Shown here: piece by piece, positions 1 to 56,776 of the stretch
How the letters are laid out: each line of letters starts with the position of its first letter
How positions within the stretch are numbered: position 1 is the stretch's first letter
Sequence record: NC_027378.1
From: Escherichia phage Seurat
Length of the DNA stretch: 56,776 nucleotides
Strand: one strand, 5' to 3'
Made by a program: the position numbers and the translations under genes
Notes under the pieces: generated by a model
Told to the model about the DNA's origin: nothing
Seen by the model: the letters and a program-made list of their open reading frames with translations, nothing else
Database searches by the model: none

Positions 1-1
1 T

Positions 2-163
2 AAATATCCTTTGGTTTATACAAGGGACATTATCCAACGTTTGCAGGATACAGAAACAGCTCTGACTGAATGTAAACTGAGGGTTAAGGAAATCATACGC
101 TATGAAGCTGAAAATGTTTCGCTTGATTTTGTAGGATCAAGCAATTATATTCAGCCTAAATAG
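2..163 (+). CDS. 5'-truncated ORF entering from the window start; candidate C-terminal part of the o-spanin if the genome is circular/permuted
   Basis: Open frame 2-160 with TAG at 161-163; frame is continuous with the ORF starting at 56634 across the junction 56776->1. Confidence 0.3.
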   Translation, partial: KYPLVYTRDIIQRLQDTETALTECKLRVKEIIRYEAENVSLDFVGSSNYIQPK

Positions 164-183
164 CAATAAGAAAGGGGGCTTCC

Positions 184-741
184 ATGAACGGGGCAAGTCA
201 AGAGCAATATGATCGTGACTGGACGAATTACATCCAGTATGCAAATAGCTTGTCCGCTGAAGAGATGGCAATACGTGACAAAGTTGTTGCTGAGTACATG
301 TTCGACTACAATTGGACTAACGCTTGCATGAGATGCGGGTTCAATGCTATGTTTGCACAGGAGCTTGGCCAACGCTTTGCCACGGACTGTTATGTTCGAT
401 GGAAGCTCAAGGAGATTGAAAGATCCCGTGTTCAACGTACTTCTGAGCAAGCTAACATTGAAGCAGACCTTGAGCGTCAGCATATCATTGAAGCATTAAA
501 ACGTGAAGCTCATTATACAGGACCGGGATCTTCTCAAGCTGCTAGAGTCGCCGCATTGGGCAAGCTTGCACAAATTTATGATTTGGATGCTCCCAAGAAG
601 GCTAAGATTGATGTTACTAACAGAGGTGGCGTAATGATAGTCCCTGCTGTAGCAAATATTGACGAATGGGAAAAAACTGCATCCGAGTCTCAACAACGAC
701 TAGTTAAAGAGACTGAAGATGGAGCTAAACCGACAACCTGA
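184..741 (+). CDS. terminase small subunit (putative)
   Basis: 185-aa ORF immediately upstream of and overlapping the large terminase; RBS AAGGGGG before the ATG; call is positional. Confidence 0.45.
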   Translation: MNGASQEQYDRDWTNYIQYANSLSAEEMAIRDKVVAEYMFDYNWTNACMRCGFNAMFAQELGQRFATDCYVRWKLKEIERSRVQRTSEQANIEADLERQHIIEALKREAHYTGPGSSQAARVAALGKLAQIYDLDAPKKAKIDVTNRGGVMIVPAVANIDEWEKTASESQQRLVKETEDGAKPTT

Positions 742-2278
742 TAACATGCCGCGAGTCGTCTGGAAACCACATCCAGGTTCACAGACACTCGCTCTATCCT
801 GCCCCGCTGATATTATCCTATACCACGGAACTCGCGGTCCTGGAAAAACGGACTGCCAGCTTATGCGTTTCCGTAAGAATGTTGGTGTAGGGTACGGTAA
901 ATTTTGGAAGGGTATTATATTCGACCGTGAATATAAAAACCTTGATGACCTTGTAACTAAATCCCAGCGTTGGTTTCCTGAATTTAAAGACGGGGCTAAA
1001 TTCCTTAGTTCTAAGTCTGATTATAAATGGGTTTGGCCTACTGGTGAAGAGCTACTGTTCCGCGTTGCTTGTAAAGAAAAGGATTACTGGTCTTATCACG
1101 GTCACGAATACCCATTTATCGGATGGAACGAATTGACAAAATATCCGGACGGGCGTTTGTTTGAAGCTATGATGTCCTGTAACCGTTCATCTTTCCTACC
1201 AGAAGATAACCCAATTATCAATCCAGATGGTACGGTTACATATTTACCGGATATCCCTCTTGAAGTGTTTGCTACCAGTAACCCGTTCGGTGCGGGGCAT
1301 AACTGGGTTAAGAAACGCTTCATTGACGCTGCACCGATGGGTAAAATACTCAGGAAGACTACGCGAGTGTTTAACCCGAGGACGCAGAAAGACGAAGATG
1401 TGGTTACGACGCAATGCCATATCTTTGGTTCGTACCGTGAAAACAAAAACCTAAGTCCAAAATATATTGCAGAACTTATGTCTATCACAGACCCGAACAA
1501 GCGTGCTGCATGGTTGGGCGGGAGCTGGGATATTACATCCGGTGGTATGTTCGATGATCTGTGGCGTAGCACTGTTCACAAAGTACGACCATTCCCGATT
1601 CCAGCGAGTTGGAAGATTACACGTTCTTTCGACTGGGGTTCTTCAAAACCGTTCTCTGTCGGTTGGTGGGCTATTAGTGATGGTTCGGATGTTGTGCGTG
1701 AAGATGGCACTACATTCTCCACGGTCCGCGGTGACCTGTTTAGGATTAACGAATGGTATGGGACCAACGGTAAAACAAACGAAGGTCTACATTTGCTGGA
1801 CTCAGAAATTGCAAGCGGTATACTGGAGCGGGAATTGGCCTGGGGTATACACGATCGTGTAGTTCCTGGTCCTGCGGATAACTCCATTTGGGATCTGGAG
1901 AACAATAACTCCACCGCTGCAACAATGGCGAAGAAAATTCGTCTTAACGGGAAGTTATACAACGGTATACATTGGAAGCGCAGTGATAAGTCTGCTGGGT
2001 CACGTAAACGAGGCTGGCAGAAAATGCGTGAGTTCCTTAAAGCTGCACTGCGGGAAGATGCGAACGGTAAACCTTTGCCCGGTCCGCGCGAGAATCCGGC
2101 AATGTACATTTTTGATAACTGCAACTATTTCTTTGAGCTGGTTCCAAGTCTACCTCGCGATGAAGTAGATCAGGACGACGTTGATACGGAATGTGAAGAC
2201 CATATGGGTGATGAAGTTCGTTATATGGTTCTGGATCAAGCTGTTTATACAGGTGTTGGCAAAACTATCGGTATTTAA
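719..2278 (+). CDS. terminase large subunit
   Basis: 519 aa; Walker A-like HGTRGPGKTD near the N-terminus; acidic nuclease-like C-terminal half; followed by the portal gene. Confidence 0.8.
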   Translation: MELNRQPDNMPRVVWKPHPGSQTLALSCPADIILYHGTRGPGKTDCQLMRFRKNVGVGYGKFWKGIIFDREYKNLDDLVTKSQRWFPEFKDGAKFLSSKSDYKWVWPTGEELLFRVACKEKDYWSYHGHEYPFIGWNELTKYPDGRLFEAMMSCNRSSFLPEDNPIINPDGTVTYLPDIPLEVFATSNPFGAGHNWVKKRFIDAAPMGKILRKTTRVFNPRTQKDEDVVTTQCHIFGSYRENKNLSPKYIAELMSITDPNKRAAWLGGSWDITSGGMFDDLWRSTVHKVRPFPIPASWKITRSFDWGSSKPFSVGWWAISDGSDVVREDGTTFSTVRGDLFRINEWYGTNGKTNEGLHLLDSEIASGILERELAWGIHDRVVPGPADNSIWDLENNNSTAATMAKKIRLNGKLYNGIHWKRSDKSAGSRKRGWQKMREFLKAALREDANGKPLPGPRENPAMYIFDNCNYFFELVPSLPRDEVDQDDVDTECEDHMGDEVRYMVLDQAVYTGVGKTIGI

Positions 2279-2289
2279 CTGGAGGGTAT

Positions 2290-3786
2290 ATGGGTATTGA
2301 TGCAACTCACCCGCTATACGACAAGTGGAAGAATGCATGGATTAAGTGCAACGACTGCTATGAGGGTGAAGATAAAATTAAGGAAGAAGGTGTTAAATAT
2401 CTACCGCCTTTAGCTTCCATGATTATTGATGGGATGAATAATCCTAATGATTTGGGCTTTCAACGTTGGCTCGCTTATCGTCTGCGTGCTAACTTCCCTG
2501 ACGATTATTCAAGTGCTGTTACAAACAATTTAGGTCTGCTGCACCAGAAGCCGCCTACAATCCAGCTTCCTCCTGAAATGGAGTACATGCGGGATCTGTG
2601 TACTGCGGACGGTGAAGACATTATTGCTCTGCTACGTCGCATCAACGAAATGCAGTTAAAAAATGGGCGTCTGGGCCTGCTACTGGACTTGCCTAAAGGT
2701 GAGGATGTAAATAACAGACCTTATATTAGCGTTTATGACGCTTTATCCATTATCAACTGGGATGATGGTAAAGATGAATTGGGCAATATCAACTTGAACA
2801 TGGTTGTTCTGGATGAAAGTGGTCCTGTACGTGTCAATCAGTTTGACTGGAAAGAAGAGAAGCGTTACCGCGTTCTACAATTAGGTCCAATGGACACAGA
2901 TGAAGTTGCAGGTGGGGCGATCTACTCCCAACATCTGTTTATTAACAATACCAATTATGATGAAGGGCAAATGATTGCTCCTTATTATAAAGGTAACACG
3001 CTGGACGAAATACCTTTCCAGTTTGTCAATACAACAGATATTACCCCAGCACCGGAAGCGCCGCCATTGTTGGGTCTTGCTAACATTTGTCTAAGCATGT
3101 ACCGAAGTGACGCGGATTACCGCCAAAGCTTGCATATGCAGGGTCAGGACACTTTAGTCGTTGTTGGTGGTACTGGGGAGAATGGGGATAAAGCCCCTCA
3201 ACGCATCGGCCCTGGCGCTGTCATTAACGTTGCTATTGGTGGTGACGCTAAATATGTAGGTGTTAGCGGTGACGGTTTGTCCGAGCAACGTCTCGCACTG
3301 GCAGCGGATAAGCAGGAAGCCCAAATTAAAGCCGGGCAAATGGTAAACAATACCAAGAGTACGCAGGAATCGGGCGAAGCCATGAAAACGCGTATTGCTG
3401 CGCGTACAGCTAGTCTGATTCGAATTGCGTATACTGGTGCGGCTGGTCTGGAAAACTTGCTGAAGGTTTGCGCTAAGTGGATGGGCGCTGATCCCGAGAA
3501 AGTTGTGGTTAAGCCTAATCTTGAATTCACCAAGAGCATGTTTAACGGTCAGGACTTTGTTCAAATTATTACTGCACGCAACCTTAAGGCTCCGATTAGC
3601 TTGCAGTCTATTCATGGTTGGCTTGTTGATCAGGGCTTAACCACACTAAGCTTTGAAGAAGAAATGGCAATTCTTGAAGAAGAGCTTAAGAAGTGGCCTT
3701 TGCCCGATGATGCTAAAGCTGATTTAAACGCAGAGCAGCAAGTAAGCAAAGATCCTAAGGAAGACGACGCTTCCGATAAAGAATAG
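2290..3786 (+). CDS. portal protein (putative)
   Basis: 498 aa directly after terminase; RBS GGAGGG; acidic C-terminus; size and position typical of portal. Confidence 0.65.
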   Translation: MGIDATHPLYDKWKNAWIKCNDCYEGEDKIKEEGVKYLPPLASMIIDGMNNPNDLGFQRWLAYRLRANFPDDYSSAVTNNLGLLHQKPPTIQLPPEMEYMRDLCTADGEDIIALLRRINEMQLKNGRLGLLLDLPKGEDVNNRPYISVYDALSIINWDDGKDELGNINLNMVVLDESGPVRVNQFDWKEEKRYRVLQLGPMDTDEVAGGAIYSQHLFINNTNYDEGQMIAPYYKGNTLDEIPFQFVNTTDITPAPEAPPLLGLANICLSMYRSDADYRQSLHMQGQDTLVVVGGTGENGDKAPQRIGPGAVINVAIGGDAKYVGVSGDGLSEQRLALAADKQEAQIKAGQMVNNTKSTQESGEAMKTRIAARTASLIRIAYTGAAGLENLLKVCAKWMGADPEKVVVKPNLEFTKSMFNGQDFVQIITARNLKAPISLQSIHGWLVDQGLTTLSFEEEMAILEEELKKWPLPDDAKADLNAEQQVSKDPKEDDASDKE

Positions 3787-3881
3787 TTGCAACTTCCAAG
3801 TTGATTGGTTTATATTAACGAACACGGGGCTGGGACGGCTCAGCCCCAAAAACGTCACACGGGTGACAACGGAGATAAGAA

Positions 3882-4754
3882 ATGAAAAAGAGTTCTGTAG
3901 CTATTAGTGTTGGTATGGCTTTAATTAATCCACGCGCTCGCGGTGAAGGTGATGTGGAACTGGAATACGAATATGCATCTGCGGAAGAGATCCCGGCAGA
4001 GTTTGCAACTCTTTACGCAGAGCAGGGCGGTAAATACGTTCTTGCAAAAGTTAAAGGTGTAGCCCCTGCTGATAGCGTTCGTCGTCTGGAAAGTGCATTG
4101 GCAAAAGAACGTAACGACCATCGTCAGGTGAAGCAACAGATTAGCGCACTTGGGCGTCCGGTTGAAGAAGTCCTTGCGGACCTTGATCGTATCCCTCAAC
4201 TAGAAGCTGCCGCTAACGGTAAAGGTACTCCAGAAGACATCGAAAAGATGGTTAAAGCCCGTCTTGCTCCGCTTGAGCGTCAATTGCAAACTGTAGCAGC
4301 TGAACGCGATTCCGTTAAGCAGGAAATTGAAGGCTACCGCACTCGCGAAACTAAAGCGAAGATTAAAGACGCAGTTATTGCTGCTGCATCCGGCGCTAAG
4401 CTGCGTCCGTCTGCTATCGAAGATGCGGTGACTTATGCACAGTTGCAAATGACCGTCGACGAGAACGGCAATGTGGTTACGAAAGATGGGGCGGGTGTAA
4501 CTCCATACCTAACCCCGGCGGATTGGCTTAACGAGATTCTCCCGAAACGTCCTCACTGGGTTGAGGGTTCTGCTGGTGGCGGTGCATCTGGTCCGGGCGC
4601 TGGCGGTCATCACGGTGAAGACCCATACAGTCACGACGGTTGGAACATCTCTAAGCAGATGAATCTCTGGAAAACTAATCAATCTTTAGCTAAACGCTTA
4701 GCTGAAAAGAATGGCGTAGATCCGCTGAAGCCTGTACGTCCTGCTAAGAAATAA
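3882..4754 (+). CDS. scaffolding protein (putative)
   Basis: 290 aa, charged helical coiled-coil-like sequence between portal and capsid genes. Confidence 0.5.
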   Translation: MKKSSVAISVGMALINPRARGEGDVELEYEYASAEEIPAEFATLYAEQGGKYVLAKVKGVAPADSVRRLESALAKERNDHRQVKQQISALGRPVEEVLADLDRIPQLEAAANGKGTPEDIEKMVKARLAPLERQLQTVAAERDSVKQEIEGYRTRETKAKIKDAVIAAASGAKLRPSAIEDAVTYAQLQMTVDENGNVVTKDGAGVTPYLTPADWLNEILPKRPHWVEGSAGGGASGPGAGGHHGEDPYSHDGWNISKQMNLWKTNQSLAKRLAEKNGVDPLKPVRPAKK

Positions 4755-4876
4755 GTTGACATCCCGACGTCCCTGATGTTAAGTTTCAACACATCAGGGA
4801 CACGGGTTCCTAAACAGCCTTCCACGGGGAAAGGCTACCAACAGTAAACAAATCAATCCTTTTCCTGGAGACAAGT

Positions 4877-5938
4877 ATGTCTAAATCTAAAATTATTCTG
4901 CCATTTGGTCGTGGTGAAACTGACCTGACTCGTTTGACGGATGTCATTGTCCCTGAGATCTTCACTGGTTATGTGCAGACGCAGACCGCTGAACTTTCTG
5001 CCCTGATCCAATCCGGTGCGGTTGTGATGGACGAGCGTTTATCAGCTAACCTTGCTGGTGCAGGTCTGACTTTTAACGAGCCGTTCTATAACGACCTGAA
5101 AGATGAAGACGAAGATATCGCGGTTGATAAAGGTAATCCGTCAAAACCGTCTAATATCACTACCGGATCTGAAGTTCAGGTTCGTATGAGTCGTTCAAAA
5201 TCCTGGGGTTCTGCGGATCTGGTATCAGCTTTGATCGGTAACGACCCAATGACCGCTATCGGTAATCGCGTGTCTGCGTGGTGGGTTCGCCGTCTGCAAG
5301 CTGCATACATCGCAACCTGGAAAGGTGTATTTGCTAATGCGAAGAAATCTCATAACGACGATTTGACTTTCGACATTTCTGGCGAGTCCTTTACGAATAA
5401 CCAGACCAACTTTACCGCGTCTAACTTCATCAACGCAACTGCAACGATGGGTGATGCTGCTCGCGGTCTGACCATGATTATGGTACACTCTACCGTTCGT
5501 AACCGTATGCGTCAGTTGAACCTGATCGACTTCATTCCGGATGCTCGCGGTGAAACTCAGTTTGAGTATTATCAGGGTCTGCGTATTATTGAAGACGACT
5601 CCATGCCGCACGATCCGTCTACTGGTGTGTTTGAAAGCTGGCTGTTCGGCCCGGGCGCGACTGCAATGGGTGCTGGATCACCGAAAGTTCCGACCGCTGT
5701 GGTGCGTGACGAAGCCGCTAACCAAGGCGCTGGTGAAGAAGTTCTTCACAACCGTGTTGAATGGATTCTGCATCCGGTTGGCCATGCTTGGGCTGCTGCT
5801 CAAACTGCTAAAGGTGGTCCGTCTAACGCTGCTACCACTAACAACCTGGCCCATGAAGATTCCTGGCGTCGTGCGTTCCCTGAGCGCAAGCAGCTTAAAG
5901 TTGCACGCCTGATTACTCGTGAGTATCAGGGTTCCTAA
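4877..5938 (+). CDS. major capsid protein (putative)
   Basis: 353 aa, position after scaffold, followed by a strong intrinsic terminator. Confidence 0.65.
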   Translation: MSKSKIILPFGRGETDLTRLTDVIVPEIFTGYVQTQTAELSALIQSGAVVMDERLSANLAGAGLTFNEPFYNDLKDEDEDIAVDKGNPSKPSNITTGSEVQVRMSRSKSWGSADLVSALIGNDPMTAIGNRVSAWWVRRLQAAYIATWKGVFANAKKSHNDDLTFDISGESFTNNQTNFTASNFINATATMGDAARGLTMIMVHSTVRNRMRQLNLIDFIPDARGETQFEYYQGLRIIEDDSMPHDPSTGVFESWLFGPGATAMGAGSPKVPTAVVRDEAANQGAGEEVLHNRVEWILHPVGHAWAAAQTAKGGPSNAATTNNLAHEDSWRRAFPERKQLKVARLITREYQGS

Positions 5939-5969
5939 GGCTTCACTCAACGCCGCGCTGTAGTATTTT

Positions 5970-5996
5970 GGGGACATCTTATGTCCCCTCTTTTTT
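5970..5996 (+). terminator. rho-independent terminator after the capsid gene
   Basis: GGGGACAT-ctt-ATGTCCCC hairpin followed by TCTTTTTT. Confidence 0.7.
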
Positions 5997-6008
5997 AGGA
6001 GAACAACC

Positions 6009-6332
6009 ATGCGTTATCAACGTTATGAGCGACATGACTTGATGGAAAAATCGTTGCAGGTGGAGCCAATTTCGATTACTCTCGATCCTGCTACGATTGA
6101 CACCACAACTTCAGAAGTAAAAACGGTTACTGTTAAAATAAACTTTGTCCCAGGCGGAACTACAAACAAAGCGTATAGCGCGTCAGTTGACGGTTCCTCT
6201 GCTACAATTAAAGACAACGGGGACGGTACAATTACTGTGACCACAACCGAAAGCAGTGGTACTTCAAACTTGACAGTAACGTCCAAGGCAAAGGATAGTG
6301 TTACTGGTACATGTGTTATTAATGTGACCTAA
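6009..6332 (+). CDS. Ig-like (Big_2-type) domain protein, candidate head decoration protein
   Basis: Thr/Ser/Val-rich beta-strand pattern (TVTVKINF...TITVTTTE...LTVTSKAKD...TCVINVT); RBS AGGAGAA. Confidence 0.55.
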   Translation: MRYQRYERHDLMEKSLQVEPISITLDPATIDTTTSEVKTVTVKINFVPGGTTNKAYSASVDGSSATIKDNGDGTITVTTTESSGTSNLTVTSKAKDSVTGTCVINVT

Positions 6333-6348
6333 AAATAAGGATTAAACA

Positions 6349-7002
6349 ATGAAGACATTAATTGAAGCATTGTTAGAACTTGATCCGGATAACCCGAATC
6401 ATTGGACTAGCGACGGTCTACCTAAAGTTGACGCTCTGCGTTTCGCTACCGCTAACCCGTCTTTAACTCGCGACGATATTACAACTGCTGCTCCGCTGTT
6501 TACCCGCGATAACCGCGTGCTGGAAGAGCCCGAGTCAGTGGAACCTGTTAAATCTGCTGACCCAGTTTTACATGAAGCAGTTAAACAGGAGAAAGCTCAT
6601 GAAGAACAAAAGAAAGTCGCGGTTGCAACGATGCAAATCGAAGTTAAGATTAGCGAAGCACTGCGTGCTCTTCTGGAGCCGGAAAAAATCGGTGACACTT
6701 CCAGCCTAAGCGATGAAGAGCTGAAAGCGAAGAGCGAAAAGCTTAGCAATGTGGTCAAAGAGATTGCTGACACTAAGCACGCGCTGGAGCTTGCTATTGC
6801 CGACGTTCAAGCGGATCTGGATAAGATTATCGTTGAGCAGGAAAGTCGTCGTCCTAAGTCCGGTCTTACTGCAACTCAGATGTATCTTGAGGCGCAGAAA
6901 AAACGTAAACCGGAAGACATGCTTTCTGACCATCGCTTCCAGAACCCTATTGACGATCCGGTCGCCCGTATGGTTGCACGTAATATGATGCGTCGAGGTT
7001 AA
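6349..7002 (+). CDS. hypothetical protein in the head/neck module
   Basis: 217 aa, charged helical; positional only. Confidence 0.4.
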   Translation: MKTLIEALLELDPDNPNHWTSDGLPKVDALRFATANPSLTRDDITTAAPLFTRDNRVLEEPESVEPVKSADPVLHEAVKQEKAHEEQKKVAVATMQIEVKISEALRALLEPEKIGDTSSLSDEELKAKSEKLSNVVKEIADTKHALELAIADVQADLDKIIVEQESRRPKSGLTATQMYLEAQKKRKPEDMLSDHRFQNPIDDPVARMVARNMMRRG

Positions 7003-7056
7003 TTATGGAAATGAGCCATAGACAATATGTGTTGTGGCTCCTCCGACGTAATAGAA

Positions 7057-7085
7057 AACGGCGTCAAGAAGACGCCGTTTCTGTT
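7057..7085 (+). terminator. hairpin, terminator-like
   Basis: AACGGCGTC-aagaa-GACGCCGTT followed by a T-containing tract. Confidence 0.35.
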
Positions 7086-7140
7086 CCTGAAGAAGAGCTC
7101 CAGCCACTTATCCCTACAACCATCGCAATGAGGAAGAAAG

Positions 7141-7647
7141 ATGGAGATTCCACTAATAGTTGAAGATGGTACTGGTGTACCGGATGCCAATAGCTATATT
7201 ACAATTGAACAAGCTCGAACGTATGCAGCAATGCGAGGTATTGTTCTTCCAAGTGATGATGAAGATTTAAAGACAAAGATCTTCGACGCTATGGATTTTG
7301 TGGAAGGATACGGTCAACGGTTTAAGGGTTACAAAATGGACCCACAGCAACCGCTAAATTGGCCACGCTACGGGGTGTTTGTGGATGGGTTCGAGCTACC
7401 CCAAAGCCCTTTGCCAAAGGCGCTTATAAACGCGGTTTGCCAGCTTACAGCGGACTCTGCATCTGGCGGTCCTCTTAACGGTAAAACTACAGCATATGCA
7501 GTCAAAAGAACTAAAGTGGAAGGGCTTGAGATTGAATATGCAACTGGTAGTACCGCGCAATCCGGACCAGCAAAGACTTACGATAAAGCAATGACGTTTT
7601 TATCACCTTTGCTGGGTTATCAAATGGGTAACAGATTAATACGGTGA
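7141..7647 (+). CDS. head-tail connector/adaptor protein (putative)
   Basis: 168 aa; position between head and tail genes. Confidence 0.4.
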   Translation: MEIPLIVEDGTGVPDANSYITIEQARTYAAMRGIVLPSDDEDLKTKIFDAMDFVEGYGQRFKGYKMDPQQPLNWPRYGVFVDGFELPQSPLPKALINAVCQLTADSASGGPLNGKTTAYAVKRTKVEGLEIEYATGSTAQSGPAKTYDKAMTFLSPLLGYQMGNRLIR

Positions 7648-7650
7648 TTT

Positions 7651-8031
7651 ATGAGCTTTCCTTATGAGCAGTTAGTTGAAGCTGCAAAGCAAATGATCAA
7701 CGACGCTGGCGTGAACTGTACCCTTGTGGTTATGGAAAAAGGAGAAGGTCAAGATGAGTGGGACGATCCTAGTGTTGAAAAACGCTACCCATTTATCGGA
7801 GCTTTTCTTTCTCCGAAGGAAAAAATGATCGGTGGGAGCCTTGTTGCTACTGGCGAATTGAAAGTCTTAACCTATCCAATGACACCTCCGTTGACTCGCG
7901 ATAAGGCAATGACTGCACGCATTGAGCGCATGTCTCCGGATGGTGAGTTGGAAGTATGGACAATTAACGAGTTCGTCGATACAAGACCTGCTAATGTTTC
8001 TGTTCTTTATACTTTCAAGGTGACGCGATAA
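7651..8031 (+). CDS. head closure/neck protein (putative)
   Basis: 126 aa; tightly packed with neighbours (stop and next start overlap). Confidence 0.4.
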   Translation: MSFPYEQLVEAAKQMINDAGVNCTLVVMEKGEGQDEWDDPSVEKRYPFIGAFLSPKEKMIGGSLVATGELKVLTYPMTPPLTRDKAMTARIERMSPDGELEVWTINEFVDTRPANVSVLYTFKVTR

Positions 8032-8438
8032 TGGGATTCGGGGCGGATATACGGCGTGCAAGTCAAAAGGTACTTGTTCAGACAAGCGAGCAGGCCAAAA
8101 AAGTCGTTGTCAAGTTCACAGAGAACGTGATACAGGATACTCCTGTTAAGACCGGACGCACAAAAGGTGGTTGGCGGTCATCCATTGGTGCGCCGTATGC
8201 AACGGAAACTATCCGCCTCGATCCTACTGGAGAGATGGCTAAAGCTGAAGCCCGAGTTGTTGCACGCCAACTACCTAATGATAAAGACTGGACTTTCTAT
8301 TTTAGCAACCTGACACCATATGCTGGCAAACTGGAGTTCTTAGGTTGGTCACAGCAAGCCCCGAACGGTATGGTTCGTATTAACGTAGCGAAGCTTCCAA
8401 TGTTGATACGTCAAGCTATAGCAGAAGGAAAACTATAA
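8031..8438 (+). CDS. neck/tail completion protein (putative)
   Basis: 135 aa; ATG overlaps the preceding stop (TAATG). Confidence 0.4.
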   Translation: MGFGADIRRASQKVLVQTSEQAKKVVVKFTENVIQDTPVKTGRTKGGWRSSIGAPYATETIRLDPTGEMAKAEARVVARQLPNDKDWTFYFSNLTPYAGKLEFLGWSQQAPNGMVRINVAKLPMLIRQAIAEGKL

Positions 8439-8887
8439 TGCTTGGATACGATTTCATTAATGATGCATTTAATAAGATGCTACGCGAAGCAGTTGGACCG
8501 GATATTGGTATAGCGTGGAAGAATAAGAAGTTTACACCTAAAGCTAACCAGATGTGGTTAAAGGCAATCAATGCTCCCGCTTCCACTTACGCTGCAACGC
8601 TAGGTGATAACGGTCTGAATGAAATCCCAGGCTTCTACCAAATCACAGTATATAGTCCTTTAAACACTGGAACGTCTAAGCAGAATCAAATCTTGGATTC
8701 TATTCGGAAAAAGTTTAAACTGGGCTTGCGTATCCCGTGCCCGGATGACCACACGTTACGGATTGTCAGTTTAGACTTTTCGCAAGGTGGACAAACTTCG
8801 CTGAACGATTTTACCAAAGGCGGGGTTGAAGATAACTGGGACGTTAACTTTATCACAATCTATTGGTCGGCTCGTGAGCCGAGGTAA
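8438..8887 (+). CDS. tail terminator/completion protein (putative)
   Basis: 149 aa; precedes the major tail protein. Confidence 0.4.
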   Translation: MLGYDFINDAFNKMLREAVGPDIGIAWKNKKFTPKANQMWLKAINAPASTYAATLGDNGLNEIPGFYQITVYSPLNTGTSKQNQILDSIRKKFKLGLRIPCPDDHTLRIVSLDFSQGGQTSLNDFTKGGVEDNWDVNFITIYWSAREPR

Positions 8888-8901
8888 GAGAGGATCTAAA
8901 T

Positions 8902-9825
8902 ATGGCTACAGGTTCACGTTATTCGTGTTACTACGTCAAAGAAGATGTAAGCAACACAACTCCAGCGAACGCAAAGTTTACCCCGTTTCGTGTAACGAGT
9001 TCCGGTCTGGATATTAACATCGCGACGCTGGAGTCTGAAGAGCTGCGCGATGACGCAGAAACCGCAGACTTCCGTCTTGGCGCTCGAAGCGTTGAAGGTA
9101 CGGTAACAGGCGAAATGTCCTTCGGTACATTTGACGACCTCATTGCGGCAGCACTGCGCGGTGAATGGCAAGACAACGTCCTTAAAGGCGGTATTGTCCG
9201 TCAGTCATTTACTTTTGTAGACTATAACGCAGATCTGCCGTCAGGTAAATATACAATCTATCGTGGTTGTGAAGTTAATAGCATGACTTTCTCATTGTCT
9301 GCTGAAAACATGACAACAGTAGAGTTCGGTATTGTTGGTCGCTCGATGGAAATTGCGGAATCGCTCCCATCTGGTGCAACTATCAACGCGCGTACAACTA
9401 CTTCTCCGATGGACGGCTTCTCTGGTCGCTTGCTGGAAAACGACGAAGAGATCAGCGTTATTACGGAAATCGGTCTTACCGTTGAAAACGATATCGCTCC
9501 GCGCTTCGTTGTTGGCTCAAAGTTCTCCATTGAACCGTCTGCTGGTCGCCGTGCTGTAACTGGTACAGCTAACGTTTACTTCCTGGATAACAAGCTGCGT
9601 ATGAAGTATCTGGATGAAGTGGAAACTTCAATCAAGTTTGATCTGATTGACCCAAGCAATCCGGAACAAAAATACACTGTGGAAATCCCTCGCGTGAAAT
9701 TCACTGAAGCTCCACGTCCTATTGACGGTGAAGGGGATATCATGCTTAATATGGGCTACCGCGGATTGCTGGACCCAACAACCGCAAGTTCCATCAAAAT
9801 TACCCGCGTTTTAGCGGCAGAATAA
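8902..9825 (+). CDS. major tail (tube) protein (putative)
   Basis: 307 aa; immediately upstream of the G/GT chaperone and tape measure genes. Confidence 0.6.
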   Translation: MATGSRYSCYYVKEDVSNTTPANAKFTPFRVTSSGLDINIATLESEELRDDAETADFRLGARSVEGTVTGEMSFGTFDDLIAAALRGEWQDNVLKGGIVRQSFTFVDYNADLPSGKYTIYRGCEVNSMTFSLSAENMTTVEFGIVGRSMEIAESLPSGATINARTTTSPMDGFSGRLLENDEEISVITEIGLTVENDIAPRFVVGSKFSIEPSAGRRAVTGTANVYFLDNKLRMKYLDEVETSIKFDLIDPSNPEQKYTVEIPRVKFTEAPRPIDGEGDIMLNMGYRGLLDPTTASSIKITRVLAAE

Positions 9826-9834
9826 GGATAAGAG

Positions 9835-10242
9835 ATGACCGACACCAAAAAAGCCAAAGTTGCAGTAGCTAAAAGCTTTCGTGATTTTAAAACTGTGAGC
9901 CGGGCAAACGACCCGGCAAACACTAAGCCTATGAATGTGGTTATTCCTGGTGTAGGCGACACTGGCGAAAAACTCTACATTCGTAGCCGCTACTGCACTG
10001 AGTACCGTGAAGCTGAACTGAAAGCACAACGTCAATTGTTGGCACTTATGCAGGGTAAAGACGGGGAAGTAACGGATGCTATGAAGGAAGACATCCTTAC
10101 CCGTTCACTGTGTAACCTTGTAGCAGGTTGGACCTTTGATGAGCCGCCGACAGTTGACAACGTGTTTGAGTTCTTAACGGAGAACCCAACTGTTCGAGAA
10201 GACCTTAACGTATTTGCCGCTAAAGATAGTAATTTTTTCTAA
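9835..10242 (+). CDS. tail assembly chaperone G
   Basis: 135 aa between major tail and tape measure; ends ...AAT TTT TTC TAA with a slippery heptamer. Confidence 0.65.
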   Translation: MTDTKKAKVAVAKSFRDFKTVSRANDPANTKPMNVVIPGVGDTGEKLYIRSRYCTEYREAELKAQRQLLALMQGKDGEVTDAMKEDILTRSLCNLVAGWTFDEPPTVDNVFEFLTENPTVREDLNVFAAKDSNFF

Positions 10243-10640
10243 AAGCGCGCAGACAGTTAATTGATAAGAAGATCCTCCAATGGGAACTAAATAGTAAAGT
10301 CCCCGGCGGGGGATCTTCTTTATTATCGCAACTGCAAAAGGTTGAGGAACAGTCTGGTAAGACGCCACCTAAGCTTAAGGAATATCGGGAAAAGGAAATA
10401 CCGCTTTGCTTCGAATATCTATCTACTTTATTTGATGATATCTACACTGGAGGGGATTTTAGTTATACAGAATTGCACAGCTATCAAGTGACAATGGGCT
10501 TACATCTTCAACCGTACGAATGCGAAATACTGCGGCAGCTATGGCTTGAAAAGCGCGTGTCAGAAGCTGAACAAAATGCTAAACTCATGGAAAGTCAAAT
10601 GCAAAATCAAAATAAAGGTAGAAGAAAAAGGAGAAGATAA
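9835..10640 (+). CDS. tail assembly chaperone GT (frameshift fusion product)
   Basis: -1 frame after 10239 encodes LKARRQLIDKK...KGRRKRRR with no stop until the TAA that overlaps the tape measure ATG. Confidence 0.55.
10233..10239 (+). other. programmed -1 ribosomal frameshift site (slippery heptamer T_TTT_TTC)
   Basis: X_XXY_YYZ heptamer in the zero frame at the end of G; the -1 frame stays open for 133 codons to the TAA at 10638-10640. Confidence 0.6.
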
Positions 10641-13600
10641 TGGCCGAAACCGCTTCGCTAGTAATCAGAGTTGACGCGAGAGGGATTAGTACCGCGGACT
10701 CTATGTTGCGGAACTTAGCGCGTACAGGTGACACAGCGGAGCGCTCTGCTCAACGTGTTACCTCCAGCTATAAAACATTGTCTAACACATCTAACGAACT
10801 TGCAACTGTCACAAGTCGTTTGGATGCTGCAATTGTAGGAATGATTAGCGTTGACACTATTAGCCGTGTTATATCGCTGTCTGACTCCTGGACCATCCTT
10901 ACCAACAAACTTGAACTAGCTCGTATGGGTAATGAAACCGTTGCGGATTCCCAGCAACGTGTATTTGATATTGCTCAGCGGTCACGTACAAGCTTGGAAG
11001 CAACTGCAACTCTATATTCCCGTCTCCAGCGTGCAATGAAGAATACTGGTATGACGGGTATGGAGCTTGGACGTATCACGGAAACAATCAACAAAGCGAT
11101 GATTGTTTCCGGTGCAACGTCACATGAAGCAAGCGCTGCCCTTATTCAGTTTTCGCAAGCAATGGCGTCCGGTGTTCTGCGCGGGGACGAATTCCGATCT
11201 GTTGCAGAACAAGCACCACGCTTAACCCAAATCATGTCCGATGCGTTAGGTGTTACCATTGGACAATTGCGTGAAATGGCTTACAGCGGCAAGTTGAGCG
11301 CCGATGTGGTTATCAAATCGTTGTCTGGTGCTGCGGATACAATTGATAAAGAATTTAGCCGCACTATGCCAACGTTTAACCAGCAATGGACGGTTGCAAC
11401 AAACAACTTGACTAAGTTCATGGGCGAATCCCAAAAGACTCAAGGTGCGGTTGCTGCATTGGGACAGACGTTTGTTGCGTTATCCGAAAACTTAGGAACG
11501 GTTGTAACAGTTGGTTCAGCTTTAGCCACAGTAATTACCGCCCGTATCATTACGGCAATGCTTGCTAAGACTAAAGCGTCTATAGCTGCTGCAAAAGCAT
11601 CACAAATGGAAGCTGCACAAACTGCGGCAACTACGGCGGTGATGCAAAGCTCTATTGGCGTTACCGCACAGAAAGCGGCTGCGGATCGTGCTGCTTCGCT
11701 TGCCGCGTTACAGGTTGCTCGCGGGTCATTAGCGGTTGCTAAGGGTACGGCAGCGGAAGCGGGCGCACGTCTTGCCCTTATTAACGCTACCCGTGCGCAT
11801 TCTGCGGCAATTATGGCGGACGTACAAGCGCGGCAAGCGCTCAATGCTGCTCTTAATGCAACTGTACCAGCCGCAAGCCGGGCGGCTACAGCAATGAGCG
11901 TGCTGCGCGGTGCTATGGGGTTAATTGGTGGTCCTGTTGGTGTAGCAATGCTGGCAGCGGGTGCAATTTACTCCTATAAAGCGTCGCTGGAAGCAGGTCG
12001 TGCGGAAAACAATCAGTTTGCGGATAGTGTTGACAGTGTACGCGATAAATTGATGCAAATGACGGAAGCTCAGCTGGCAGCTAACGCGGTCAAAGCTAGA
12101 GCAATCCTTCCGGAACTTGAAGAGCAACTGAAGCGGGAGCAGAACGCTCTAAAATCTGCAACAGAAACACAGAAGTTCTATGAAGCACAATTAAAACGCC
12201 GTGCCGCGTCCGGTCGTGATACAGCTAGTGCTGAGAAGAACTTACAAATTGCAACGGATAACGTCAAGCTTGCTGCCGAGCGTGCTGAAGAAGCTCAACG
12301 CCGTTACAACAATGTCTTAGAAATGACAAGCCCTGCTATCGAGAAGATAATTCCGTTAGCTCGTCAGCTTGCAGCTGATATGAAAGCAGTGCTTAATATC
12401 AAATCCGGTCCGCTTATTGACGAGAAAGTGCTTGATCGTTTTAAAGGTCAGTTAGGTGATGTCAACCGTGAGATTGATGTTAACACGGTTAAGGGTGCTG
12501 GCAATGCTCGCCAAGCTGCAATCCTTAGTGGACTGTATCAGACGCTGGGCAAGGATGCGGATACATACGGAAGTCTTATTCGCAAAGTAGCTATGGGTCA
12601 GGACGTTAGCTCAGAGGCAACAAGCGAATCCGCTAAAGAGCTTGTTAAATATGCTCAAGATTTAGCGCAAGCTCTTGGCAAAAACTACGATCTTGAAGAA
12701 GCAGAGAGAAACCGGACTAAAGCTACAAAAGACGGTATTAAAGCAGAACAACAGAACGCCAAAGTTATTGACGATTTACGCAACAAGCTTAACGAAGTAA
12801 CCACAGGAGTTAAGGAAAACGCCAAAGCAAAAGCTCAAGCTGTGGCTTTAAACAAGCTCAATACGTCTGCAACTGCCGCGGAAAAAGCAGAAGTTATGAG
12901 TCTTGCTGCTGCGATTTATGAAGCGGAAGAAGCTCAAAAGAAACTGGACGAGCGTAAAAAGAATCGTAAAGTTGCTCAAGGTCTGTTAGATGAAGGTATG
13001 ACGGACTATGAAAAAATCGCGTATGAGCAAAATACTAAGATTGCGGATCTTAATGCAAAACAACGGGCGGATGATCTAGCTCACTATCAGCTTTACGAAG
13101 ACGCTAAGACGCAAGTCCTGAAGAAAGCGAGCATGGAAAGGGAAAATCTGGATAAAGTTCTTATGAACCGAATGATATCCTTTTCTCAGGAATCCTTAGG
13201 TATTATAATGGATGGGCTGTCACAGGCTGTAAGCCAGCAGAACTTCTTTTATAAAGCTATGTTTGCAGCACAGAAAGCAATGCAAATCCCATCAATCCTT
13301 GCCAACACGGAAACGGCAGCATCTGCGGCGCTTGCATGGGGTACACAGCAAGGAGGTGCTACGATGGGTGCAACAATGGCAGCTATAGTGAAAACTATGG
13401 GTTATGCGTCCGCTGCTACTGTGGGTGGCTTAGCGATCGCTGGTATGGCTCACGACGGTATTGATAACGTTCCGCGTGAAGGTACATGGCTGCTGGATAA
13501 GGGTGAACGTGTACTTAATGCTCCGTCTAATGACAAGTTAAATCGCTTCCTGGATAGCCAAGCTTCACAACAAGGTGGCGTGAATATGTCCGGTGGTGTT

Positions 13601-13756
13601 AGCATTGTTCAGTATATCACGGTGCAAGGAAATGGCGATGCAGCACTCACACAAGCCATGCAAAAAGCGGCCCGTGATGGCGCTGAGCAGGGATATAATA
13701 AAGTTCTTAATGACTTTGCATCCCGAGGAACAATTCGTAGAACTGCAATGGGGTAA
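10640..13756 (+). CDS. tail tape measure protein
   Basis: 1038 aa, Ala/Gln-rich coiled-coil sequence, follows G/GT. Confidence 0.9.
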   Translation: MAETASLVIRVDARGISTADSMLRNLARTGDTAERSAQRVTSSYKTLSNTSNELATVTSRLDAAIVGMISVDTISRVISLSDSWTILTNKLELARMGNETVADSQQRVFDIAQRSRTSLEATATLYSRLQRAMKNTGMTGMELGRITETINKAMIVSGATSHEASAALIQFSQAMASGVLRGDEFRSVAEQAPRLTQIMSDALGVTIGQLREMAYSGKLSADVVIKSLSGAADTIDKEFSRTMPTFNQQWTVATNNLTKFMGESQKTQGAVAALGQTFVALSENLGTVVTVGSALATVITARIITAMLAKTKASIAAAKASQMEAAQTAATTAVMQSSIGVTAQKAAADRAASLAALQVARGSLAVAKGTAAEAGARLALINATRAHSAAIMADVQARQALNAALNATVPAASRAATAMSVLRGAMGLIGGPVGVAMLAAGAIYSYKASLEAGRAENNQFADSVDSVRDKLMQMTEAQLAANAVKARAILPELEEQLKREQNALKSATETQKFYEAQLKRRAASGRDTASAEKNLQIATDNVKLAAERAEEAQRRYNNVLEMTSPAIEKIIPLARQLAADMKAVLNIKSGPLIDEKVLDRFKGQLGDVNREIDVNTVKGAGNARQAAILSGLYQTLGKDADTYGSLIRKVAMGQDVSSEATSESAKELVKYAQDLAQALGKNYDLEEAERNRTKATKDGIKAEQQNAKVIDDLRNKLNEVTTGVKENAKAKAQAVALNKLNTSATAAEKAEVMSLAAAIYEAEEAQKKLDERKKNRKVAQGLLDEGMTDYEKIAYEQNTKIADLNAKQRADDLAHYQLYEDAKTQVLKKASMERENLDKVLMNRMISFSQESLGIIMDGLSQAVSQQNFFYKAMFAAQKAMQIPSILANTETAASAALAWGTQQGGATMGATMAAIVKTMGYASAATVGGLAIAGMAHDGIDNVPREGTWLLDKGERVLNAPSNDKLNRFLDSQASQQGGVNMSGGVSIVQYITVQGNGDAALTQAMQKAARDGAEQGYNKVLNDFASRGTIRRTAMG

Positions 13757-13759
13757 TAT

Positions 13760-14344
13760 ATGCTCACTTGGCCCGAAGAAATTAGACCGTCTGAGATGGA
13801 ATGGTATCTAGTTTCAAACTCTGTAGAATTTACAAGCCCCTTCAATGGGGCTTCCCAAACTGTGTCCTATCCTGGATCACGATGGGAAGCAACGTTGACA
13901 TTTAGTAATTTAAATGACTGGCAATCCAGAAAGCTCGAATCGACATTAGCTAAGCTTGATGGTAAAGCTGGTCGAATTATGCTTCAAGATTTTGGTCGTT
14001 GGGGACGCGCACCGATTGGATCACCTGTGGTTAACGGTGCAAACAATACAGGGACAACTTTATCAACTAAAGGTTGGACACCTAATAGAAAGGTTTTATG
14101 GGAAGGGGATTACATCGCAGTAAACAATGAATTAAAATTAATAACCGAGGATGCTTGGAGCGATTCTTCTGGCAACGTGATATTAAATATCGCCCCGATG
14201 CTAAGGACTATTCCACCGAATGGGGCTAAAATCGAAACTCAAAAGCCACAAGGGGCTTTCCGGTTAGCGGAAAATACTAACGGGGTTAAGCGTCAGCCAG
14301 CTTTTAATAATTCATTCACTCTAAAATTCTCGGAGGCGTTCTAA
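13760..14344 (+). CDS. minor tail protein (lambda gpM-like position)
   Basis: 194 aa directly after the tape measure. Confidence 0.5.
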   Translation: MLTWPEEIRPSEMEWYLVSNSVEFTSPFNGASQTVSYPGSRWEATLTFSNLNDWQSRKLESTLAKLDGKAGRIMLQDFGRWGRAPIGSPVVNGANNTGTTLSTKGWTPNRKVLWEGDYIAVNNELKLITEDAWSDSSGNVILNIAPMLRTIPPNGAKIETQKPQGAFRLAENTNGVKRQPAFNNSFTLKFSEAF

Positions 14345-14928
14345 TGCTATTCAGTCCTTTCAGCGATACGCTTCTCAACGCAATGGAGCAGCCGAACGTT
14401 AGTCTGGTGCTTGCTGCGGAAATTGACTTTCCTTCTGGTGTAACGCGTGTGCATACTGGGACAGGGGTTGTTGTTATTAATGGTCAGACTTTCCTTGGCG
14501 TTGGTACTCTTGGGGACGTTGGGTCCGTGACTGAGGAAAACAGCACTAGCTCCAGCACAATGTCCATGGCGCTTAGCGGTCTGGACATGAGTCTTGTTGG
14601 GGAGACATTAAACGAAGAAGTTATCGGGCGTAATGTTGTTTGCTATATTGCAGTGATGAACGATCAAGGTAATGTCATTGCTGCTAATATTTTATTTGAA
14701 GGTTTTATTACAGACACCGCATTACAAGCAGGTCAACAGAATGCCTTGAGTTATGTTATTTCCAACGTGTTTGAGCGTTGGTCACAAGGTTTACCGGATC
14801 GCTATACAGATGAAAGTCAACAGCGTTTATATCCAGGCGACCGTTTCTTTAGATACATTGCACAAATGGCTGAACGTTCAATCTTTTGGGGGAGTAAGAA
14901 AGATGCGCCAGGGTTTTCCTATGAGTAA
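14344..14928 (+). CDS. minor tail protein (lambda gpL-like position)
   Basis: 194 aa; start overlaps the previous stop. Confidence 0.5.
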   Translation: MLFSPFSDTLLNAMEQPNVSLVLAAEIDFPSGVTRVHTGTGVVVINGQTFLGVGTLGDVGSVTEENSTSSSTMSMALSGLDMSLVGETLNEEVIGRNVVCYIAVMNDQGNVIAANILFEGFITDTALQAGQQNALSYVISNVFERWSQGLPDRYTDESQQRLYPGDRFFRYIAQMAERSIFWGSKKDAPGFSYE

Positions 14929-15337
14929 GTTGCCGGGCTGGCAGACACGTTTATTAACCACAGTAAAGGAGTTGTCATCGACTCCTTTTTCTTGGGGTGA
15001 AAATGATTGCTGCACCTTCGCGGCTAAATGTGTTGATGCGCAATACGGCACAAATATCTACGAACAAGTTGCTGGAAAATATAGTACCGAGCTTGGAAGT
15101 AAAAAGTTCACTATTGAAAGAGTTGGAACCGCTTACCTTCCATTGTTATTGGATACTTACCTCAGCGAACGAGTTGACAAGAACTATGCGCAAAGAGGCG
15201 ATGTGGTTACATTTGAGGGAGCATTGGGCTTAACTGCTGGCATATTATGGACTGGATATGTATGGGCTATGGGTCCGAACGGTGTGGAAACATTCCCGCT
15301 TAATAAGATCAAAATTACGGATATTTGGAGGGTCTAA
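14903..15337 (+). CDS. tail assembly protein, gpK-like (possible NlpC/P60-type Cys peptidase)
   Basis: Reset to the ATG at 14903 with RBS GGGGGAG; WGENDCCTFAAKC Cys motif. Confidence 0.45.
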   Translation: MRQGFPMSKLPGWQTRLLTTVKELSSTPFSWGENDCCTFAAKCVDAQYGTNIYEQVAGKYSTELGSKKFTIERVGTAYLPLLLDTYLSERVDKNYAQRGDVVTFEGALGLTAGILWTGYVWAMGPNGVETFPLNKIKITDIWRV

Positions 15338-18300
15338 TGCCACCAGCAATAATTGGAGCAGCGATAGCTTTAGGTGCGTCAGCTGCTGCCGCGGCTAGTA
15401 TTATTTCGGCTACTACCGCTCTCGTTATCGGTATTGCTGCAACCGCGGCAGGTGCTCTTTTAACTAAGACACCAAATATGAACTTTGATGCTTACAAGGG
15501 GCAGCAAGAGCGTAAACAGGTTCTGCGTGCAGCTACAGCGTCACGTTCTGTTGTATATGGCACGACTGTAGCGTCCGGACTATTAGCATTTGCGGAGGAA
15601 GAAGCTGGAGATCAAGATGAAGGTGAATGGATGCATCTTGTTGTCGTTCTTGCCAGTCATAAATTGGAAGGTATTGAAACGATTTGGTTGGGTGATGACG
15701 GAATTGATTGGTTTGGTGAAAACGCTACTTGGGAGTTTCATAACGACCGTCAGACTGTTGACCCATTCATGTTAAAACATTGTCCTTCCTGGAAGGAGGA
15801 TATGATTGGCAAGGGTATTGCATGGCTACGTTTAAGCTTAAAGTTTGATGCTGAAAAATTCCCATCCGGTTTGCCAAACGTCAAGGTGTTGAAAAAGGGA
15901 CGTAGAATTTATGACCCACGTTCCGGTCAAACTGTCTTTAGCGATAACGCCGCTCTTGTTATTCTTGATTATTTCCGCACGTATTTAAAGCGCAAGGACG
16001 AGAATATTAACTGGGACCAATTCAAGGAAGCTGCTAACATCTGCGATGAGTTTGTTACTAACGCAGATAACACTACGGAAAGACGCTATCGCATTAACGG
16101 TGAGTTTGAAGTGGATGAAGCACCTGCCAAAATCCTTGATGCTATGCTTGAAGCTTGCGGCGGGGAGCTTACCTATATTGGCGGCAAGCATGGTCTGTTA
16201 GTTGGTGCTTATTACGGCCCAGCTACCATGACTTTGGATGAAAGCTGCATTGCTGGGGATATTAAAATAATCCCTGAGACGTCTTATAAAGAGCGTACCA
16301 ATACCATTACAGGTACATTCGTCGACCCGAAGCAAACATACGCTGAAGCAGATTTCCCTCCAGTTGTGGTTAAGGAATGGGTGGAAAAAGATGGCGGTGA
16401 AATAACGCAAGACATGGATTTCCGCTTTGTTACAAGTGAATATCAAGCTCAACGTCTTGCTAATATTATTTTACGTCGTAAGCGTGTTGGTCGAACAATT
16501 GAAGTTCCGTGTAACATGAAGGGGTATAAATTCCGCCCAGGCATGTATGTCAACGTAACCATTTCAAACATCGAAATGAAAAACGTTGAGATGCGCGTTA
16601 CTAAATGGTCATTCGATCTTAAAGGTGGGATTAATCTTGTCCTTCGTCAAGACTTCCTGGAAATGTGGGACGACGCTATTGGTAAACCAATGGAGCGCCC
16701 GGATCTGGTAGACCTTCCGTCTGGTGCTATTGCTCAACCGCAAAACCTTCAGTATCAGGTATTGCAGATTAGCGATGTTGTGCAGGGTGTTTTAACGTGG
16801 AGCAATATTGGGCAGGTAGCATATAACCGCGTAGCCGTGCGACAGGGAGGTACAACGGTTTGGACCGCACAAGTCCCTGGCCAAAACGTTCGCGTTACTG
16901 GGTTGCTGCGGGGCGCGTATACAGCGCATGTTCAAGCGGTAGCTTATAGCGGGGCAATATCGCCTGAAGCATATCTGGAATTTAATATTCAGGCTCCGCC
17001 GCCACCAACATCTATTGAAGTACAACAGGGTTACTTTGCTATAAGCCTAATCCCTAAATCTGCGGACCTTGCAAACGTTAGCACGCAGTATGATTTCTGG
17101 ACTTCCGGTGAAACAAGATTGTCATCTGTGTCTACAGACGTTGTTGAGCGTGAAGCAACTCGTAAAGGTATAGGCACAACCTGGACTTCGGAAGGTTTGA
17201 AGAATGACCACACTTATTACTGGTATGTCCGCACCATTAACGCTTTCGGATCATCTGCATTTGTAGAAGTAGCTGCATTGTGCTTTACAACAGCTACAGA
17301 TTTGATGCCACAAATTGATTCTGAATTCAAGAAGACGGAGACTTACAAAGAGCTTACTACTGAGATCACAGGTGTTAAAGACGGTGTTACTCAGCTTAGC
17401 CAAACTGTAGTGGAAACTGAACAGCGTTTAAGTCAAAGCGTTAGCAATGTTCAACAAAGCGTTATTACTTTGGACGGTGTTGTTCAGGATCAGGGCGTTA
17501 CCATTAACGAACAAGGACAGCTTATCGACGCACAGGGTAAGTTGATTGACACTCAAGGTAAGACTATTGAAACGGTTAGCGCGACCGTGCAGGAGACAAG
17601 TAAAGCAGTTGTAGATCTGGAAGGTAATGTTAACGCTCAATGGGGCGCTAAGGTACAGGTTGATAGTAAAGGACAAAAATACGTCGCTGGTATCCAGCTA
17701 GGTATGGAGGGTTCCGGTGGCGCTGTTCAGTCTTACTTTATGGTAAGTGCTAACAACTTTGCTATCTATAACCCGACAAACAGCGCCGCTGAATTAGCAT
17801 TTGCCGTTAAAAACGGTCAAGTGTTTATGAAGGCTACATTTATTGAAAATGGTACTATCGACAGTGCTAAGATAGCAAACCAAATTCAGTCAACAAACTA
17901 CGCTAACAATAGCGCGGGTTGGATGATTAACAAGAATGGTAGCGCTCAGTTTAACAACGTAACGATAAGAGGTACTGTATACGCTAACAACGGATCTTTC
18001 ACAGGCACAGTGAACGCAACAAGCGGTAAATTCAAGGGTACTGTGGAAGCTACCAGTTTTGTGGGTGATGTTGCGAATATGTGTGTCATTGCTGAGTCTG
18101 CAATACCAAACACACAAACTACAAGTTCAAGAACCTGGACAAAAACTTTCAAAGACTCATCTGGTTCAACATTATCTAAAGACTTTGTGTTGCTATTAAG
18201 TTATAGTTTAACTGCATATACATCAAAACAGGCGAGTCGTATAATTGTGACTGCTAACATAGGGGGGACATCAATTACAAGGAGGATTGAGCGAGCTGCT

Positions 18301-18459
18301 AATGGACCTGCGATGGATGTAACCATACCTTTAGCAGTGAAAGGAAAGACAGCGTCGCGCGTAACAATAAGCGTTAAGGAGGAGTATACGAACGTCTATG
18401 GGAGCTACTTGCGCCCGTCTGTAATATTAATGACTCGCGGAACTGGTAGTTGGTCGTAA
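15337..18459 (+). CDS. tail tip/host specificity protein, lambda gpJ-like
   Basis: Clear similarity to lambda J (YYWYVRTINAFGSSAFVEV vs lambda YYFYIRSVNTVGKSAFVEA; KYVAGIQLGMEG vs HYVAGIGLSMED); track start is TTG at 15325, reset to the ATG at 15337 with RBS GGAGGG. Confidence 0.85.
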   Translation: MPPAIIGAAIALGASAAAAASIISATTALVIGIAATAAGALLTKTPNMNFDAYKGQQERKQVLRAATASRSVVYGTTVASGLLAFAEEEAGDQDEGEWMHLVVVLASHKLEGIETIWLGDDGIDWFGENATWEFHNDRQTVDPFMLKHCPSWKEDMIGKGIAWLRLSLKFDAEKFPSGLPNVKVLKKGRRIYDPRSGQTVFSDNAALVILDYFRTYLKRKDENINWDQFKEAANICDEFVTNADNTTERRYRINGEFEVDEAPAKILDAMLEACGGELTYIGGKHGLLVGAYYGPATMTLDESCIAGDIKIIPETSYKERTNTITGTFVDPKQTYAEADFPPVVVKEWVEKDGGEITQDMDFRFVTSEYQAQRLANIILRRKRVGRTIEVPCNMKGYKFRPGMYVNVTISNIEMKNVEMRVTKWSFDLKGGINLVLRQDFLEMWDDAIGKPMERPDLVDLPSGAIAQPQNLQYQVLQISDVVQGVLTWSNIGQVAYNRVAVRQGGTTVWTAQVPGQNVRVTGLLRGAYTAHVQAVAYSGAISPEAYLEFNIQAPPPPTSIEVQQGYFAISLIPKSADLANVSTQYDFWTSGETRLSSVSTDVVEREATRKGIGTTWTSEGLKNDHTYYWYVRTINAFGSSAFVEVAALCFTTATDLMPQIDSEFKKTETYKELTTEITGVKDGVTQLSQTVVETEQRLSQSVSNVQQSVITLDGVVQDQGVTINEQGQLIDAQGKLIDTQGKTIETVSATVQETSKAVVDLEGNVNAQWGAKVQVDSKGQKYVAGIQLGMEGSGGAVQSYFMVSANNFAIYNPTNSAAELAFAVKNGQVFMKATFIENGTIDSAKIANQIQSTNYANNSAGWMINKNGSAQFNNVTIRGTVYANNGSFTGTVNATSGKFKGTVEATSFVGDVANMCVIAESAIPNTQTTSSRTWTKTFKDSSGSTLSKDFVLLLSYSLTAYTSKQASRIIVTANIGGTSITRRIERAANGPAMDVTIPLAVKGKTASRVTISVKEEYTNVYGSYLRPSVILMTRGTGSWS

Positions 18460-18466
18460 TAAATAA

Positions 18467-18494
18467 TTAACCCCTCAAACGAGGGGTTAATTTT
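18467..18494. terminator. bidirectional intrinsic terminator between J and the convergent lipoprotein gene
   Basis: TTAACCCCTC-aaac-GAGGGGTTAA perfect 10-bp stem with T-rich flanks on both strands. Confidence 0.6.
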
Positions 18495-18727
18495 CAATAA
18501 TCAATCACACAGTTTGAAGGTGAGCCAATTCGTCGGTATTCGTGATCAATTTCATGGCACCATTGCCCAGTCATTGGAAGCTTTTCGGTATTATAAATTA
18601 AAGAACCGTTACCATCGCGATCCAAAGGTTTTGGAATAACGCCGGAATTTGGTTTACCAGTATTTAAACCATTACCACATGCAGTGAGGGACAAACATAA
18701 TGCCAGCATAATTAGAGCGTGTTTCAT
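18494..18727 (-). CDS. small outer-membrane lipoprotein, candidate receptor-blocking superinfection exclusion protein (Cor/Llp-like)
   Basis: 77 aa; signal peptide MKHALIMLALCLSLTAC with lipobox LTAC; opposite strand between J and the side fibre; RBS AAAGGAG. Confidence 0.6.
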   Translation of the reverse strand: MKHALIMLALCLSLTACGNGLNTGKPNSGVIPKPLDRDGNGSLIYNTEKLPMTGQWCHEIDHEYRRIGSPSNCVIDY

Positions 18728-18763
18728 CGGGACTCCTTTGTGTTGTTGTCAAGGTTCAATTTT

Positions 18764-18791
18764 AATATACTTGTTGTGTTGAGTAAGTCAA
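18764..18791 (-). promoter_or_regulatory. sigma70-like promoter for the lipoprotein gene
   Basis: TTGACT-N16-TATATT on the minus strand about 40 nt upstream of the lipoprotein ATG. Confidence 0.45.
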
Positions 18792-18809
18792 ATAAATGTG
18801 GGAGATATT

Positions 18810-20618
18810 ATGGCAACTCGTTTACGTGGTACTTTAGTTGATGGTTTGAACAAGCCTATTATCAACGCTACAGTTGCGCTTTTAGCTAAAGGAAACAGTC
18901 TTACCGTATTATCCGGCAGCGAAGCTATCTTTAAAACAAGTGCAACCGGAACTTATGATATTACAGTCCAGACAGGTTATTACAAGGTTATTATCGGTCC
19001 ACAGGGCGTAGAGCCATATAAAGCTGGTGAAATTGCTATTTACGCGGATAGTAAAGAAGGTACGCTGAATAACTATTTAACTACATGGGCACCGGAAGAA
19101 TTAACTCCGGAAGTTATTGCTCAGGTAAAAGATTTGGTTGCACAAGCAGAGACGGCTAAGAATGCTTCAGCTTCGTCTGCTACTAAATCCGAGCAAGAAC
19201 GCGTTAAAGCAGAAGCTGCTGCTAGAAAGGCAGAAGACACTGCTAATGGTATGAAGGCGTCTATTGGTCTTAGCAATGTTCCAAGACATGTAGCAGATAT
19301 TAGTGGAAACCCTTCTGAGTTCTTAGGGTTTATACGCATATTAAGGACAACTACTGTCGGTTATCCTTCAATTGCTTCTGGTGAAACAGTATTAGCTGGT
19401 TTTGTGTCACCGATGGATGGAACTCCAGGATATACTGGTGTATTTGTTGGAGATGTGACTGGGACTTTATATACTTACCGTTGGACTTCAGTTACTGGCG
19501 CTATATGGTGGAAACATGTAAAATCAGAAACAATAGACAGATATACACAATTATCCGATTCCACTACTATTTATAATGCGTCAAAGAGCGCTACCCTTGT
19601 CATAAAAGATACTAAAACTTGGGGAGCTTGGGACAATCAAAGCTCCAAATACATACCTCTGGCAATAGCACAGGGTGGCACTGGAGGGGTTACTGACGCG
19701 GACGCTCGTACAAACTTAAAGCTTGGCGCTAACGATACCCCGCAATTCAGAAACCTTAATCTTGTTACCGTAGCGGACACGGCGCAAGCCCCTTCCGGTA
19801 TTGTAAGCGGTTATTTAAATAATAGCTCTGGAGTTCAAAGATGCCGCTACCGCATATATTCTGAAATACGCGGTGACAATAAAGCGTGGTTAACCTTACA
19901 CCTTCAATCAGACACAGCAACAAATAAATATGCTGGTCTAAGCGTTGATGGTAATTTTCAAATCAATGGAAGTTTTATCGGTAACGCTTTAAGTCTTAGT
20001 GATGTCCCTACTTCTAAAGTAAATCTTCAAATTAATAGATTTGTTCAGAACACTGGTGAAACTGATGTGGTTAACCATGCAGGGACAGCTCAAATTTTTA
20101 TCACTGATAATAAAAATTGGGGAGCTTACGATAAAGAATCAAAGCGCCATATTCCTTTGCCCATTTCACAAGGAGGTACTGGAGCGGTTACTATTGCTGA
20201 TGCTAAAACCAATCTTCAAATTCCATCTGTAGGTGGGGGTGATTGGTTAACTTATAACGCCCCTCCTGGCGTGGAAGCTGGAAAGTATTATCCCGTTATT
20301 ATTGATATGGCGTATAGTTCTTTATATGCTTCCGGCGCTTTTATAGATATAAAAACAAAATCCGCCTCTGGCGATGATCCAATGAACTGCTGCACTTTTA
20401 ACGGTTTTATCCGATGTGGTGGTTGGAGCGATCGTAAAGACTTCGCAGGGGATTTTATTAGTAAGTTTCTTGGTATGCAACCAGAGCAGCCTGTAGAAGC
20501 ACGCGAGCATATTAGCCCGTGGCCACCCATGATTGATCAGGAAGTGCTGCAACCAAAGACCGCTCAAACGGTCCCTCAGAAACCGGAGCAGAAGGTGAAA
20601 CCAAATGACGAAGAATGA
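18810..20618 (+). CDS. side tail fibre / receptor-binding protein
   Basis: Track start is GTG at 18798, reset to the ATG at 18810 (RBS GGGAGA); two internal repeats (KTWGAWDNQSSKYIPLAIAQGGTGGVT... and NKNWGAYDKESKRHIPLPISQGGTGAVT...). Confidence 0.7.
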   Translation: MATRLRGTLVDGLNKPIINATVALLAKGNSLTVLSGSEAIFKTSATGTYDITVQTGYYKVIIGPQGVEPYKAGEIAIYADSKEGTLNNYLTTWAPEELTPEVIAQVKDLVAQAETAKNASASSATKSEQERVKAEAAARKAEDTANGMKASIGLSNVPRHVADISGNPSEFLGFIRILRTTTVGYPSIASGETVLAGFVSPMDGTPGYTGVFVGDVTGTLYTYRWTSVTGAIWWKHVKSETIDRYTQLSDSTTIYNASKSATLVIKDTKTWGAWDNQSSKYIPLAIAQGGTGGVTDADARTNLKLGANDTPQFRNLNLVTVADTAQAPSGIVSGYLNNSSGVQRCRYRIYSEIRGDNKAWLTLHLQSDTATNKYAGLSVDGNFQINGSFIGNALSLSDVPTSKVNLQINRFVQNTGETDVVNHAGTAQIFITDNKNWGAYDKESKRHIPLPISQGGTGAVTIADAKTNLQIPSVGGGDWLTYNAPPGVEAGKYYPVIIDMAYSSLYASGAFIDIKTKSASGDDPMNCCTFNGFIRCGGWSDRKDFAGDFISKFLGMQPEQPVEAREHISPWPPMIDQEVLQPKTAQTVPQKPEQKVKPNDEE

Positions 20619-20889
20619 AGGTATTGATAAAGTCGTTGAAGGGCTTTCTATTCGTGCTCATGTTATAGCAGACGAAGGTCATGATCAACTCACAATTATG
20701 AAATCTGCATTTAGTGATTTTAAGTCTCTTGGAAACTTAAGCGGGTTAATGACTGTGGTGTCGACCGGAAAATTAACCCAGCAGCAAATCAGTCTGGCTC
20801 AGCGTATTGCTGTTAAAGTTATTGCGGTACTTGGGATGATTGAAGCTGAAAAGCCCAGTTCCAAGCAGGATAACGAAAGCGACCTTTAA
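20605..20889 (+). CDS. hypothetical protein (possible fibre assembly factor)
   Basis: 94 aa; overlaps the fibre gene end. Confidence 0.35.
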   Translation: MTKNEGIDKVVEGLSIRAHVIADEGHDQLTIMKSAFSDFKSLGNLSGLMTVVSTGKLTQQQISLAQRIAVKVIAVLGMIEAEKPSSKQDNESDL

Positions 20890-20900
20890 GGAGGTCTACT

Positions 20901-21104
20901 ATGTGTGGTAATACTAACCGTTGCTGTCTAGGCAGTCCTGCAACACAAGCAGGTATACTTCAGGGGCAATTAGCTCAAGCGGCGTGTAATTGCAAAACTT
21001 TTCAACCAGTAGCTCCAACTCCTGTGTTTGTGAATGCTTTTGCACCGCCTGTTTTCAATACTTTTGGCGTATACCCATACGGTGCTTTCTTTCGTATATT
21101 CTAA
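20901..21104 (+). CDS. small Cys-rich protein of unknown function
   Basis: 67 aa; strong RBS AAGGAGG; MCGNTNRCCLGSP...CNCK then hydrophobic C-terminus; followed by a terminator. Confidence 0.45.
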   Translation: MCGNTNRCCLGSPATQAGILQGQLAQAACNCKTFQPVAPTPVFVNAFAPPVFNTFGVYPYGAFFRIF

Positions 21105-21111
21105 GAAGAGA

Positions 21112-21136
21112 AAAGGGGCAAACGCCCCTTTCTTTA
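21112..21136. terminator. bidirectional intrinsic terminator between convergent blocks
   Basis: AAAGGGGC-aaac-GCCCCTTT hairpin with T-rich flanks on both strands. Confidence 0.65.
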
Positions 21137-21415
21137 ACGCTTATGAAAAGCTGACAGGATTGCAAGTGTTACAGCACCCAATCCGACGACGGTAGCATAA
21201 GTGAGTTGGTGTTGAACTTTAACAAAGCCATAATAGGTGCTAGGGATGTCTACAATCCCAAACGCCATAGCAAAGCTGGTCCCAAGCAGTGCTACAGCAA
21301 GGGCGCGTAATAACGCCCTGCTCATTGCTGTAAAGCCCTTCTCATTACTATCTCCGGTCATTATAACAACAATGATTAGAAATAGCGAAACGACAACTAA
21401 TAGATATTCCATCAT
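21134..21415 (-). CDS. small membrane protein
   Basis: 93 aa with about three hydrophobic segments. Confidence 0.45.
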   Translation of the reverse strand: MMEYLLVVVSLFLIIVVIMTGDSNEKGFTAMSRALLRALAVALLGTSFAMAFGIVDIPSTYYGFVKVQHQLTYATVVGLGAVTLAILSAFHKR

Positions 21416-21618
21416 TTGCGTCTCCTGTACATGTATTGATCATACGCAGTCGCAATAATAGTGACTGGCCAGCAAACAAGTATACATAGAAGACTCACAA
21501 TCTTCTCCCAACGTTTCTTATGAGCTAATGCATAATCATAATTATTCCAACAAAAGAAATAAGTCATTGCCGCAATGATTGCACCAATTACAAAATACAT
21601 AACCACATATTCATTCAT
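21412..21618 (-). CDS. small membrane protein (2 TM)
   Basis: 68 aa, two hydrophobic helices, basic C-terminus RRRK. Confidence 0.45.
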   Translation of the reverse strand: MNEYVVMYFVIGAIIAAMTYFFCWNNYDYALAHKKRWEKIVSLLCILVCWPVTIIATAYDQYMYRRRK

Positions 21619-21806
21619 TTAGCAAACTCCCAAATTAGATTATAATTATTGCCCGCGGGTACATAGCGCCCTGGACGTGAGTTGAAGCTTTTCACTGAAA
21701 ATTCCAGCGTTCCAGCGCTATATAGTTGTACTTTTTGCCCGTCCCACGGTCCACCAATTAGCTTAAAAGTCTGTCTGTAACCTTTTGCTGCTCTAGCCAT
21801 ATTCAC
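21615..21806 (-). CDS. hypothetical protein
   Basis: 63 aa; overlapping start/stop with neighbours. Confidence 0.4.
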   Translation of the reverse strand: MNMARAAKGYRQTFKLIGGPWDGQKVQLYSAGTLEFSVKSFNSRPGRYVPAGNNYNLIWEFAK

Positions 21807-21842
21807 TCCTTAAAATACCCGCGCGAACGCGGGTATTATTTA

Positions 21843-22049
21843 TTACGCTTCCGGTGATTCCGGAGTTGGCTCATCTGGAACAACAATAACGTCAGCTAAA
21901 ACCTTCAACGCTTCTTGCTGCTCAGCGGTCATATTATTCCAGTAATAGACGTGAATGTAAACTACTGGTTTGTCACCATGTTGCCACGGTTCGCGACTTA
22001 CTGCATCCACACCTAAATCGCTTGCTACGCTCTTTTCTTTACCAGCCAT
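21843..22049 (-). CDS. hypothetical protein
   Basis: 68 aa, acidic C-terminus. Confidence 0.4.
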   Translation of the reverse strand: MAGKEKSVASDLGVDAVSREPWQHGDKPVVYIHVYYWNNMTAEQQEALKVLADVIVVPDEPTPESPEA

Positions 22050-22081
22050 GCTAATATACCCCTTTAAGGTTTTACACGCGG

Positions 22082-22375
22082 CTAGCCCCCAAAAGTACCC
22101 CTATGATCAAGGGTTCTAATGCGCTGCTCCAGCCAACGTGCGTTCTTTTCAAAATGTTTATTGGTACGCGCTGCTTTGCACGCATCAATAATACCTAACT
22201 CACATCCAAGCTGCGTTTGTCCCATCACGTAAGAATGAGTTAACATGCTGGATACAAGGTCTTCACATTGTAACTTAATAGGATGGTCTTGGCATAGTTT
22301 CTTTGCTGCATCTTTTAAATCCACAGCTTGGACACCAGGCGCTATCAGCAAAGTTACGAGTAATAAACGTTTCAT
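22082..22375 (-). CDS. secreted (periplasmic) Cys-containing protein
   Basis: 97 aa; signal peptide MKRLLLVTLLIAPGVQA with AxA cleavage motif; four Cys in the mature part. Confidence 0.5.
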   Translation of the reverse strand: MKRLLLVTLLIAPGVQAVDLKDAAKKLCQDHPIKLQCEDLVSSMLTHSYVMGQTQLGCELGIIDACKAARTNKHFEKNARWLEQRIRTLDHRGTFGG

Positions 22376-22659
22376 TATGCTTTCCCTTTACGACATAAGG
22401 CTTGAAGTTCAAGAAGCGCATCAATGTCTTCCTGTGGAGTTACACCAACGTGAATTGGATATTTAGCGCGACATTCGTAGCCAACTTCAACAGTGTGGTT
22501 AATGTAGCCGTAAACACATCCACCAATAACAGTGAAGATAAGCGCAACAATCATTGCAAGGTACTTACCTTGTTTGCGTTCTTCATTTTGTTTATTAAGC
22601 TGACGGTTAAGTTCCACCGCGTCGATTTTACCTTTATTGTAATCGTCTACTAAGCTCAT
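22375..22659 (-). CDS. single-pass membrane protein
   Basis: Reset to the ATG at 22659 (RBS GAGGAG); central TM helix YLAMIVALIFTVIGGCVYGYI. Confidence 0.45.
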   Translation of the reverse strand: MSLVDDYNKGKIDAVELNRQLNKQNEERKQGKYLAMIVALIFTVIGGCVYGYINHTVEVGYECRAKYPIHVGVTPQEDIDALLELQALCRKGKA

Positions 22660-22684
22660 TTTGTATCTCCTCTTGTTGTATGCA

Positions 22685-22713
22685 TATATTAAAACAGACC
22701 CGCGAAGGGTCTG
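22685..22713 (-). terminator. intrinsic terminator after the DNA polymerase gene
   Basis: CAGACCC-ttcgc-GGGTCTG followed by TTTTAATAT on the minus strand. Confidence 0.55.
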
Positions 22714-22723
22714 CAAGTAGAAT

Positions 22724-24709
22724 TTAGGCGTATCCCATGTCTTCGAGATACTTCTCTGCTTTAGCTATATAAGCATCATAATCTATGTCGTCCGGCACTT
22801 TATCCGGTAGCGTCATGATCGGAACACCTCCCGCGCTACCAGCTACACGGTTGCCCGTGTTAGCATAGATTATTTCAGGTGTTTCTTCATTAGTGCTTAA
22901 GTACCAGCGTACAACCTTACCCAAAAATTCGCCATTCCATACCGCGCCGCCTTTTACCGCACGTAGGATAATGAATTTTCTAATATCGTTGCAATTGCGT
23001 ATAGTACGAGAAACAGGCGTACCGTGGGCCAAACATTCACATACAGCTTCCATAATGATCTCACCAGTACAGTTCTTTTGAAGACCTGTCTTTGCGAACC
23101 ACCCTTTACGTTTAATTTCAACATTTCCTTCCTCGTCAGGTTCTTTTACTGCAACATAGTTATTGACGTTAGCGCTGTACAGCTTGTCATAGTAGTTGGA
23201 CTCCATTTCAAAGCCTGTCACGGATTCCCACCACTTGATCATATTATCAACGAAGTCCTGCATATGGTCCGGATACTTAACCACAATACCATCCGTGTTC
23301 GCTGAAATTACTTTAACACCATTTAACTCAAATGCTTCAATAAGCATCAACAGTGATAGCTGCCCTGTTAATGTAACTTGTATCAATAATTGCGGCGCGT
23401 AAAGGACAGACCACATAGACCCCAGCTTACCAAACGATCCGTTAATAACGATCTTCAGCGTGTTGGCTGTGTTCTTGTCTCCGCTGTGCTTAGCTGCAAT
23501 ACGGCGGTCTACAATACTTTTATAAACACGAAGGAACGCTGGTCCCAACTGTTCTGGATATAAGCCCTGATTAAGAATGATTGAAGGATAATAAGACGTT
23601 ACGTCAATGTCCCGCTTTTTGATACCAGGCTCTTTACCGTGGCCAGCACACTCTTCGGAGCTATGTAAACCACCAATACCCATACGGTAGACACCGTCTG
23701 CAATCTTGATCTCAAGACCTGTTAATGCTGGAGGTAAGCTGACACCACCGTTATCGCTAACAATAAAGCGACAGTCCCGAACAATATCAAGAACACTATT
23801 CATCAAAGGTGTTTGAAAACGAATAAAGTCCGGTATGTTGTATGCATACTTTGTTCCAGGATAAACTTGCGGACGCTGTGGGCGCACGCCCGTTAACGCT
23901 TGGATTTCGTGCTTAATTACGTCTTCTGCAATCTGTGCATCGGAGCGTGAACGTAGATCCACACCGTATTCTTGCGACATAATTTCACGCAAGTGAATAG
24001 GCTCTTGCAATGCAATAAAACATTCTTCTGTTTGTACAAGGTCGTTAATACAGTACCAGCGTACAATTAACATCTGGTCCTGCGTTAACATGGTATTGGG
24101 TTTGAACGGTAAATCCTGCATACGTCGAGTATGTACACGTCCGCCGTATTGTTTCAAACCGCCGGACCCAGGCAGCACTTCCATGATATCAATGTGGTTA
24201 ACGTTCTGCATACGCTTGAGACGGTAACTTTTCAATACATCCGAAGGACGCCAGTCTTCAACGATTATCTTATCGGTCGCGTCTTTAAGCTGCGCATTAG
24301 AACAGCCGTTAAGCGCAAGCGTAGCAATGGGCATATCGTACCCGTTACCGTTAAAGCTTACGATAAGGAAGTTTGTCATTACCCAGTTAAGTAATAAGCA
24401 ATTCAAACTACAACCGTGATACATCTCGAAGTAGACAACTTTCTTAGTTCGCACTCCGCGAAATGCAATTAAAAAATAATTTGGATAACATTCTATATCA
24501 TATACAAGCGGTTCGCGGTTAATCCATGCTTGAATAAGTTCGTCCTGTGTGTACAGGTTGTATTGGAAGTTCCGCGCTTCCTCAAGATTAGGCAAATAAT
24601 CCGGGCGCTCCCAAGTGCGCTCCGGCGGTAAACGTTTAACCTTTTCTTTTTTTGCTTTTGGCTCAGGCGGTAAGTCCTGCCAAAAGAAACCAATAGCATC
24701 TGTCCGCAT
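22724..24709 (-). CDS. family B DNA polymerase with 3'-5' exonuclease domain
   Basis: Exo motifs YDIECYPNYF, FNGNGYDMP, WYCINDL; polymerase motifs DVTSYYPSII, KIVINGSFGKLG, SANTDGIV; track start is TTG at 24763, reset to the ATG at 24709. Confidence 0.8.
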   Translation of the reverse strand: MRTDAIGFFWQDLPPEPKAKKEKVKRLPPERTWERPDYLPNLEEARNFQYNLYTQDELIQAWINREPLVYDIECYPNYFLIAFRGVRTKKVVYFEMYHGCSLNCLLLNWVMTNFLIVSFNGNGYDMPIATLALNGCSNAQLKDATDKIIVEDWRPSDVLKSYRLKRMQNVNHIDIMEVLPGSGGLKQYGGRVHTRRMQDLPFKPNTMLTQDQMLIVRWYCINDLVQTEECFIALQEPIHLREIMSQEYGVDLRSRSDAQIAEDVIKHEIQALTGVRPQRPQVYPGTKYAYNIPDFIRFQTPLMNSVLDIVRDCRFIVSDNGGVSLPPALTGLEIKIADGVYRMGIGGLHSSEECAGHGKEPGIKKRDIDVTSYYPSIILNQGLYPEQLGPAFLRVYKSIVDRRIAAKHSGDKNTANTLKIVINGSFGKLGSMWSVLYAPQLLIQVTLTGQLSLLMLIEAFELNGVKVISANTDGIVVKYPDHMQDFVDNMIKWWESVTGFEMESNYYDKLYSANVNNYVAVKEPDEEGNVEIKRKGWFAKTGLQKNCTGEIIMEAVCECLAHGTPVSRTIRNCNDIRKFIILRAVKGGAVWNGEFLGKVVRWYLSTNEETPEIIYANTGNRVAGSAGGVPIMTLPDKVPDDIDYDAYIAKAEKYLEDMGYA

Positions 24710-25449
24710 TAGACACGTTCTCCAATTAATACACCGCGAAGATTTTCCCCAAAGAATGCGCAAGGTTGCGGATATAAACTAAAGTCCGCAGTCTTAACCA
24801 CATTTTCGAGTAATAACAGGATGTCGATATTGTAAACTCCCGTTATTGATCTGTCCTGCAATACGAAGCTTGCACCTTCTGCATCATCATAATGAGTACG
24901 CGCTAGACCGTTTTCAATATATACGCGAGGACGATCTTCCGCAAAAGGTTTGATTTTATGCAAGCCCTCAAAAAGACCTGGATCAACAGGATGTGCATTG
25001 CATTGAACATTTAAAATACGACGTATATCAGGCCACTCCGCATCAATAAGCTGTGTTCGCAACCAGCGACCTTCCGGATAATGAAACGTCACATTGTTCT
25101 TGCTGACCTGAATATGTGTCGGGTTAGCTTTAATGCGCAGTATTTCTTTAATAGCAACAGACGGTATTATGCAGTCAATAGGGAATTGATTACCGAACCA
25201 ATATTCCGCAATGGTGACGTTATTTGTAGCAAACAGGCTACCGTTATTGATCAGAATACCGCAAGCCCACGGGCGGGATGCATCTGAGCCTACGAACGGA
25301 GCAACGGACTTCACACCGTGTACGAAGCGAGCACCGTCTATTTCGTATAAATTGCCTTCAGGGAATACGTGAGGTGTTTCCTTGTCAATACAGCGTATAG
25401 CAACACGAAACGGTCCGGACTTGATATTAAGTTTACCGTTAGCCATCAT
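24709..25449 (-). CDS. hypothetical protein between DpdA and the DNA polymerase
   Basis: About 247 aa; start set at ATGATG preceded by AAGGAAAA; stop overlaps the polymerase ATG (TAATG). Confidence 0.45.
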   Translation of the reverse strand: MMANGKLNIKSGPFRVAIRCIDKETPHVFPEGNLYEIDGARFVHGVKSVAPFVGSDASRPWACGILINNGSLFATNNVTIAEYWFGNQFPIDCIIPSVAIKEILRIKANPTHIQVSKNNVTFHYPEGRWLRTQLIDAEWPDIRRILNVQCNAHPVDPGLFEGLHKIKPFAEDRPRVYIENGLARTHYDDAEGASFVLQDRSITGVYNIDILLLLENVVKTADFSLYPQPCAFFGENLRGVLIGERV

Positions 25450-25609
25450 TGTTTTGTTTTCCTTGTGCATTAAACCATGTACCTGACGGATCCTGCCATT
25501 GCTTAGGTGTCTTGTGGAGAAATACTACTCTGTTTTCACCGTAATAATTAATTCTTACGCCTGTGTGAGTATATTTACGTTTACCTTTTGGTCTTCTTAA
25601 GTTAGCCAT
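25439..25609 (-). CDS. small basic protein (56 aa), not in the ORF track
   Basis: ATG overlaps the DpdA stop (TGATG); MANLRRPKGKRKYTHTG...; no internal stops. Confidence 0.3.
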   Translation of the reverse strand: MANLRRPKGKRKYTHTGVRINYYGENRVVFLHKTPKQWQDPSGTWFNAQGKQNNDG

Positions 25610-26529
25610 CAGAACAACTCCATTACACGATCACGGAATGTGCCGTCATGGGTGGCGTTAATGTTTGCAGCAATTACACCATACGCCCATAAGTTGAAGG
25701 CAGCACGTGATTCATAGATTGTTGATAAACGTTCGTAAGTGAAACCGTTTTGCTCAAGGTATTTAAGGACAGCGTCTTGTTCAATTTCAGTTAATGTTGA
25801 AACATGCTTACCAAAATGATGGCGGTCCGGTGACTTATCTGAAACGCGCATTGGTCCCCACGGAGGGGTAACCACACTTCCAAACGCTGCCGCTTGTATC
25901 CAGGAGGATGAGTCGCAGCTATACCACGGGTAACGTTCCATAATGGTTGTGGACGTAATACCAAACGCATGAAGTTTAATCTTAGCACGTCCGCTACCGT
26001 CGCAAATGTATTTGTCCCACATGCGGTCAAGCCAAGTCTTAAGCGTGTCCGTGGAACGCCCTACCATGCCCCCGATGGTGATATATTCGTAGTTCTTCAT
26101 GTAGTATTCAAGATAGCGGAAGTCCTCCCCAAAGTGAAAGCAAGGTAACGGTTTAGCACCGCGTGCTTCCATTTCAAGCTGGTTACGGTAGGTTTGTAGC
26201 GGATCACCGATACCATCGAGCACCGATGCCATCACCGCACCATCTTCTACGCGAAGGATGTCTTTGTTACGCTTAATGTATTCGCAGTATTCAACAATAT
26301 CAATGTGAGCACCCAAAGAGTGCGCGGAGAATGCACCGGAGTCGAGAAACACTTTAGCCCCGTCCGCACGCATCTGATCAACATACTTTTGACGTCCAAC
26401 GTAGTGGTATGATTCCAAAATATGGGGCAGATTGCGCGTGATATTTTTCTCATGCTCCGACAGCTTTTCATAACGCTGCTGCCCGGGCATATATCCGTTT
26501 GTGTAAACTGCTGCCATAAAAACGTTCAT
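25609..26529 (-). CDS. dpdA: DpdA-like DNA-guanine transglycosylase (TGT family)
   Basis: FLDSGAFS motif matching the catalytic DSGGFQ region of tRNA-guanine transglycosylases; sits in the preQ0 gene cluster. Confidence 0.7.
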   Translation of the reverse strand: MNVFMAAVYTNGYMPGQQRYEKLSEHEKNITRNLPHILESYHYVGRQKYVDQMRADGAKVFLDSGAFSAHSLGAHIDIVEYCEYIKRNKDILRVEDGAVMASVLDGIGDPLQTYRNQLEMEARGAKPLPCFHFGEDFRYLEYYMKNYEYITIGGMVGRSTDTLKTWLDRMWDKYICDGSGRAKIKLHAFGITSTTIMERYPWYSCDSSSWIQAAAFGSVVTPPWGPMRVSDKSPDRHHFGKHVSTLTEIEQDAVLKYLEQNGFTYERLSTIYESRAAFNLWAYGVIAANINATHDGTFRDRVMELF

Positions 26530-26732
26530 TTTTGGAATGGTCCTCCAAACTGATCAATTAGTTCTAAGGTACGCCATGCATTATTAAATGCTTCGTCCGC
26601 TTGATGTTTAGCGTCAATAAGCTGCTGCTTTAAGACATTTGTAGGAGCATCATTCTGTATTGCAGAGCAAGCATCCGCAGTACCTGCTTTAAGCTTGTAG
26701 AATGCAGCTTCTAAAATTAATTGTCTTGACAT
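26526..26732 (-). CDS. hypothetical protein
   Basis: Start reset to MSRQLILEAAF... with RBS GGGGGA. Confidence 0.35.
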   Translation of the reverse strand: MSRQLILEAAFYKLKAGTADACSAIQNDAPTNVLKQQLIDAKHQADEAFNNAWRTLELIDQFGGPFQK

Positions 26733-26803
26733 ATTTCCCCCAATGACTAAAAAGCCCATACCAGTATTATGACCGATATGGGCTTGATCTGTAAAGCTAT
26801 CTA

Positions 26804-27412
26804 TTATTTACAAGCTTCAAGGAACTCCCGGCGCCATTCTTTACCAATATCGCTACCATGCTCCAGTTCTGTAGCGCCCCGGAACGCTTTGGTAATAGTA
26901 GAGCTTCCGCATACCTGCTTGACGCCACGACTTTCCATGCACATATGCTTGGCGTCAATATAAACACATACCGCTTTCGGATTCAGGTGTTCCTGGATAG
27001 CGTCAGCAATCTGGTTAGTTAGTCTTTCCTGAACTTGTAAGCGGCGTGCAAAAGCGTCAACCACACGAGACAGTTTGCTAAGCCCCACAATGCGACCGTT
27101 CGGGACATACCCCACAACAGCACGACCAATAATGGGAGCCATATGGTGCTCGCAATGACTGTAAACAGGAATATCCCGTACAATAACCATTTCATTAGTA
27201 TTTTCCGCCCCATCCTCAAAGGTCTTAAACAGCCCAGCAATATCTACATCGTAACCGCTAAACCATGTAGCATAGGCTTTAGCGACACGATCTGGAGTCT
27301 CTGCTAATCCTGGACGTAACTTAATGCAATCTTCAATCTGAGTTAGTAAAGTATGCACCGCGCGAGCAATACGGAATTGAGTACCTTCGTTATCAATAGT
27401 AAATTTTGGCAT
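26804..27412 (-). CDS. folE: GTP cyclohydrolase I
   Basis: 202 aa with the FolE signature YSHCEHHMAPIIG. Confidence 0.9.
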   Translation of the reverse strand: MPKFTIDNEGTQFRIARAVHTLLTQIEDCIKLRPGLAETPDRVAKAYATWFSGYDVDIAGLFKTFEDGAENTNEMVIVRDIPVYSHCEHHMAPIIGRAVVGYVPNGRIVGLSKLSRVVDAFARRLQVQERLTNQIADAIQEHLNPKAVCVYIDAKHMCMESRGVKQVCGSSTITKAFRGATELEHGSDIGKEWRREFLEACK

Positions 27413-27448
27413 GGTTTGCAGTTTCCTTGTTTGTTAATGTGGTCATAC

Positions 27449-27982
27449 TTACAGACTATAGTTTACGTGACATTTCGAAGTTTCTTCGATGGTGCATTCT
27501 ACAAGTTGAACACCATGTTCGTCAAGCAGTTGCGACCCAATTACTTCAACCATGTACGCAGCCAGGTTTTCTGCGGTCGGGTTGAAAGGCAGCGCTACCA
27601 GCGAGTCAAAGAAATGGTATCCGTCCTCTTGCTCTACCACGTCATACCCTATAGCAGCGTCGTGACGTAAAAGAGCATCGAGCCCTTTAATGAGAGGATC
27701 ATTTTCCCAATGCAGGAATTTATGATCCCAGTTATCTTCCAGCCATTGGCAGAGCGTAGTTTTGACCACACTAAAATCAATAACGCGCCCAACATCGTCC
27801 AGTTTACCTTCAACGGAGAAACCTTTCGCACCCGGGATGTAGTTTTCGCTTTCTACGCGCTTCGGCGCAACCTTAAAATGAAACTTATAGTTATGACCGT
27901 GAAGGTGGCGACACTTGCTTTCATGTCCTACAACACGATGTCCAGCACAAATTTCATGTGAACGAATTACTGTATAGCTCAT
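27449..27982 (-). CDS. queD: 6-carboxy-5,6,7,8-tetrahydropterin synthase
   Basis: CAGHRVVGHESKCRHLHGHNYKF zinc/catalytic motif. Confidence 0.85.
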   Translation of the reverse strand: MSYTVIRSHEICAGHRVVGHESKCRHLHGHNYKFHFKVAPKRVESENYIPGAKGFSVEGKLDDVGRVIDFSVVKTTLCQWLEDNWDHKFLHWENDPLIKGLDALLRHDAAIGYDVVEQEDGYHFFDSLVALPFNPTAENLAAYMVEVIGSQLLDEHGVQLVECTIEETSKCHVNYSL

Positions 27983-28524
27983 TTTAATACCTCTTTAGAT
28001 TGTTCGATTTCTAACGCACGCTGTGCAGACGCAATAATGTCTTTCAAATCTTCTACCAGACCTTTATGACCGCGTTCGCCCGGCTGTAATGCCTTTTTAA
28101 TTAAATGCTGTAAAGCTGGGTTAGTTGTTTTCCAAGCTTCCAAGACATCATACACGTCCACGATGCATTTTACAACATTGCCGTTTTGATCTTTACCATA
28201 AATAACTTTCTGATATTTATTCATGGGAATTTTAGACGGTTCGTATTTCGTAAAAATTGCGGTTTTATCAGTTCTCCAATAGGGTAGATTTGCTTCAATA
28301 GATTGTTTGACGTAATCCTCCGCAACGATATACCGCCAGGCTACTACATCCGACATCTTGAGTGGTAATGGTTTGGGATTGTCTGTATACCAATCCCAAC
28401 CAGTTCTATAATTCTTAACAATATTACCGCTAGCTAATTGAACTTCAAACTGCTCGTTTTGTAGAAAGATAGGCATCCCTTTGCCATCATGCTTGTGCCA
28501 AATTTTATTCAAATTATCTTTCAT
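27979..28524 (-). CDS. hypothetical protein embedded in the 7-deazaguanine cluster
   Basis: About 181 aa from MKDNLNKIWHKH...; no recognisable motif. Confidence 0.45.
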   Translation of the reverse strand: MKDNLNKIWHKHDGKGMPIFLQNEQFEVQLASGNIVKNYRTGWDWYTDNPKPLPLKMSDVVAWRYIVAEDYVKQSIEANLPYWRTDKTAIFTKYEPSKIPMNKYQKVIYGKDQNGNVVKCIVDVYDVLEAWKTTNPALQHLIKKALQPGERGHKGLVEDLKDIIASAQRALEIEQSKEVLK

Positions 28525-28526
28525 TT

Positions 28527-29006
28527 TTACGCTCTCGCTGTACGTGAATGAACTTCGTAAACAACCCAAAGGATAGCGGATGCTGTGAACTTACTTAAGC
28601 TCATTGCTACCATTGATCCCGGATTAACAATACCTATAATACTTAAGAACACAATGGAGTCAATTGGTACAGCTACCAAAGAGCTGATAAATACGCGTTG
28701 ATGGAAAGGCTTCTTCGTAATCGTGTATACCGCATAGTCCGCGAACTCACTGAGGGCAAAAGACGCAACTGATGCAACTACAACAGCAGGATCCCCAAAT
28801 ACCCAGCTAAGGATGCAACCGACAATCATTGCAGGGATAACACCTTTGCCTGCGTTACGCTGTGCATAGTCGCGCAACACAAAGATAATACCTACAAAGA
28901 AAGCCATCATCGGGACTACGCCAAGCGGCGTGTTAAGCATTGGAAGGTAGGAAAAGCCCAGGTTTACGAATGTAATTGCAGCCAAATAAGCGACGATAAA
29001 TTTCAT
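28527..29006 (-). CDS. integral membrane protein, candidate queuosine-precursor transporter (YhhQ/DUF165-like)
   Basis: About 159 aa, several TM helices; loose resemblance to YhhQ (SEFADYAVY, FGD); RBS TGGAGAA. Confidence 0.45.
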   Translation of the reverse strand: MKFIVAYLAAITFVNLGFSYLPMLNTPLGVVPMMAFFVGIIFVLRDYAQRNAGKGVIPAMIVGCILSWVFGDPAVVVASVASFALSEFADYAVYTITKKPFHQRVFISSLVAVPIDSIVFLSIIGIVNPGSMVAMSLSKFTASAILWVVYEVHSRTARA

Positions 29007-29126
29007 ACTTTTGTTCTCCAGTTTTAACAGCGGTATTCGCTGGTTGTTGGGTTTAAAAGCTTTAGTAGTATAGTTGGGTTCCCGCACCCTAAACAATGCG
29101 CTAGCGGTGCGGTTTTCGCGGTAAGA

Positions 29127-29834
29127 TCAAGCTTTGCTAATAAATTCGCTGTACCCTTTAGCACGAAGTTTGCACGCAGGACATTCACCGCAGCCATATC
29201 CCCAGTCATGCAGAGTGCGACGGACGCCGTTATAACACGTATGGGACTGCTCAATTACTGTGGTTAAGAAGCCAACCTTATCCGCCAGCTCAAACGTTTC
29301 TGCTTTATTTAAACGCATAAGCGGGGTAACGAAATGAATATCTGTTTCATATCCAACGTTTAACGTAGCTTCAAGCAAATCTACAAACTGCTGACGGCAA
29401 TCCGGATAACCGCTATAGTCCGTTTCGCAAACGCCCGTAACCACATATCGGGCGCCAACTTTCTGCGCGTAGGCGTGCGCGGTAGTCAGAAAAAGAGCAT
29501 TACGGTTTGGCACAAAGCTAGCCGGAAGGTTGTTGTGCTGTTCGTGATGTTCGTTAACATCACCTTCGTTCCCGATTAAAGCGCTATTGCCAATCTGTTT
29601 CAAAGCAGGTAATTCAAAGACAACAAATTGGACATCGTGCTCTTTACAAATCTGATTAGCACAAGCCAGCTCAATGTTATGACGTTGACCGTATGCAAAA
29701 CCAATAGCGTAAACCTTATCATAGTTATTAAGTGCAAGACCTAAACAGGTCACGCTGTCCTGGCCGCCAGACAGGACGACAACGGCGGAGTTATGATTTT
29801 TTACAGGGAATACCAGTTTATCTAATTTATTCAT
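29127..29834 (-). CDS. queC: 7-cyano-7-deazaguanine synthase
   Basis: PP-loop VVLSGGQDSVTC; C-terminal Cys cluster CYNG...GYGCGECPACKLR; stand-alone, no amidotransferase domain. Confidence 0.85.
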   Translation of the reverse strand: MNKLDKLVFPVKNHNSAVVVLSGGQDSVTCLGLALNNYDKVYAIGFAYGQRHNIELACANQICKEHDVQFVVFELPALKQIGNSALIGNEGDVNEHHEQHNNLPASFVPNRNALFLTTAHAYAQKVGARYVVTGVCETDYSGYPDCRQQFVDLLEATLNVGYETDIHFVTPLMRLNKAETFELADKVGFLTTVIEQSHTCYNGVRRTLHDWGYGCGECPACKLRAKGYSEFISKA

Positions 29835-29835
29835 C

Positions 29836-30024
29836 TTAGAACCCTTTAAGGCTAATATTAAGATTAACGACCACTTGTTCAACTACATCATCAGATGTCA
29901 TCTGACGCTTATGAATTTCAAGCTCCGAATGTATGTTCTTGGATGCAGCACGACAGATAGCGTCATTCAGCTCGTCTTGTAAACGTTGCATCTTCTGCAT
30001 AAGAATCACAGTCTCTTCATTCAT
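29836..30024 (-). CDS. hypothetical small protein
   Basis: 62 aa, helical, charged. Confidence 0.4.
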   Translation of the reverse strand: MNEETVILMQKMQRLQDELNDAICRAASKNIHSELEIHKRQMTSDDVVEQVVVNLNISLKGF

Positions 30025-30229
30025 CTTCTACACCTTTAATATCACAAGGATTGATTGTTACATTTGACATCACAATTGGATGATTGCGTGCTCCGATTGT
30101 ACTAACGTGATTAATATCTAATTCTACATGCACGCCCTGCATAGTAGCGTGAGCAATTGAAGAATTAAGTTTTTCTACCAGCTCAGTGATCATTTCCTGA
30201 TGCTGTTTCGCTTCTTCCAAAGTGATCAT
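30017..30229 (-). CDS. hypothetical small protein
   Basis: 70 aa. Confidence 0.4.
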   Translation of the reverse strand: MITLEEAKQHQEMITELVEKLNSSIAHATMQGVHVELDINHVSTIGARNHPIVMSNVTINPCDIKGVEDE

Positions 30230-30484
30230 TTAAACCTCCGTTAATGTTTGAGTCCAGTCTAAGCCTTCAAGGTCTACATCAGCTATTTCATCGTACTCGT
30301 AAGCTCCCGGATCTGCTGGCAGCCATCTATCAAATCGATGGCTGAGTTCTGGAGGAATTGCTTCATACCCCCAAACCTTCCCATCCTTGTCGGCTGCCAG
30401 ATAATCAACTCGACTTGGAACGGTTAAAGCGACACCACAAAAATTAACATCTTTAGTATGCACAACCTGACTTAATACACGCAT
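30230..30484 (-). CDS. small acidic protein, member of a three-copy paralogous family
   Basis: VPSRVDYLAADKDGKVWGYEAIPP...GLDWTQTLTEV shares motifs with the 51099 and 51682 proteins. Confidence 0.5.
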   Translation of the reverse strand: MRVLSQVVHTKDVNFCGVALTVPSRVDYLAADKDGKVWGYEAIPPELSHRFDRWLPADPGAYEYDEIADVDLEGLDWTQTLTEV

Positions 30485-31191
30485 TATTCCACCCCGATAT
30501 ATTTGTGGACCTGAAGCTGCAACGTGTACCCGTGTTTCATACAGCTTTGGACAACCGCTTGGATATTACTGTGGTTAAGGTCTTCATCCTGCTCGTCCAT
30601 TGGCTGTAAATATATCTTACCCTTGAAACCCTTCGGAGGTCTAGCGATAAATGGCGTAGCTTGATGATCTAATGCCTGAAGCGGCAAACCATCTTCCACG
30701 TTTACACAGCACGCTTTAAGTACATATTTAAATGCATTAGCGCGGCGCAGCACAGAAGGATGAATCTTTGAGGTCTTGGGACTACATACAATTACAGGTA
30801 ACTGGGAAAAGTTCTTAGGTAAAGGCATAGACCCATTAGTTTCAATTTGCACCAAATAGCCGCGCGATAACAGTTGTTCAATAAACGGGTTAATTTGCTG
30901 ACGGAACGGTTCACCCCCAGTGATAACCACAAGTGAGGTGCTATTACCTGATTCCAGCTTACGGCTTTCGATTAAACGCATAATATCAACAATATGATAA
31001 AGACTACGACCAACAGTATAATCGGTATCACAGCCAGGGCATTGCAGATTACACCCAGCAAGACGCACAAATACAGCAGGTTGGCCGCAGAATGGACCTT
31101 CACCCTGAATGGTAGAGAATACCGAATGCACGTCTAAATACATATCGTTTTCTTTAGAACGGGACTCGGGAGCTTGTTGATTAATATTCAT
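30484..31191 (-). CDS. queE: 7-carboxy-7-deazaguanine synthase (radical SAM)
   Basis: CNLQCPGCDTDY cluster-binding motif near the N-terminus; 235 aa. Confidence 0.85.
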   Translation of the reverse strand: MNINQQAPESRSKENDMYLDVHSVFSTIQGEGPFCGQPAVFVRLAGCNLQCPGCDTDYTVGRSLYHIVDIMRLIESRKLESGNSTSLVVITGGEPFRQQINPFIEQLLSRGYLVQIETNGSMPLPKNFSQLPVIVCSPKTSKIHPSVLRRANAFKYVLKACCVNVEDGLPLQALDHQATPFIARPPKGFKGKIYLQPMDEQDEDLNHSNIQAVVQSCMKHGYTLQLQVHKYIGVE

Positions 31192-31202
31192 CTTAAATCC
31201 TC

Positions 31203-31235
31203 TAGTGAAAAAGAAAGCGCCTCATTGGGCGCTTT
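31203..31235 (-). terminator. intrinsic terminator
   Basis: AAAGCGCC-caatga-GGCGCTTT followed by CTTTTTC on the minus strand. Confidence 0.55.
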
Positions 31236-31260
31236 CATTATAACGTGATATGTTTTGATA

Positions 31261-32073
31261 TTACAAGCCGTTCAGGGCTTCCGGTACTGGCATAGGTACG
31301 CGACCAGTTACACCATTAAACTTCTTCCAACGTGCATACTGAGTTTTAACGGTATCTTCGTTCAGACCGTGGCGACCTGCCAGATTCAGAACATAAGAGA
31401 TCGGAGCAGGCTGACCCAGCGTAGCGCTAATCTGATCCATCAGAGCCCAGGCACGACCGCAGGAAGTTTCAGGTTGCGGACGACGAACACCATTCTGTTC
31501 GGGCATACGGTTCGCTTCTTTCGCTTTTTCACGTTCAGCTTTTTCGCGGGCTTTTTCAGCAGCCTTTTCAGCCTGTTTAGCAGCGCGGATCTTGTCTTTG
31601 AAGCCTTTGATAGACGAATCCAGTTCGTCAACCATGCTCTGAGCAGCAGTTACTGCACCGGACAGATCTTCACCTTTGGATTTTTTAACAACTGCTTTCA
31701 GATCTTTCAGAGCATTCTTTAAATGCTTCAGCTGTTCGGAACCCTTAGATTCTGCTTCCGTAATCTGTTCAACAGTGCTTTCATCGGTAATACCGGATAA
31801 AGCAAGCTTCACGGTTTCAACTGCCTGGGAAAGAGTGGTAAATTTATTTTCCGCTTCAGTACGAATTTCAGCTTGTTTCTTTTCAGCGGCAGCTTTTTTC
31901 TCTGCTTCTTTTTTCTCTTTTGCTACGCGTGCAGCTTCAGCAGCAGCGGCTTTTTTAGCTTCTGCGTCGTTAGCAGTAGCTTCTTTCTTTGCAGGCTTAG
32001 CAGATTTTGCAGCGGCAGCAGCGGCTGCGGCAGCAGCGGCTTTCTTATCTTCAATATTACTCATTTTCTTCAC
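31261..32073 (-). CDS. Lys/Ala-rich histone H1-like protein with a C-terminal globular, possibly DNA-binding, domain
   Basis: N-terminal KKAAAAAAAAAAAKSAKPAKKE... low-complexity tract; C-terminal WALMDQISATLGQPAPISYVLNLAGRHGL. Confidence 0.5.
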   Translation of the reverse strand: MKKMSNIEDKKAAAAAAAAAAAKSAKPAKKEATANDAEAKKAAAAEAARVAKEKKEAEKKAAAEKKQAEIRTEAENKFTTLSQAVETVKLALSGITDESTVEQITEAESKGSEQLKHLKNALKDLKAVVKKSKGEDLSGAVTAAQSMVDELDSSIKGFKDKIRAAKQAEKAAEKAREKAEREKAKEANRMPEQNGVRRPQPETSCGRAWALMDQISATLGQPAPISYVLNLAGRHGLNEDTVKTQYARWKKFNGVTGRVPMPVPEALNGL

Positions 32074-32192
32074 TCCGAATTATTATGGGTTCGTTTGTTA
32101 CCAACGGGGTTAAATGTACCAAAGGATTTTGTGACACGCAACCCCTTACATAAACATTTTTTAAAAATATTTTTGATCAGGGTTAGAACTTA

Positions 32193-32687
32193 TTAGCTCT
32201 TCGCACCTCTGCCCGGTGTCCATGCGGCTTGCAATGCGGGTCGCTCACAAATGACCCTGGCACCGGAAATAATACCACCCTCCCGTTCAGCATCGTATTT
32301 GACACGGGCAGGTTTCCAAAGTCCTTCATCCATTGACGGTACGTATTGTCCAAGTTGAGGCGAGCAAAAGCCCTGGATATCATATTCCACACAGAATTCG
32401 GCTTGTGCGCTAATTTGGGCGTGATCCAGGATTGTTTCTGGAAGTTGCGTAAAGTAATCAGACAAAATGCGCTCAACGATTTCCCGTTCATATGGTGCAG
32501 CTCCTAAGTTTTCTGTCAGGTTAATATAAAGCATTTGAAGATCAACATCTTCAAGATCTTTTAAATCGTTTACCGGTGTTACCAGTGTTGACTCTGGACA
32601 ACAGATAATTCCAAGTTGGTGTAGTGTCAACCAATTGGGATGTTTTGCCAAGAGTTCAAATTTATCTGTATCAATTAGGACGTACAT
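32193..32687 (-). CDS. hypothetical protein
   Basis: 164 aa. Confidence 0.4.
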   Translation of the reverse strand: MYVLIDTDKFELLAKHPNWLTLHQLGIICCPESTLVTPVNDLKDLEDVDLQMLYINLTENLGAAPYEREIVERILSDYFTQLPETILDHAQISAQAEFCVEYDIQGFCSPQLGQYVPSMDEGLWKPARVKYDAEREGGIISGARVICERPALQAAWTPGRGAKS

Positions 32688-32696
32688 TGCAATCCC

Positions 32697-32731
32697 CTAT
32701 AAATAAGTAATGCCCCAATAGTAGGGGCATT
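32697..32731 (-). terminator. hairpin, terminator-like, after the helicase gene
   Basis: AATGCCCC-tactatt-GGGGCATT followed by ACTTATTTATA on the minus strand. Confidence 0.4.
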
Positions 32732-32746
32732 AGATGTTGAAGTCAA

Positions 32747-34723
32747 TTAGAACGGAACGTAATCCGGATCATCTGCTTGCACAGGATTAACCACATTGTT
32801 CACTGTTATACCTTGCGTATTCTGCGAAACAATATCGTCCCAGCTTACATCATCGTTATAGCTCGGACCTTCGGTTGTTCCATCCTGCCCGTATACTTTA
32901 ACCTGAATAGCTTGGTCGTCCTGCGGAGCTTCAAACTTACCGAAACACGTACCATCATAATCATAGTTCAATATCTCAGGCCATTTCTTATTGGTATGAA
33001 CTTTGATGTATTTTGGTGTTTTAAGCATTGCAGCAACATCAAGAGCTTCTTCAATAGTTTGTGGTAAAGGTAAATGTGTCCTTTTCTTCCACCATGCGAC
33101 AGCTTTACGACCTGCCCAGTCCCCATGAAGCAGAGCTACCCATTCACTGAATATTTTACTACCGCAATAATAAGTCACCTTCATTGTTGGAGGTTTAGAG
33201 CTGTCATTGCGTTTAGTATGCTTTGCATAAGTAACATGCGTAACTTTGAAGTCTTCAACTACTGGAATATCCTGCTTGATCAGGGCTTCCGTACTTGCAG
33301 CTTTCTTGAGTTTGGTCTGGAACTTAAACTCATGACCGCAAAAGCCTTCTTTAACGTAATCCGTCCCGCGTAGCCTAAATCCTTTCAGATATAATTGTTG
33401 AACTTGTTCCTGTGTGACGCTGTCCATTGGGATTGGTGCGAAGCCACCGCAATAGCGAGCAGATGCATGATTATACGACCCACATACATCGCATTCTTTA
33501 ACCGGAGCAGTACCAGCACCTTTTTCGCCAGGTCGCTTGGGTTTAACAGGGTCGTTAATAGGGCCCAAACGGCGCGTATTACCGCTGAAATCCAGTACAA
33601 GGCAGTTCTGCTTGGGGCTTGCTGCAATAGCTTGTAAGCGCCCCTCCTGCGTGGAAAGATCAAACCCCTCCGCGTACACCGGACGCGTACCGCGACCCAG
33701 CATCTGGACCCATAGCACCGCCGATGCAGTGGGGCGGAGCATGATAATTAAGTCCAGCATTGGATGATCAAAACCTGTGGTTAAGACGTTATTGTTAGTT
33801 AATGCTCGAAATTCACCGCGCTTAAACTTCTCAATAATCTCGTCACGTTCTTTTGCATCAAGCTTAGAGTGAATACATCCACAGCTAATACCCATATCGT
33901 TCAGCATATCACACGCGTCTTTAGCGTGTTCAATACCAGAACAAAATATAAGCCAGCTTTGACGGTCTTCACCACATTCAATCGCTTCCTCAAGTGCGCG
34001 GAGTGTTGCGTCATCGCGGTTTACCGCACTTTGCAGCTCACTCTGGATAAACTCACCGCCGCGTTTACCTACCCCGTTGAGGTCCAGCTCCATCTTAGTA
34101 CGCTTTGGCACAACCGGAAGAAGATAACCTTGCTCCAGGAACCAGTTGAAGGCTTCCGGAGTAGTTGCATCAAACGTCACCTTATCAAATAACGCATCAT
34201 CGTCTTCGTTTTCCTTAACAATTGAACCATACCCCAGTCGATAAGGTGTAGCAGTAAGGCCGATGATTTTTAAGTAAGGGTTAACTTCACGCAAAGCTGC
34301 AAAGAACTTCTTATACATTGTTGCATCACGTGGACTAATAAGATGCGCTTCGTCCACAAAAATAAGATCAACTTTGCCGAACTTTTTCGGATGCTTAGCA
34401 ACGGACGCAACTCCTGCAAAGGTAATAAGATTGTAGACTTCTTTACGCTTCAAACCCGCGCTGTAAATACCTGCTGGCGCTTCGGGCCAGACTTTCATTA
34501 ATTTATCATAGTTTTGTGCAATTAACTCTTTGACGTGAGTTAACATCATTACGCGCTGGTTTGGATACCATTTGTAAAGCAGATCGAGGAACCCCGCGAT
34601 AACGAGCGATTTTCCTGTCCCTGTTGGTAACAGGATCAAAGGGTTCCCCGCGTTACCCTTTTCAGCATCAAAATAGCGGAATACGCTATAAACTGCTTCC
34701 TGTTGATAATCGCGGAGTTGCAT
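32747..34723 (-). CDS. SF2 DEAD/DEAH-box DNA helicase with C-terminal zinc-ribbon region
   Basis: LRDYQ; Walker A LLPTGTGKSLV; DEAH box IFVDEAHLIS; motif VI GRGTRP; CDVCGSYNHASARYCGG. Confidence 0.8.
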   Translation of the reverse strand: MQLRDYQQEAVYSVFRYFDAEKGNAGNPLILLPTGTGKSLVIAGFLDLLYKWYPNQRVMMLTHVKELIAQNYDKLMKVWPEAPAGIYSAGLKRKEVYNLITFAGVASVAKHPKKFGKVDLIFVDEAHLISPRDATMYKKFFAALREVNPYLKIIGLTATPYRLGYGSIVKENEDDDALFDKVTFDATTPEAFNWFLEQGYLLPVVPKRTKMELDLNGVGKRGGEFIQSELQSAVNRDDATLRALEEAIECGEDRQSWLIFCSGIEHAKDACDMLNDMGISCGCIHSKLDAKERDEIIEKFKRGEFRALTNNNVLTTGFDHPMLDLIIMLRPTASAVLWVQMLGRGTRPVYAEGFDLSTQEGRLQAIAASPKQNCLVLDFSGNTRRLGPINDPVKPKRPGEKGAGTAPVKECDVCGSYNHASARYCGGFAPIPMDSVTQEQVQQLYLKGFRLRGTDYVKEGFCGHEFKFQTKLKKAASTEALIKQDIPVVEDFKVTHVTYAKHTKRNDSSKPPTMKVTYYCGSKIFSEWVALLHGDWAGRKAVAWWKKRTHLPLPQTIEEALDVAAMLKTPKYIKVHTNKKWPEILNYDYDGTCFGKFEAPQDDQAIQVKVYGQDGTTEGPSYNDDVSWDDIVSQNTQGITVNNVVNPVQADDPDYVPF

Positions 34724-34724
34724 A

Positions 34725-35633
34725 TCAATCTTTCCCGTAATAATTAGCTACTTGATAGTTTTGACAACCAACTTTCTGTCCTTGCGTATCCACTGAGGCG
34801 GAATGGAAATTGCAATACCATGTTCCATCTTCTTTTGGCTCAAGGAATTGACATGTGCGGCAGTTTACTTCCGGCATAGTTTTACGCCAGCATAGTGAGG
34901 AGTGATCGCACCATTTACATTCGAAGAAAGTGGAATCTTTAAATGCGCGGTCCGGAATATCTGTAGCAATAGCAATCTGCACACCACGATCAATATACAT
35001 GTCCGCGGTAACAGGATCAAACGGAATAATTTCTGCGTAAACTTCATCGTCATTCTTGTTTACTGCAAGATATAACGCTGCGCCAAGACCTAGTTTTCGC
35101 ATGTACACGTTCATCTGTACATAGTGCTCAGGTTTAGCTTCTTTGACACCTTTAGCTTTCAGCTTTTTAAAAGACTTATCGTTATGCGTCTTCATTTCGG
35201 TAAGCACAGGCATCCCAGGCTGCACGTCCGGACAACCTATAACCACACCATCACAGGAACCGCCAAAGTGTCCGCCAGCTTCGCTGATACGGAACTGGTG
35301 TCCATTTTCGTCCTGCTGATAGACCTGCATACCTGCCGCAAGAAGCATAGCAATGAAACGCGCTTCTTCCAGATGTCCACGGTTAAACAGTCGAAGCTGG
35401 CGTCCGTCAAACTCTTTGCGTGTAGCCCAGCGATATCCATAGAAAAGCTTGCGTGCGCACTGTTGCCCAATAAGGGAAGCGCCTAAGTGACTGCGGTTAC
35501 CGCTTTCAGGGCGATAAGCGTCTTCAATTGTGGGAATGACTACGCCAAGATACTTACGGTAAGTCCCACCCTGATCTTTTTGCACACCGTCATTGATCGC
35601 TTGAAGTGTTTTTTCTGCAATATAAATAGCCAT
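34725..35633 (-). CDS. PD-(D/E)xK nuclease (Cas4/RecB-like exonuclease) with C-terminal Cys cluster
   Basis: D...EMK signature (SCDGVVIG...LTEMKTH); C-terminal CKWCDHSSLCW...CRTC...C. Confidence 0.55.
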   Translation of the reverse strand: MAIYIAEKTLQAINDGVQKDQGGTYRKYLGVVIPTIEDAYRPESGNRSHLGASLIGQQCARKLFYGYRWATRKEFDGRQLRLFNRGHLEEARFIAMLLAAGMQVYQQDENGHQFRISEAGGHFGGSCDGVVIGCPDVQPGMPVLTEMKTHNDKSFKKLKAKGVKEAKPEHYVQMNVYMRKLGLGAALYLAVNKNDDEVYAEIIPFDPVTADMYIDRGVQIAIATDIPDRAFKDSTFFECKWCDHSSLCWRKTMPEVNCRTCQFLEPKEDGTWYCNFHSASVDTQGQKVGCQNYQVANYYGKD

Positions 35634-35641
35634 TGGAATAC

Positions 35642-35672
35642 CTTAGAAAAATAAGCCGTCTTTCGACGGCTT
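35642..35672 (-). terminator. intrinsic terminator
   Basis: AAGCCGTC-gaaa-GACGGCTT followed by ATTTTTCT on the minus strand. Confidence 0.55.
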
Positions 35673-35698
35673 ATGGACACTACAGAGGGAGGGTTATC

Positions 35699-36580
35699 TT
35701 ACTGCTGCCACGGCGGGACTGCTGCTTGTGCTGGATGCGGTTCAGCTTGCTGCTGCGGCTGAGCTTGCTGCTGAGGCGCTGCTGCCTGACCCGGCTGTGC
35801 TACCTGCTGCGCCCACGGCTGCTGAGCTGCTTCCGGTGCTACTGGCTGTTGTACCGGAGCTTGCTGCACTGGCTGCTGTGGTGCTGCGTTTTGAGCAGGA
35901 TTATCCCACGGCTGCGGTGCTGCGTTCTGCCACGGTTGAGCTGCTGCGCCCTGCTGCGGTGCTGGTTGCTGCACAGGTTGCTGAACAGGCTGCTGTTGCT
36001 GTACCGGAGCTTGCTGCTGTACAGGTGCTTGCTGTTGCTGAGCAAACGGGTTAGCTGCTGGCTGCTGTGGCGCTGCGCCCGGGAAAGTTGGCTGCTGTGC
36101 TGGCGCACCTGCACCAAACGGGTTAGCTACTGCTGGAGCACCCATTGATGGAGCCTCTGCTGCTTTTTCTGCATATTTAACCGGATCGTTGATGTTAGCG
36201 TAACCGTTAGGCTCGTTGCTGTCTTCATAACCTTCCTGAGAACGAACTTTCAGACGCAGGTTCAGCGGAATGTTATGCAGCTGAGCAGGGGTATCCCAGC
36301 GAATTACACCAACCGCATGGGACAGAGCACCCAGTTGCTCGTAAGCGATGCGTACAGTATCTTCGTTGTCGTTAATGACGTTATAACGAGCAAAGATTTT
36401 ACGCCCTTTAGCAAAACCGTCAATGATGCTAAACGTTACCTGGATCGCCATACCGCCATTTTTGGTCGGTTTAAATTCAGATGCTTCAATTACTGCTTTA
36501 TACCAACCTTTCGGCAATGCGCCGTAAGAAGGTGCTTGATAGCTGCTCGCGTCAAAGTGGAAATTAGTTGGCATAGTCAT
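35699..36580 (-). CDS. putative ssDNA-binding protein with a Gln/Pro/Ala-rich disordered C-terminal tail
   Basis: Globular N-terminal about 150 aa, then about 140 aa of QQPVQQ/APQQ repeats; adjacent to the Sak4-like ATPase. Confidence 0.45.
   Translation of the reverse strand: MTMPTNFHFDASSYQAPSYGALPKGWYKAVIEASEFKPTKNGGMAIQVTFSIIDGFAKGRKIFARYNVINDNEDTVRIAYEQLGALSHAVGVIRWDTPAQLHNIPLNLRLKVRSQEGYEDSNEPNGYANINDPVKYAEKAAEAPSMGAPAVANPFGAGAPAQQPTFPGAAPQQPAANPFAQQQQAPVQQQAPVQQQQPVQQPVQQPAPQQGAAAQPWQNAAPQPWDNPAQNAAPQQPVQQAPVQQPVAPEAAQQPWAQQVAQPGQAAAPQQQAQPQQQAEPHPAQAAVPPWQQ
35700..36130. repeat. CAG/CTG-rich low-complexity coding repeat tract
   Basis: Repeated GCTGCTG/CTGCTGC units encoding the Q/P/A-rich tail; generates spurious ORFs in several frames. 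Confidence 0.7.
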
Positions 36581-37308
36581 TAGTTGATACCTTTCATTTT
36601 GTTGATAACAGAACCTAAGTGTGGGACTTCAACCGCATCTAAACGTCCCGAACGATCCTTAGCGATTGTATTAAAGTCCGGTTGAGTTTGCAAGTAACGA
36701 TATGAGTTACCTTGCTGATCTTTATTTACATTCAGACGAAATACCTCGTCGAAGAAATAAGGGAGCATTTGTCCCAATTTGGACCCAGGCATAGATGGAG
36801 CATACGCGGTAACACCGGAGACTTCATCTTTGTCTTTGCCCATTTTAGCAGACATATAAACATGTTTGCCAGGAATATCGCGAAATTTACGGATCAGATC
36901 TTGCATCTTTTCAAGCAAAGTACCATAAGCTTGACGAGGATCTTTTGTTCCTTTTTTCGCATTGTTTAAACATTGTTCAGCAATTTCGCTCAAGCTGTCA
37001 AGCGCAATAGAATCGAAATACTGCTGGTTAGCTGGAGTTACACACCACTGATAAGCAGCTTCAACGTCCTCCAGACATTTAACTTCGATAACAGGAATGT
37101 CATAAACGATCGGCAATCCCATGTTACCATAAACACGATTAAGGTTTTCCGCTGCAATAGATAACAGACCGGACTCTGCGCTGATCAAAATTGGTTTAGG
37201 TAGTGTGGCTACAAGGCTGGTTTTACCCATACCCGCTTCACCGTAAACCAGAATTTTAACGCCTGTGTCTTGCACTACTTGTGAAGACATTTTAATTTCA
37301 ATGGCCAT
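36580..37308 (-). CDS. RecA-like core ATPase (Sak4-like recombination protein)
   Basis: Walker A VYGEAGMGKTSL; about 240 aa; adjacent to SSB-like and nuclease genes. Confidence 0.6.
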   Translation of the reverse strand: MAIEIKMSSQVVQDTGVKILVYGEAGMGKTSLVATLPKPILISAESGLLSIAAENLNRVYGNMGLPIVYDIPVIEVKCLEDVEAAYQWCVTPANQQYFDSIALDSLSEIAEQCLNNAKKGTKDPRQAYGTLLEKMQDLIRKFRDIPGKHVYMSAKMGKDKDEVSGVTAYAPSMPGSKLGQMLPYFFDEVFRLNVNKDQQGNSYRYLQTQPDFNTIAKDRSGRLDAVEVPHLGSVINKMKGIN

Positions 37309-37373
37309 TTAACGCCTCTCTTTTAAGTTCGTGCTCATTGTAACGTAATATACTTTGAACCCTCAATTACTTT

Positions 37374-38294
37374 TTAATCTAAAGCCTGATCAGTTTCATC
37401 GCGGAAATGCATAAAGTTAGCAAAACGCGGTTTATCTTTAACGCCATGAGGAAAGTGTTTATATGAAATAGTCCGACCTTTAATCTTGTCAGGGTTATTC
37501 CAATAATAAATCTTATCCTCTTGCGTTAATTTACCAGGACTAACGTTGATTGTATTGCCCGTCTTAACGTCTTTACAAACAAGCGTCCCGATCATACCGT
37601 TAGGAACTTTATTTTCCTGATGTGAAGATCGTGTAGTCCTTCCCAGCTCGTTAACAGTAGCTTCATTAAGATTAGTTTCACCCTCAATAATATCGAGGAC
37701 AATAGCGTCTTCCTGAATAAAGCGTTTAATACGAAGATATCCACCTTCTCGAACTGTACCGCGCCCATGCTTGTAAGGCTTGTTTGGATCACGGATAATA
37801 ATACCTTCATAACCCATATCAAGCCAGATGTTTTCCCAGTAGAGCAACTCTTCTAAAGACTTAACCACATACATCGGCACAACTTGCAGGTCGAGCAGTT
37901 CGCCTTTCGCGTGCTGTGTGGTTATAAAATCTTTCATCATGTTGTAGCGTGCTTCATAGCCCAGCTCTGCAACACTTTCCGCGCACAGATCAAAGATGTG
38001 CCATTTCAGGAACGGTTCGCCTTCAATTGTGTTTACCGCACTGGTTGTTTTACGGCACAGATCCGGGTCCGTTTCAACTCCTGCCGCAAGCTCACCATCA
38101 TAGCCCATGTACTGGGGACCGCTGAAAATTGCGCTTGTATGGCGGTTTTTAAACAGCTTTAAGCTGCGCCCTACTATTTGCCCATCCGGATTTAAACCGC
38201 GTACACCGTCGATTTTAGGCAGTATGCAGCACGGAAACTTAATCTTTTCTTCAACCGCGTCAGTTGCTAAATGTGGTTTAAATGCCATTTGCAC
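37374..38294 (-). CDS. ATP-dependent DNA ligase (minimal type)
   Basis: Nucleotidyltransferase motif I LPKIDGVRG, motif IV EGIIIR; 306 aa. Confidence 0.75.
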   Translation of the reverse strand: MQMAFKPHLATDAVEEKIKFPCCILPKIDGVRGLNPDGQIVGRSLKLFKNRHTSAIFSGPQYMGYDGELAAGVETDPDLCRKTTSAVNTIEGEPFLKWHIFDLCAESVAELGYEARYNMMKDFITTQHAKGELLDLQVVPMYVVKSLEELLYWENIWLDMGYEGIIIRDPNKPYKHGRGTVREGGYLRIKRFIQEDAIVLDIIEGETNLNEATVNELGRTTRSSHQENKVPNGMIGTLVCKDVKTGNTINVSPGKLTQEDKIYYWNNPDKIKGRTISYKHFPHGVKDKPRFANFMHFRDETDQALD

Positions 38295-38940
38295 CTCTAT
38301 TCATAAAAGAATGTACGAATTTTAATTTACGAATACGCTCATCGCGTTCTGCAACAGCTTTATCGTCTTCTGAACGAGCAGCCGAACAAACTTTCTCTTT
38401 CATACGAATATTACGACGTAAATGTCCGCTACCCTTTTTAGGTCTGTTTTCCTTTTTCTTTGCTTCGGAAATAAGCTCTTTGCATTCCTGCAAACGGATC
38501 TTGCTTCTTTCCAATCGCATAGCAGAACGCGCACGTTCATCACAAAATCTTTGAGCTTTGCTACGCTGGTCCTGATTACTTGTATGACCTTTAACGTGGC
38601 GAAACTCAATAGTAAGGTTATATTTACGAAGTTGATCGTTCAACCATTTGAAAGCTGTACCTTCCTGTTCGCTTTTCCAGCTTGCCTCTTTATAAACTTT
38701 AATAGCAGTTGAACAATCTGTTTGGACGATTAGATGATCACCCGATTGAATTAAATTAGCTTTTAACCCTTCCCAAATAACATTACAAATCGCCATTGTT
38801 TCGGCGGCATTGTTATCCGGAGCACCGCGTAATGGACCACCGTTAGCATTATTTCCACGGTTACAAACTACCCATCCGCCATAGCCTGCGGCTTTTGTAT
38901 TTGGGCAAAAACTTGCATCAGAAATAATTGTTACTCTCAT
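38278..38940 (-). CDS. rnhA: ribonuclease H (RNase HI-like) with a basic C-terminal extension
   Basis: VTIISDASF...GYGGWVV; NNAAETMAI; LIVQTDCS; RHVKGHTSNQDQRSKAQRFCDERARSA; colinear with E. coli RNase HI motifs. Confidence 0.8.
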   Translation of the reverse strand: MRVTIISDASFCPNTKAAGYGGWVVCNRGNNANGGPLRGAPDNNAAETMAICNVIWEGLKANLIQSGDHLIVQTDCSTAIKVYKEASWKSEQEGTAFKWLNDQLRKYNLTIEFRHVKGHTSNQDQRSKAQRFCDERARSAMRLERSKIRLQECKELISEAKKKENRPKKGSGHLRRNIRMKEKVCSAARSEDDKAVAERDERIRKLKFVHSFMNRGANGI

Positions 38941-38945
38941 TGTTT

Positions 38946-38978
38946 TTCCTTAATAAAAAGGGGTCGAAAGACCCCCTT
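38946..38978 (-). terminator. intrinsic terminator
   Basis: GGGGGTC-tttc-GACCCC followed by TTTTTATTAAGG on the minus strand. Confidence 0.5.
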
Positions 38979-38983
38979 GTAAG

Positions 38984-39214
38984 TTATGCAGGAATAGATT
39001 CTTCCGGTTCTTCAGGGATCACGATTTCAATCTCTTCTTCATTTTGGAAGGTTAGACGGAAACCATCTCCCGGGCGCCCAAAAGCAAAGGTAAGGGCTAT
39101 CGTATTATCCTGCTCGTAATGACAGATACTTTCTACTTTCATTTCGTTACCGTAAAAGTCACGGTAAATCATTCCAGGAAGCGCATCGGTCGCTTTGATC
39201 TTTCTTACAGCCAT
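38984..39214 (-). CDS. hypothetical small acidic protein
   Basis: 76 aa. Confidence 0.4.
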   Translation of the reverse strand: MAVRKIKATDALPGMIYRDFYGNEMKVESICHYEQDNTIALTFAFGRPGDGFRLTFQNEEEIEIVIPEEPEESIPA

Positions 39215-39225
39215 TATTCCCCCGT

Positions 39226-40017
39226 TTACAGTTTGTCTTTGAACTCTTCGATATATTGCTCGATCGGATACTGCTTACGCTTGAAACGATCAAACAAGAT
39301 TTTAGCAGATTCTACGTCTTCGTCGCTCTCTTTACTTGCGCCCGGTGCCATAAAATCACGCCATGTAAAACCGTTCAGATTATGCATCTTAGCGATGTGC
39401 TTGTTGTAACGGCTTTCCCAGTCCACACGCGGACCTTCCATCGTGCGTAAACCGCGCCCAAGCACCTGTACATATAGATCTTTCTGACGTTGTACAGCTT
39501 CACCATTATAAGGTCCGGTTTTAAACTCAACAACACTACCGTTAAGATCTGCACCATCCGCAAAGTTGTGTAGCATAGTTTCAATAACGTCATTCAATGT
39601 TGGAACCGTCACTTTTCCCTGGGCAATACCTGCCAAATAACCGACGTTTTCTTCACCGTACAACTCGATCAGTTCTTTCTTGGTCGCTTCTGCTTCTTTG
39701 TTTGCGGACAAAGCCAACATCTGTTGTTCGAACATGTGTTCCTGTTCCAGGAAGTGAGCATAGCGCTCTTCGTCTACTTTGCACACAATCCATTTATATT
39801 CAACATCCTTGCTGAAGTCCGGATACTGATCTACTTCTACTACTTCCGTAGTAAAGAACTTGCCGTTATATTGAATAACAACTGTATCGCCCGGCTGCAA
39901 TTCGTCACTTTCCAGAGCACGGTATGTATAAAGACGACCACCCGCTTCAAACTTAACTTTGACAGTTACAACGCCTTTTAACAGAGCATGATAAGCTTTC
40001 TGAAATTCTTTACGCAT
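39226..40017 (-). CDS. hypothetical protein
   Basis: 263 aa. Confidence 0.45.
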   Translation of the reverse strand: MRKEFQKAYHALLKGVVTVKVKFEAGGRLYTYRALESDELQPGDTVVIQYNGKFFTTEVVEVDQYPDFSKDVEYKWIVCKVDEERYAHFLEQEHMFEQQMLALSANKEAEATKKELIELYGEENVGYLAGIAQGKVTVPTLNDVIETMLHNFADGADLNGSVVEFKTGPYNGEAVQRQKDLYVQVLGRGLRTMEGPRVDWESRYNKHIAKMHNLNGFTWRDFMAPGASKESDEDVESAKILFDRFKRKQYPIEQYIEEFKDKL

Positions 40018-40058
40018 TTTAGTTTCCTCTTGGGCGGATTGACCGCCCGTTAATGTGG

Positions 40059-40469
40059 TTAGGCTTTATTCGGCACAATTTCCAGAGACGCGGAACCAAC
40101 TTTCGATTCAACGCACTGGTTAAAGACTGCGGCTTGCTCCGCTGTAAGTTTACGCCAAGCCGCAACTTTCAACACAGGTTTATTTTCCACAAGCTGATCA
40201 ACGTTAACACCAACTTTAATCAGATCGCCCAGGATTCCGTTAAGGCTTGGAAGATCAATCTTGCGATCAATCTTGTGTGTCATTTTCATAACCCCGCCAG
40301 TAATTTCAACTTTATTAGTCCCTTCTGATGGAGCAGGGAAATAGGACTTAATAATCTTTTCGCGTAGTGCTCGCTCGCGAGCTTGAAGCTTTTGTAATTC
40401 TGCTTTGGTTTTATACCACTCAATGACATCTGCTTCGGTTGCTTGTACTGCTTTATCTGCGTCGAACAT
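40059..40469 (-). CDS. hypothetical protein
   Basis: Start reset to MFDADKAV... with RBS AGAGGA; about 136 aa. Confidence 0.45.
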   Translation of the reverse strand: MFDADKAVQATEADVIEWYKTKAELQKLQARERALREKIIKSYFPAPSEGTNKVEITGGVMKMTHKIDRKIDLPSLNGILGDLIKVGVNVDQLVENKPVLKVAAWRKLTAEQAAVFNQCVESKVGSASLEIVPNKA

Positions 40470-40493
40470 TTTTCTATCCTCTGTTGTGTTTCG

Positions 40494-40530
40494 ATGTATG
40501 TATAATAGCACATCCATGTGACAGGGCAAG
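40494..40530 (-). promoter_or_regulatory. sigma70-like promoter
   Basis: TTGCCC-N16-TATTAT on the minus strand about 30 nt upstream of the 40469 start. Confidence 0.35.
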
Positions 40531-40710
40531 ACTCAATCTGTATCAATTAATCTTTTTAAACGGATTAGTAATCTAGCAACCTTCCTCCATTCAGCATCCT
40601 CCATTAATGGTGAAGGCTTATATGCTTCAGGTATCGGACAAGGTATATATGGCTCCATGTCAGATATTACTTGCTTTGATAACTTTTTCTTCCGTTTACC
40701 CATAAATAGC

Positions 40711-41298
40711 CTATTTCAAATAGCGGGAAGTCATAATTGGCTGCAAAGACACTTCTTCCTCAGATGTAACCACATTAGCAGACGATCCAGTGGACCCGAA
40801 GCCGTTAGCACCGCGCTCAGTGGTCTTAAGCTCGTCCACTTCTACCAGTTGCACGCTGGGCAGCTTAATAAGCATAGCTTGCGCAATGCGATCACCATGA
40901 TTGACAGTAAAACTACCATCGTTATCAATAGTAATCTTAACCTTAACTTCTCCAGTGTAGTCGCTATCAATGACGCCCACGCAGTTTGCTAGACGCACGT
41001 CGTTTTTGAATCCGTGTCCGCTACGGGAATAGACCATAAGCGCGTAACCTTCAGGAATATCAAACGCTAACCCTGTGCGGAATATGTGCTCGTAAGAGAA
41101 AATAATTTGTTCACATCCATCTTCACTCTTAAGGTCCGCGTGCAGGTCAAAGCAAGCTGCCCCAGCACTGGCAAACGATGGCAGGATTGCGGTGTCTGTT
41201 AAGCGTTTTACCCCGAGAAGAGTTGGCGCAAAGGATGCAGCAGTTACGCTAGAATTAGTTATAGAAATAGTGTGCATATTATTTAATACGTCCGTCAT
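40711..41298 (-). CDS. dut: dUTP diphosphatase
   Basis: Motifs AGAACFDLHA, YSRSGHG, GVIDSDYTGE, GDRIAQ, RGANGFGSTG. Confidence 0.85.
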   Translation of the reverse strand: MTDVLNNMHTISITNSSVTAASFAPTLLGVKRLTDTAILPSFASAGAACFDLHADLKSEDGCEQIIFSYEHIFRTGLAFDIPEGYALMVYSRSGHGFKNDVRLANCVGVIDSDYTGEVKVKITIDNDGSFTVNHGDRIAQAMLIKLPSVQLVEVDELKTTERGANGFGSTGSSANVVTSEEEVSLQPIMTSRYLK

Positions 41299-41307
41299 AA
41301 TTTCACC

Positions 41308-41805
41308 TTATTGGATTGAACCGCGATCAATTAGCCATTGTTTCGCGTGCGCTTTAAAAATAATGCGGTAGTCATCAAGACTAATTTCCGCGCGGATGGA
41401 ATCTTTAACTTCATACCACTGCCATTCACCATTACTGAAGACAACCGGATTAAGTGGTAGAACAACCTTCCATCCTTTACGTTCTATTTTATACATCAGA
41501 ACTGGATATCTGCCAAGCTCTTTAGCAGATTGAACAGTCTGCTTCCACCATGTGTTTACTTGTGGTGTAGCATGGTTTTTTACTTCAACTGCATGGTGAC
41601 ATGTATTGCTAATGTCGCAACCACCGACCGCACTTTGATTCTGGTTACGCTGAGCAATAGGTTTTTCCGGTAACTGCATCCCCAGCTCTGCGTAGATTTC
41701 GGCATAAATTGCATTAAAGAAATCACATACTTCCCGCTCACCGCGTTGACCTTTAGCGCGAATATTTACTGCCATGTTTGTCTCCATAACTTTAATGTAA
41801 AACAC
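41308..41805 (-). CDS. PD-(D/E)xK endonuclease, Hjc-like Holliday junction resolvase (putative)
   Basis: KGQRGEREV...GGCDISN...HAVEVKN pattern. Confidence 0.5.
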   Translation of the reverse strand: MFYIKVMETNMAVNIRAKGQRGEREVCDFFNAIYAEIYAELGMQLPEKPIAQRNQNQSAVGGCDISNTCHHAVEVKNHATPQVNTWWKQTVQSAKELGRYPVLMYKIERKGWKVVLPLNPVVFSNGEWQWYEVKDSIRAEISLDDYRIIFKAHAKQWLIDRGSIQ

Positions 41806-41847
41806 TTCATAAAGAATTTTATATTGAAGTTATGTTGATCGCAAGGA

Positions 41848-41880
41848 ACAAAAAAGCCCAGGCATAAGGATTCCTGGGCT
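41848..41880 (-). terminator. intrinsic terminator
   Basis: AGCCCAGG-aatccttatg-CCTGGGCT followed by TTTTTT on the minus strand. Confidence 0.6.
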
Positions 41881-42192
41881 CTCTTGATTGTCGGATAGCT
41901 TACTTTGACTGCCGTCTTCGTCTACCCTGGCCTACTTGTACAGCCTCGCCAAAGGCTGGTGACGGTTTGGTACATCTGGCGCCGTCTCGTTAAACATCGT
42001 TTACATCGTTCAGTAAGTTGCGGGTTTACCCTGTCCGCTCCAGGAAGCCCAGCGAAAGTAGTTGCTGTAAGGAGGTACAGCTACCGCTTTCAAGGGCTTG
42101 AGTTAAGCATCGTTCACTAAGTTAATGTTGTTAAATTGTTAAACCTCGTTAACTGTGGTTATCTTAAAGGATGCAGTCTTGAATGGCAAGCT

Positions 42193-42510
42193 TCAATTTT
42201 GCGCGGTTCCCTTTGCCGCTTTTGGTGCTAAAGTACCGTCGTCTAACATCAACTCAAAACCTGTTACTTGATCGGTTGGAACAATAGGGTAATTCATAAT
42301 AGCCATGTGGATACGATTCCCTCCGTCACATTCATCGATGTATTCATTACCCCAATAGTATAAATGCCCATCTCTTCGAATATCCATTGCTGTTGGGAAA
42401 TCTACAAGAATTCTTTTGATTTCTTTTCGTCCTTCTTTATGTAGATTAGTTTCAATACGGATAAGCTCCGCATAAATTGCTTCACAGATAGTGTTTACAA
42501 TACTCATCAT
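42193..42510 (-). CDS. hypothetical protein
   Basis: 105 aa. Confidence 0.4.
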   Translation of the reverse strand: MMSIVNTICEAIYAELIRIETNLHKEGRKEIKRILVDFPTAMDIRRDGHLYYWGNEYIDECDGGNRIHMAIMNYPIVPTDQVTGFELMLDDGTLAPKAAKGTAQN

Positions 42511-42704
42511 TTACCCCTTAAGTTTTGAATCATTCTATCACAGGCAGCTTTTACAGAAGAGTTTTGCCAGTCTTCCTCAATTTGTGAAGGTTCTTCAGGT
42601 GAATAAGCAGCACTAATCAAGCACTGATTATAACCTTCAATATAAGCCTGTTTTGCGGTATCTACTATTGATTGTAAAGCGATATTGAATAATTGTTCAG
42701 ACAT
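42507..42704 (-). CDS. hypothetical small protein
   Basis: Start reset to MSEQLFNIALQ... with RBS GAGGTG; the upstream extension in the track is unlikely. Confidence 0.4.
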   Translation of the reverse strand: MSEQLFNIALQSIVDTAKQAYIEGYNQCLISAAYSPEEPSQIEEDWQNSSVKAACDRMIQNLRGK

Positions 42705-42712
42705 TTTACACC

Positions 42713-42787
42713 TCACAAAATATACATAAACCAGAAATAACCAGCTACGAAAATAGCACCCGCAAATAATTTTAAAATCTCGAACAT
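42713..42787 (-). CDS. hydrophobic micro-protein (24 aa), not in the ORF track
   Basis: MFEILKLFAGAIFVAGYFWFMYIL preceded by RBS GGAGGG at 6 nt spacing. Confidence 0.4.
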   Translation of the reverse strand: MFEILKLFAGAIFVAGYFWFMYIL

Positions 42788-42945
42788 TGTTCCCTCCGTT
42801 AACTTTATGCTGTAAGTATAGCAGGACTTGCGATGTATACAACAACTTTAGACTTGAAATACATCTATAAAATAGCACGATTTGCCTTTACCTCTGATCC
42901 GTCTAGCTGTACTATTAACCCATAAACAGAGCGGAGGATTACAAA

Positions 42946-43170
42946 ATGGTCATGCTGAATAAAGTATATAGCACAATGAGCGCGGATTATAAAGTTGTAC
43001 GTCACCCGCGTACTGGTAAATTTGAAGCATATATCCGTCCAATGGGTGAAGGTTGGATGTATTACGGTACTTATGACGACGCTGAGCAAGCTTATGAAGA
43101 AGCGGAAAGTGCGGCGGAAGCATCCGAAATTATGGCAAGGTACGACATCGATGATTACTATCTTAACTAA
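42946..43170 (+). CDS. small acidic protein on the opposite strand within the leftward block
   Basis: 74 aa; RBS GGAGG; own terminator downstream. Confidence 0.5.
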   Translation: MVMLNKVYSTMSADYKVVRHPRTGKFEAYIRPMGEGWMYYGTYDDAEQAYEEAESAAEASEIMARYDIDDYYLN

Positions 43171-43174
43171 TAAT

Positions 43175-43199
43175 AAAGGGCCGAAAGGCCCTTTATTTA
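43175..43199. terminator. bidirectional intrinsic terminator
   Basis: AAAGGGCC-gaaa-GGCCCTTT followed by TTTATTTAT on plus, T-rich on minus. Confidence 0.6.
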
Positions 43200-45539
43200 T
43201 TCCTCTTCACCTAAGTTTGCCATAATTCCTTCAACATCTTGCGTAATGCGCCAAGCTGCCCCAGTAAATCCCAGTTTAATAGTCTCCTCCCGTGTTACCG
43301 GAACAAGTGCACCCATAGCAACCATTTCCTTGATTGTAGACTCGATTGCAGCGGACAATCCGTGATGATAGTTTTTAAACGCGGACTTACTTGCAAGACG
43401 CGTAGTAATATCACCCCGCGTGATAATACCTTCTTTGCGCAAATCTACACGTTTAACTTTGACCCAGTCTTTAGTTAGATAATTCACACAGACCTGACAC
43501 ATAGTACGGATACGAGCTTCATCGTTAGTCCCGATACCGCCGCTATGCCATTCCTTCATAATAATGTCCTGTCCATGTCGCACAAAGTCCAAAGCCCATT
43601 GCACATGATATGTCTGTACCACCGGATTGATCCAGTTTTCCCCAACTGCTAACAGGGCGGATAGACGTAACACCTTCAGGTGAGCACGGTTCCAGGGCTG
43701 ACGGATTGCTTCGTCTTTGGTTGCGTTAATATTACGGTCACATTCGTCGTTAAACTGATCACATAATGCTTCCGCTTCTGGACTAAACTGCACTTCAATA
43801 CTTTGATGCTTTGCCATTGCGACTAAGGTGTGGTTAACAAGATGGCACACCATATCACGCAAATGCTGATCCATTGTAGTCTGCTGGTTCTTGTTTAAAG
43901 GTGGTCGATCACCTTCATAGCGGACAACATGGAAACGGGATAAGAATCCATCCTCCATCATTTCACGGGTTAACGCTTCAAAAAACGTGTCCGGTGTTGT
44001 TTCGCCCATGATGCTATAGGCCACACCTTGTTGAGCTTCCGTATTATTAGCCTTATCAGAATAAGACATACCACCAACAATAGACATCTGACCGGACTTT
44101 TGATAAACATCGGTAAGATCATTCTTGAAGCTTTGCATCGGTGAACCTGCTGGCGCCGTAGCCATTGCTTTAATAATCTTACCAAACTCACCGTTCAAGT
44201 TGATAAAAGATTGTTTGTCTGCAAAAGATTTACGCAGTGCGGAGCCGGAAGCGCATCGGTCAAATGATACAAAGCTATGAATCTGCGGAAACGGTTCCTG
44301 AAGCTGGCTAACTATATTAGATAGACCACTGTTCAACGTTTCTTTACCAACACCAGAACGAGCAATAAGGACAAAATATCCATTAAGACCGGATTGAGGA
44401 ATCTGCCAAACCTTCCCGCATACGCCAGCCATAAATCCTAGTGCTGTCACAATAGAAATTTCTTTCACTGGTCGGACGGATGCCTTGTAGATGTACTTCG
44501 CAAGCTCCCCAGCAAGTCCCGGCGGCCAGTCAATGGCGGTTGCATCAATAGACGTACTTTCTGCAACTACGGTCTGCCCCTGTGTTGTTTCAACAGTTAC
44601 GGGCATTTCCGCTACCTGTTGCATTGCACTGTGTGCCGCTTGCATACGGGCAGCATAATCCCGCGCCAGCGCCGCTACGTTTTCCTGGGCAATGCGCTCA
44701 CGCTCCATGCGACCGCGACACATACGCAAGCAACGGTCAATATGAACATTGTTCTTATTAGCCTTCTCACGTTTGCCCAGTGCGCTATAACGGAACAGAC
44801 GACGACATTGCTCATTACTTTCCGTGTAAAATGCATACATAGAAATAAGGGCAAGGTCTGCTTCAGACTGGGAAGGGAATCCCATTTCAACCCATTCACC
44901 ATTGAATAGGCGTGCATACTTATCTCCGTTGTCCGCTTCAAGTGCACGCTGGTGAATAGTTGCATCGTCTTCTACCGGATCTTTTTCTACCAGTTCAATT
45001 TCATATGTCTTGCGCTGAAGATCAATTTCATTCACAAGCATAGTAAGATAATGATCGCGTTCGGCAACTGGTTTGTTATAGACAGGATTACCCGTGCAGA
45101 TAATAAAACGCTCCTGACTATAAACTTCGACACCATCACGTCGGCGACCTTTACCGATGTTTCCTCTTAACCACAGGTGAACGCCCAAGCCTGAGCGACT
45201 TACTTCGGTGTAAGTGTCGAACGCAGTCATGATCTGTTCGAAGCGACGCAATTGCTCCGGCGTAGTGTGCTTCTTGGGGTCCGGTTCATTGGTTGCGTTC
45301 TTCACATCCAGGTCGATGCAGGTGAACGGGTCTTGTGCAGTAAGCACGAAGCCAATATAAGGTTTATTGAAATGAGCGGCGCAACCTTTGGCAGCTTCAA
45401 ACGTCATAAGCATATCCGGATCGGTAACGTCCGCCGCCATCAAACGTCCAATATCGTTATCCCATACGAGCGGCTTTTTGTCCGTATCGGCGACAGCCCA
45501 TTGTGGGAAAGCTTTAATTTCAGCGGGAAACAGTTCCAT
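43197..45539 (-). CDS. DNA primase-polymerase (AEP-type) fused to a C-terminal helicase/NTPase
   Basis: N-terminal FTCIDLDV and SGLGVHLW primase motifs; PriCT-like SEADLALISMYAFYTE; Walker A LIARSGVGKET. Confidence 0.75.
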   Translation of the reverse strand: MELFPAEIKAFPQWAVADTDKKPLVWDNDIGRLMAADVTDPDMLMTFEAAKGCAAHFNKPYIGFVLTAQDPFTCIDLDVKNATNEPDPKKHTTPEQLRRFEQIMTAFDTYTEVSRSGLGVHLWLRGNIGKGRRRDGVEVYSQERFIICTGNPVYNKPVAERDHYLTMLVNEIDLQRKTYEIELVEKDPVEDDATIHQRALEADNGDKYARLFNGEWVEMGFPSQSEADLALISMYAFYTESNEQCRRLFRYSALGKREKANKNNVHIDRCLRMCRGRMERERIAQENVAALARDYAARMQAAHSAMQQVAEMPVTVETTQGQTVVAESTSIDATAIDWPPGLAGELAKYIYKASVRPVKEISIVTALGFMAGVCGKVWQIPQSGLNGYFVLIARSGVGKETLNSGLSNIVSQLQEPFPQIHSFVSFDRCASGSALRKSFADKQSFINLNGEFGKIIKAMATAPAGSPMQSFKNDLTDVYQKSGQMSIVGGMSYSDKANNTEAQQGVAYSIMGETTPDTFFEALTREMMEDGFLSRFHVVRYEGDRPPLNKNQQTTMDQHLRDMVCHLVNHTLVAMAKHQSIEVQFSPEAEALCDQFNDECDRNINATKDEAIRQPWNRAHLKVLRLSALLAVGENWINPVVQTYHVQWALDFVRHGQDIIMKEWHSGGIGTNDEARIRTMCQVCVNYLTKDWVKVKRVDLRKEGIITRGDITTRLASKSAFKNYHHGLSAAIESTIKEMVAMGALVPVTREETIKLGFTGAAWRITQDVEGIMANLGEEE

Positions 45540-45545
45540 ATTAAA

Positions 45546-45749
45546 TTAAGACCTCCGACGCTTATCGCCTTGCATTGCTATAAGTGCTGGCTCAGCAATT
45601 TCGCGCACGTATACAAATACGTTAGCGATACGAACAGCTCCAGGAAGTATATCTCGATTGCGGCACAACTTATAACGACTAACCCCGAAACGGGCTTCAA
45701 TCTCTGATGTGGTTATATATTTAGCATCAAACTCGTCTTGTGCAGTCAT
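45546..45749 (-). CDS. small helix-turn-helix DNA-binding protein (excisionase/AlpA-like)
   Basis: YITTSEIEARFGVSRYKLCRNRD HTH pattern; RBS AGGAGGAG. Confidence 0.55.
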   Translation of the reverse strand: MTAQDEFDAKYITTSEIEARFGVSRYKLCRNRDILPGAVRIANVFVYVREIAEPALIAMQGDKRRRS

Positions 45750-45810
45750 AGCTCCTCCTTTGTCCGCACACTATACACAGATAAGAGGAGCCATTGCAAC
45801 CAAATTTGCA

Positions 45811-46593
45811 TTATTGGGCAGCAAAGTTTGCGTACTCCATAACGCATTCATATACCTCTTCAGGAGTGCGACCTTCCCGTAGATTTATCATCCATTCGTC
45901 CAATTGTCCAAGGCGTTGCTGAGCCTTCGTGATGTCATGAAATGCTTGCCATGGAAAAAAGTTTCCCCCAGCTAGTGCAACCTCTATGCCCGTAGCGGCG
46001 TTGCCATATGCCTTGAGCTTGCAAACAGGCCAACGTCCACGATTATCCCAAATTGCTGGTTCCACATTTTTATCCGGCCGCGAATACCATCTATTTTTAA
46101 GAGATGTGATTTCTTTTTCCGTTAACTGCTCACCCTTCGCACGCTCATTCTTGGCAAGCCAAACTTTAAACGCAGACTCATTATTTTTATCCTTTGTTTG
46201 GCAAACCTTAAAAGCATTCTCATATGGTGCTTCCGGTCCAAACCGTTTGTAGTAGTCAAACTTGCCGCGGAACTTTGCAACTTCTTTAGTTGTAAGTTCA
46301 CGGTTTTCTTTTTCCTTTATTTGTTCGCGCACCCATACCATAAACTTATCACGCTCAGGGTTTTCTTTTTTTGCAGCAGCTTTTCCGTGTTTAACTTTAG
46401 ACTTCACATCTTGTGCGCTATCAAAATAATCCTCAACCATCTTAAGAGCCTGCTCTTTAGTTACCTTTCCGCGGATACGGGAACACGCTTGCACGACCCA
46501 GGCTGCGAAGCACAAATCCTTAACCACATTGGGGTGAGTGCTGGTCGGCTGTTCCTCCACCACCGCGTTATTGTTAGTCAGCTCTGTATTCAT
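45811..46593 (-). CDS. hypothetical protein adjacent to the iteron region
   Basis: Track start is TTG at 46653; reset to the ATG at 46593 (RBS GGAGG); Lys-rich middle region. Confidence 0.5.
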   Translation of the reverse strand: MNTELTNNNAVVEEQPTSTHPNVVKDLCFAAWVVQACSRIRGKVTKEQALKMVEDYFDSAQDVKSKVKHGKAAAKKENPERDKFMVWVREQIKEKENRELTTKEVAKFRGKFDYYKRFGPEAPYENAFKVCQTKDKNNESAFKVWLAKNERAKGEQLTEKEITSLKNRWYSRPDKNVEPAIWDNRGRWPVCKLKAYGNAATGIEVALAGGNFFPWQAFHDITKAQQRLGQLDEWMINLREGRTPEEVYECVMEYANFAAQ

Positions 46594-46603
46594 ATAGCCT
46601 CCG

Positions 46604-46885
46604 ATAGGGTATTGCCTTAACCCTATGGTAAGACCCTCCCTATTAAATTGCAAGAGTTATTGTAAAACAATAGGTATAGGGTGCAATACAGGGTTCATAT
46701 AGGGTAACCCTATAAACACCCTATAAAATACCCTCCCTATGCAGCTTTCTAAATTTATAGTTTTAGTTTACCCCTTGCGCCCCCGCAGAAAAACTAAAGA
46801 TAGGGGTACTAGGGTAAACATTGGCAAATACCCTATACCCTACTCCCTATACTATGATTCTAAAAAATTTGGAGTATACCCCTAT
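46604..46885. repeat. iteron-like array of CCCTAT/ATAGGG hexamers (at least 12 copies, both orientations)
   Basis: Includes the palindrome TATAGGGTAACCCTATA near 46698-46714; about 0.14 copies expected by chance in 280 bp. Confidence 0.7.
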
Positions 46886-47060
46886 AAACTTATAAACTTT
46901 CAGTCAACTAACTAAAATAAAACTAATTAAACTAATATTAATAATAACTATAAATATATATAAAATAAGGATTTATTATTAATGTATATAGTACCTATTG
47001 GTATTATTTGACGAGTTTATGGTCATTATATAAACTCTATAAATTTTCATAAACCTGAAC
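46886..47060. other. AT-rich tract (candidate DNA unwinding element)
   Basis: About 175 bp almost devoid of G/C immediately after the iteron array; no ORF. Confidence 0.55.
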
Positions 47061-47224
47061 GGATGCAGATCAAAAACGAGAAGTCAAGTGCTTTTGAGAG
47101 AAATTTATTGAACTATTGTGATCGGAAGGTATATCAAGCTATAATGCGCTTAATCGCGGGATATTGGAGGAGGACTTTATTGCGCGGTTAACCGGACCAG
47201 TAGGAGGGCTGGCCCGGAAGTAGT

Positions 47225-47551
47225 TTAGAGCTGTACAGGTGTGAAGTGGGCTAGCGTATCGTCGGACATAATACCCGACAGTTTTTCGTTTACCCAGTCG
47301 GACCAAATGCTATCCGGTTCCTGGCGGTGTACGAACCAGATCTCGGATGTGCCTTCTTTGCGCATTGGTTGCACTTCTGCAAGGAACTTGTCCTGCATAA
47401 GGCGGGTGAAGCATACGCTGGTCATTGGAACCGGCTTTTCGTCTTTATTGTAATAAGGGACCAATATTTTATTTCCGAAGTCGGCAACTTCATAAACTGT
47501 TCCTTTGCGTAGACCCCGGATGTCAGTGTAAGAGCGAATGAACGTTTTCAT
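47225..47551 (-). CDS. hypothetical protein
   Basis: 108 aa. Confidence 0.45.
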   Translation of the reverse strand: MKTFIRSYTDIRGLRKGTVYEVADFGNKILVPYYNKDEKPVPMTSVCFTRLMQDKFLAEVQPMRKEGTSEIWFVHRQEPDSIWSDWVNEKLSGIMSDDTLAHFTPVQL

Positions 47552-47553
47552 AT

Positions 47554-47730
47554 TTATTTCCTTACGAACACAGAGCCGACGAATAATGTTGATTGAGTAG
47601 CAGCTTGCTCGATTAATTCGCCAACAAGCTGGGACTGCGTCAGAGGCTTAAGGCCTACTTTGGCGCGAGCTTCATTTACACGACGTTGAAGGTCTTTTAG
47701 GTATTGAGTTGCGAAACTATCTAATTGCAT
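47554..47730 (-). CDS. small protein (58 aa), not in the ORF track
   Basis: MQLDSFATQYLKDLQRRVNEARAKVGL...; stop abuts the next start. Confidence 0.4.
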   Translation of the reverse strand: MQLDSFATQYLKDLQRRVNEARAKVGLKPLTQSQLVGELIEQAATQSTLFVGSVFVRK

Positions 47731-47785
47731 CTTCTTATCCTTAGGGCTCCCGCAGAAGCCCGTCAGTGAACAGTGTGGTTATAGA

Positions 47786-47899
47786 TTATGCCAGTGAGTA
47801 CCTTGCTTTTAATTTTTGGTTTGCTGCGATAATTTTACATACAGGTATAACAACCAGAAGATCATTATAGTCCAGCCAGAATTGAATGAGCGCCTGCAT
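47786..47899 (-). CDS. micro-protein (37 aa), not in the ORF track
   Basis: ATG preceded by GGAGGG; start overlaps the stop of the 47904 gene. Confidence 0.3.
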   Translation of the reverse strand: MQALIQFWLDYNDLLVVIPVCKIIAANQKLKARYSLA

Positions 47900-47903
47900 T
47901 TAA

Positions 47904-48518
47904 TTAACCCTCCAAGCCGTTATATTTGCGCCAGGCGTAGAACTGAATGGCTACCGTCGTCCCGTTGTAAGAAGGCATTGCAGCTTTCATTTCTTTCAGC
48001 TCCGGCGTGCGGCCCAGTTCCTTCAGAAGCTTGTCGCCCATTGCCCACACTTCGGCAGTTTTTCCTTTCAGGGGCTTGCGAGCGCCATTTTTGAAATCAC
48101 AGCGAGCAGCTTTTACATCCTGTTTTGGCGCGGCAGCTTTTGGCTCTTCAATTTTGATTTCAGAAACCTGCGTGGCAGCTTTTGCGTGTTTCATATCTTT
48201 CTCTTCCTCCTGCTCCAGAGCTTCGAGGCAGCTTTTGACGATTTCCGGATTTACCATCGGGCGCAGTACCGAGACGCTGGCAGCTGGCGCGGCGGTCGGT
48301 GCCGGGACTTTCTGCTCCGGCTGTTGCGCTTTTTCGTGATCGCGAAGCACCTGAAGCACTTCCTTTTCGACAATGTAAAAACCGATGTCGTCCTGATGAA
48401 TTAACTGTTCGTGTGCGTCGCGTGCAACCTGACCCCAACGGTTCTTCAGGGCGCGGCGTGCATTCGTTTTCATGGTGTAACGCATTTTGTCCTGTTCGCG
48501 GTGAGTTACTTTAGACAT
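47904..48518 (-). CDS. hypothetical early protein
   Basis: 204 aa. Confidence 0.45.
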   Translation of the reverse strand: MSKVTHREQDKMRYTMKTNARRALKNRWGQVARDAHEQLIHQDDIGFYIVEKEVLQVLRDHEKAQQPEQKVPAPTAAPAASVSVLRPMVNPEIVKSCLEALEQEEEKDMKHAKAATQVSEIKIEEPKAAAPKQDVKAARCDFKNGARKPLKGKTAEVWAMGDKLLKELGRTPELKEMKAAMPSYNGTTVAIQFYAWRKYNGLEG

Positions 48519-48604
48519 GGTATATTCCTTCTGTTAGATTGTTTAGTAGTCTTGCTAAGTTGTACTTATTATTGCCCACTAAGTTGAAGTAGGCAAGATA
48601 TAAA

Positions 48605-49108
48605 TCAGCTATTTCTGATATTCTTTAGAGCTTGTGTACAAAAGAAAACATCCAGCAAAACAAGTTTTCCGTCTTTTACCGCCACATTGCGGGGACTGAT
48701 TTCAAACCACATTTGCGGACCAATATTAGCGCAAGCATCCAAAGCTTCCAGGAGCACATCTTTAATGTCTTGAGCCAGGTCGCTATTACTGAAAGCATCA
48801 TATAGATAGCTATAGTTGTCATATGTGTTACGCGGCATCTCTAACCCTGCGCACAAGCTGCGGAGTTGTTTATAGAGTGCGTATTGCTCAGGTTGTAAAG
48901 AGCTTTTTAAGCTGCGGACACGAGGGTAATAATCCATTTCGTAGACACCTGTGTCTATCATTGTGACATGGGGAAATAATTCATGCTCAGGAAACCATCC
49001 CCACGCCATGCATTCTTTAATAGGGTCGCAAGATTTTAGAAGTACGCGACCTGAGTCTAGAAGGTATGCCTTGGTGAAAGCGCCCTTGCCAATTAGTTTA
49101 GTAGCCAT
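48605..49108 (-). CDS. small protein kinase-like protein (atypical)
   Basis: Start reset to MATKL... with RBS AAGGAG; Gly-rich loop IGKGAFTKAY, VLLK, EISPRNV catalytic-loop-like, LLDVF DFG-like. Confidence 0.4.
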   Translation of the reverse strand: MATKLIGKGAFTKAYLLDSGRVLLKSCDPIKECMAWGWFPEHELFPHVTMIDTGVYEMDYYPRVRSLKSSLQPEQYALYKQLRSLCAGLEMPRNTYDNYSYLYDAFSNSDLAQDIKDVLLEALDACANIGPQMWFEISPRNVAVKDGKLVLLDVFFCTQALKNIRNS

Positions 49109-49441
49109 GTTGTGCTCCTTAATGTGGTTAAGTAGTATTGCTTTGTTGAAGTAATAATAGCCTTGCATCGTGATATTGAATAGGCCAAAAGTGCTATTTT
49201 AGATCACTATTACATCTACAGCTTTGCAGTAACGCTACGCTAAAAATGCAAAGTCTTACGTTTGCTAAACATGTAGATTTTGTGCACATCACTCTTAGTA
49301 CGTATAACGTCTATTATGTTAAATAGCTAACCTATTGATTTATGGTATGCCCTACGTGCGGTTGGATGAATGTCGTGTCTAAGTCTTTGTTTTAAAAGGT
49401 GCTAAAAATTTGATGGTGGAAAACTGTAAAAGTACATGTCA

Positions 49442-49471
49442 TTAACTGACATAAAATGTTGTCAGTATAAA
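49442..49471 (+). promoter_or_regulatory. candidate rightward promoter with a palindromic operator in the spacer
   Basis: TTAACT-N18-TATAAA; spacer holds CTGACAT-aaa-ATGTTGTCAG. Confidence 0.3.
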
Positions 49472-49556
49472 TGCCACGTTTGGCCTAGACATAGATCAAG
49501 TCATGTCGTACTATATAGTCAAAGGAAAGATAAAGCCGAAAGGCGGAGGAAATAAA

Positions 49557-49706
49557 ATGAGAAAGTTTAAAGTCATGTGCTATGGTAACTACATTGGAGA
49601 CGTTAAAGCGCCGAACCGTGCGGATGCAGAAGGTTTCGTCCGCGCAGAGATGCAACTTGGAATTGCTGATTTTGCAGCTATTATTGAACTGGTAGAGGTA
49701 TTTTAA
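49557..49706 (+). CDS. hypothetical small protein
   Basis: Start reset to the ATG at 49557 with RBS GGAGG. Confidence 0.4.
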   Translation: MRKFKVMCYGNYIGDVKAPNRADAEGFVRAEMQLGIADFAAIIELVEVF

Positions 49707-49707
49707 T

Positions 49708-49851
49708 ATGACACGCAAATACAGGCTTACACGTGCACAGCACGCGTTATTATTGCAGGTTATGCGCATGGAGTACGAAGAGACTACATGGGCGCAAGCT
49801 ATGCAGACAGGGCGCGAGTTCTACGCGCAACTAATAGCACAAAATGCCTAG
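49708..49851 (+). CDS. small protein (47 aa), not in the ORF track
   Basis: TAATATG arrangement with the previous gene; RBS GAGG. Confidence 0.35.
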   Translation: MTRKYRLTRAQHALLLQVMRMEYEETTWAQAMQTGREFYAQLIAQNA

Positions 49852-49908
49852 ACAACATGATCGGTCTGGTGGATACTACACACATCAACCAAATAGTGGA
49901 GGTACAAA

Positions 49909-50094
49909 ATGTTAATCTTAATCATGATGGTCGTTGCGGTAGTGGGCCCACTGGTGGCACTGATTGTAACCGAAGTATGTGATGCTAAATGGGATCGCAA
50001 ATACAACGAAGTAATGGAACAGCGGTATGCAGAGCGCCGCGTAAGGAAATGGGAACAGCGCTATAACGCACACAGCGACACGCTAGCGAGCTAA
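49909..50094 (+). CDS. small membrane protein
   Basis: 61 aa; N-terminal TM helix; RBS GGAGG. Confidence 0.45.
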   Translation: MLILIMMVVAVVGPLVALIVTEVCDAKWDRKYNEVMEQRYAERRVRKWEQRYNAHSDTLAS

Positions 50095-50135
50095 TGTACA
50101 TAGGTAATGGTAATGCATTAGCTTGGGCGAAACAG

Positions 50136-50175
50136 GCGCACAGCGTCGCGCACAGCTCGCACAGCGCACACAGAC
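50136..50175. repeat. short tandem GC-rich repeat (GCGCACAGC units)
   Basis: GCGCACAGCGTC / GCGCACAGCTC / GCACAGCGCACACAG in a roughly 400-bp non-coding stretch. Confidence 0.55.
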
Positions 50176-50492
50176 CCACGCAGGCCCAGCCGCGCAACCC
50201 GACCCATCCTTTTCCAGGTACTTGGAGCGCTGGGGCGTGCCCTGTCCATCCTGATAGTAAGTCCACGCCTAAATCTCACCAATCACTTTACTATCCACCT
50301 ACATCCATGACCCCACCTACCTTCTTTTTGAATATATTGCGCTCATCCTTTCTAAATATATGGATTTTGGTAGTAAATTCTGAGTCGTCAACGTATAATT
50401 CGTCTTGTAGCTGCTCCATAGCTACCATCTTTAAGCGGATGCAACCAATTTCTATCAATTCTTACCAGTTTTAGAGCATCAAGGAGGTATTT

Positions 50493-50750
50493 ATGTGCGA
50501 CTCCAGTGCAAGCGCTACACCCAGCACCTCCAGCAATGTGGTTACAGAGGTAAATGCAATGCGATTAGGTCCATATCGCGGCTATTATGGTCGGGCAGCA
50601 TGGAATGACGCTACTCAACGTTTTGAAGGCTGGATTATCTGCCCGGAACGTGTTAAATTTCACTCCGTAAAAGAGAAAAATATCGTTCTTAATTTTCAAA
50701 AATGTGTCACTAAATATGTAGAGGAGCAAGAAGAATGTCTTATCAATTAG
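50493..50750 (+). CDS. hypothetical protein
   Basis: 85 aa; RBS AAGGAGG. Confidence 0.5.
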   Translation: MCDSSASATPSTSSNVVTEVNAMRLGPYRGYYGRAAWNDATQRFEGWIICPERVKFHSVKEKNIVLNFQKCVTKYVEEQEECLIN

Positions 50751-51097
50751 CTTTAGAAGCTGCCGGATGCGAAGTATTAGATTATGTTGAATACGGCTGC
50801 TATCAAGGTGAGTGGCTTGCATTGATCCGCAAGGACGGCGCTTTGGGAGTTTGCGAAGGGTCTTATGGTTCCTGCTCAGTTTGCGATGCATTTGAGGCTG
50901 AATTTGGTTATTTAGATGATGAGGAAGCGGATTACCAGAAACGTCTTGCAGATTTTGGAGAAGGTTACTTACCCGCAAATACTTTTGAAGAGATGATTGC
51001 TAAGCTTCAGAAGGATGTTGAAAACTATTCATACGATGACGATTATAAGTCAATGTTGAATACAGTTATTAACTGGCAAAAGCAATACGGGGTTTAA
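50735..51097 (+). CDS. highly acidic protein
   Basis: 120 aa rich in D/E/Y; RBS GAGGAG. Confidence 0.5.
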   Translation: MSYQLALEAAGCEVLDYVEYGCYQGEWLALIRKDGALGVCEGSYGSCSVCDAFEAEFGYLDDEEADYQKRLADFGEGYLPANTFEEMIAKLQKDVENYSYDDDYKSMLNTVINWQKQYGV

Positions 51098-51098
51098 G

Positions 51099-51338
51099 AT
51101 GCGTTTAAAGTATAAGCAAAAGATTGTAGAATACTTCGGGATGCAACTTGTTGTCCCTGAATGGGTTAAATGGCTTGCTGTCGATGGTGATGGGGAGCTG
51201 TACGGTTACGAATGCGAGCCTGATAACTTAGTTGATGAACCGTGGGACGAATGGTACACAGAAGAAGGTAAATGTTACCGCATTACAGAAGTAGTTCTTG
51301 AAGAACATTGGTCTGAAACCTTAGTGGAGCTTTTCTAA
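51099..51338 (+). CDS. small acidic protein, paralogous family member
   Basis: VPEWVKWLAVDGDGELYGYECEPD...EEHWSETLVEL. Confidence 0.5.
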   Translation: MRLKYKQKIVEYFGMQLVVPEWVKWLAVDGDGELYGYECEPDNLVDEPWDEWYTEEGKCYRITEVVLEEHWSETLVELF

Positions 51339-51339
51339 A

Positions 51340-51630
51340 ATGCACATAGAAGAACTTGTTGAAGGCAAAGAGTATCGTTTACTGACCGATATTGGTGGTG
51401 TTGGGTATACTCCGGATGATGCGGCTTGTTTTAACGTCCTTCCGCAAGGTGCTATCGTGACAGTTAACAAGGTCGTTACCGATTTATACAGTGTTCATGA
51501 CGGCAGATGGCCATATGCAGTTATTGTCACCTTCGGTAAAGATGGTTATGTGGACCTTGATGGCGAAGACGATACTTACGAAGTTGCGTATACAGGTCTG
51601 GTAAGTCCCAATTTCCTGGAAGAAGTATAA
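51340..51630 (+). CDS. hypothetical acidic protein
   Basis: 96 aa. Confidence 0.45.
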   Translation: MHIEELVEGKEYRLLTDIGGVGYTPDDAACFNVLPQGAIVTVNKVVTDLYSVHDGRWPYAVIVTFGKDGYVDLDGEDDTYEVAYTGLVSPNFLEEV

Positions 51631-51681
51631 TTATCAATCTATAATGGGCTCTACGGAGCCCTTAATTATCTGGAGGTTGTT

Positions 51682-51978
51682 ATGCTGTATTTAGGAATGG
51701 ACGAAACTGGACACGCGATTCCTTCCGTTAACAAGGAGACGCAAGTATTTACCGACTATTACGGGTCTGCTGTCCCTGTTGAGCCCTGGGCTAACTTTAT
51801 CGCTGTAGACGCAGACGGTAAAGTACATTGTTATGACGCCAAACCTTCTTGCTATGAATCTGGTAAGCAATGGATGCTTGGCGTATACGGTTTGCATGTT
51901 CGCTACTGCGGCGAAGTTGACATTGAAGGTGTGGACTGGCGCGATACGTTGAAGGAGATTAAAGATGTCCGCGGCTGA
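51682..51978 (+). CDS. small acidic protein, paralogous family member
   Basis: VEPWANFIAVDADGKVHCYDAKPS...GVDWRDTLKEI; RBS GGAGG. Confidence 0.5.
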   Translation: MLYLGMDETGHAIPSVNKETQVFTDYYGSAVPVEPWANFIAVDADGKVHCYDAKPSCYESGKQWMLGVYGLHVRYCGEVDIEGVDWRDTLKEIKDVRG

Positions 51979-52051
51979 AGTTACGACATTTATAATAGCT
52001 TTTGCTGTTGCTTTATTCCTTATAGCTAAGTTAGATTTAATGATGGGATAG
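51965..52051 (+). CDS. hydrophobic micro-protein (28 aa), not in the ORF track
   Basis: MSAAEVTTFIIAFAVALFLIAKLDLMMG; RBS AGGAG; overlaps the stop of the previous gene. Confidence 0.4.
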   Translation: MSAAEVTTFIIAFAVALFLIAKLDLMMG

Positions 52052-52054
52052 TTT

Positions 52055-52279
52055 ATGCGCTTACTCATGGTGTTAGGCGTTATACTTGCCGCTTTCGTTG
52101 TATTTGCAATTGTAGACTCTAAAGAAATGGAGCGGCAAAACTGCCAACGTACTGGTAACAGCCGGGATGATATTATTTGGCAATATATTTACGATGCAAA
52201 AGGTAATGTTATGTCAATGTATCCTCAGGTTATTACTGAGTATGAATATAAATGCAATGACCGTAACAGGTGGAGATAA
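52055..52279 (+). CDS. small membrane protein
   Basis: 74 aa; N-terminal TM helix. Confidence 0.45.
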   Translation: MRLLMVLGVILAAFVVFAIVDSKEMERQNCQRTGNSRDDIIWQYIYDAKGNVMSMYPQVITEYEYKCNDRNRWR

Positions 52280-52281
52280 TA

Positions 52282-52821
52282 ATGAGCTGTCAAAAATGTA
52301 ACGGAACGGGAATGGTTGATAGTGGTGGAGTTCAACCGTGGGGTGATCCTATTCTGGTGGAGTGCGATTGTTTATATCGTGAGCGCGATGCTTGGGAGCT
52401 GGATCAAGCTGGAGGTTATTACTCCCGCCATGTTATGGCAATGACATCCGAAGGTTTGCACAGCAAAGGTGATATTGCTGCGGAGCTGGGCTATCGTGAC
52501 ATGCGCATTGACCAGATAGAAGCTGAATGGCGTGCTCAGGAAGAACGTGCAGAAAATGCTGAGACGGATCTTGTCGACATGCGTGCTGCTGAGCACGCTC
52601 TATCCGATTCTTATATTCGTTTGCGTCAAATTGTTGGTGCAATGAATCCGCCTGGTGTGAGCAGCGAAGAGGTGTGGGCGCATACCGAGAAGAAGGCTCA
52701 AGAGTTGCGTGATCGCTGCGAAGCTCTGGAAGCTGTAGCAAAGGACTTCCTGCGTCGTAACGCTAACGGTCCTTTGTTCTATCGTGATTTGTATAACCGT
52801 TTTAAGGAGATTGTGAAATGA
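52282..52821 (+). CDS. zinc-finger protein (DnaJ-like CxxCxGxG motif)
   Basis: Track start is GTG at 52270; reset to the ATG at 52282; CQKCNGTG...ECDC. Confidence 0.5.
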   Translation: MSCQKCNGTGMVDSGGVQPWGDPILVECDCLYRERDAWELDQAGGYYSRHVMAMTSEGLHSKGDIAAELGYRDMRIDQIEAEWRAQEERAENAETDLVDMRAAEHALSDSYIRLRQIVGAMNPPGVSSEEVWAHTEKKAQELRDRCEALEAVAKDFLRRNANGPLFYRDLYNRFKEIVK

Positions 52822-53087
52822 TTACTGCTCAAGAAGCTCGTGAATTAAGCGATAAGCTGGATATTAGCGAAGATATTGAATTTATCAGTGACAGCATTCG
52901 TGTAGCTGCTACAAAGGGATACAATAAAGTATCACTGGTGACCAAATACGGCGCTGTTGGCAATCCTGACACTCAAGACCCAACCACTATGAAGATCGCT
53001 AAATGGTTAGCCGATTCTGGTTTTACGGTGCTATATTATCCTTCCATGGACCAACGTGATAACGAGCGTACTGAGGTAGCATGGTGA
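52818..53087 (+). CDS. hypothetical protein
   Basis: 89 aa. Confidence 0.45.
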   Translation: MITAQEARELSDKLDISEDIEFISDSIRVAATKGYNKVSLVTKYGAVGNPDTQDPTTMKIAKWLADSGFTVLYYPSMDQRDNERTEVAW

Positions 53088-53155
53088 TTGAAGAAAATAT
53101 CAAATATTGGAAAGGCTTTATTGACGAAATGTTGAAACCATTGGAGAAGAAATAA
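53081..53155 (+). CDS. translationally coupled micro-ORF (24 aa), not in the ORF track
   Basis: ATG overlaps the upstream stop (ATGGTGA) and its TAA overlaps the downstream ATG (TAATG). Confidence 0.35.
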   Translation: MVIEENIKYWKGFIDEMLKPLEKK

Positions 53156-53547
53156 TGCTATTAGTCGTCACCGGAGGTCGAGATTTTAAGCATGTGGAGT
53201 ATATTTACGCTCAATTGGATAAGCTGCATATGCAAAGAAGGATAACCACACTTCGCCACGGTGACGCTGACGGTGTTGACCGGATTTGCGCACATTGGGC
53301 GGAGCGCAACGGTATTAAAACAGAAGCATTCCCTGCCCCGTGGGACAATCTTTCCTTACCAAATACCAAGATACGGTATAATGCCAAAGGTGCTTATAAT
53401 GCACAAGCAGGCGCTTACCGCAACCAATTAATGCTGGATACTGATCCTAAACCAGATCACGCTATTGTGTTTCCTGGCGGAGCTGGTACTATGGATATGT
53501 ACAGACGGATTAAAGCATCCGGTATTCCTTACACTTTAGCGGAGTAA
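53155..53547 (+). CDS. SLOG/LOG-like Rossmann-fold protein (DUF2493-like)
   Basis: VVTGGRDF, GDADGVDR and VFPGGAGTMDM glycine-rich motifs. Confidence 0.45.
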   Translation: MLLVVTGGRDFKHVEYIYAQLDKLHMQRRITTLRHGDADGVDRICAHWAERNGIKTEAFPAPWDNLSLPNTKIRYNAKGAYNAQAGAYRNQLMLDTDPKPDHAIVFPGGAGTMDMYRRIKASGIPYTLAE

Positions 53548-53550
53548 ATA

Positions 53551-54021
53551 ATGGCTGACGTTAAAACTATTGTTGATGCAATGGACGAGTCCAAAGACTG
53601 CCAACTGAAGAAGTCGTTTGAAGTAAAACAGGTTACAGAGACTCAGTTAGTCTGTAATTTTGCGCGTTATTGTGGACTGGGCCGTGGGAAAGACTGGAAC
53701 GGGCTTATTGTTATGCCCACATCACAGATCCTCGTTTACGTCCGCAATATTGTAGAAGATCTTTTGCGTCTTCAAATAGATATTGGTGACGTAGAAATTA
53801 ACATGACCGCGAGCTCTACCATTGTGGTTAAATGGCAGTCGGGCGAGACACTGCGTTTGGAAGCGTGCCATTGTGCTAAGAGCCTACACCACCTGCGCGG
53901 TTGTCATTACCAGTTCGTTGGGTTTGTACATCCGCAAGGGTTAAGCGAGCGTACGGCGCTGGTAGCGCGTTTGCTGCTGCGTCCTTATAATAACGAGCCG
54001 GAAGTTATATACGAGGCATAA
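53551..54021 (+). CDS. hypothetical Cys/His-containing protein
   Basis: 156 aa. Confidence 0.45.
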   Translation: MADVKTIVDAMDESKDCQLKKSFEVKQVTETQLVCNFARYCGLGRGKDWNGLIVMPTSQILVYVRNIVEDLLRLQIDIGDVEINMTASSTIVVKWQSGETLRLEACHCAKSLHHLRGCHYQFVGFVHPQGLSERTALVARLLLRPYNNEPEVIYEA

Positions 54022-54022
54022 A

Positions 54023-54448
54023 ATGTCAGTAAATTTTGTCAAACAGCCAACTTTAAATACATGCGTTTCTGCGTGTTTGGCAATGATCCTTAATAAACCT
54101 GTTGAGGATGTTATTGAGGAATTTCACAATCGATATTATAACAATTGGGAAATTACTATTAGTGAATATTTGACCAAGAATGGAGTTAAACATCACTGTT
54201 GTGAAGGTGGTGGGCGTGAAACTTTGCATATGGGAGGTTTGTTCCTGTGCACGGTGCCAAGTCTTAATATTCCTGGCGCATTGCACCAGATTGTGATTGA
54301 TATGACGGATCACAAGTTTATTGTGCATGATCCAATTAAAGGATGGGAAGGTAAAAAGTTCTATGTTGGTCCGGATCAAGATCCTGAAGAGCTTGGAGCT
54401 TTTATCATTCATACTTGGGTCAAAGACGTTGAAATCCTGCCTTATTAA
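54023..54448 (+). CDS. papain-like cysteine peptidase, C39-like
   Basis: QPTLNTCVSACLAMIL matches the Gln/Cys active-site region of C39 peptidases; downstream His and Asp (HQIVI, IVHDP). Confidence 0.55.
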   Translation: MSVNFVKQPTLNTCVSACLAMILNKPVEDVIEEFHNRYYNNWEITISEYLTKNGVKHHCCEGGGRETLHMGGLFLCTVPSLNIPGALHQIVIDMTDHKFIVHDPIKGWEGKKFYVGPDQDPEELGAFIIHTWVKDVEILPY

Positions 54449-54510
54449 TTTTCTTGCTATCACATAACCCTTCATTGTATTGTGTACCCATCGAATAAGA
54501 GGGGTACACA

Positions 54511-54696
54511 ATGACCAAACTATACGCCGGATTGTTTTTATTTGCGACGTTAATGTTCGCTGGGCTTTATACCTATACAGTAGTCGAACAACCTTCCACG
54601 GTTATCCGAATCTTTGCAAGTACAGGGCTTTGCATCTGTCTTATTCTATTTGTTTTATGCATTGTTATTATCCAAGACCAAAGGAAAGTTAAATGA
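54511..54696 (+). CDS. holin-like small membrane protein (2 TM)
   Basis: 61 aa, two TM helices, basic C-terminus QDQRKVK; RBS AAGAGGGG. Confidence 0.5.
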   Translation: MTKLYAGLFLFATLMFAGLYTYTVVEQPSTVIRIFASTGLCICLILFVLCIVIIQDQRKVK

Positions 54697-55157
54697 CCAC
54701 AATTGCGTTTGATGGAAAAGTATTAGCTGCGGACCGTGGCGTTATGCGCGGGGAAGCTGTGACTGCTTATAAGAAAGTTCATAGCGTGAATGGACATCGT
54801 GGACGGTTTTTACTGGGCTTGTGCGGTTTGACGGCATTTACCGATCAGGTGTTGCGTTATTTTAATAGCGCGGAACCTGTTAAGTTCCCTGATATTAAAC
54901 TTTACAGCAAAGATGATGATTACGGGCAAACTTGCGGTCTTGCTGTCACTCCGGAAGGTACTTGCCATTTTATTTATAATGATGGTACTTTGAGCGAGCC
55001 CATGCTGGATGGATGGGGATCTGAGGGTAGCGGTTGTGTGTTTGCTGCTGGCGCATTAGCTGCTGGTGCAAGTGCAAGCGAAGCTATTGAGCTGGCAATT
55101 AAACACACCACATGCGCATTCCTGGGAGTTGATACAATATCATTTGAGGGTTTTTAA
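54693..55157 (+). CDS. HslV/proteasome-like Ntn-hydrolase (putative Thr peptidase)
   Basis: N-terminal MTTIAFDGKVLAADRG (Thr after Met), YKKV, GSEGSGCVFAAGALAAG...SASEAIELAIK colinear with HslV. Confidence 0.55.
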   Translation: MTTIAFDGKVLAADRGVMRGEAVTAYKKVHSVNGHRGRFLLGLCGLTAFTDQVLRYFNSAEPVKFPDIKLYSKDDDYGQTCGLAVTPEGTCHFIYNDGTLSEPMLDGWGSEGSGCVFAAGALAAGASASEAIELAIKHTTCAFLGVDTISFEGF

Positions 55158-55418
55158 ATGACTACATTCAGTCACCTGATCCCACCTGCTTATCATAGTA
55201 AGGTAGTTGACCACGGGACGCATGTTGTAATTGGTGGCGAAATCTTTATCACAGATAACGAGGAAATCGCCATTGCAATTATTGACAGCACTCAGCATGA
55301 CTTTATGGTTATCCTGCAACACGAACCAGATAACTTCACTTTTTACTCCAGCTACGGGGTCGATAAAGGTGGAAAAAGCCTTGTTAGCTGGTACATTAGC
55401 GAGTGGTTTGACGGGTAA
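55158..55418 (+). CDS. hypothetical protein
   Basis: 86 aa; RBS GAGGG. Confidence 0.45.
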   Translation: MTTFSHLIPPAYHSKVVDHGTHVVIGGEIFITDNEEIAIAIIDSTQHDFMVILQHEPDNFTFYSSYGVDKGGKSLVSWYISEWFDG

Positions 55419-55500
55419 TCTCCTTAGATCAATTCTCCTTGCGCCGTATCAAGTTTCTCTGTTACCCTTGAGTGGTTCATGTCAAGCGGAGGAACTCGAT

Positions 55501-55938
55501 ATGGCACTTCAACCTCGTGGTATTCGTAATAACAATCCAGGCAATATTCGCTGGGGTGATAATTGGCAGGGCTTAGTTCCTGCTGATAAGCGAACCGATA
55601 AATCTTTTGCTCAATTCACGCAACCGATTTACGGCATTCGTGCGCTAGCGAAAATCCTGACAAACTACACCAAACGTGAAGGCTTACCCAATGTGGGTAA
55701 GAAAAACATCGACACTGTACGTGAAATTATCGCTCGCTGGGCACCGCCTAACGAAAACGATACGGAAGCGTATATTCGCTCTGTTGCCAAAGCAATTGGT
55801 GTTCAACCTAACGATCCAATTAATGTCTTCGACAAGGCAATTATGTCAGGATTGGTGAAAGCAATCATTCGTCATGAAAATGGCATGATGCCCTATACCG
55901 ACGACGTAATTAACCGCGCTATTGCAATGGTACTTTAA
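55501..55938 (+). CDS. hypothetical protein, positional candidate endolysin
   Basis: Start reset to the ATG at 55501 (RBS GGAGG); lies between holin-like and spanin genes; no catalytic motif recognised. Confidence 0.35.
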   Translation: MALQPRGIRNNNPGNIRWGDNWQGLVPADKRTDKSFAQFTQPIYGIRALAKILTNYTKREGLPNVGKKNIDTVREIIARWAPPNENDTEAYIRSVAKAIGVQPNDPINVFDKAIMSGLVKAIIRHENGMMPYTDDVINRAIAMVL

Positions 55939-55974
55939 CTGACGGGGCGTTAGCCCCTTTTATTTGGAGGGAAC

Positions 55975-56319
55975 ATGTTCAATTCACCCAACGAACATTG
56001 GGCAGTTCTAGCGGGGTTTGCGTTTATCTCCCTCATTGGGGGAGCTCTCGGTTATGTCATGCGTACAATAGACGCTGGTAAGAAAGTACGGGCAAGCATT
56101 GCATTTCTTGAAGGCTTATCCGCCGCTTTCTTTGGCGTTATAATGTATGCGATCTACAGGGAGTTTAACATCAGCCTTTGGTTCGCTTTTGGCCTTGCTG
56201 GCCTATTTGCTTGGGCAGGTTCACGTGCTACGCTAAAAGCCCTAACGTCGCTTATAGCTTCACGGACAGGGATCAAACTCGATTCAGGGGACTGCAAACA
56301 TGAAAACGATTCTAAATAA
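55975..56319 (+). CDS. membrane protein (3 TM), holin-like
   Basis: 114 aa; three hydrophobic helices; RBS GGAGGG; just upstream of the spanins. Confidence 0.45.
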   Translation: MFNSPNEHWAVLAGFAFISLIGGALGYVMRTIDAGKKVRASIAFLEGLSAAFFGVIMYAIYREFNISLWFAFGLAGLFAWAGSRATLKALTSLIASRTGIKLDSGDCKHENDSK

Positions 56320-56776
56320 CTTCTTCGGTTTTATAAAAACTAAACCGCGTCTGTTTATCGAGTATTTGATGATCGGCGCGGTTGTGTTTTTATGCGGGGT
56401 GGCTGCATACTTGTGGTCACAGAACGAGCTTAGCAAAACTAATTTAAATCATGCTGAGCAAAGACTAACTGTTGTAGAACAGGACAATGCAAAGCTGGGC
56501 GAAGCTGTTGTATTTCTTGCATCCCAACGGGAGAAGGATACTGAATCCTATCGAAAATTGGCTTCAGCAATTGAAAGTGAGCAACATAACCACAGGTTGC
56601 TTCAGGACAAATTAAAAGCACTGGAGAAAAGCAATGCCGACGTCAAAGCTTATCTTAATGAGCGTGTTCCTGATGATTTGCGCAGGCTGCTCGACGGAGA
56701 TACAACCTCCACCACCGCCGCAGATAGTGAAGATAAAACTTCCGGCTCATCTGTTGGTAGAATGTCGGGAAGTTGA
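56300..56776 (+). CDS. i-spanin (Rz-like)
   Basis: N-terminal TM helix then charged coiled-coil periplasmic domain; embedded +1 frame lipoprotein ORF. Confidence 0.65.
   Translation: MKTILNNFFGFIKTKPRLFIEYLMIGAVVFLCGVAAYLWSQNELSKTNLNHAEQRLTVVEQDNAKLGEAVVFLASQREKDTESYRKLASAIESEQHNHRLLQDKLKALEKSNADVKAYLNERVPDDLRRLLDGDTTSTTAADSEDKTSGSSVGRMSGS
56634..56776 (+). CDS. o-spanin (Rz1-like lipoprotein), 3'-truncated at the window end
   Basis: +1 frame inside the i-spanin gene; MPTSKLILMSVFLMICAGCST signal/lipobox-like start then PPPPPQ; no stop before the window end. Confidence 0.55.
   Translation, partial: MPTSKLILMSVFLMICAGCSTEIQPPPPPQIVKIKLPAHLLVECREV

Follow-up and report, generated by a model that had tools for sequence, protein, structure and literature searches.

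An accessory island of six small genes, four with predicted envelope targeting, beside the DNA polymerase gene of Seuratvirus phages

The window analysed here, the whole 56,776-nt stretch of Escherichia phage Seurat (NC_027378.1), is a near-complete, CAjan/KurtStettler-like Seuratvirus genome sharing 93-97% nucleotide identity with more than 30 genomes. At the junction of its leftward replication and DNA-modification block with its rightward structural block, six small minus-strand ORFs (A to F) span positions 21134-22659, where an earlier note, made from the sequence alone, had placed them. These genes, the flanking hairpins and the two genes facing them (G and H) are as follows.

22694..22714, minus strand: hairpin after the DNA polymerase stop codon, UUCG loop and U-run, -13.6 kcal/mol, z -4.3
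22375..22659, minus strand: gene A, 94 aa, hydrophobic segment at residues 31-54, phrog_26834 (unknown function)
22082..22375, minus strand: gene B, 97 aa, signal peptide MKRLLLVTLLIAPGVQA/VD (the slash marks the cleavage site), four Cys
21843..22049, minus strand: gene C, 68 aa, pI 4.5, no hydrophobic segment
21814..21837: perfect 10-bp hairpin between C and D, UUCG loop, -15.8 kcal/mol
21615..21800, minus strand: gene D, 61 aa, pI 10.1, basic, soluble
21412..21618, minus strand: gene E, 68 aa, two hydrophobic segments (membrane helices), ending in RRRK
21134..21415, minus strand: gene F, 93 aa, three hydrophobic segments, phrog_15669, ending in HKR
21111..21132: bidirectional terminator, -14.6/-16.2 kcal/mol, common to the leftward block (last gene F) and the rightward late block (last gene H)
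20901-21104, plus strand: gene H, 67 aa, Cys-rich
20605-20889, plus strand: gene G, 94 aa

The product types agree with those originally listed, namely a one-pass membrane protein (A), a secreted protein with four Cys (B), two soluble proteins (C and D) and two multi-helix proteins (E and F). The description of the genes as translationally packed holds for A/B, which overlap by 1 nt (TAATG), and for D/E and E/F, with overlaps of 4 nt each (ATGA), but not for B-C and C-D, which are separated by gaps of 32 and 42 nt, respectively. All six ORFs are short and are labelled 'hypothetical' in every database, as might be expected of chance ORFs or annotation noise. We nevertheless give practically no credence to that reading: ribosome-binding sites were found for the ORFs, their starts and stops overlap, and the reading frames persist between host genera even where identity falls to 30-40%. 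Moreover, the dN/dS values, well below 1 in all six, rule it out (pairwise comparisons with relatives mostly gave 0.04-0.4, against 0.02 for the DNA polymerase, the exceptions being cases with few substitutions or a truncated copy). In a PHROG scan, all six proteins align end to end with families, each of unknown function. Judging from these sequence comparisons, the six ORFs are real genes under purifying selection.

Both hairpins between which the cluster was said to lie were found, and they flank it. The one at the island entry is likely an attenuator, a terminator or a stabiliser of RNA 3' ends. The hairpin between C and D is absent from the earlier description and parts the island into A-B-C and D-E-F; both it and the entry hairpin carry a terminator annotation in SA80RD and SA126VB. 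The GC skew changes sign at the bidirectional terminator. Matches to a sigma-70-type promoter consensus in the region are at chance level (5 found, 5.1 expected), and the island is probably devoid of a strong promoter of this type of its own. Together with the short intergenic gaps, this makes read-through from the polymerase gene likely; to go by its position, the island would be transcribed in the early to middle phase of infection, and the hairpins would either reduce the amount of transcript or stabilise it. Nothing above noise emerged when the region was scanned for Rfam families and tRNAs.

Signal-peptide and topology features of the sequences point to the envelope for four of the six products and are kept in their relatives, so that the predicted envelope targeting of these four is supported. 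A crude hydropathy and signal-peptide scan assigned an envelope-targeted look to seven of the 35 small (<=120 aa) proteins called in the window, four of the seven falling inside the six-gene run. The corresponding hypergeometric estimate, ~0.01, is uncorrected for the window having been picked after the fact; the enrichment is modest but real.

Gene A encodes a predicted one-pass inner-membrane protein with its N-terminus in the cytoplasm and its C-terminus in the periplasm. The predicted cytoplasmic head of ~20 residues (MS..D.YN.GKI...ELNR) is invariant in relatives. Such conservation would be unexpected if A acted as a blocker in the periplasm alone; a cytoplasmic partner is hinted at, which favours a signalling or lysis-timing role. 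The periplasmic tail of ~40 residues carries a conserved Cys pair, C62/C88 (alignment positions C63/C89), and the dN/dS of the gene ranges from 0.04 to 0.24. An exhaustive profile search of 1.84 billion representatives gathered only six homologue clusters, and a PDB sequence search yielded no meaningful match. In P0041, similarity to A is confined to the first 29 residues, which suggests a chimeric gene call or one with a frameshift. The gene following A usually overlaps its stop codon and encodes an exported protein, which is B in most lineages and an unrelated lipoprotein in L020.

For B, the signal peptide reported previously is present, but its cleavage motif is V-x-A (VQA before VD) rather than strictly A-x-A. 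Sequence features are those of a Sec-type signal, with a basic n-region, a hydrophobic core and a V-x-A site followed by V, in which A17 is invariant; mature B (~80 aa) is predicted to be helical and periplasmic. All four Cys of B and the C-terminal Cys pair of A are invariant across sequences that are only 30-50% identical, as expected of disulfide-bonded periplasmic domains. The AlphaFold2 model of B comprises three helices at a pLDDT of 64, and a Foldseek search of the PDB with it found nothing below E=3.9; at this pLDDT, a missing fold match is weak evidence. A phmmer search against PDB sequences gave no match at E<=10, and homologues of B form only three clusters in 5.8 billion proteins. 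Residues 1-56 of B matched phrog_1256, 'valyl tRNA synthetase modifier', weakly (E=8e-4); this match was discounted because it covers the signal peptide. A physical complex between A and B can be inferred only from the gene overlap and the common compartment, and the presence of A without B in L014 speaks against it.

The product of C is acidic and soluble, presumably cytoplasmic, with the conserved motif PW.HGDKPV.YI..YYW. That of D is marked by the motif LIGGP(W/F/Y)DG, and the gene has 13 homologue clusters in deep protein searches. Its dS against SA80RD reaches 1.9, compared with 0.02-0.3 for the adjoining genes: D is a recombination hotspot with divergent alleles.

The AlphaFold2 model of F consists of helices 2-21, 28-51 and 64-90 (pLDDT 75), and by the positive-inside rule its N-terminus is predicted to lie outside and its C-terminus inside. 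The loop between helices 2 and 3, YYG.VK, is invariant, although F is as little as 37% (and up to 91%) identical to the other 25 aligned sequences. The deep protein search returned 32 clusters, and the family is common to Seuratvirus, Nonanavirus (9NA gp16), Sashavirus and Eiauvirus (eiAU gp12), with full-length homology and three helices throughout. The sole significant structural match of the F model in the Foldseek/BFVD search is itself a member of the F family. In the other genera too, the gene ahead of F encodes a small protein that is exported or anchored and has a Cys pair (9NA gp17, eiAU gp13).

Genes G and H close the opposing rightward block and, wherever a genus has F, stand tail-to-tail with it. 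The distance is 12-250 nt in Seuratvirus, 9NA-like and Sasha-like phages, Bas82 and eiAU. That this linkage persists although the surrounding genome differs suggests another role: F, perhaps with E, might belong functionally to the late G/H cassette and not to the early block, as a membrane factor required by the tail-fibre-distal proteins (products of the Gly-rich, His-rich and 176-aa genes and of G and H), its place at the leftward end being incidental. A single deletion in VogelGryff removed F at once with a MazG-like gene, the 176-aa gene and both G and H, which fits this idea. Conversely, G without F is found in upwards of 100 phage records, Nonagvirus and T1-like phages among them, and the window itself has lost much of the cassette and kept F. 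KS_A3 and KS_S4 likewise retain F and appear to have neither G nor the greater part of H (matching is limited to the 22 C-terminal residues of H, the similarity beginning inside H, and neither phage is among the G matches listed). As linkage across a common terminator can also be plain co-inheritance, we consider a role in the G/H cassette quite unlikely.

The distribution of the genes does not bear out the notion of a single module: the cluster is a mosaic whose pieces evolve separately, and it is absent from a sister genus and partly deleted in a viable phage. In the sister genus Nonagvirus (JenP1), the end of the polymerase gene directly faces the G homologue. VogelGryff, in which F and most of E are deleted, forms plaques on K-12 (PMC8594841). 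B is found in L013, L019, L021, STP-SP5 and yong3, missing in L014 and swapped in L020 for the lipoprotein that overlaps the A stop codon; C is missing in Hafnia phage yong3, which keeps A. E is the least conserved member, being absent from STP-SP5, L014 and L021 and divergent in L019; in yong3 its place is taken by a 98-aa three-helix protein. The island is shown by these comparisons to be a dispensable, Seuratvirus-specific accessory region of 1.5 kb with at least three separately evolving units: A with its exported partner (followed by C), D, and F, sometimes with E.

Between host genera, A and B diverge much faster (dN 0.41 and 0.20) than the polymerase (0.064), which is typical of proteins facing the host or a competitor. 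Host take-over or anti-defence might be at work, with the membrane proteins binding host envelope machinery or membrane-anchored defence systems; divisome proteins, envelope-stress sensors or membrane proteases would be candidate targets, and the cell would be kept productive or abortive infection stopped. This is compatible with the fast divergence among E. coli, Salmonella and Hafnia phages, with the presumed early to mid block in which the island lies and with the conservation of A on both sides of the membrane. There is also a precedent, since the one-pass SPO1 protein gp56 binds FtsL, and FtsL, FtsB and gp56 share the topology of A. Nevertheless, neither PADLOC nor any other family matches, and A and B are near-invariant among E. 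coli Seuratviruses recovered on varied strains, leaving take-over an improbable explanation in our estimate.

Searches for annotated relatives in PHROGs, Pfam, NCBIfam, PADLOC, the PDB and billion-scale protein collections found none for any of the families. In PHROGs, Pfam, PADLOC and NCBIfam, the six proteins, as well as G, H and a lipoprotein gene considered below, matched unknown-function PHROGs or sub-threshold noise only, and A to F matched no PHROG annotated for exclusion or immunity. Relatives recovered by the deep protein searches with A, B, D and F reside on phage-sized contigs only, none with a functional name. No match to the island was detected in 5,426 complete E. coli genomes, and no paper on these genes was found in the literature.

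As a whole, the locus is best explained as an accessory island of at least three units in which A and its exported partner protect the infected cell, a reading by analogy to which we assign a probability of about 0.4. The products would alter the inner membrane and periplasm of the infected cell to the benefit of the phage. The likeliest single role is that A and its partner guard the cell at a periplasmic or inner-membrane step, perhaps by blocking DNA entry or periplasmic damage by phages that arrive later, much as T4 Imm/Sp or HK97 gp15 do, with proteins unrelated to these; F and E would act separately from this pair. Consistent with protection are the constraint on the genes, the fast divergence of A and B between host genera, and the conservation of the B signal and its four Cys, of the A helix and Cys pair, and of the F helices. 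On the other side, the sequence searches revealed no homology tying the six proteins to exclusion or to another function, Nonagviruses do without the island, and VogelGryff does without F and most of E. Such protection would not be receptor-specific: A and B are ~98% identical between KurtStettler and VogelGryff, which use LamB and LptD, respectively, as receptors (PMC8594841), and this argues against receptor-specific exclusion.

The statement that no endolysin motif occurs in the cluster stands, and the cluster is not a lysis cassette: such a cassette, complete and with an annotated holin, is located elsewhere in the window.

55501-56773, wrapping to 2-160: lysis cassette (endolysin, 114-aa holin, i-spanin, o-spanin)
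56300-56773 and 2-160: i-spanin and o-spanin genes

With these genuine spanins elsewhere, with B having no lipobox and with the periplasmic tail of A at ~40 aa, a spanin (Rz/Rz1) identity for A/B was likewise rejected. Less easily dismissed is a lysis-timing device, in which A, B and C would respond to signals in the periplasm by tuning or delaying the firing of the 114-aa holin of the phage. The compartments of A, B and C are laid out like those of the T4 holin T, RI and RIII, the invariant head of A suggests a cytoplasmic ligand, RI is helical and 97 aa long, as is B, and in T4 too the genes rI, rIII and t lie scattered from each other. However, 33 kb separate the island from the lysis cassette, A is kept in lineages without B (L014) or without C (yong3), and the PHROG scan gave no match to a lysis-inhibition family at E<=0.01. 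We know of no lysis inhibition in this phage group, and overall we regard such a device as unlikely.

Similarly, it is doubtful that A, its swappable exported partner (B or the lipoprotein) and possibly C constitute a signal relay across the membrane of a kind not described before, here in a virulent siphovirus. On the periplasmic side, the pair would sense, or bind to, something present there, for example parts of an arriving phage or envelope damage, and the head of A would signal to a cytoplasmic target. If true, exclusion or lysis timing would be under the control of a new family.

Functions in exclusion, lysis timing and host take-over often hide among the small membrane and periplasmic proteins that virulent phages encode, and few families of these have been characterised; should A and its partner prove to block DNA entry or set lysis timing, the short list would gain a new family. 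The island offers compact, genetically tractable candidates in BASEL model phages with an easy host, E. coli K-12, and natural variants are available in the form of the deletions and replacements of VogelGryff, L014 and L020 and of a sister genus without the island. If A and its partner do have one of these two roles, the behaviour of Seuratviruses in phage cocktails could be affected. The finding itself is a tidy account of orphan accessory genes, genuine and fairly ordinary, with no mechanism discovered.

Among known systems, the class I and II holins (lambda S and phage 21 S) resemble E and F in size and topology, with two or three helices and a charged C-terminus, features that are not holin-specific. 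Neither E nor F, however, is part of the lysis cassette, VogelGryff forms plaques with F and most of E missing, and the only holin among the structural matches of F has E=1.8. In the T4 T/RI/RIII system, a protein that crosses the membrane once, with its head in the cytoplasm and a disulfide-bonded domain in the periplasm, is combined with two small proteins, one helical and periplasmic, the other cytoplasmic. Both this system and RseA/RseB have the layout of the proposed relay between A and its partner, but the proteins are unrelated; moreover, T has 218 aa compared with the 94 aa of A, Seuratvirus has a separate holin in its lysis cassette, and some lineages do without B, others without C.

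Among exclusion proteins, Cor (T1/phi80) and Llp (T5) are small receptor-masking envelope lipoproteins of virulent siphoviruses that stop re-infection. The island products are alike in being small and directed to the envelope, but none of A-F has the lipobox with Cys at +1, and Cor/Llp alleles should track the receptor, which those of A and B do not. The positional equivalent of Cor/Llp in the window is a different gene.

18727-18494: lipobox lipoprotein, at the locus of Cor-type exclusion genes in small siphoviruses

HK97 gp15 and the lactococcal Sie2009-type proteins are one-pass inner-membrane proteins with the C-terminus outside, which act after adsorption and block DNA entry. A has a like predicted topology; these are prophage genes, however, whereas the island belongs to a virulent phage, and the PHROG, family and deep protein searches disclosed no sequence relationship. 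T4 Imm and Sp (Spackle) are small membrane and periplasmic proteins of superinfection exclusion, Sp being an inhibitor of the tail lysozyme that an incoming phage brings, and superinfection exclusion by the island is suggested by analogy with them. Compared with T4 Imm and Imm.1 by BLASTP and as profile HMMs, A, B, D and F scored <=6 bits even in a four-sequence database, the B profile scored 4.7 bits against Sp, and T4 61.4 showed no similarity in the same direct comparison; Imm also has two membrane helices where A has one. The likenesses are of another kind: Imm (83 aa, inner membrane) and Sp (97 aa, periplasmic) are likewise small, early and aimed at the inner membrane or periplasm (the timing of the island being deduced), and B equals Sp in length and also has Cys and a cleavable signal peptide. 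Finally, T4 imm.1 and imm directly follow the DNA polymerase gene, the same position as that of the Seuratvirus island.

All six minus-strand open reading frames that the earlier note placed between the DNA polymerase terminator and the convergent terminator are present, and are designated A to F here.

Genes and hairpins of the island
22714-22694, stable hairpin after the polymerase gene, C(UUCG)G-type tetraloop
22659-22375, minus strand, A: 94 aa, one hydrophobic segment (residues 31-54)
22375-22082, minus strand, B: 97 aa, signal peptide (...APGVQA/VD, slash marking cleavage), four Cys
22049-21843, minus strand, C: 68 aa, pI 4.5
21837-21814, stable hairpin between C and D, C(UUCG)G-type tetraloop
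21800-21615, minus strand, D: 61 aa, pI 10.1
21618-21412, minus strand, E: 68 aa, two hydrophobic segments
21415-21134, minus strand, F: 93 aa, three hydrophobic segments
21132-21111, stable hairpin, bidirectional terminator at the block junction

The translational packing ascribed to the whole run holds for A/B, which overlap by one base, and for D/E and E/F, which overlap by ATGA, but 32 nt separate B from C and 42 nt C from D. On sequence grounds the six ORFs are real, constrained genes, since pairwise dN/dS against nine relatives is mostly 0.04-0.4 for each (polymerase, 0.02), the exceptions being comparisons with very few substitutions or a truncated copy. Four of the six products are predicted to be sent to the inner membrane or periplasm, and a crude scan of the whole window gave 7 of 35 small proteins an envelope-targeted look, four of these seven lying inside the six-gene run. 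Three more small plus-strand ORFs with predicted membrane segments or a signal-like N-terminus are found in the rightward early region (50094-50474, 52055-52279, 54511-54696).

More than 30 Seuratvirus genomes (subfamily Queuovirinae) are 93-97% identical to the island region and its flanks, among them CAjan, slur01, Greed and the BASEL phages KurtStettler and GottfriedDienst. In KurtStettler, the matching genes directly follow DNA polymerase and close a long leftward block also carrying DpdA, FolE, QueC/D/E and replication genes. At ~21 kb, the junction between the leftward block and the rightward structural block, the sign of the GC skew switches. All three hairpins are labelled terminators in relatives' records. 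Because no strong sigma-70-type promoter was recognisable in a scan of the island (consensus matches at chance level only), transcripts would probably reach the island by read-through out of the polymerase gene, their levels being tuned by the hairpins. By eye, a weak promoter-like TTGCAG-17 nt-TTTAAT, for which the scan gave no call, may overlap the post-polymerase hairpin. Seuratvirus-like phages of non-E. coli hosts have, between the polymerase gene and A, an additional gene for a conserved basic protein of 63 aa (MPK.NE.Y...DRKRFKKI.DDYRWL; related-phage loci L004:4897-5088, minus strand; L014:3498-3689; L019 and L021:3246-3437); it is absent from the window.

In JenP1, of the sister genus Nonagvirus, the whole island is missing together with the Cys-rich gene H, and the end of the polymerase gene directly faces a homologue of G, the neighbour of H in the opposing block. 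Seuratvirus-like phages also differ among themselves in island content.

Island content in related phages
STP-SP5 and L021: without E
Hafnia phage yong3: without C; a 98-aa three-helix protein in E's place
L014: without B and E; an additional 149-aa gene; nothing in the slot after A (L014:4044-4118)
L020: B replaced by an unrelated 101-aa lipoprotein (lipobox VSG/C; 712-1017, plus strand), its start overlapping the A stop codon
L019: B homologue with a non-ATG start (3785-4124), overlooked by gene callers

The slot after A is variable across lineages. In VogelGryff, a single deletion extending from the Gly-rich gene into E has taken out G, H and F along with the MazG-like gene, the 176-aa gene and most of E, and this phage still forms plaques on K-12 (PMC8594841). 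Alleles of D are very divergent, with dS of 1.9-2.2 against SA80RD, SA126VB and L013 versus 0.02-0.5 for flanking genes; against SA80RD, B and F reach only 0.016-0.03 where D reaches 1.9, which locates recombination breakpoints around the central hairpin. Judged from these alignments, D is a recombination hotspot. Together, the comparisons show the island to be genus-specific, dispensable, accessory and built of separately evolving units.

Fifty-two phage records contain a homologue of F (phrog_15669 family), among them those of 9NA (gp16), Sasha, Bas82 and eiAU (gp12); in every listed case F closes its block, 12-250 nt from an opposite-strand G homologue, an arrangement kept although the surrounding genomes differ. 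G is far commoner (160 records). The linkage is strong but not obligatory, because KS_A3 and KS_S4 retain F with G and most of H apparently lost. Small exported or anchored Cys-pair proteins also precede F in these other genera (9NA gp17, eiAU gp13). That F instead belongs functionally with the G/H cassette is an unlikely alternative.

The cassette recurs in several genera as a Gly-rich/CCC protein (~233 aa), a His-rich MazG-like protein, a 176-aa protein, G (84-98 aa) and Cys-rich H (54-67 aa), at window 20605-21104 (plus strand), L014:5526-7502, L007:4312-5293, L008:3740-5594 and L009:3813-5860. In Seuratvirus and eiAU it lies after the tail-fibre genes, in 9NA and Bas82 after the terminase gene, and its richness in His, Cys and Gly gives a hint of metal binding. 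The window's tail-fibre ORF (606 aa, 18798-20618, plus strand) looks like a deletion fusion with a junction near 20441: slur01 matches the region at 99.9% up to 20441, after which ~3.2 kb is skipped. Of the conserved 176-aa gene, no more than the final 63 codons are left, joined in frame to the tail-fibre ORF, and the MazG-like 'pyrophosphatase' and Gly-rich genes are absent from the window genome.

Each of A to F matches one unknown-function PHROG end to end, while Pfam, PADLOC, NCBIfam and a PDB sequence search gave nothing above threshold. Very large protein searches returned close relatives only, all on 40-62 kb phage contigs (clusters: B 3, F 32, D 13; for A, 6 representatives out of 1.84 billion). 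Structural searches gave no match for B, the query being a low-confidence three-helix AF2 model (pLDDT 64), and for F (three helices, pLDDT 75) solely a member of its own family. The island matched none of 5,426 complete E. coli genomes, and in direct comparison no similarity to T4 Sp, Imm or Imm.1 was seen.

The earlier note recognised no endolysin motif in the cluster, and the island is not the lysis cassette: a complete one (endolysin, holin, i-spanin, o-spanin) occupies 55501-56773 and wraps to 2-160. The genome is circularly permuted in the window: the i-spanin gene reaches 56773 and the embedded o-spanin continues at 2-160. Small siphoviruses carry receptor-masking (Cor/Llp-type) superinfection-exclusion genes directly after the J-like gene (PMC8594841). 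Here, that locus, directly after the J-like tail-tip gene (15325-18459), holds a 77-aa lipoprotein gene (18727-18494, minus strand; lipobox LTA/C; phrog_12984 'lipoprotein'), 83% identical to KurtStettler bas22_0021. A and B do not follow the receptor, since they are ~98% identical between KurtStettler, which uses LamB, and VogelGryff, which uses LptD (PMC8594841). This speaks against receptor-specific exclusion by A and B.

The membrane helix of A is variable in sequence, whereas two regions are nearly fixed among sequences only 37-50% identical: the first 19 residues (M1 S2 D5 Y7 N8 G10 K11 I12 E16 L17 N18 R19) and a C-terminal set (N, H, C, KY, Q, A, L, LC, G). An N-in/C-out topology is predicted from the basic residues that precede the helix together with the conserved C-terminal Cys pair, so that functional surfaces would sit on both membrane sides. 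Neither the signal peptide nor any of the four Cys of B varies in the alignment. The most conserved stretch of F, YYG.VK.Q.QLTYA, spans a loop into the third helix, and the positive-inside rule gives a putative N-out/C-in topology; that of E is ambiguous.

A may work with an exported partner, as suggested by translational coupling, a shared compartment and the non-homologous replacement of the partner in L020. The likeliest role would be to protect the infected cell against later-arriving phages at a periplasm or inner-membrane step, independently of receptor. We give this overall mechanism, accessory island included, a probability of roughly 40%. A relay or lysis-timing device resembling T-RI-RIII would fit the invariant cytoplasmic head of A better than protection does, yet we regard it as unlikely; host take-over or anti-defence is about as probable as this device. 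We consider the structural description far better founded than the exclusion function.

The six genes had been deposited as hypothetical proteins, and small envelope-directed accessory proteins are a known kind in virulent phages; the finding is solid but unsurprising. What is new are the island's boundaries, its confinement to a single genus, its mosaic composition, the pattern of A plus an exported partner and the conserved position of the F family. The proposed protection would resemble that of T4 Imm/Sp and HK97 gp15, which act independently of receptor at the periplasm or inner-membrane step. In T4 (AF158101; 9374-11501), the membrane-protein genes imm.1 and imm, without sequence similarity to the island, come immediately after DNA polymerase gene 43 and share its strand, an arrangement that corresponds in relative position to the Seuratvirus island.

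Follow-up and report, generated by a model that had tools for sequence, protein, structure and literature searches.

Internal terminators that act partially are known from E. coli (the rplL-rpoB attenuator and the rpsU/dnaG terminator) and from filamentous phages, in which such a site follows gene VIII. In these systems the terminator lies between cistrons, the next start codon is located a few nucleotides further on, and expression of the distal genes depends on read-through, with stepwise lower distal transcript levels as the outcome. In Pseudomonas phages, long-read transcriptomes (ONT-cappable-seq of virulent phages; Putzeys et al. 2024, PMC10914365) revealed many intrinsic terminators, overlapping transcription units and attenuation with read-through. 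Within the Queuovirinae, the GenBank record of phage HdK1 (Nonagvirus; accession no. MK373794), whose source paper cites ARNold (Korf et al. 2019, PMC6563267), already contains features labelled "putative transcriptional terminator". The records of the Seuratvirus phages CAjan, WildeMaa, SLUR75, KS_A3, GottfriedDienst and STP-SP5 carry no annotation of the terminators described below, and the searched literature on this subfamily holds no RNA 3′-end, RNA-seq or in vitro termination data.

The window analysed in this study (56,776 nt; accession no. NC_027378.1) is the complete genome of Escherichia phage Seurat, a Seuratvirus (Queuovirinae, CAjan-like) sharing 94-97% identity with CAjan and SLUR75. 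Its leftward replication and DNA-modification block, approximately 88-92% coding, contains ten intrinsic-terminator-like elements, which mark module boundaries. They share with the canonical intrinsic terminators of E. coli and its phages (ARNold, TransTermHP) a GC-rich stem of 8-14 bp, a loop of 4-10 nt (several are GNRA/UUCG-type tetraloops), a U-rich tract directly 3′ of the stem, and a location after stop codons in the orientation of the genes; no structural difference was found, and the feature is of an ordinary kind for a phage. The arrangement resembles that of the E. coli and filamentous phage attenuators, but comprises up to seven sites in series over ~20 kb, through which we infer read-through. 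The Pseudomonas phage units were mapped experimentally, whereas the Seurat sites are predicted from the sequence.

Hairpins at the module boundaries of the leftward block

The ten elements close, in the direction of transcription, the following modules: primase (Tc), gp61-gp60 with a noncoding stretch (T6), RusA-dUTPase-gp57-gp54 (T5), RNase H-ligase-Sak4-DUF669 (T4), exonuclease-helicase (T3), gp47-gp46 (T2), QueE to FolE, i.e. 7-deazaguanine synthesis (Tb), gp36-DpdA-clamp-polymerase (T1), gp31-29 (Ta) and gp28-26 (Tend). The first-pass annotation had listed at least six hairpin plus U-tract sites on the minus strand. All of these (T1-T6) are present at the coordinates given, but the number was an undercount, since seven sites lie within the range considered (Tb being the only one of the four additional elements located there) and ten in the whole block.

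Each of T1-T6 consists of a stable hairpin (ΔG -13.6 to -21.9 kcal/mol) and a T-rich tail, located on the coding strand (minus) in a short gap directly after a stop codon. T1 (22694-22714; GCAGACCC-TTCGC-GGGTCTGT, then TTTAATAT; -13.6 kcal/mol, z -3.56) follows the DNA polymerase gene; its tail extends to ~22684, and the start codon of gp31 lies 34 nt downstream. T2 (31213-31236; GAAAGCGCC-CAATGA-GGCGCTTTC, then TTTTTCAC; -15.6 kcal/mol, z -5.07) occupies the gp46/QueE junction, where the modification module opens, 21 nt ahead of the next start codon. T3 (32708-32732; TAATGCCCC-TACTATT-GGGGCATTA, then CTTATTTAT; -15.0 kcal/mol) follows the helicase gene, with the next start codon 20 nt downstream; its interrupted U-tract is the poorest of the six (T-score 1.85), and it is probably the weakest terminator. 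T4 (35651-35674; ATAAGCCGTC-GAAA-GACGGCTTAT, then TTTTCT; -15.9 kcal/mol) separates the genes of the DUF669 protein gp50 and the Cas4-type exonuclease, and T5 (38957-38978; AAGGGGGTC-TTTC-GACCCCTTT, then TTATT; -14.6 kcal/mol) those of gp54 and RNase H, the next start codons being located 17 and 16 nt downstream, respectively. The strongest element is T6 (41849-41886; core AGCCCAGG-(10-nt loop)-CCTGGGCT, then TTTTTTGTT; -21.9 kcal/mol), with an 8-bp GC-rich core extendable to 14 bp and a U6 tract; it lies 306 nt past the gp60 stop codon, and the RusA start codon is a further 73 nt away.

Among the additional elements, Tb (26752-26785, minus strand) is a 14-bp hairpin after FolE (-20.8 kcal/mol, z -7.0), followed by TTTTTAGT, with the next start codon 19 nt downstream. 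Tc (43172-43197) is a bidirectional hairpin directly 3′ of the stop codon of the primase gene and faces gp62, a small rightward gene. Ta (21814-21837), in the gp29/gp28 gap, carries a C(UUCG)G tetraloop and satisfies the definition of a terminator on both strands, and the bidirectional Tend (21111-21132) lies at the junction between the leftward block and the rightward structural block. The U-tracts of Tc, Tend and T3 are interrupted, and termination there may be weak or even absent.

The built-in terminator scan detected four of T1-T6; T5 was absent because its stem absorbs the T residues, and T6 because of its 10-nt loop. Under this loose rule the overall number of sites (25, against 19.6 ± 4.6 expected) was not significant. 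A strict rule (perfect stem of at least 6 bp, ΔG ≤ -9, at least 5 T in 7) yielded nine co-oriented sites in the region 21100-49780, compared with 0.99 ± 1.04 (maximum 5) in 200 dinucleotide shuffles; with ΔG ≤ -13 there were still nine, against 0.14. Every co-oriented strict match in the block is intergenic, as is the tenth site, at the end of the block. Hairpin stability z-scores range from -3.2 to -7.0.

Conservation of the hairpins in related phages

In 11 Seuratvirus relatives, changes affect 15.5% of loop positions and 2.4% of stem positions, an approximately sixfold difference. Among 13 changed stem pairs, eight still pair (two by double change, six by wobble) and three are broken. Since most of these relatives are 94-97% identical, the covariation within the genus amounts to few events, mostly contributed by STP-SP5 (81% identical). 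In the latter phage, T1 shows a C-G to U-G change that retains pairing, T4 a compensatory A-U to G-C change as well as a G-C to G-U change, and T6 an altered loop on an invariant stem, while Tb is identical at 48/48 nt. A-U is replaced by G-U in T2 of three relatives, and, also in three, the two arms of Tend carry G and C insertions that match each other. The stem of T5 is retained in CAjan, SLUR75 and two further relatives (L009 and L010), in which its loop is swapped from TTTC to AACA, GAAA or AAAAA; similarly, the Tc stem carries a flipped or altered loop (TTTC, GAAA, ATTT, AAAC) across relatives. VogelGryff has a different terminator at the T6 position (AAGCGCAGCG-TGAAAA-CGTTGCGCTT-TTTTATT), and homology ends at this point in four further phages.

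Distant relatives contain unrelated hairpins at equivalent gene junctions. HdK1, of the same subfamily and with the same gene order, has co-oriented terminators at five shared junctions: after primase (Tc), before RusA, between DUF669 and exonuclease, before QueE (T2) and between FolE and DpdA (Tb). Four of the five, including those at the Tc and T2 positions, are labelled as terminators in its record; the one between DUF669 and exonuclease was found only by our scan. HdK1 differs from Seurat in the sequences of its hairpins, in having no counterparts of T3 and T5, and in the position of its DNA polymerase gene, the last in the block. At the DUF669-exonuclease junction, ~21 of 24 IMG/VR relatives (exonuclease 40-57% identical) contain a co-oriented hairpin with a T-tract; these hairpins belong to at least six unrelated sequence types, one lineage displaying a C-G to U-G to U-A series. 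Unrelated hairpins also occur 3′ of the helicase gene in one IMG/VR lineage (L015, L018, L019, L022), and at the FolE-DpdA junction in L027 and L029 as well as in HdK1. The greater variability of loops than of stems, together with the unrelated hairpins at equivalent junctions, argues that the sites are functional terminators.

Stable hairpins with tetraloops (GAAA, UUCG, UUUC) directly 3′ of stop codons could also be mainly stabilisers of mRNA 3′ ends or processing sites, so that differential decay of a long polycistronic RNA, with little termination, would set transcript levels. The poor U-tracts of T3, Tc and Tend would suit such a role, as would the hairpins devoid of a U-tract in other gaps of the block (gp56-gp55 and gp65-gp64). 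However, at seven of the ten sites the stem is directly followed by a canonical stretch of no fewer than 4-5 U, and the unrelated hairpins in distant relatives likewise have U-tracts, which a pure stabiliser would not need. We regard this explanation as very improbable in its pure form; the two roles are not mutually exclusive.

The stretch before T6 is conserved and noncoding. A candidate noncoding transcript of ~310 nt (41845-42154, minus strand) would run from a promoter-like site at 42189-42161 to T6, which closes it. Inside it lies a 58-nt covarying hairpin (42044-42101) with the apical sequence ACCUCCUUA; the loop of this hairpin corresponds to the anti-Shine-Dalgarno sequence of 16S rRNA. 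RNAs with C-rich loops that pair with Shine-Dalgarno sequences include S. aureus RNAIII and the Rsa RNAs, and RoxS of B. subtilis. The Seurat element resembles them in its conserved hairpin and C-rich loop (CCUCCU) complementary to GGAGG, but matches no Rfam family and is restricted to Seuratvirus.

Promoter-like sites and the supply of distal genes

The first-pass annotation had also proposed that several of the terminators are followed by promoter-like hexamers. At seven of the ten sites (T1-T5, Ta, Tb) the hairpin ends 15-34 nt ahead of the next start codon, which leaves no room for a promoter behind it; among T1-T6, T6 alone has a downstream promoter-like site with conserved hexamers (41844-41816, minus strand; TTGCGA-17-TAAAAT, score 11.8), which precedes RusA and in STP-SP5 has an identical -35, TAACAT as the -10 and a diverged spacer. 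The example given at the time (40502-40529, minus strand; TTGCCC-16-TATTAT) spans the gp57 stop codon and the gp56 start codon, with the closest terminator ~1.3 kb away; transcripts from this site would begin within gp56. The site was rejected as a terminator-linked promoter and is unsupported as a promoter.

Other promoter-like sites, all on the minus strand, abut or overlap hairpins or lie in gaps. One (31237-31266; TTGTAA-18-TATAAT, score 11.9) ends one base before T2; initiation ~7 nt further on would place the RNA 5′ end within the 5′ arm, and T2 would then not stop these transcripts. In STP-SP5 both of its hexamers are identical, while 7 of the 18 spacer bases differ. At T3 (32718-32746; TTGACT-17-TACTAT, score 13.1; TATTAT in STP-SP5) and at Tb (TTTACA-18-CATAAT) the -10 is within the loop. 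The terminator-free 65-nt ligase-Sak4 gap contains a site at 37337-37366 (TTGAGG-18-TACAAT) that has ATATYACGTTAYAATGA in common with the one abutting T2. Further candidates are located in the gp47-gp46 gap (32113-32141; TTGCGT-17-TACATT after an A/T-rich stretch) and upstream of a 24-codon hydrophobic ORF and gp61 (42815-42842; extended -10 type TGCTATACT, TGCTATAAT in STP-SP5). The candidate internal promoters retain their hexamers in STP-SP5 while the spacers diverge. Promoter-like hexamers occur genome-wide at chance frequency (37 found, 37.1 expected), and individual promoter calls are therefore weak.

The abutting sites could indicate that the terminators are efficient and that each downstream unit has its own promoter, with the -10 just 5′ of the stem or in the loop, so that transcripts initiated within the hairpin would be unable to fold it and would not be terminated; the block would then consist of successive insulated units, much as the first-pass annotation proposed. 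T2, T3 and Tb fit this layout, as do two of the five HdK1 terminators (DUF669-exonuclease and FolE-DpdA; scores 11.0 and 11.4), in which TATAAT overlaps the first stem bases, and 4 of 15 sites (window and HdK1) have top-0.1% promoter scores, against ~0.6 expected. However, the A-rich 5′ side of a terminator (the mirror of the U-tract) readily yields TATAAT-like strings and intergenic DNA is A/T-rich, so the enrichment may be compositional; in addition, no such site accompanies T1, T4, T5 or Ta, and the Tb -10 is below the score threshold. With promoter-like matches at chance level, we consider such an arrangement rather unlikely.

A second means of passing the terminators would be antitermination, known from phage examples such as lambda N/Q, HK022 put, Xp10 p7 and P23-45 gp39. 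Early transcription would halt at the first terminators until a phage factor or RNA made the host polymerase terminator-resistant, and the replication and modification genes would be expressed later. In its favour, several strong terminators that leave no space for a promoter precede essential genes, the phage encodes many small early proteins of unknown function, and phage antiterminators that act on intrinsic terminators are known (PMC3351154). Nevertheless, nothing positive points to this mechanism: boxA-like sequences are not enriched (32 found, 30.7 expected), no PHROG family annotated as an antiterminator was found among ten early or unknown proteins scanned (a partial set), and there is no Rfam RNA match. 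We judge it improbable.

Proposed partial termination and gene dosage in the leftward block

The explanation we favour, and hold to be probable, is that the elements are leaky Rho-independent terminators whose partial termination is compensated by a few internal promoters. They would be read by the host RNA polymerase; the examined portions of related records contain no annotation of a phage RNA polymerase. At seven of the ten sites the next gene's Shine-Dalgarno sequence and start codon lie within 15-34 nt, with indispensable genes behind them, so these sites would have to be leaky or bypassed. DNA polymerase, clamp, DpdA, helicase, exonuclease, RNase H and ligase would be reached by read-through or, alternatively, supplied from the promoter-like sites abutting or overlapping T2, T3 and Tb. 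We infer that the elements act as terminators in vivo, that this termination is leaky and that particular candidate promoters serve particular units.

Partial termination is the most likely mode, with each site releasing a share of the polymerases, and upstream messages would gain a protective 3′ hairpin. Fractional release at each site would produce a stepwise fall of transcript abundance along the block; with up to seven sites in series the losses would multiply steeply, except where the individual sites are weak or transcription is replenished from promoters. Such top-up could come from sigma-70-type sites at 45.8, 42.8, 42.19, 41.84, 37.36 and 32.14 kb, and perhaps from those abutting T2, T3 and Tb.

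The earlier view that the leftward genes form several units rather than one operon agrees with the ten conserved elements at module boundaries, but downstream genes would need read-through or abutting/overlapping promoters. Separate dosing of modification and replication genes would hold in part. The module between T2 and Tb coincides exactly with the genes for 7-deazaguanine synthesis (QueE to FolE), which in HdK1 are likewise bracketed, by unrelated hairpins; however, DpdA, the enzyme that inserts the modified base, belongs to the same unit as clamp and polymerase, so that the separation of modification from replication is not a clean one. The series of terminators may attenuate transcription and set the dosage of the leftward genes.

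Predicted terminators and gene modules of the leftward block

Segment 30000-42000 of the Seurat genome matched 33 phage records in a Megablast search (query coverage >80% in 29 of them, mostly at 93-97% identity), and every matched record whose taxonomy was retrieved belongs to the genus Seuratvirus (Queuovirinae), including CAjan, the SLUR phages and Bas21-25 of the BASEL collection. The 56,776-bp window constitutes an essentially complete genome, in which a search detected no tRNAs. It is comprised of (i) rightward structural genes, extending to ~21.1 kb, (ii) a leftward replication/modification block, running from ~49.8 kb down to 21.1 kb, and (iii) a third block, rightward from ~49.8 kb to the end. 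Within the leftward block, CAjan proteins mapped onto the window fall in the following order: primase, gp61-60, RusA, dUTPase, gp57-54, RNase H, ligase, Sak4 and a DUF669 protein, followed by a Cas4-type exonuclease, helicase, gp47, gp46, QueE to QueC, YhhQ, QueD and FolE, and finally by gp36, DpdA, clamp, DNA polymerase and gp31-26.

Two regions of this block deserve separate mention. Compared with CAjan, ~280 nt are missing from the window (25454-25609, 24709-25470): the alignment of the gp34 homologue is restricted to residues 1-52, that of the sliding-clamp (processivity factor) homologue begins only at residue 71 and lies in a different frame, and the clamp ORF (253 aa) has no N-terminus. 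Both a natural deletion and an artefact of the assembly could explain this. A 631-nt noncoding gap (46594-47224) separates the homologues of gp66 and gp65; it contains at least 10 copies of ACCCTATA/TATAGGGT in both orientations (46604-46890), which adjoin a very A/T-rich stretch (~46900-47060). From its sequence, the gap looks like an iteron array/replication origin, or an operator field.

The first-pass annotation had proposed at least six minus-strand intrinsic terminators within the block: T1 (22685-22713), T2 (31203-31235), T3 (32697-32731), T4 (35642-35672), T5 (38946-38978) and T6 (41848-41880). At each of them a hairpin with perfect or nearly perfect pairing precedes a T-rich tail (energies between -13.6 and -21.9 kcal/mol; z -3.2 to -5.1 relative to shuffled sequences). 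All six are thus real, but the number was an undercount, since four sites had been missed: Tb (26752-26785; after FolE, -20.8 kcal/mol), which lies inside the range originally considered, Tc (43172-43197; bidirectional, after the primase), Ta (21814-21837) and Tend (21111-21132; bidirectional, at the end of the block). All ten are GC-rich stem-loops in the range -13.6 to -21.9 kcal/mol (shuffle-based z from -3.2 to -7.0), placed on the coding strand no more than 24 nt past a stop codon, with the exception of T6, which a noncoding stretch separates from gp60 by 306 nt. Four or more consecutive U residues adjoin the stem end in T6, T5, T4, Tb, T2, T1 and Ta, while the U-tracts of T3, Tc and Tend are interrupted, with the lowest U-tract scores found for T3 (1.85) and Tc (2.80). 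Among the six original sites, the U-tracts of T6 (U6), T5, T4 and T2 were graded as canonical, that of T1 as fair and that of T3 (CUUAUUUAU) as poor.

A loose terminator scan detected T1-T4; it missed T5, because the greedy stem takes up the T residues, and T6, because of its 10-nt loop. This rule returned 25 sites versus 19.6 ± 4.6 expected and cannot discriminate, so a strict scan combined with shuffles was used (perfect stem of at least 6 bp, dG ≤ -9 kcal/mol, at least 5 T in 7). A permissive RNAfold-based scan, with ~80 matches per strand, was of no use for statistics and was dropped. Applied to 21100-49780, the strict rule identified 9 co-oriented sites, compared with 0.99 ± 1.04 in 200 dinucleotide shuffles (maximum 5); with dG ≤ -13 kcal/mol the 9 sites stand against 0.14. 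The tenth terminator sits at the end of the block. All co-oriented strict matches in the block are intergenic, although ~88-92% of it is coding.

Further hairpin features were noted. An identical 10-nt tail, ATTTATTACG, follows two different terminator-like hairpins, at 18465-18492 (minus strand) and 21814-21837 (plus strand). Two intergenic minus-strand hairpins have no U-tract: GGGCGG-TCAAT-CCGCCC preceding gp55 (40018-40058) and GCTCCTC...GAGGAGC preceding gp64 (45750-45810). The 3′ arm of the latter contains the gp64 Shine-Dalgarno sequence, an overlap that could provide translational control.

The terminators divide the block into ten modules: (i) gp64-primase, closed by Tc, (ii) a small ORF, gp61, gp60 and the noncoding stretch, closed by T6, (iii) RusA-dUTPase-gp57-56-55-54, closed by T5, (iv) RNase H-ligase-Sak4-DUF669, closed by T4, (v) exonuclease-helicase, closed by T3, (vi) gp47-gp46, closed by T2, (vii) QueE-orf84-gp44-gp43-QueC-YhhQ-gp40-QueD-FolE, closed by Tb, (viii) gp36-DpdA-clamp-polymerase, closed by T1, (ix) gp31-30-29, closed by Ta, and (x) gp28-27-26, closed by Tend. 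T2 and Tb bracket the whole 7-deazaguanine (preQ0) synthesis set, which therefore forms one unit; the same bracket is present in the Nonagvirus vB_EcoS_HdK1 (HdK1). DpdA, by contrast, is grouped with the clamp and polymerase, outside the preQ0 synthesis unit. Separate dosing of modification and replication genes, suggested in the first-pass annotation, may follow from the modular layout.

Conservation of the terminators

Comparison with 11 Seuratvirus relatives revealed changes at 15.5% of loop positions, versus 2.4% of stem nucleotides and 3.3% of U-tract tails. Of 13 changed stem pairs, eight still pair (two by double change, six by wobble), three are broken (mostly terminal ones) and two carry indels. 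For example, an A-U pair of T4 is replaced by G-C in STP-SP5 (an 81%-identical Seuratvirus) with pairing kept, both arms of Tend gain matched G and C insertions, and the loops of T5 and Tc are replaced or inverted among the relatives. In the phage VogelGryff (L038, 1457-1600), insertion of a homing-endonuclease gene before RusA has put an unrelated intrinsic terminator in place of T6. In five Seuratviruses (VogelGryff, SA80RD, OddieOddie, SA126VB and Dru_SM1) the homology of the gp60-RusA gap stops 257 nt in.

Beyond the genus, the hairpin sequence is lost and the position kept. HdK1 contains a co-oriented hairpin plus U-tract at five junctions: after the primase, before the RusA homologue, between DUF669 and the exonuclease, before QueE, and between FolE and DpdA. 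Four of the five are labelled "putative transcriptional terminator" in GenBank (MK373794); the paper behind this record cites the ARNold predictor (PMC6563267). Upstream of the exonuclease, a co-oriented hairpin plus T-tract is present in ~21 of 24 IMG/VR relatives (exonuclease 40-57% identical, upstream sequence present). These hairpins are of at least six unrelated sequence types, and within one lineage a pair at this junction passes through the series C-G, U-G, U-A.

Taken together, the comparisons within and beyond the genus make it very likely that the sites are functional terminators or, at a minimum, hairpin-plus-U elements under selection. Canonical U-tracts accompany the unrelated hairpins of distant relatives too, which makes a purely mRNA-stabilizing role unlikely; stabilization is compatible as a second function. 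The ten sites, recognized here by sequence, are standard intrinsic terminators, comparable in kind to the ones annotated in HdK1 and to those mapped by experiment in other virulent phages (PMC10914365). In the searched literature, which did not include the CAjan description (Arch Virol 2016), neither transcriptome or Term-seq data nor any study of promoters or terminators turned up for Seuratvirus, Nonagvirus or Queuovirinae.

Promoter-like sites and presumed passage through the terminators

The first-pass annotation had also described promoter-like hexamers behind several terminators, and from these features had proposed several leftward transcription units. The modularity of the block and the single preQ0 unit agree with this proposal; its promoter component was mostly wrong. 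The distance from hairpin to start codon is 34 nt for T1, 21 for T2, 20 for T3, 17 for T4, 16 for T5, 19 for Tb and 15 for Ta, which leaves space for the U-tract and a Shine-Dalgarno sequence but not for a promoter behind the hairpin. Only T6 (73 nt) has a promoter-like site behind it, TTGCGA-17-TAAAAT (41844-41816); in STP-SP5 its -35 is identical, the -10 (TAACAT) is still promoter-like and the spacer has diverged. The promoter cited as an example (40529-40502) lies on the gp57 stop/gp56 start, 1.3 kb from any terminator, and transcription from it would start inside gp56.

Overall, matches to the promoter consensus occur at chance level (37 versus 37.1 expected). At several intergenic, co-oriented sites both hexamers are kept in STP-SP5 while the spacers have diverged: 42842-42815 (extended -10 type), 42189-42161 (TTGCCA-17-TAAGAT; TTGACA-17-TAATAT in STP-SP5), 41844-41816 (the site behind T6), 37366-37337, 32141-32113 and 31266-31237, the last ending one base short of the T2 stem. 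For another co-oriented promoter-like site (45799-45770) there is no alignment with STP-SP5, and conservation extends to CAjan only. Downstream of the extended -10 site and immediately upstream of the gp61 homologue lies an unannotated 24-codon ORF (42712-42786, minus strand) with a good ribosome-binding site, encoding a very hydrophobic peptide (MFEILKLFAGAIFVAGYFWFMYIL).

The minus-strand segments 31237-31266 and 37337-37366 have in common TTGnnnnnTCAAAnnATATYACGTTAYAATGA (23 of 32 positions identical); judged by this similarity, they could be paralogous promoters or carry a common operator. Near-matches to the core ACGTTAYAATG number 8 in the genome versus 2.3 expected. It was rejected as a general phage promoter consensus: only the copies at 31236 and 37336 are intergenic with a -35, the others being coding and devoid of one, and a variant with fixed -35 spacing gave no matches.

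The genes for polymerase, clamp, DpdA, helicase, exonuclease, RNase H and ligase are placed behind terminators without a downstream promoter, which implies that these terminators are leaky, overridden or bypassed. Functionally, the terminators may resemble internal operon attenuators. T1-T5, Ta and Tb leave no space for a promoter behind them (15-34 nt), but promoter-like sites do abut or overlap T2, T3 and Tb. These sites raise the alternative that T2, T3 and Tb are compact insulators, fused to promoters whose transcripts begin within the hairpin and would thereby escape termination. A -10-like hexamer is found inside the hairpin loop of T3 (32746-32718) and Tb (26795-26766), and TATAAT overlaps the first stem bases of two of the five HdK1 terminators; however, the A/T-rich flanks of terminators could yield this pattern through composition, and we consider such a stop-and-restart design possible but rather improbable. 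Nothing favoured antitermination as a means of opening the terminators: the number of boxA-like strings does not differ from chance (32 versus 30.7 expected), Rfam gave no match, and ten early or unknown proteins, a partial scan of the set, matched only PHROGs of unknown function or none. A lambda-type N/Q system, with nut-like boxA/boxB sites and a Q- or N-like protein, is thus not indicated by the boxA count or by the ten proteins scanned.

A candidate structured RNA closed by T6

The gap between gp60 and RusA is a 417-nt noncoding region, whose identity is 95-100% across 32 Seuratvirus records and 79% in STP-SP5. A coding reading was rejected: the minus-strand ORFs are all ≤27 aa, and the small ORFs of both strands are broken in STP-SP5 by indels of 8, 1, 2, 1 and 3 nt. 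The RNAalifold consensus of the minus strand contains 94 pairs, seven of them with compensatory double changes; column shuffling gave 1.2 ± 1.0 (0 of 500), and slid controls gave 0-2. Six of the seven fall inside a single 58-nt hairpin of 20 pairs (42044-42101), and the fold is tied to the minus (sense) strand by several G-U pairs. The tip of this hairpin, ACCUCCUUA, is invariant in STP-SP5 despite the changed stem below it, and has the same sequence as the anti-Shine-Dalgarno 3′ terminus of 16S rRNA. The exact complement of the tip, TAAGGAGGT, has two copies in the window: the hairpin tip on the opposite strand, with no start codon after it, and the ribosome-binding site of the gp25 homologue (20887-20895). 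Copies of GAACGATG and TTAAC motifs recur in the stretch 41845-42192 (minus strand).

Since the promoter-like site 42189-42161 precedes the stretch and T6 closes it, segment 42154-41845 (minus strand) is a candidate ~310-nt noncoding RNA, or else an extended untranslated region, either 3′ or 5′. That T6 ends a Seuratvirus-specific structured RNA with its own promoter (42189-42161), acting as a translational regulator or sponge, is possible although doubtful; the anti-Shine-Dalgarno loop would then bind Shine-Dalgarno sequences of phage or host messages. Searches for relatives of the candidate recovered (i) no Rfam 15 match in the whole window, and at E ≤ 1 in 41700-43300 only a chance snoRNA (15 bits), (ii) only the 33 Seuratvirus records by distant blastn, (iii) matches to an exact 22-mer in only three IMG/VR contigs, and (iv) no match to the hairpin covariance model in HdK1 or 22 distant loci.

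Intrinsic terminators between phage gene modules are expected, and no general concept is changed by their presence here. The candidate RNA with its anti-Shine-Dalgarno loop is more worth pursuing than the terminators, as are the recurrent -10-like elements against terminator stems. The practical value of the analysis is a map of the predicted transcription units of Seuratvirus, whose members feature in the BASEL collection and serve in studies of 7-deazaguanine DNA modification. In this map the preQ0 synthesis genes appear as one terminator-bracketed unit conserved across genera, and the terminators preceding essential replication genes are predicted to be leaky or bypassed, which is directly testable.

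Follow-up and report, generated by a model that had tools for sequence, protein, structure and literature searches.

Which proteins are encoded between dpdA and the DNA polymerase gene of Escherichia phage Seurat, and do they act together with the products of their neighbors? The window analyzed here (56,776 nucleotides, NC_027378.1) is the complete genome of this phage, and the products of both open reading frames (ORFs) at the locus match Seurat records exactly. All genes concerned lie on the minus strand. The upstream gene dpdA (25609..26529), coding for a 7-deazaguanine DNA transglycosylase of 306 aa, is intact; it matches PHROG 887 (E 8e-96), has the same length as in phages Skure and CAjan, and its relatives are annotated as DpdA or queuine tRNA-ribosyltransferase. 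It is followed by a basic 56-aa ORF (CPT_Seurat32; 25439..25609), by a longer ORF annotated in Seurat as ‘DNA polymerase processivity factor’ (24709..25449) and by polB (22724..24709), an intact gene for a divergent family-B DNA polymerase of 661 aa (PHROG 1252, E 2.5e-228), whose product resembles archaeal PolB and E. coli Pol II in PDB and NCBIfam searches. Immediately behind the polB stop codon, a consensus scan gave a pattern match to a terminator-like GC-rich hairpin with a T-rich tail (22694..22714, minus strand), which likely marks the end of the operon. The number of promoter-like sites found by consensus scan was not above chance expectation, and positions 22500-27000 yielded no Rfam match to a structured RNA.

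According to the original prediction, dpdA, the two ORFs and the polymerase gene are tightly coupled. This is correct for the outer junctions: the dpdA stop TGA (25611-25609) overlaps the ATG of the small ORF (25609-25607; TGATG), and the stop TAA of the long ORF (24711-24709) overlaps the ATG of polB (24709-24707; TAATG). The inner junction does not fit this picture. The long ORF, taken to encode roughly 247 aa, comprises 246 aa from its GenBank start (MMANGK; 25449) or 253 aa from the first in-frame ATG (25470), and it overlaps the small ORF by 11 or 32 nt, respectively, instead of sharing a stop/start junction of 4-5 nt; in intact relatives, the junction between small gene and clamp gene reads TAATG. 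Since both ORFs are truncated by a gap of 280 bp, the inner junction in Seurat is the product of a deletion.

In alignments to Skure and CAjan, this gap is clean and lies at window position 25453 (junction 25452..25454), within surrounding sequence that is 97-99.5% identical (Skure, 99.5%). Lost with it are 23 codons at the 3' end of a 75-aa gene and 71 codons at the 5' end of a 317-aa clamp gene; each of the 33 related phage genomes examined has both genes between dpdA and polB. With a Skure probe across the segment, full coverage was obtained in 33 phage records; the match was contiguous in 30, and in the other three the probe region was broken only by an inserted ORF. The segment is kept in every related locus covering the site (Skure, CAjan, GottfriedDienst, yong3 and two IMG/VR contigs). 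A search across the whole Seurat window found no copy, so that a move elsewhere in the genome is rejected. The reverse case, a mobile insertion of 280 bp in the relatives, is rejected as well, because the segment encodes the most conserved part of the clamp family. Among 15 listed members of the 90% clamp cluster (124 members), all have 317 aa except Seurat; the best 120 clamp homologs have 315-332 aa at a coverage of at least 99%, and the exact 56-aa sequence was found only in the Seurat record. Compared with Skure, no genes are broken in the rest of the region. The end points share one base of microhomology (A, 25453) and no repeats were found at them; a repeat-mediated deletion or assembly collapse is, therefore, rejected. 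From these comparisons we conclude that both ORFs, originally taken as whole genes, are remnants of known genes after a deletion found only in the Seurat genome.

The 56-aa ORF consists of codons 1-52 of the conserved 75-aa gene, followed by four out-of-frame codons (NNDG) and a stop. CAjan gp34 and Skure QBZ71664, a 75-aa hypothetical protein (phrog_38388), represent the same gene; their residues 1-52 are identical or nearly identical to those of Seurat, which in contrast has lost residues 53-75 including the invariant LDLTTI..ED strand. The match of the 56-aa ORF to phrog_38388 is confined to positions 1-52 of 75 instead of covering the full length. The 75-aa protein is basic and all-beta (model pLDDT 85.4), and its residues 62-71, which carry the invariant LDLTTI motif, form a core strand in the model; the BFVD model of Seurat's 56-aa product cannot be superposed on it (TM 0.30). 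In other public assemblies, the small ORF is truncated independently, to 51 and 63 aa.

A DpdA accessory factor was one of the roles suggested originally for the two ORFs. However, Nonagvirus phages bear DpdA followed directly by the clamp and lack the small ORF, and for this reason a role of the small protein as a general DpdA partner is not supported by the sequence comparison. The small ORF is also absent from BRET, a Stenotrophomonas phage, Vibrio 1.207.B and a Synechococcus phage, in which dpdA abuts the clamp gene, and from PBPA162, in which the clamp gene follows dpdA after a gap of 75 nt; this DpdA subfamily is not always accompanied by it. Distant homologs of the 75-aa protein adjoin DNA methyltransferases, lambda-like replication gene P or helicases, and occur without DpdA. 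We also considered its C-terminus ELDLTTI as a linear clamp-binding peptide and rejected this reading, since the stretch is a confident core beta-strand in the model and, in distant relatives, is retained together with the rest of the domain. Other candidates were discarded, namely Ksap1 (74 aa, beside a methyltransferase in Dhillonvirus), because its description is that of a response-regulator-like protein confined to Dhillonvirus; P0162, a 658-aa repeat protein from a profile search, which looks like a chance match to the QWxDPS repeat; and P0002, an unrelated 425-aa protein that clustered with the 56-aa ORF.

The long ORF corresponds to residues 72-317 of a 317-aa beta-type sliding clamp. 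This identity is already present in the GenBank/RefSeq annotation, the 2015 Seurat genome paper names a sliding clamp, and the earlier guess of a clamp-like processivity factor was right, as the ORF matches PHROG 947, ‘DNA polymerase processivity factor’ (E 2e-60, positions 91-365 of 368). CAjan gp33 (YP_009196827) and Skure QBZ71663 (Seuratvirus/Queuovirinae, PHROG 947) are the same gene in the same position; the Seurat ORF is 99% identical to them over residues 72-317 and falls into the same 90% cluster, but they have 317 aa and Seurat only 246 owing to the deletion. The fold, said originally to be unrecognizable, emerged from the intact 317-aa ortholog. Its AF2 model (pLDDT 93.7, pTM 0.87) has the three-domain DnaN fold, and Foldseek against the PDB returned full-length bacterial DnaN clamps (E about 5e-20, TM 0.80-0.84), the fold of bacterial beta clamps such as E. 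coli beta (PDB 6fvm, 3q4j). Homology at the profile level is backed by a PDB profile search (E 6e-5), by hhalign (E 9.6e-6) and by the PHROG 947 match, even though scores stayed below the curated thresholds of Pfam PF02767 (18.3 bits, cut-off 27) and, for the intact protein, of TIGR00663 (33.6, cut-off 137.65). Compared with E. coli beta, the intact phage clamp has ~15% sequence identity and is about 50 residues shorter. Unlike bacterial DnaN, it accompanies a family-B polymerase instead of Pol III, and no phage clamp loader is recognizable in the Seurat genome; the annotated ‘ATPase’ was rejected for this role, being a Sak4-like annealing protein.

The part of the clamp lost by the deletion equals E. 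coli beta residues 1-92, for which the Seurat copy has no equivalent, as clamp residue 74 is placed opposite E. coli beta E93 by hhalign. Based on the AF2 model, the lost structure elements are H2-11, three strands, H54-62 and strand 69-72. Domain I is thus gone except for its last hairpin, while domains II and III and the C-terminal tail are kept; three tandem clamp domains in one chain are found in the intact ortholog but not in the 246-aa ORF. Residues 1-71 are the most conserved of the protein, with a mean top-residue frequency of 0.74 versus 0.64 and with 23 of 71 columns conserved at 90% or more. Because nearly all of domain I is removed, formation of a closed ring from the 246-aa fragment appears unlikely, judged from alignment and model, and the fragment most likely can neither close a ring nor serve as a processivity clamp. 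Domains II and III, equivalent to the region of the peptide-binding pocket, are retained, and some residual non-ring function may be possible. At the sequence level, the invariant motifs D127-G135 and S142-N148 align by hhalign with R152-L159 and T172-L177 of E. coli beta, the region that contains R152, G174 and H175, which are named in peptide contact (PMC3716654). The clamp family is acidic (median pI 5.56), and an acidic pI is typical of ring-forming clamps (argument from PMC3201878).

Taken together, the region is very probably a conserved phage operon for replication and modification in a copy damaged by the deletion, and the clamp fragment would be non-functional. The operon order is FolE, DpdA, 75-aa protein, beta-type sliding clamp and PolB, with genes that in intact relatives are joined by overlapping stop and start codons, and the intact 317-aa clamp would, by homology, form a head-to-tail dimer ring tethering the family-B polymerase to DNA. 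In the Seurat record, the loss of 280 bp across the junction of small gene and clamp gene has left two remnants, a 56-aa product without the invariant C-terminal beta-strand and a 246-aa clamp fragment, which would be translated, if at all, from an internal ATG-ATG. An AAGGA sequence stands 10 nt upstream of this start and was placed there by the deletion. Unless the deletion is an error of the record, Seurat presumably replicates with PolB alone or with the host clamp. However, Seurat was isolated as a plaque-forming phage, and that it should lack so strongly conserved a replication protein is unexpected, which favors either dispensability of the clamp or a record error.

A record error would mean that the deletion arose artificially in the 2015 assembly or in the DNA preparation used for sequencing and that the living phage has intact 75-aa and 317-aa genes. 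We regard this as rather unlikely, although the deletion is unique with respect to the 33 related genomes and the protein clusters, and removes precisely the most conserved part of the clamp. The end points offer no repeats to collapse an assembly and only 1 nt of microhomology, and the lack of broken genes in the rest of the region also argues against an artifact. Errors in 454 sequencing are typically homopolymer indels, not clean losses of 280 bp. The genome was assembled with Newbler from 454 reads and PCR verification was limited to the contig ends, but coverage was 107-fold (genome paper). Metagenome contigs of IMG/VR and JGI do not contain the 24-mer of the junction, a weak argument for an artifact as IMG/VR has only two contigs of the lineage. 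If the deletion is real, it might also have been selected, in that loss of the small protein and/or the clamp N-terminus would allow escape from a host defense, with the clamp being dispensable in E. coli. Another coliphage indeed evades Avs2 by partial deletion of a small gene and part of its neighbor (PMC11564622), Seurat was isolated on an ETEC strain and not on K-12 (genome paper), and the small ORFs shortened to 51 and 63 aa could be further such events. Nevertheless, this explanation is improbable: no defense system is known to sense the small protein or the clamp, no literature was found linking either to a defense system, and Seurat is a single case, since the truncated ORFs elsewhere could be assembly errors.

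Very improbable, in our view, is a function of the 246-aa fragment without a ring, either as an adaptor of PolB and/or DpdA via the domain II/III pocket or as a two-domain protomer assembling differently. It would draw on the retained domains II and III with the C-terminal tail, on the invariant motifs aligned with the pocket region of E. coli beta and on the AAGGA upstream of the new start, and viral clamp homologs without rings are known, e.g., in herpesviruses (PMC3201878). Yet, known non-ring clamps are basic whereas this family is acidic, none of the best 120 homologs is shortened, and the orphan hairpin of domain I is unlikely to fold correctly. Virtually no room is left for the literal reading, in which both genes are whole and coupled by nature, one coding for a novel accessory factor of DpdA and the other for a protein whose fold is unrecognized. 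Stop and start codons do overlap at either outer end, but the alignments, in which both ORFs are truncated against every relative, refute this reading, the fold of the long ORF is that of a known beta clamp, and DpdA-bearing Nonagvirus has no small ORF.

The original prediction further suggested that the ORFs act with DpdA or the replisome; the broader idea that DpdA, clamp and polymerase work together receives some support from gene order and terminal motifs, although binding is putative. The order dpdA, clamp, polB is kept in nine diverse phages (Pseudomonas phage PIP was left out due to its too fragmented record). All of 120 close DpdA homologs end in LF plus 0-3 residues; in the 115 ending exactly in LF, a variable linker is followed by Q (109), E (114), L (115) and F (115) as the last four residues. 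The clamp-linked DpdAs of the diverse phages end in LF plus 0-2 residues (9/9), while ParB-linked DpdAs are without a terminal LF tail. The PolBs of these phages start with M-R-x-D-x-x-G-[LMF]-F-W (9/9). In Seurat, the corresponding stretches on the minus strand are the last five dpdA codons, V-M-E-L-F (25612..25626), and PolB codons 4-10, D-A-I-G-F-F-W (24680..24700). E. coli polymerases have the clamp-binding consensus QL[S/D]LF (PMC3716654), and Pol II carries a motif of this type, QLGLF, at its C-terminus. The DpdA tails (QMELF, QQGLFV, QPGLF, IQELF, LQDLFDE, VMELF) and the PolB N-terminus G-[LMF]-F-W resemble the E. coli motifs in their terminal position and Leu/Phe-Phe anchor, which in the DpdA tails is often preceded by a Gln at a distance of 3-4 residues; they differ in that the Gln position is not fixed and Seurat has Met in its place. 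Both termini are, thus, candidate clamp-binding-like motifs, but the tail of DpdA might instead be needed for the protein to fold or for a different partner. It is possible, if doubtful, that the clamp acts as a tool-belt, to which PolB would dock via its N-terminal G-[LMF]-F-W and DpdA via its C-terminal Q-E-L-F-type tail, so that 7-deazaguanine insertion would be tied physically to the replication fork.

The identity of the long ORF, a sliding clamp annotated already in a well-sequenced phage genus, is known and ordinary. However, two conserved genes are broken in the genome that serves as exemplar of the genus Seuratvirus, and this truncation is mentioned neither in the genome announcement nor in the genus comparison paper. 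It is either an error to be corrected in the record or evidence that the phage clamp is dispensable. Gene order and matching terminal Leu-Phe motifs suggest a mechanism which may account for the access of phage DpdA to freshly synthesized DNA, a question that work on 7-deazaguanine DNA modification has yet to answer. Should the deletion be real, Seurat would be a natural clamp-truncation mutant for the tool-belt idea, which might show, e.g., in a changed modification level or motif pattern.

The gene dpdA occupies 25609-26529 on the minus strand of the window, and its TGA stop (25611-25609) is overlapped by the ATG (25609-25607) of a very basic 56-aa ORF, CPT_Seurat32 (25439-25609, minus strand). 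The long ORF on the same strand comprises 246 aa if it starts at MMANGK (25449), or 253 aa if the earliest ATG in frame (25470) is used. It terminates at 24709 in a TAA that shares bases with the start codon (ATG) of the polymerase gene (22724-24709, minus strand), which encodes a divergent family-B enzyme of 661 aa. The original prediction had described the two ORFs as translationally coupled; the stop/start overlaps at the outer ends of the pair are real, but between the two ORFs themselves the overlap is 11 to 32 nt long and forms no compact stop/start junction. The 246-aa ORF is annotated as ‘DNA polymerase processivity factor / beta subunit’, and the Seurat genome announcement of 2015 already names a ‘sliding clamp subunit’.

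Exact protein matches identify the window as the whole genome of Escherichia phage Seurat (56,776 bp). Megablast assigns the region to the genus Seuratvirus, with 99.5% identity to Skure and 97.4% to CAjan; in these two phages, the genes between dpdA and polB encode 75 aa and 317 aa. Pairwise alignment with both phages revealed a single clean 280-bp gap in the window, the surrounding sequence being near-identical. In sense orientation, the deletion joins GGAAAACAA to AACAATGATGG at window base 25453; the small gene has thereby lost its codons 53-75 and the clamp gene its codons 1-71. Since 280 is not divisible by three, the reading frame of the small ORF shifts and takes in four foreign codons (NNDG) before a stop, while the clamp frame is now open upstream as far as a chance ATG. 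PHROG coverage agrees with the deletion, as the small ORF matches 1-52 in a profile of 75 positions and the long ORF 91-365 in one of 368. A Skure probe spanning the missing stretch was fully covered in 33 phage records, contiguously in 30; in the remaining three, the sole interruption is an additional ORF that separates the small gene from the clamp gene. The segment was found in every related locus compared that spans the site, whereas a search of the whole window gave no copy. Among the listed members of the clamp cluster (124 members), all have 317 aa except Seurat’s, and the best 120 of 459 clamp homologs measure 315-332 aa at a coverage of at least 99%. The Seurat feature is a pair of known genes whose truncation is peculiar to this genome record.

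Clamp codons 72-75 (M-M-A-N) and the small-gene start (M-A-N) share the 11-mer TGATGGCTAAC, at 2939-2949 and 3382-3392 of locus L001, corresponding to window 25439-25449 and 25601-25611; therefore, the two remnant ORFs begin alike, and the repeat does not coincide with the deletion end points. Compared with Skure, the window shows a circular permutation of 71 bases, window 1-71 matching Skure’s last 71. A 107-aa hypothetical Skure gene (30375-30698, between queD and the next gene) is missing at window position ~27979-27986, a clean whole-gene difference, and at ~41341 about 540 bp of Skure (43921-44464), covering an HNH homing endonuclease gene, are absent.

We consider the deletion probably real. 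That it is an artefact of the record appears rather unlikely, given end points which carry no flanking repeats in the intact sequence and share a microhomology of one base only, a 107-fold coverage reported in the 2015 announcement, and no broken genes in the rest of the region. On the other hand, the deletion is unique, the phage is viable and the damaged gene is under strong constraint, and PCR checked the contig ends only, according to the same announcement. The junction 24-mer had no match in IMG/VR and JGI metagenome contigs, which tells little because IMG/VR has just two contigs of the Seurat lineage.

The guess of a clamp-like processivity factor for the long ORF proved correct. An AlphaFold2 model of the intact clamp, built from a 56-sequence family alignment, reached a pLDDT of 93.7 and a pTM of 0.87. 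Structure prediction and fold search, which had been suggested as a check, assigned this intact ortholog to the bacterial DnaN beta-clamp fold: Foldseek against PDB returned only bacterial DnaN beta clamps, matched over the full length (E ~5e-20, query TM 0.80-0.84). Profile matches were obtained with PDB beta clamps (E 6e-5), TIGR00663 (E 2e-8) and E. coli DnaN (E 9.6e-6, hhalign), the scores against curated family models being under the cut-offs. Based on this fold and these profile matches, the intact protein is a three-domain beta clamp, divergent and slightly shortened.

Conservation within the family is highest in the lost residues 1-71 (mean top-residue frequency 0.74 versus 0.64 elsewhere), with 23 of the 71 columns conserved at 90% or above. 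In the model of the intact clamp, helix 2-11, three strands, helix 54-62 and strand 69-72 are removed, so that domain I is wholly lost but for its last hairpin; hhalign places the start of the fragment opposite E93 of E. coli beta. Because a protein reduced to a single hairpin and domains II and III would most likely be unable to form the six-domain head-to-tail dimer ring, we infer that the Seurat fragment is not functional as a processivity clamp. Judging from the sequence, the 246-aa fragment could still be translated, since the deletion brought an AAGGA to 10 nt upstream of the internal ATG-ATG, and the region aligning with the peptide-binding pocket of E. coli beta is kept; a residual non-ring role would thus be possible. 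No clamp loader was recognisable in the replication module (30000-46000). For a gene at 36580-37308 (minus strand), which relatives label ‘ATPase’, the match is to a Sak4-like ssDNA annealing protein (PHROG 124), and an adjoining 293-aa protein matches an SSB family.

The 75-aa protein belongs to a small, basic family (median pI 10.1). An exhaustive profile search added a few weak relatives (E 6e-5 to 8e-4), one of them a tandem duplication, which share the motifs YTHTG, LRETK..W, G..[FY]RK..G and LDLxTI. Distant relatives (in loci L008 4034-5237, L011 5001-5405 and L014 3501-3701) follow DNA methyltransferases, follow a lambda-like P gene, or adjoin a helicase. One overlaps an N6/N4 DNA methyltransferase gene at its end, the tandem duplication lies beside a RecD-like helicase, and the one just after replication gene P of a lambda-like phage is partly annotated as a 40-aa ORF. 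The small-protein model is confident (pLDDT 85.4) and all-beta, with the invariant LDLTTI segment forming a long core strand (residues 62-71), which the Seurat 56-aa version lacks; the BFVD model of the latter could not be superposed on that of the full-length protein (TM 0.30). Three homologs in public assemblies (~58-60 kb contigs), P0155 (51 aa), P0157 (63 aa) and P0021 (63 aa), are shortened by a stop or frameshift, reflecting either assembly errors or dispensability.

Between dpdA and the clamp gene, a second small ORF is present in some Seuratviruses, and other phages have unrelated small ORFs there (L006 2920-3117, L019 18692-19077, L020 6918-7684); the site looks like an insertion hot spot. 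In GottfriedDienst (L005 1538-1774), WildeMaa and phiG7, an extra 78-aa ORF is inserted precisely where the 75-aa gene meets the clamp gene, also joined by overlapping stop and start codons. While the clamp part of the original interpretation stood, its proposal of a DpdA accessory factor was not supported for the small ORF: in Nonagvirus BRET and four other phages, the clamp gene comes directly after dpdA, abutting or at most 75 nt apart. Together with the neighbourhoods of its relatives, this speaks against the small gene as a general partner of DpdA. Only tentatively, and with low confidence, might its product be viewed as a dispensable small nucleic-acid-binding accessory protein in an insertion hot spot.

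FolE, DpdA, zero to two small ORFs, clamp and PolB follow one another in this order in nine diverse phages (Seuratvirus with two lineages, Nonagvirus, Iggyvirus, a Stenotrophomonas phage, a Rhizobium myovirus, BcepGomr, a Vibrio phage and a Synechococcus phage). In all nine, DpdA ends in Leu-Phe plus 0-2 residues (VMELF, LQDLFDE, IQELF, QMELF, EQRLF, QQGLFV, QPGLF, DPVLF), as do 120 of 120 close homologs with 0-3 residues. Among 115 homologs ending exactly in LF, the last four residues after a variable linker are Q (109), E (114), L (115) and F (115); Seurat’s V-M-E-L-F (25612-25626, minus strand) corresponds to Q-E-L-F in most homologs. PolB starts with M-R-x-D-x-x-G-[LMF]-F-W in all nine phages, the conserved D-x-x-G-[LMF]-F-W lying at 24680-24700 (minus strand) in the window. 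The DpdA tail and the PolB motif recur in loci L006, L007 and L017-L022. Both termini resemble the beta-clamp-binding motif (consensus QL[S/D]LF), which is usually terminal, inserts its Leu-Phe pair into the clamp pocket and reads QLGLF in E. coli Pol II (PMC3716654). A shorter DpdA subfamily (240-277 aa; L024, L025, L026; actinobacterial and Cellulophaga phages) always sits beside a ParB-like nuclease-domain gene, with no neighbouring clamp gene and no Leu-Phe tail. In the record of Pseudomonas phage PIP (L023, OR687155), which looks rich in frameshifts, dpdA, the clamp gene and polB are annotated as many short pieces.

Gene order and clamp-binding-like termini thus lend some support to the suggestion that dpdA belongs with the replisome, the small ORF as its accessory excepted. 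On these sequence patterns, the phage clamp may tether both PolB and DpdA, an idea which is new, as no link of DpdA to a clamp was found in the literature. Shared ancestry of the whole module confounds the pattern of tails and gene order, and the Leu-Phe tail of DpdA could serve another purpose. Overall, the original observation is confirmed in part and its interpretation supported in part. The significance of the feature is modest and is raised only by this putative DpdA-clamp tethering and by the deletion itself: Seurat is possibly a natural clamp-null phage, or else the genus exemplar genome contains an error.

Follow-up and report, generated by a model that had tools for sequence, protein, structure and literature searches.

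The gene cluster for 7-deazaguanine metabolism in Escherichia phage Seurat raises the question of which modified base this phage would insert, and whether that base is destined for DNA or for tRNA. The window analysed is the complete Seurat genome (sequence record NC_027378.1; 56,776 bp, 44.6% GC), in which the same-strand cluster of six named genes proposed in the initial annotation is indeed present, on the minus strand and within 25609-31191. It comprises 11 tightly packed genes, all six named ones being intact in the ORF translations, in the order QueE, three small ORFs, QueC, a YhhQ-like protein, a 181-aa ORF, QueD, FolE, a small ORF and DpdA, transcribed from QueE (first) to DpdA (last). 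Very probably this cluster is a dPreQ0-type module by which Seurat, a member of the genus Seuratvirus in the subfamily Queuovirinae, modifies its DNA with a 7-deazaguanine. Its features, in the direction of transcription, are:

31266-31237, minus strand: putative promoter-like TTGTAA-18-TATAAT, found by consensus scan upstream of QueE.
31236-31213, minus strand: 9-bp GC-rich hairpin with a T run, between the promoter-like site and QueE, present in both the MFE and the centroid folds.
30484-31191, minus strand: QueE, 7-carboxy-7-deazaguanine synthase (radical SAM), the first cluster gene; PHROG 2076, E 6e-69.
30230-30484, minus strand: orf84, small protein; PHROG 1972 (unknown function), no Pfam/NCBIfam match.
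30017-30229, minus strand: orf70, small protein; PHROG 26258, 96% identical to CAjan, no Pfam match.
29836-30024, minus strand: orf62, small protein; PHROG 24420.
29127-29834, minus strand: QueC, stand-alone 7-cyano-7-deazaguanine (preQ0) synthase, 235 aa; PF06508, E 6e-75, and TIGR00364, E 2e-72, both above cut-off.
28527-29006, minus strand: YhhQ-like, 159 aa, a multi-pass membrane protein and putative transporter of preQ0; weak Vut_1/TIGR00697 matches and hydrophobic segments.
27979-28524, minus strand: 181-aa ORF (CPT_Seurat37); exact match AIW03900.1, no Pfam or PDB match.
27449-27982, minus strand: QueD, 6-carboxytetrahydropterin synthase; PF01242, E 7e-22, above cut-off, TIGR03367, E 3e-17, and a Cx3HGH motif.
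26804-27412, minus strand: FolE, GTP cyclohydrolase I; above cut-offs with PF01227 (E 2e-63) and TIGR00063 (E 1e-57).
26526-26732, minus strand: 68-aa small protein; PHROG 20065, aligned from residue 10, no Pfam/NCBIfam match.
25609-26529, minus strand: DpdA (DpdA1 type), DNA guanine transglycosylase and predicted preQ0 inserter, 306 aa, the last cluster gene; PHROG 887, E 8e-96.

For QueC (29834), YhhQ (29006), the 181-aa ORF (28524) and the 68-aa ORF (26732, its longest ORF reaching 26759), the likely start is an ATG with a Shine-Dalgarno-like sequence upstream, lying further inside than the longest ORF. Three cluster proteins have exact GenBank Seurat entries, including AIW03902.1 (QueC) and AIW03900.1. 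Moreover, the cluster DNA is about 92% identical to its counterpart in at least 30 Seuratvirus genomes, and its occurrence is far beyond chance.

A complete preQ0 pathway (FolE, QueD, QueE and QueC) is predicted to be encoded adjoining dpdA, and every motif quoted in the initial annotation was found in the translations: YSHCEHHM in FolE, CAGHR...CRHLHGHNY in QueD, CNLQCPGC (Cx3Cx2C) in QueE, LSGGQDS and the C-terminal CYNG...CGECPACK in QueC, and VFLDSGAFS in DpdA. Profile searches, suggested there as a check, placed FolE, QueC and QueD above the Pfam/NCBIfam cut-offs, whereas QueE and the YhhQ-like protein stayed under the curated ones. In fact, QueE matched five QueE TIGRFAMs with E 1e-20 to 1e-28, each under its cut-off, together with weak Radical_SAM/Fer4_12 matches, and the YhhQ-like protein, with several hydrophobic segments, scored 24.5 bits against a cut-off of 27.2 for Vut_1 (E 4e-5) and 20.6 bits against 50.95 for TIGR00697 (E 3e-4).

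The chemistry of such a cluster has been determined in Escherichia phage CAjan (Seuratvirus; Hutinet 2019, Kot 2020), where genus, gene order and strand are the same as in Seurat and an amidotransferase is likewise missing. The two genomes share about 96% nucleotide identity over 52.3 of 56.8 kb, and the proteins are 100% (DpdA, QueE), 97% (YhhQ), 96% (QueC) and 90% (FolE) identical. LC-MS/MS of CAjan DNA, which targeted known 7-deazaguanines only, gave dPreQ0 as the sole one, at about 32% of G, with dADG, dG+, dPreQ1 and dQ each below 6 per 10^6 nt (PMC6884629); the levels published in the two CAjan papers disagree, being 70.6 versus 44 per 10^3 nt (PMC6884629, PMC7544227). Deletion of dpdA abolished the modification (PMC6884629; PMC7544227) and left the DNA fully digestible (PMC6884629). 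Full modification requires folE, queC and dpdA, a queC deletion retaining about 1/12 of the dPreQ0, supplied by host preQ0 (PMC7544227). The CAjan target motifs are GA and GGC (PMC7544227), which account for 28.3% of G in Seurat and 28.1% in CAjan. The proposal that dPreQ0 rather than dG+ is inserted is supported by this homology, since Seurat and CAjan have the same DpdA and QueE (100% identity) and the CAjan DNA, which was measured, carries dPreQ0 only. Nevertheless, strict equivalence of the two phages is an assumption, because orf84, which Seurat has between QueE and orf70, is absent from CAjan (no CAjan DNA match over 30231-30481) and because QueD and the 181-aa ORF are only 78% and 57% identical; CAjan also has an extra 107-aa ORF adjoining QueD, which Seurat does not. 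The cluster is already in the literature and is nothing new: the supplementary data of Hutinet et al. 2019 list Seurat with exactly these genes, DpdA plus the preQ0 pathway and no amidotransferase, and the pathway and DNA transglycosylase read from the sequence agree with the model published for phages of this group. No paper in which Seurat DNA itself was measured turned up in a literature search.

The identity of the inserted base would also depend on whether preQ0 is converted further. The expectation that no amidotransferase accompanies the cluster held: QueC is a stand-alone protein, the PF06508 match running from residue 33 to 246 in the longest ORF (251 aa) and thus covering nearly the whole 235-aa protein, with no Gat domain, and a six-frame tblastn search of the whole genome with aa 1-240 of 9g Gat-QueC, its Gat half, returned no match (best E 8.5-10), only aa 241-457 of the 9g protein aligning to QueC. 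The gene identities and this absence are direct observations. The converting enzymes sought were Gat, ArcS and QueF/QueF-L, DpdL/M/N falling outside the set searched by name; no Pfam domain of these was found in the cluster ORFs nor in the ten ORFs of at least 90 aa that lie in segments lacking a CAjan match, a scan that covered such segments apart from the tail-fibre ORF over 19142-20426 and smaller ORFs. The sole QueF signal consisted of weak, sub-threshold matches on FolE, over the same stretch as the FolE match, and is read as a probable T-fold cross-match.

The initial annotation left room for further modification by embedded unknown ORFs; these are present, although they number five, more than one or two. 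It might be argued that preQ0 is modified further, or that another 7-deazaguanine is inserted, through either orf84 or the N-terminal, variable portion of the 181-aa protein, given that these are the parts missing from or divergent in CAjan, that all five embedded ORFs lack a known function in profile searches, and that the published chemistry is targeted and on CAjan only. However, the candidates are small (62-181 aa) and show no catalytic domain signature, and the cluster and the scanned ORFs yielded no sequence of the Gat, ArcS or QueF type. Behind its variable part, the 181-aa protein has a C-terminal domain, conserved and about 75 aa long, which also occurs in phages without que genes, in the dG+ phage 9g (gp07) and in the dPreQ0 phage CAjan; being shared by dG+ and dPreQ0 phages, this domain does not track base identity. 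As for orf84, it is 99% identical in WildeMaa (Bas23), a phage regarded by its authors as a Seuratvirus of the dPreQ0 kind. Further conversion is consequently very unlikely, and the five small or uncharacterised ORFs are not expected to alter the base. Among the others, the 68-aa protein is 97% identical to its CAjan counterpart, and orf62 and orf70 are weakly similar to each other (35% identity over 26 aa, E 2e-4). The 'radical SAM' label that some records give orf70 is unsupported, there being no Pfam match.

Whether the base is placed in DNA or in tRNA rests on the transglycosylase. Earlier readings pointed to tRNA, with the cluster supplying queuosine or archaeosine precursors to host tRNA: GenBank and PHROGs carry 'queuine tRNA-ribosyltransferase' annotations, the 2015 Seurat genome announcement discusses queuosine in tRNA, and the DpdA fold is TGT-like. 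However, a Pfam search of DpdA gave no TGT (PF01702) and no family at E <= 0.01, none of 120 close homologues has a precomputed Pfam domain, and a PDB sequence search gave no match. The predicted structure is a TGT-like TIM barrel whose nearest neighbour is 7UI4 (DNA preQ0 insertase DpdA), ahead of tRNA TGTs. The protein has 306 aa, against 373-577 aa in the solved TGTs compared; its sequence lacks C-terminal tRNA-binding domains, which arcTGT has, and the CxCxxC zinc motif, the only cysteines being C82, C130, C176 and C205. Furthermore, the Seurat genome has no tRNA genes, and the identical CAjan protein is needed for dPreQ0 in DNA (PMC6884629). The nine residues listed in the CAjan DpdA paper (PMC7544227) as catalytic aspartates and preQ0/guanine pocket are all present (D63, S64, F67, D105, H132, G153, G154, F189 and D206). 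Across 92 diverse homologues, D206 and H187 are invariant and D63, S64, D105, H132, G153, G154 and F189 at least 90% conserved, so that eight of the nine named residues are invariant or near-invariant in the family, F67 lying outside those columns. This fold and these catalytic residues, like the identity with the CAjan proteins, are shown by the present analysis. The protein is of the DpdA type, as first proposed, and the outcome that the initial annotation named as a refutation, a place among tRNA-specific TGTs, did not occur; the old labels are misleading, and a tRNA function is very unlikely. It is hardly credible, finally, that the cluster is present yet non-functional and the DNA unmodified, for instance because of defective regulation or of the 279-bp deletion nearby, which is unique to the Seurat genome, since that deletion, directly downstream of dpdA, begins past its stop codon and leaves the cluster untouched, all 11 ORFs are intact with Shine-Dalgarno-like sites, and the DpdA and QueE sequences are those of active CAjan proteins.

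In the dPreQ0 module proposed here, FolE would convert GTP into dihydroneopterin triphosphate after infection, QueD would convert the latter into 6-carboxytetrahydropterin, the radical SAM enzyme QueE would yield 7-carboxy-7-deazaguanine, and the stand-alone QueC would form preQ0. DpdA, with its TGT fold devoid of tRNA-binding domains, would then swap guanine for preQ0 in double-stranded phage DNA after replication, the expected targets being GA and GGC, about 28% of G in the genome. The YhhQ-like protein probably takes up external preQ0; since a CAjan yhhQ deletion keeps full modification (PMC7544227), it would be dispensable for de novo synthesis. The resulting dPreQ0 would protect the DNA against many restriction enzymes of types I and II. 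The dPreQ0 chemistry, the motif specificity and the protection are taken from the CAjan literature, and by analogy Seurat virion DNA should behave in the same way.

From a practical point of view, dPreQ0 modification by DpdA with FolE, QueD, QueE and QueC is a signature trait of Seuratvirus phages, and in work with Seurat, be it sequencing, cloning or phage therapy, about 28% of G is to be expected as dPreQ0. Judging from the CAjan results, the DNA would resist enzymes such as HaeIII and nanopore base-calling would be poorer.

[quoted passage not shown] In contrast with Seurat, its QueC is a 471-aa Gat-QueC, whose Gat half is missing in Seurat and whose QueC half is 28% identical, it lacks YhhQ, and its product is dG+ (archaeosine in DNA) and not dPreQ0. 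More distant is the bacterial Dpd system, where the partner of DpdA is DpdB and DpdC then turns dPreQ0 into dADG. Bacterial DpdA is reported to work in complex with a partner and to insert at less than 0.1% of G. The Salmonella Montevideo DpdA (PDB 7UI4) is 16% identical to that of Seurat, which scores 16.9 bits against NF041059 (cut-off 200), and no Dpd-type partner genes are encoded in the Seurat genome. A further one is Pseudomonas phage iggy (Queuovirinae), with a stand-alone QueC, DpdA, a dPreQ0 product and the gene order of Seurat. EcoRV resistance has been shown for iggy, with the same base at GA sites; its DpdA is confined to GA, which makes up about 16.5% of G, whereas the CAjan-type DpdA, identical to that of Seurat, also targets GGC.

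The preQ0 cluster at 25609-31191 consists of 11 ORFs, all on the minus strand and overlapping or closely packed, as is listed here in the order of transcription:

30484-31191, minus strand, QueE (first)
30230-30484, minus strand, orf84, a small ORF (second)
30017-30229, minus strand, orf70, a small ORF (third)
29836-30024, minus strand, orf62, a small ORF (fourth)
29127-29834, minus strand, QueC (fifth)
28527-29006, minus strand, YhhQ-like membrane protein (sixth)
27979-28524, minus strand, 181-aa ORF of unknown function (seventh)
27449-27982, minus strand, QueD (eighth)
26804-27412, minus strand, FolE (ninth)
26526-26732, minus strand, 68-aa ORF of unknown function (tenth)
25609-26529, minus strand, DpdA (eleventh and last)

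The cluster described in the initial annotation was confirmed by this same-strand arrangement, by the profile matches and by the quoted motifs, all of which are found in the translations (FLDSGAF in DpdA, SHCEHH in FolE, the Cys/His residues of QueD, SGGQDS with a C-terminal Cys cluster in QueC, and CNLQCPGC in QueE). FolE (PF01227, E 2e-63), QueC (PF06508, E 6e-75) and QueD (PF01242, E 7e-22) pass the curated cut-offs, and QueE matches PHROG 2076 (E 6e-69), together with five QueE TIGRFAMs below their cut-offs and weak radical-SAM Pfam matches; the YhhQ-like protein gives weak matches to Vut_1 and TIGR00697. Shine-Dalgarno-like sequences accompany the inner ATGs taken as starts for QueC, YhhQ, the 181-aa ORF and the 68-aa ORF, and the annotations in relatives agree with them. 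In addition, orf62 and orf70 (29836-30229, minus strand) overlap by 8 bp and resemble each other weakly (35% over 26 aa, E 2e-4), possibly as tandem paralogues; the label "radical SAM domain-containing protein" carried by the CAjan homologue of orf70 and by PHROG 26258 receives no support from Pfam. Upstream, the 69-bp gap between a 270-aa gene and QueE contains a promoter-like TTGTAA-18-TATAAT and, directly beside it, a GC-rich hairpin of 9 bp with a run of T's (31213-31266, minus strand), a pair which could be a candidate terminator and promoter making the modification genes a separate transcription unit.

DpdA matches PHROG 887 strongly and the NCBIfam bacterial DpdA very weakly (E 2e-3), with nothing returned by Pfam or by a PDB sequence search; in fact, when narrow and deep profiles of the family were compared with the PDB, the sole match was 7UI4, a bacterial DNA preQ0 insertase DpdA, at a non-significant E of 0.79. 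A structural model based on a shallow alignment of close homologues, none below 68% identity, was of poor quality, with a pLDDT of 61 and an uninformative fold search, and it was therefore dropped in favour of a deep-alignment model. For the latter, an exhaustive search gave 5,614 representatives of the family, and 92 diverse members were aligned, in which D206 and H187 are invariant and D63, S64, D105, H132, G153, G154 and F189 nearly so. Eight of the nine catalytic or pocket residues proposed for CAjan DpdA (PMC7544227) lie in conserved columns of this alignment; the ninth, F67, is present in Seurat DpdA and falls outside them. The resulting model reached a pLDDT of 96.9, and all 50 of the PDB matches listed by Foldseek were tRNA-guanine transglycosylases (TGTs). 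The conserved residues, together with the lack of the CxCxxC zinc motif and of extra C-terminal domains in this 306-aa protein, set it apart from a tRNA-specific TGT devoid of DpdA features, the placement that had been named as contrary to the DNA-modification reading. No genes for tRNA were detected in the phage genome.

The absence of an amidotransferase was borne out as well, since the Gat half of the Gat-QueC protein of 9g, a phage with dG+ in its DNA, matched nothing in the whole window, whichever frame was taken, and the QueC half alone aligned with Seurat QueC (28% identity). QueF signals on FolE, weak and below cut-off, were put down to a T-fold cross-match, and a Glyco_hydro_98C match on the 181-aa ORF, likewise weak and below cut-off, was discounted as spurious. 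At gathering thresholds, neither a preQ1-type riboswitch nor any other known RNA was matched by Rfam in the whole window; the cluster gave a chance-level sraL match only, and the folding of the 120-nt spacer between QueC and YhhQ was not unusually stable (z -1.3). No Pfam domain was found in orf84 or in the ORFs from 90 aa upwards, other than the tail-fibre ORF, that lie in segments lacking a CAjan counterpart. Further modification of the base by orf84 or by the divergent 181-aa ORF is supported by nothing in these results.

The C-terminal domain of the 181-aa ORF (about 75 aa, window 27979-28220) is strongly conserved, in the pattern NKYQ...VDVYDV...NPALQHLIKKALQPGERGHK...DLKDIIASAQRA; its homologues number more than 200, 28 positions do not vary among 31 sequences, and it is joined to many differing N-terminal parts in diverse phages. 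It occurs in gp07 of 9g and also in the early regions of unrelated phages with no que genes nearby and, judged from this distribution, it does not track base type. Considered as a hidden modifying enzyme, the ORF was rejected as a determinant of base identity on these occurrences without que genes and on the lack of Pfam and PDB matches for both ORF and domain. The 181-aa protein forms a one-member protein cluster named from Seurat alone and, like DpdA and QueC, exactly matches a GenBank protein of Escherichia phage Seurat.

Downstream of dpdA, Seurat lacks 279 bp that CAjan has at 28413-28691 (window 25439-25470, with the junction near 25453). The ORFs 24709-25470 and 25439-25609 are affected: a 75-aa hypothetical protein loses its C-terminus, and the sliding clamp (DNA polymerase beta subunit) loses about 71 residues from its start, so that it has at most 253 aa in Seurat, where CAjan has 317 and 9g has 330. 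About 280 bp or more are additionally present in all 24 database relatives spanning the junction, which is flanked by short AACAA repeats. The deletion could be genuine, or it could be an artefact of the 454 assembly. A metagenomic relative (L011, Logan contig SRR10098752_555), whose 181-aa ORF is identical to that of Seurat, carries at 8100-8633 (about window 25450) an HNH_3 homing endonuclease gene, inserted exactly at the Seurat deletion site, with the 75-aa ORF on one side and a full-length clamp gene (317 aa) on the other, and WildeMaa has an extra ORF at the same junction, which, from these sequences, looks like a hotspot of insertion and loss. Elsewhere, the segments 47552-47930, 48537-49116, 49204-49703, 49759-50062, 50738-51338 and 52285-52731 lack a CAjan DNA match and hold ORFs of 93-204 aa, none with a Pfam domain; 47552-52731 is the region where early genes vary within the genus. 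The C-terminal part (19142-20426) of the tail-fibre gene (18798-20618) is likewise unmatched, a divergence in keeping with descriptions of these small siphoviruses, in which receptor-binding or lateral tail-fibre loci are exchangeable.

Both the cluster, as a system, and the genome that carries it are already in the literature. Seurat, which gives the genus Seuratvirus its name, was announced with 56,776 bp and 44.6% G+C, both equal to the window; Hutinet et al. (2019) list it (NC_027378) with accessions for DpdA, FolE, QueD, QueE and QueC, and a paper of 2021 shows the cluster in a comparative drawing. A literature search gave no report on the chemistry of Seurat DNA itself. In CAjan, dPreQ0 stands at about 32% of G and no other 7-deazaguanine was detected; deletion of dpdA abolishes dPreQ0 and leaves the DNA fully restrictable (PMC6884629); modification, at GA and GGC sites, is strongly lowered by deletion of folE or queC and not by that of yhhQ (PMC7544227). 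CAjan DNA resists HaeIII, is partly cut by BamHI and is sensitive to EcoRI and SwaI; Seurat DNA would be expected to behave likewise and, as in phage iggy, to resist EcoRV. Broad in vivo resistance to type I and II restriction-modification systems has been reported in Seuratvirus and Nonagvirus phages. In the window, 28.3% of the G's lie in such sites (24.3% in GA and 4.0% in GGC), practically equal to the 28.1% of CAjan. The cluster DNA is about 92% identical to more than 30 Seuratvirus genomes, and CAjan aligns with the window, as a circular permutation, at about 96% identity over 52.3 of 56.8 kb. Between the two phages, QueD (78%), FolE (90%), QueC (96%) and YhhQ (97%) are identical to varying degrees, and DpdA and QueE share the same sequence throughout (100%) with their counterparts in CAjan, where dPreQ0 has been demonstrated, which supports the reading of the cluster as a preQ0 pathway coupled to DpdA.
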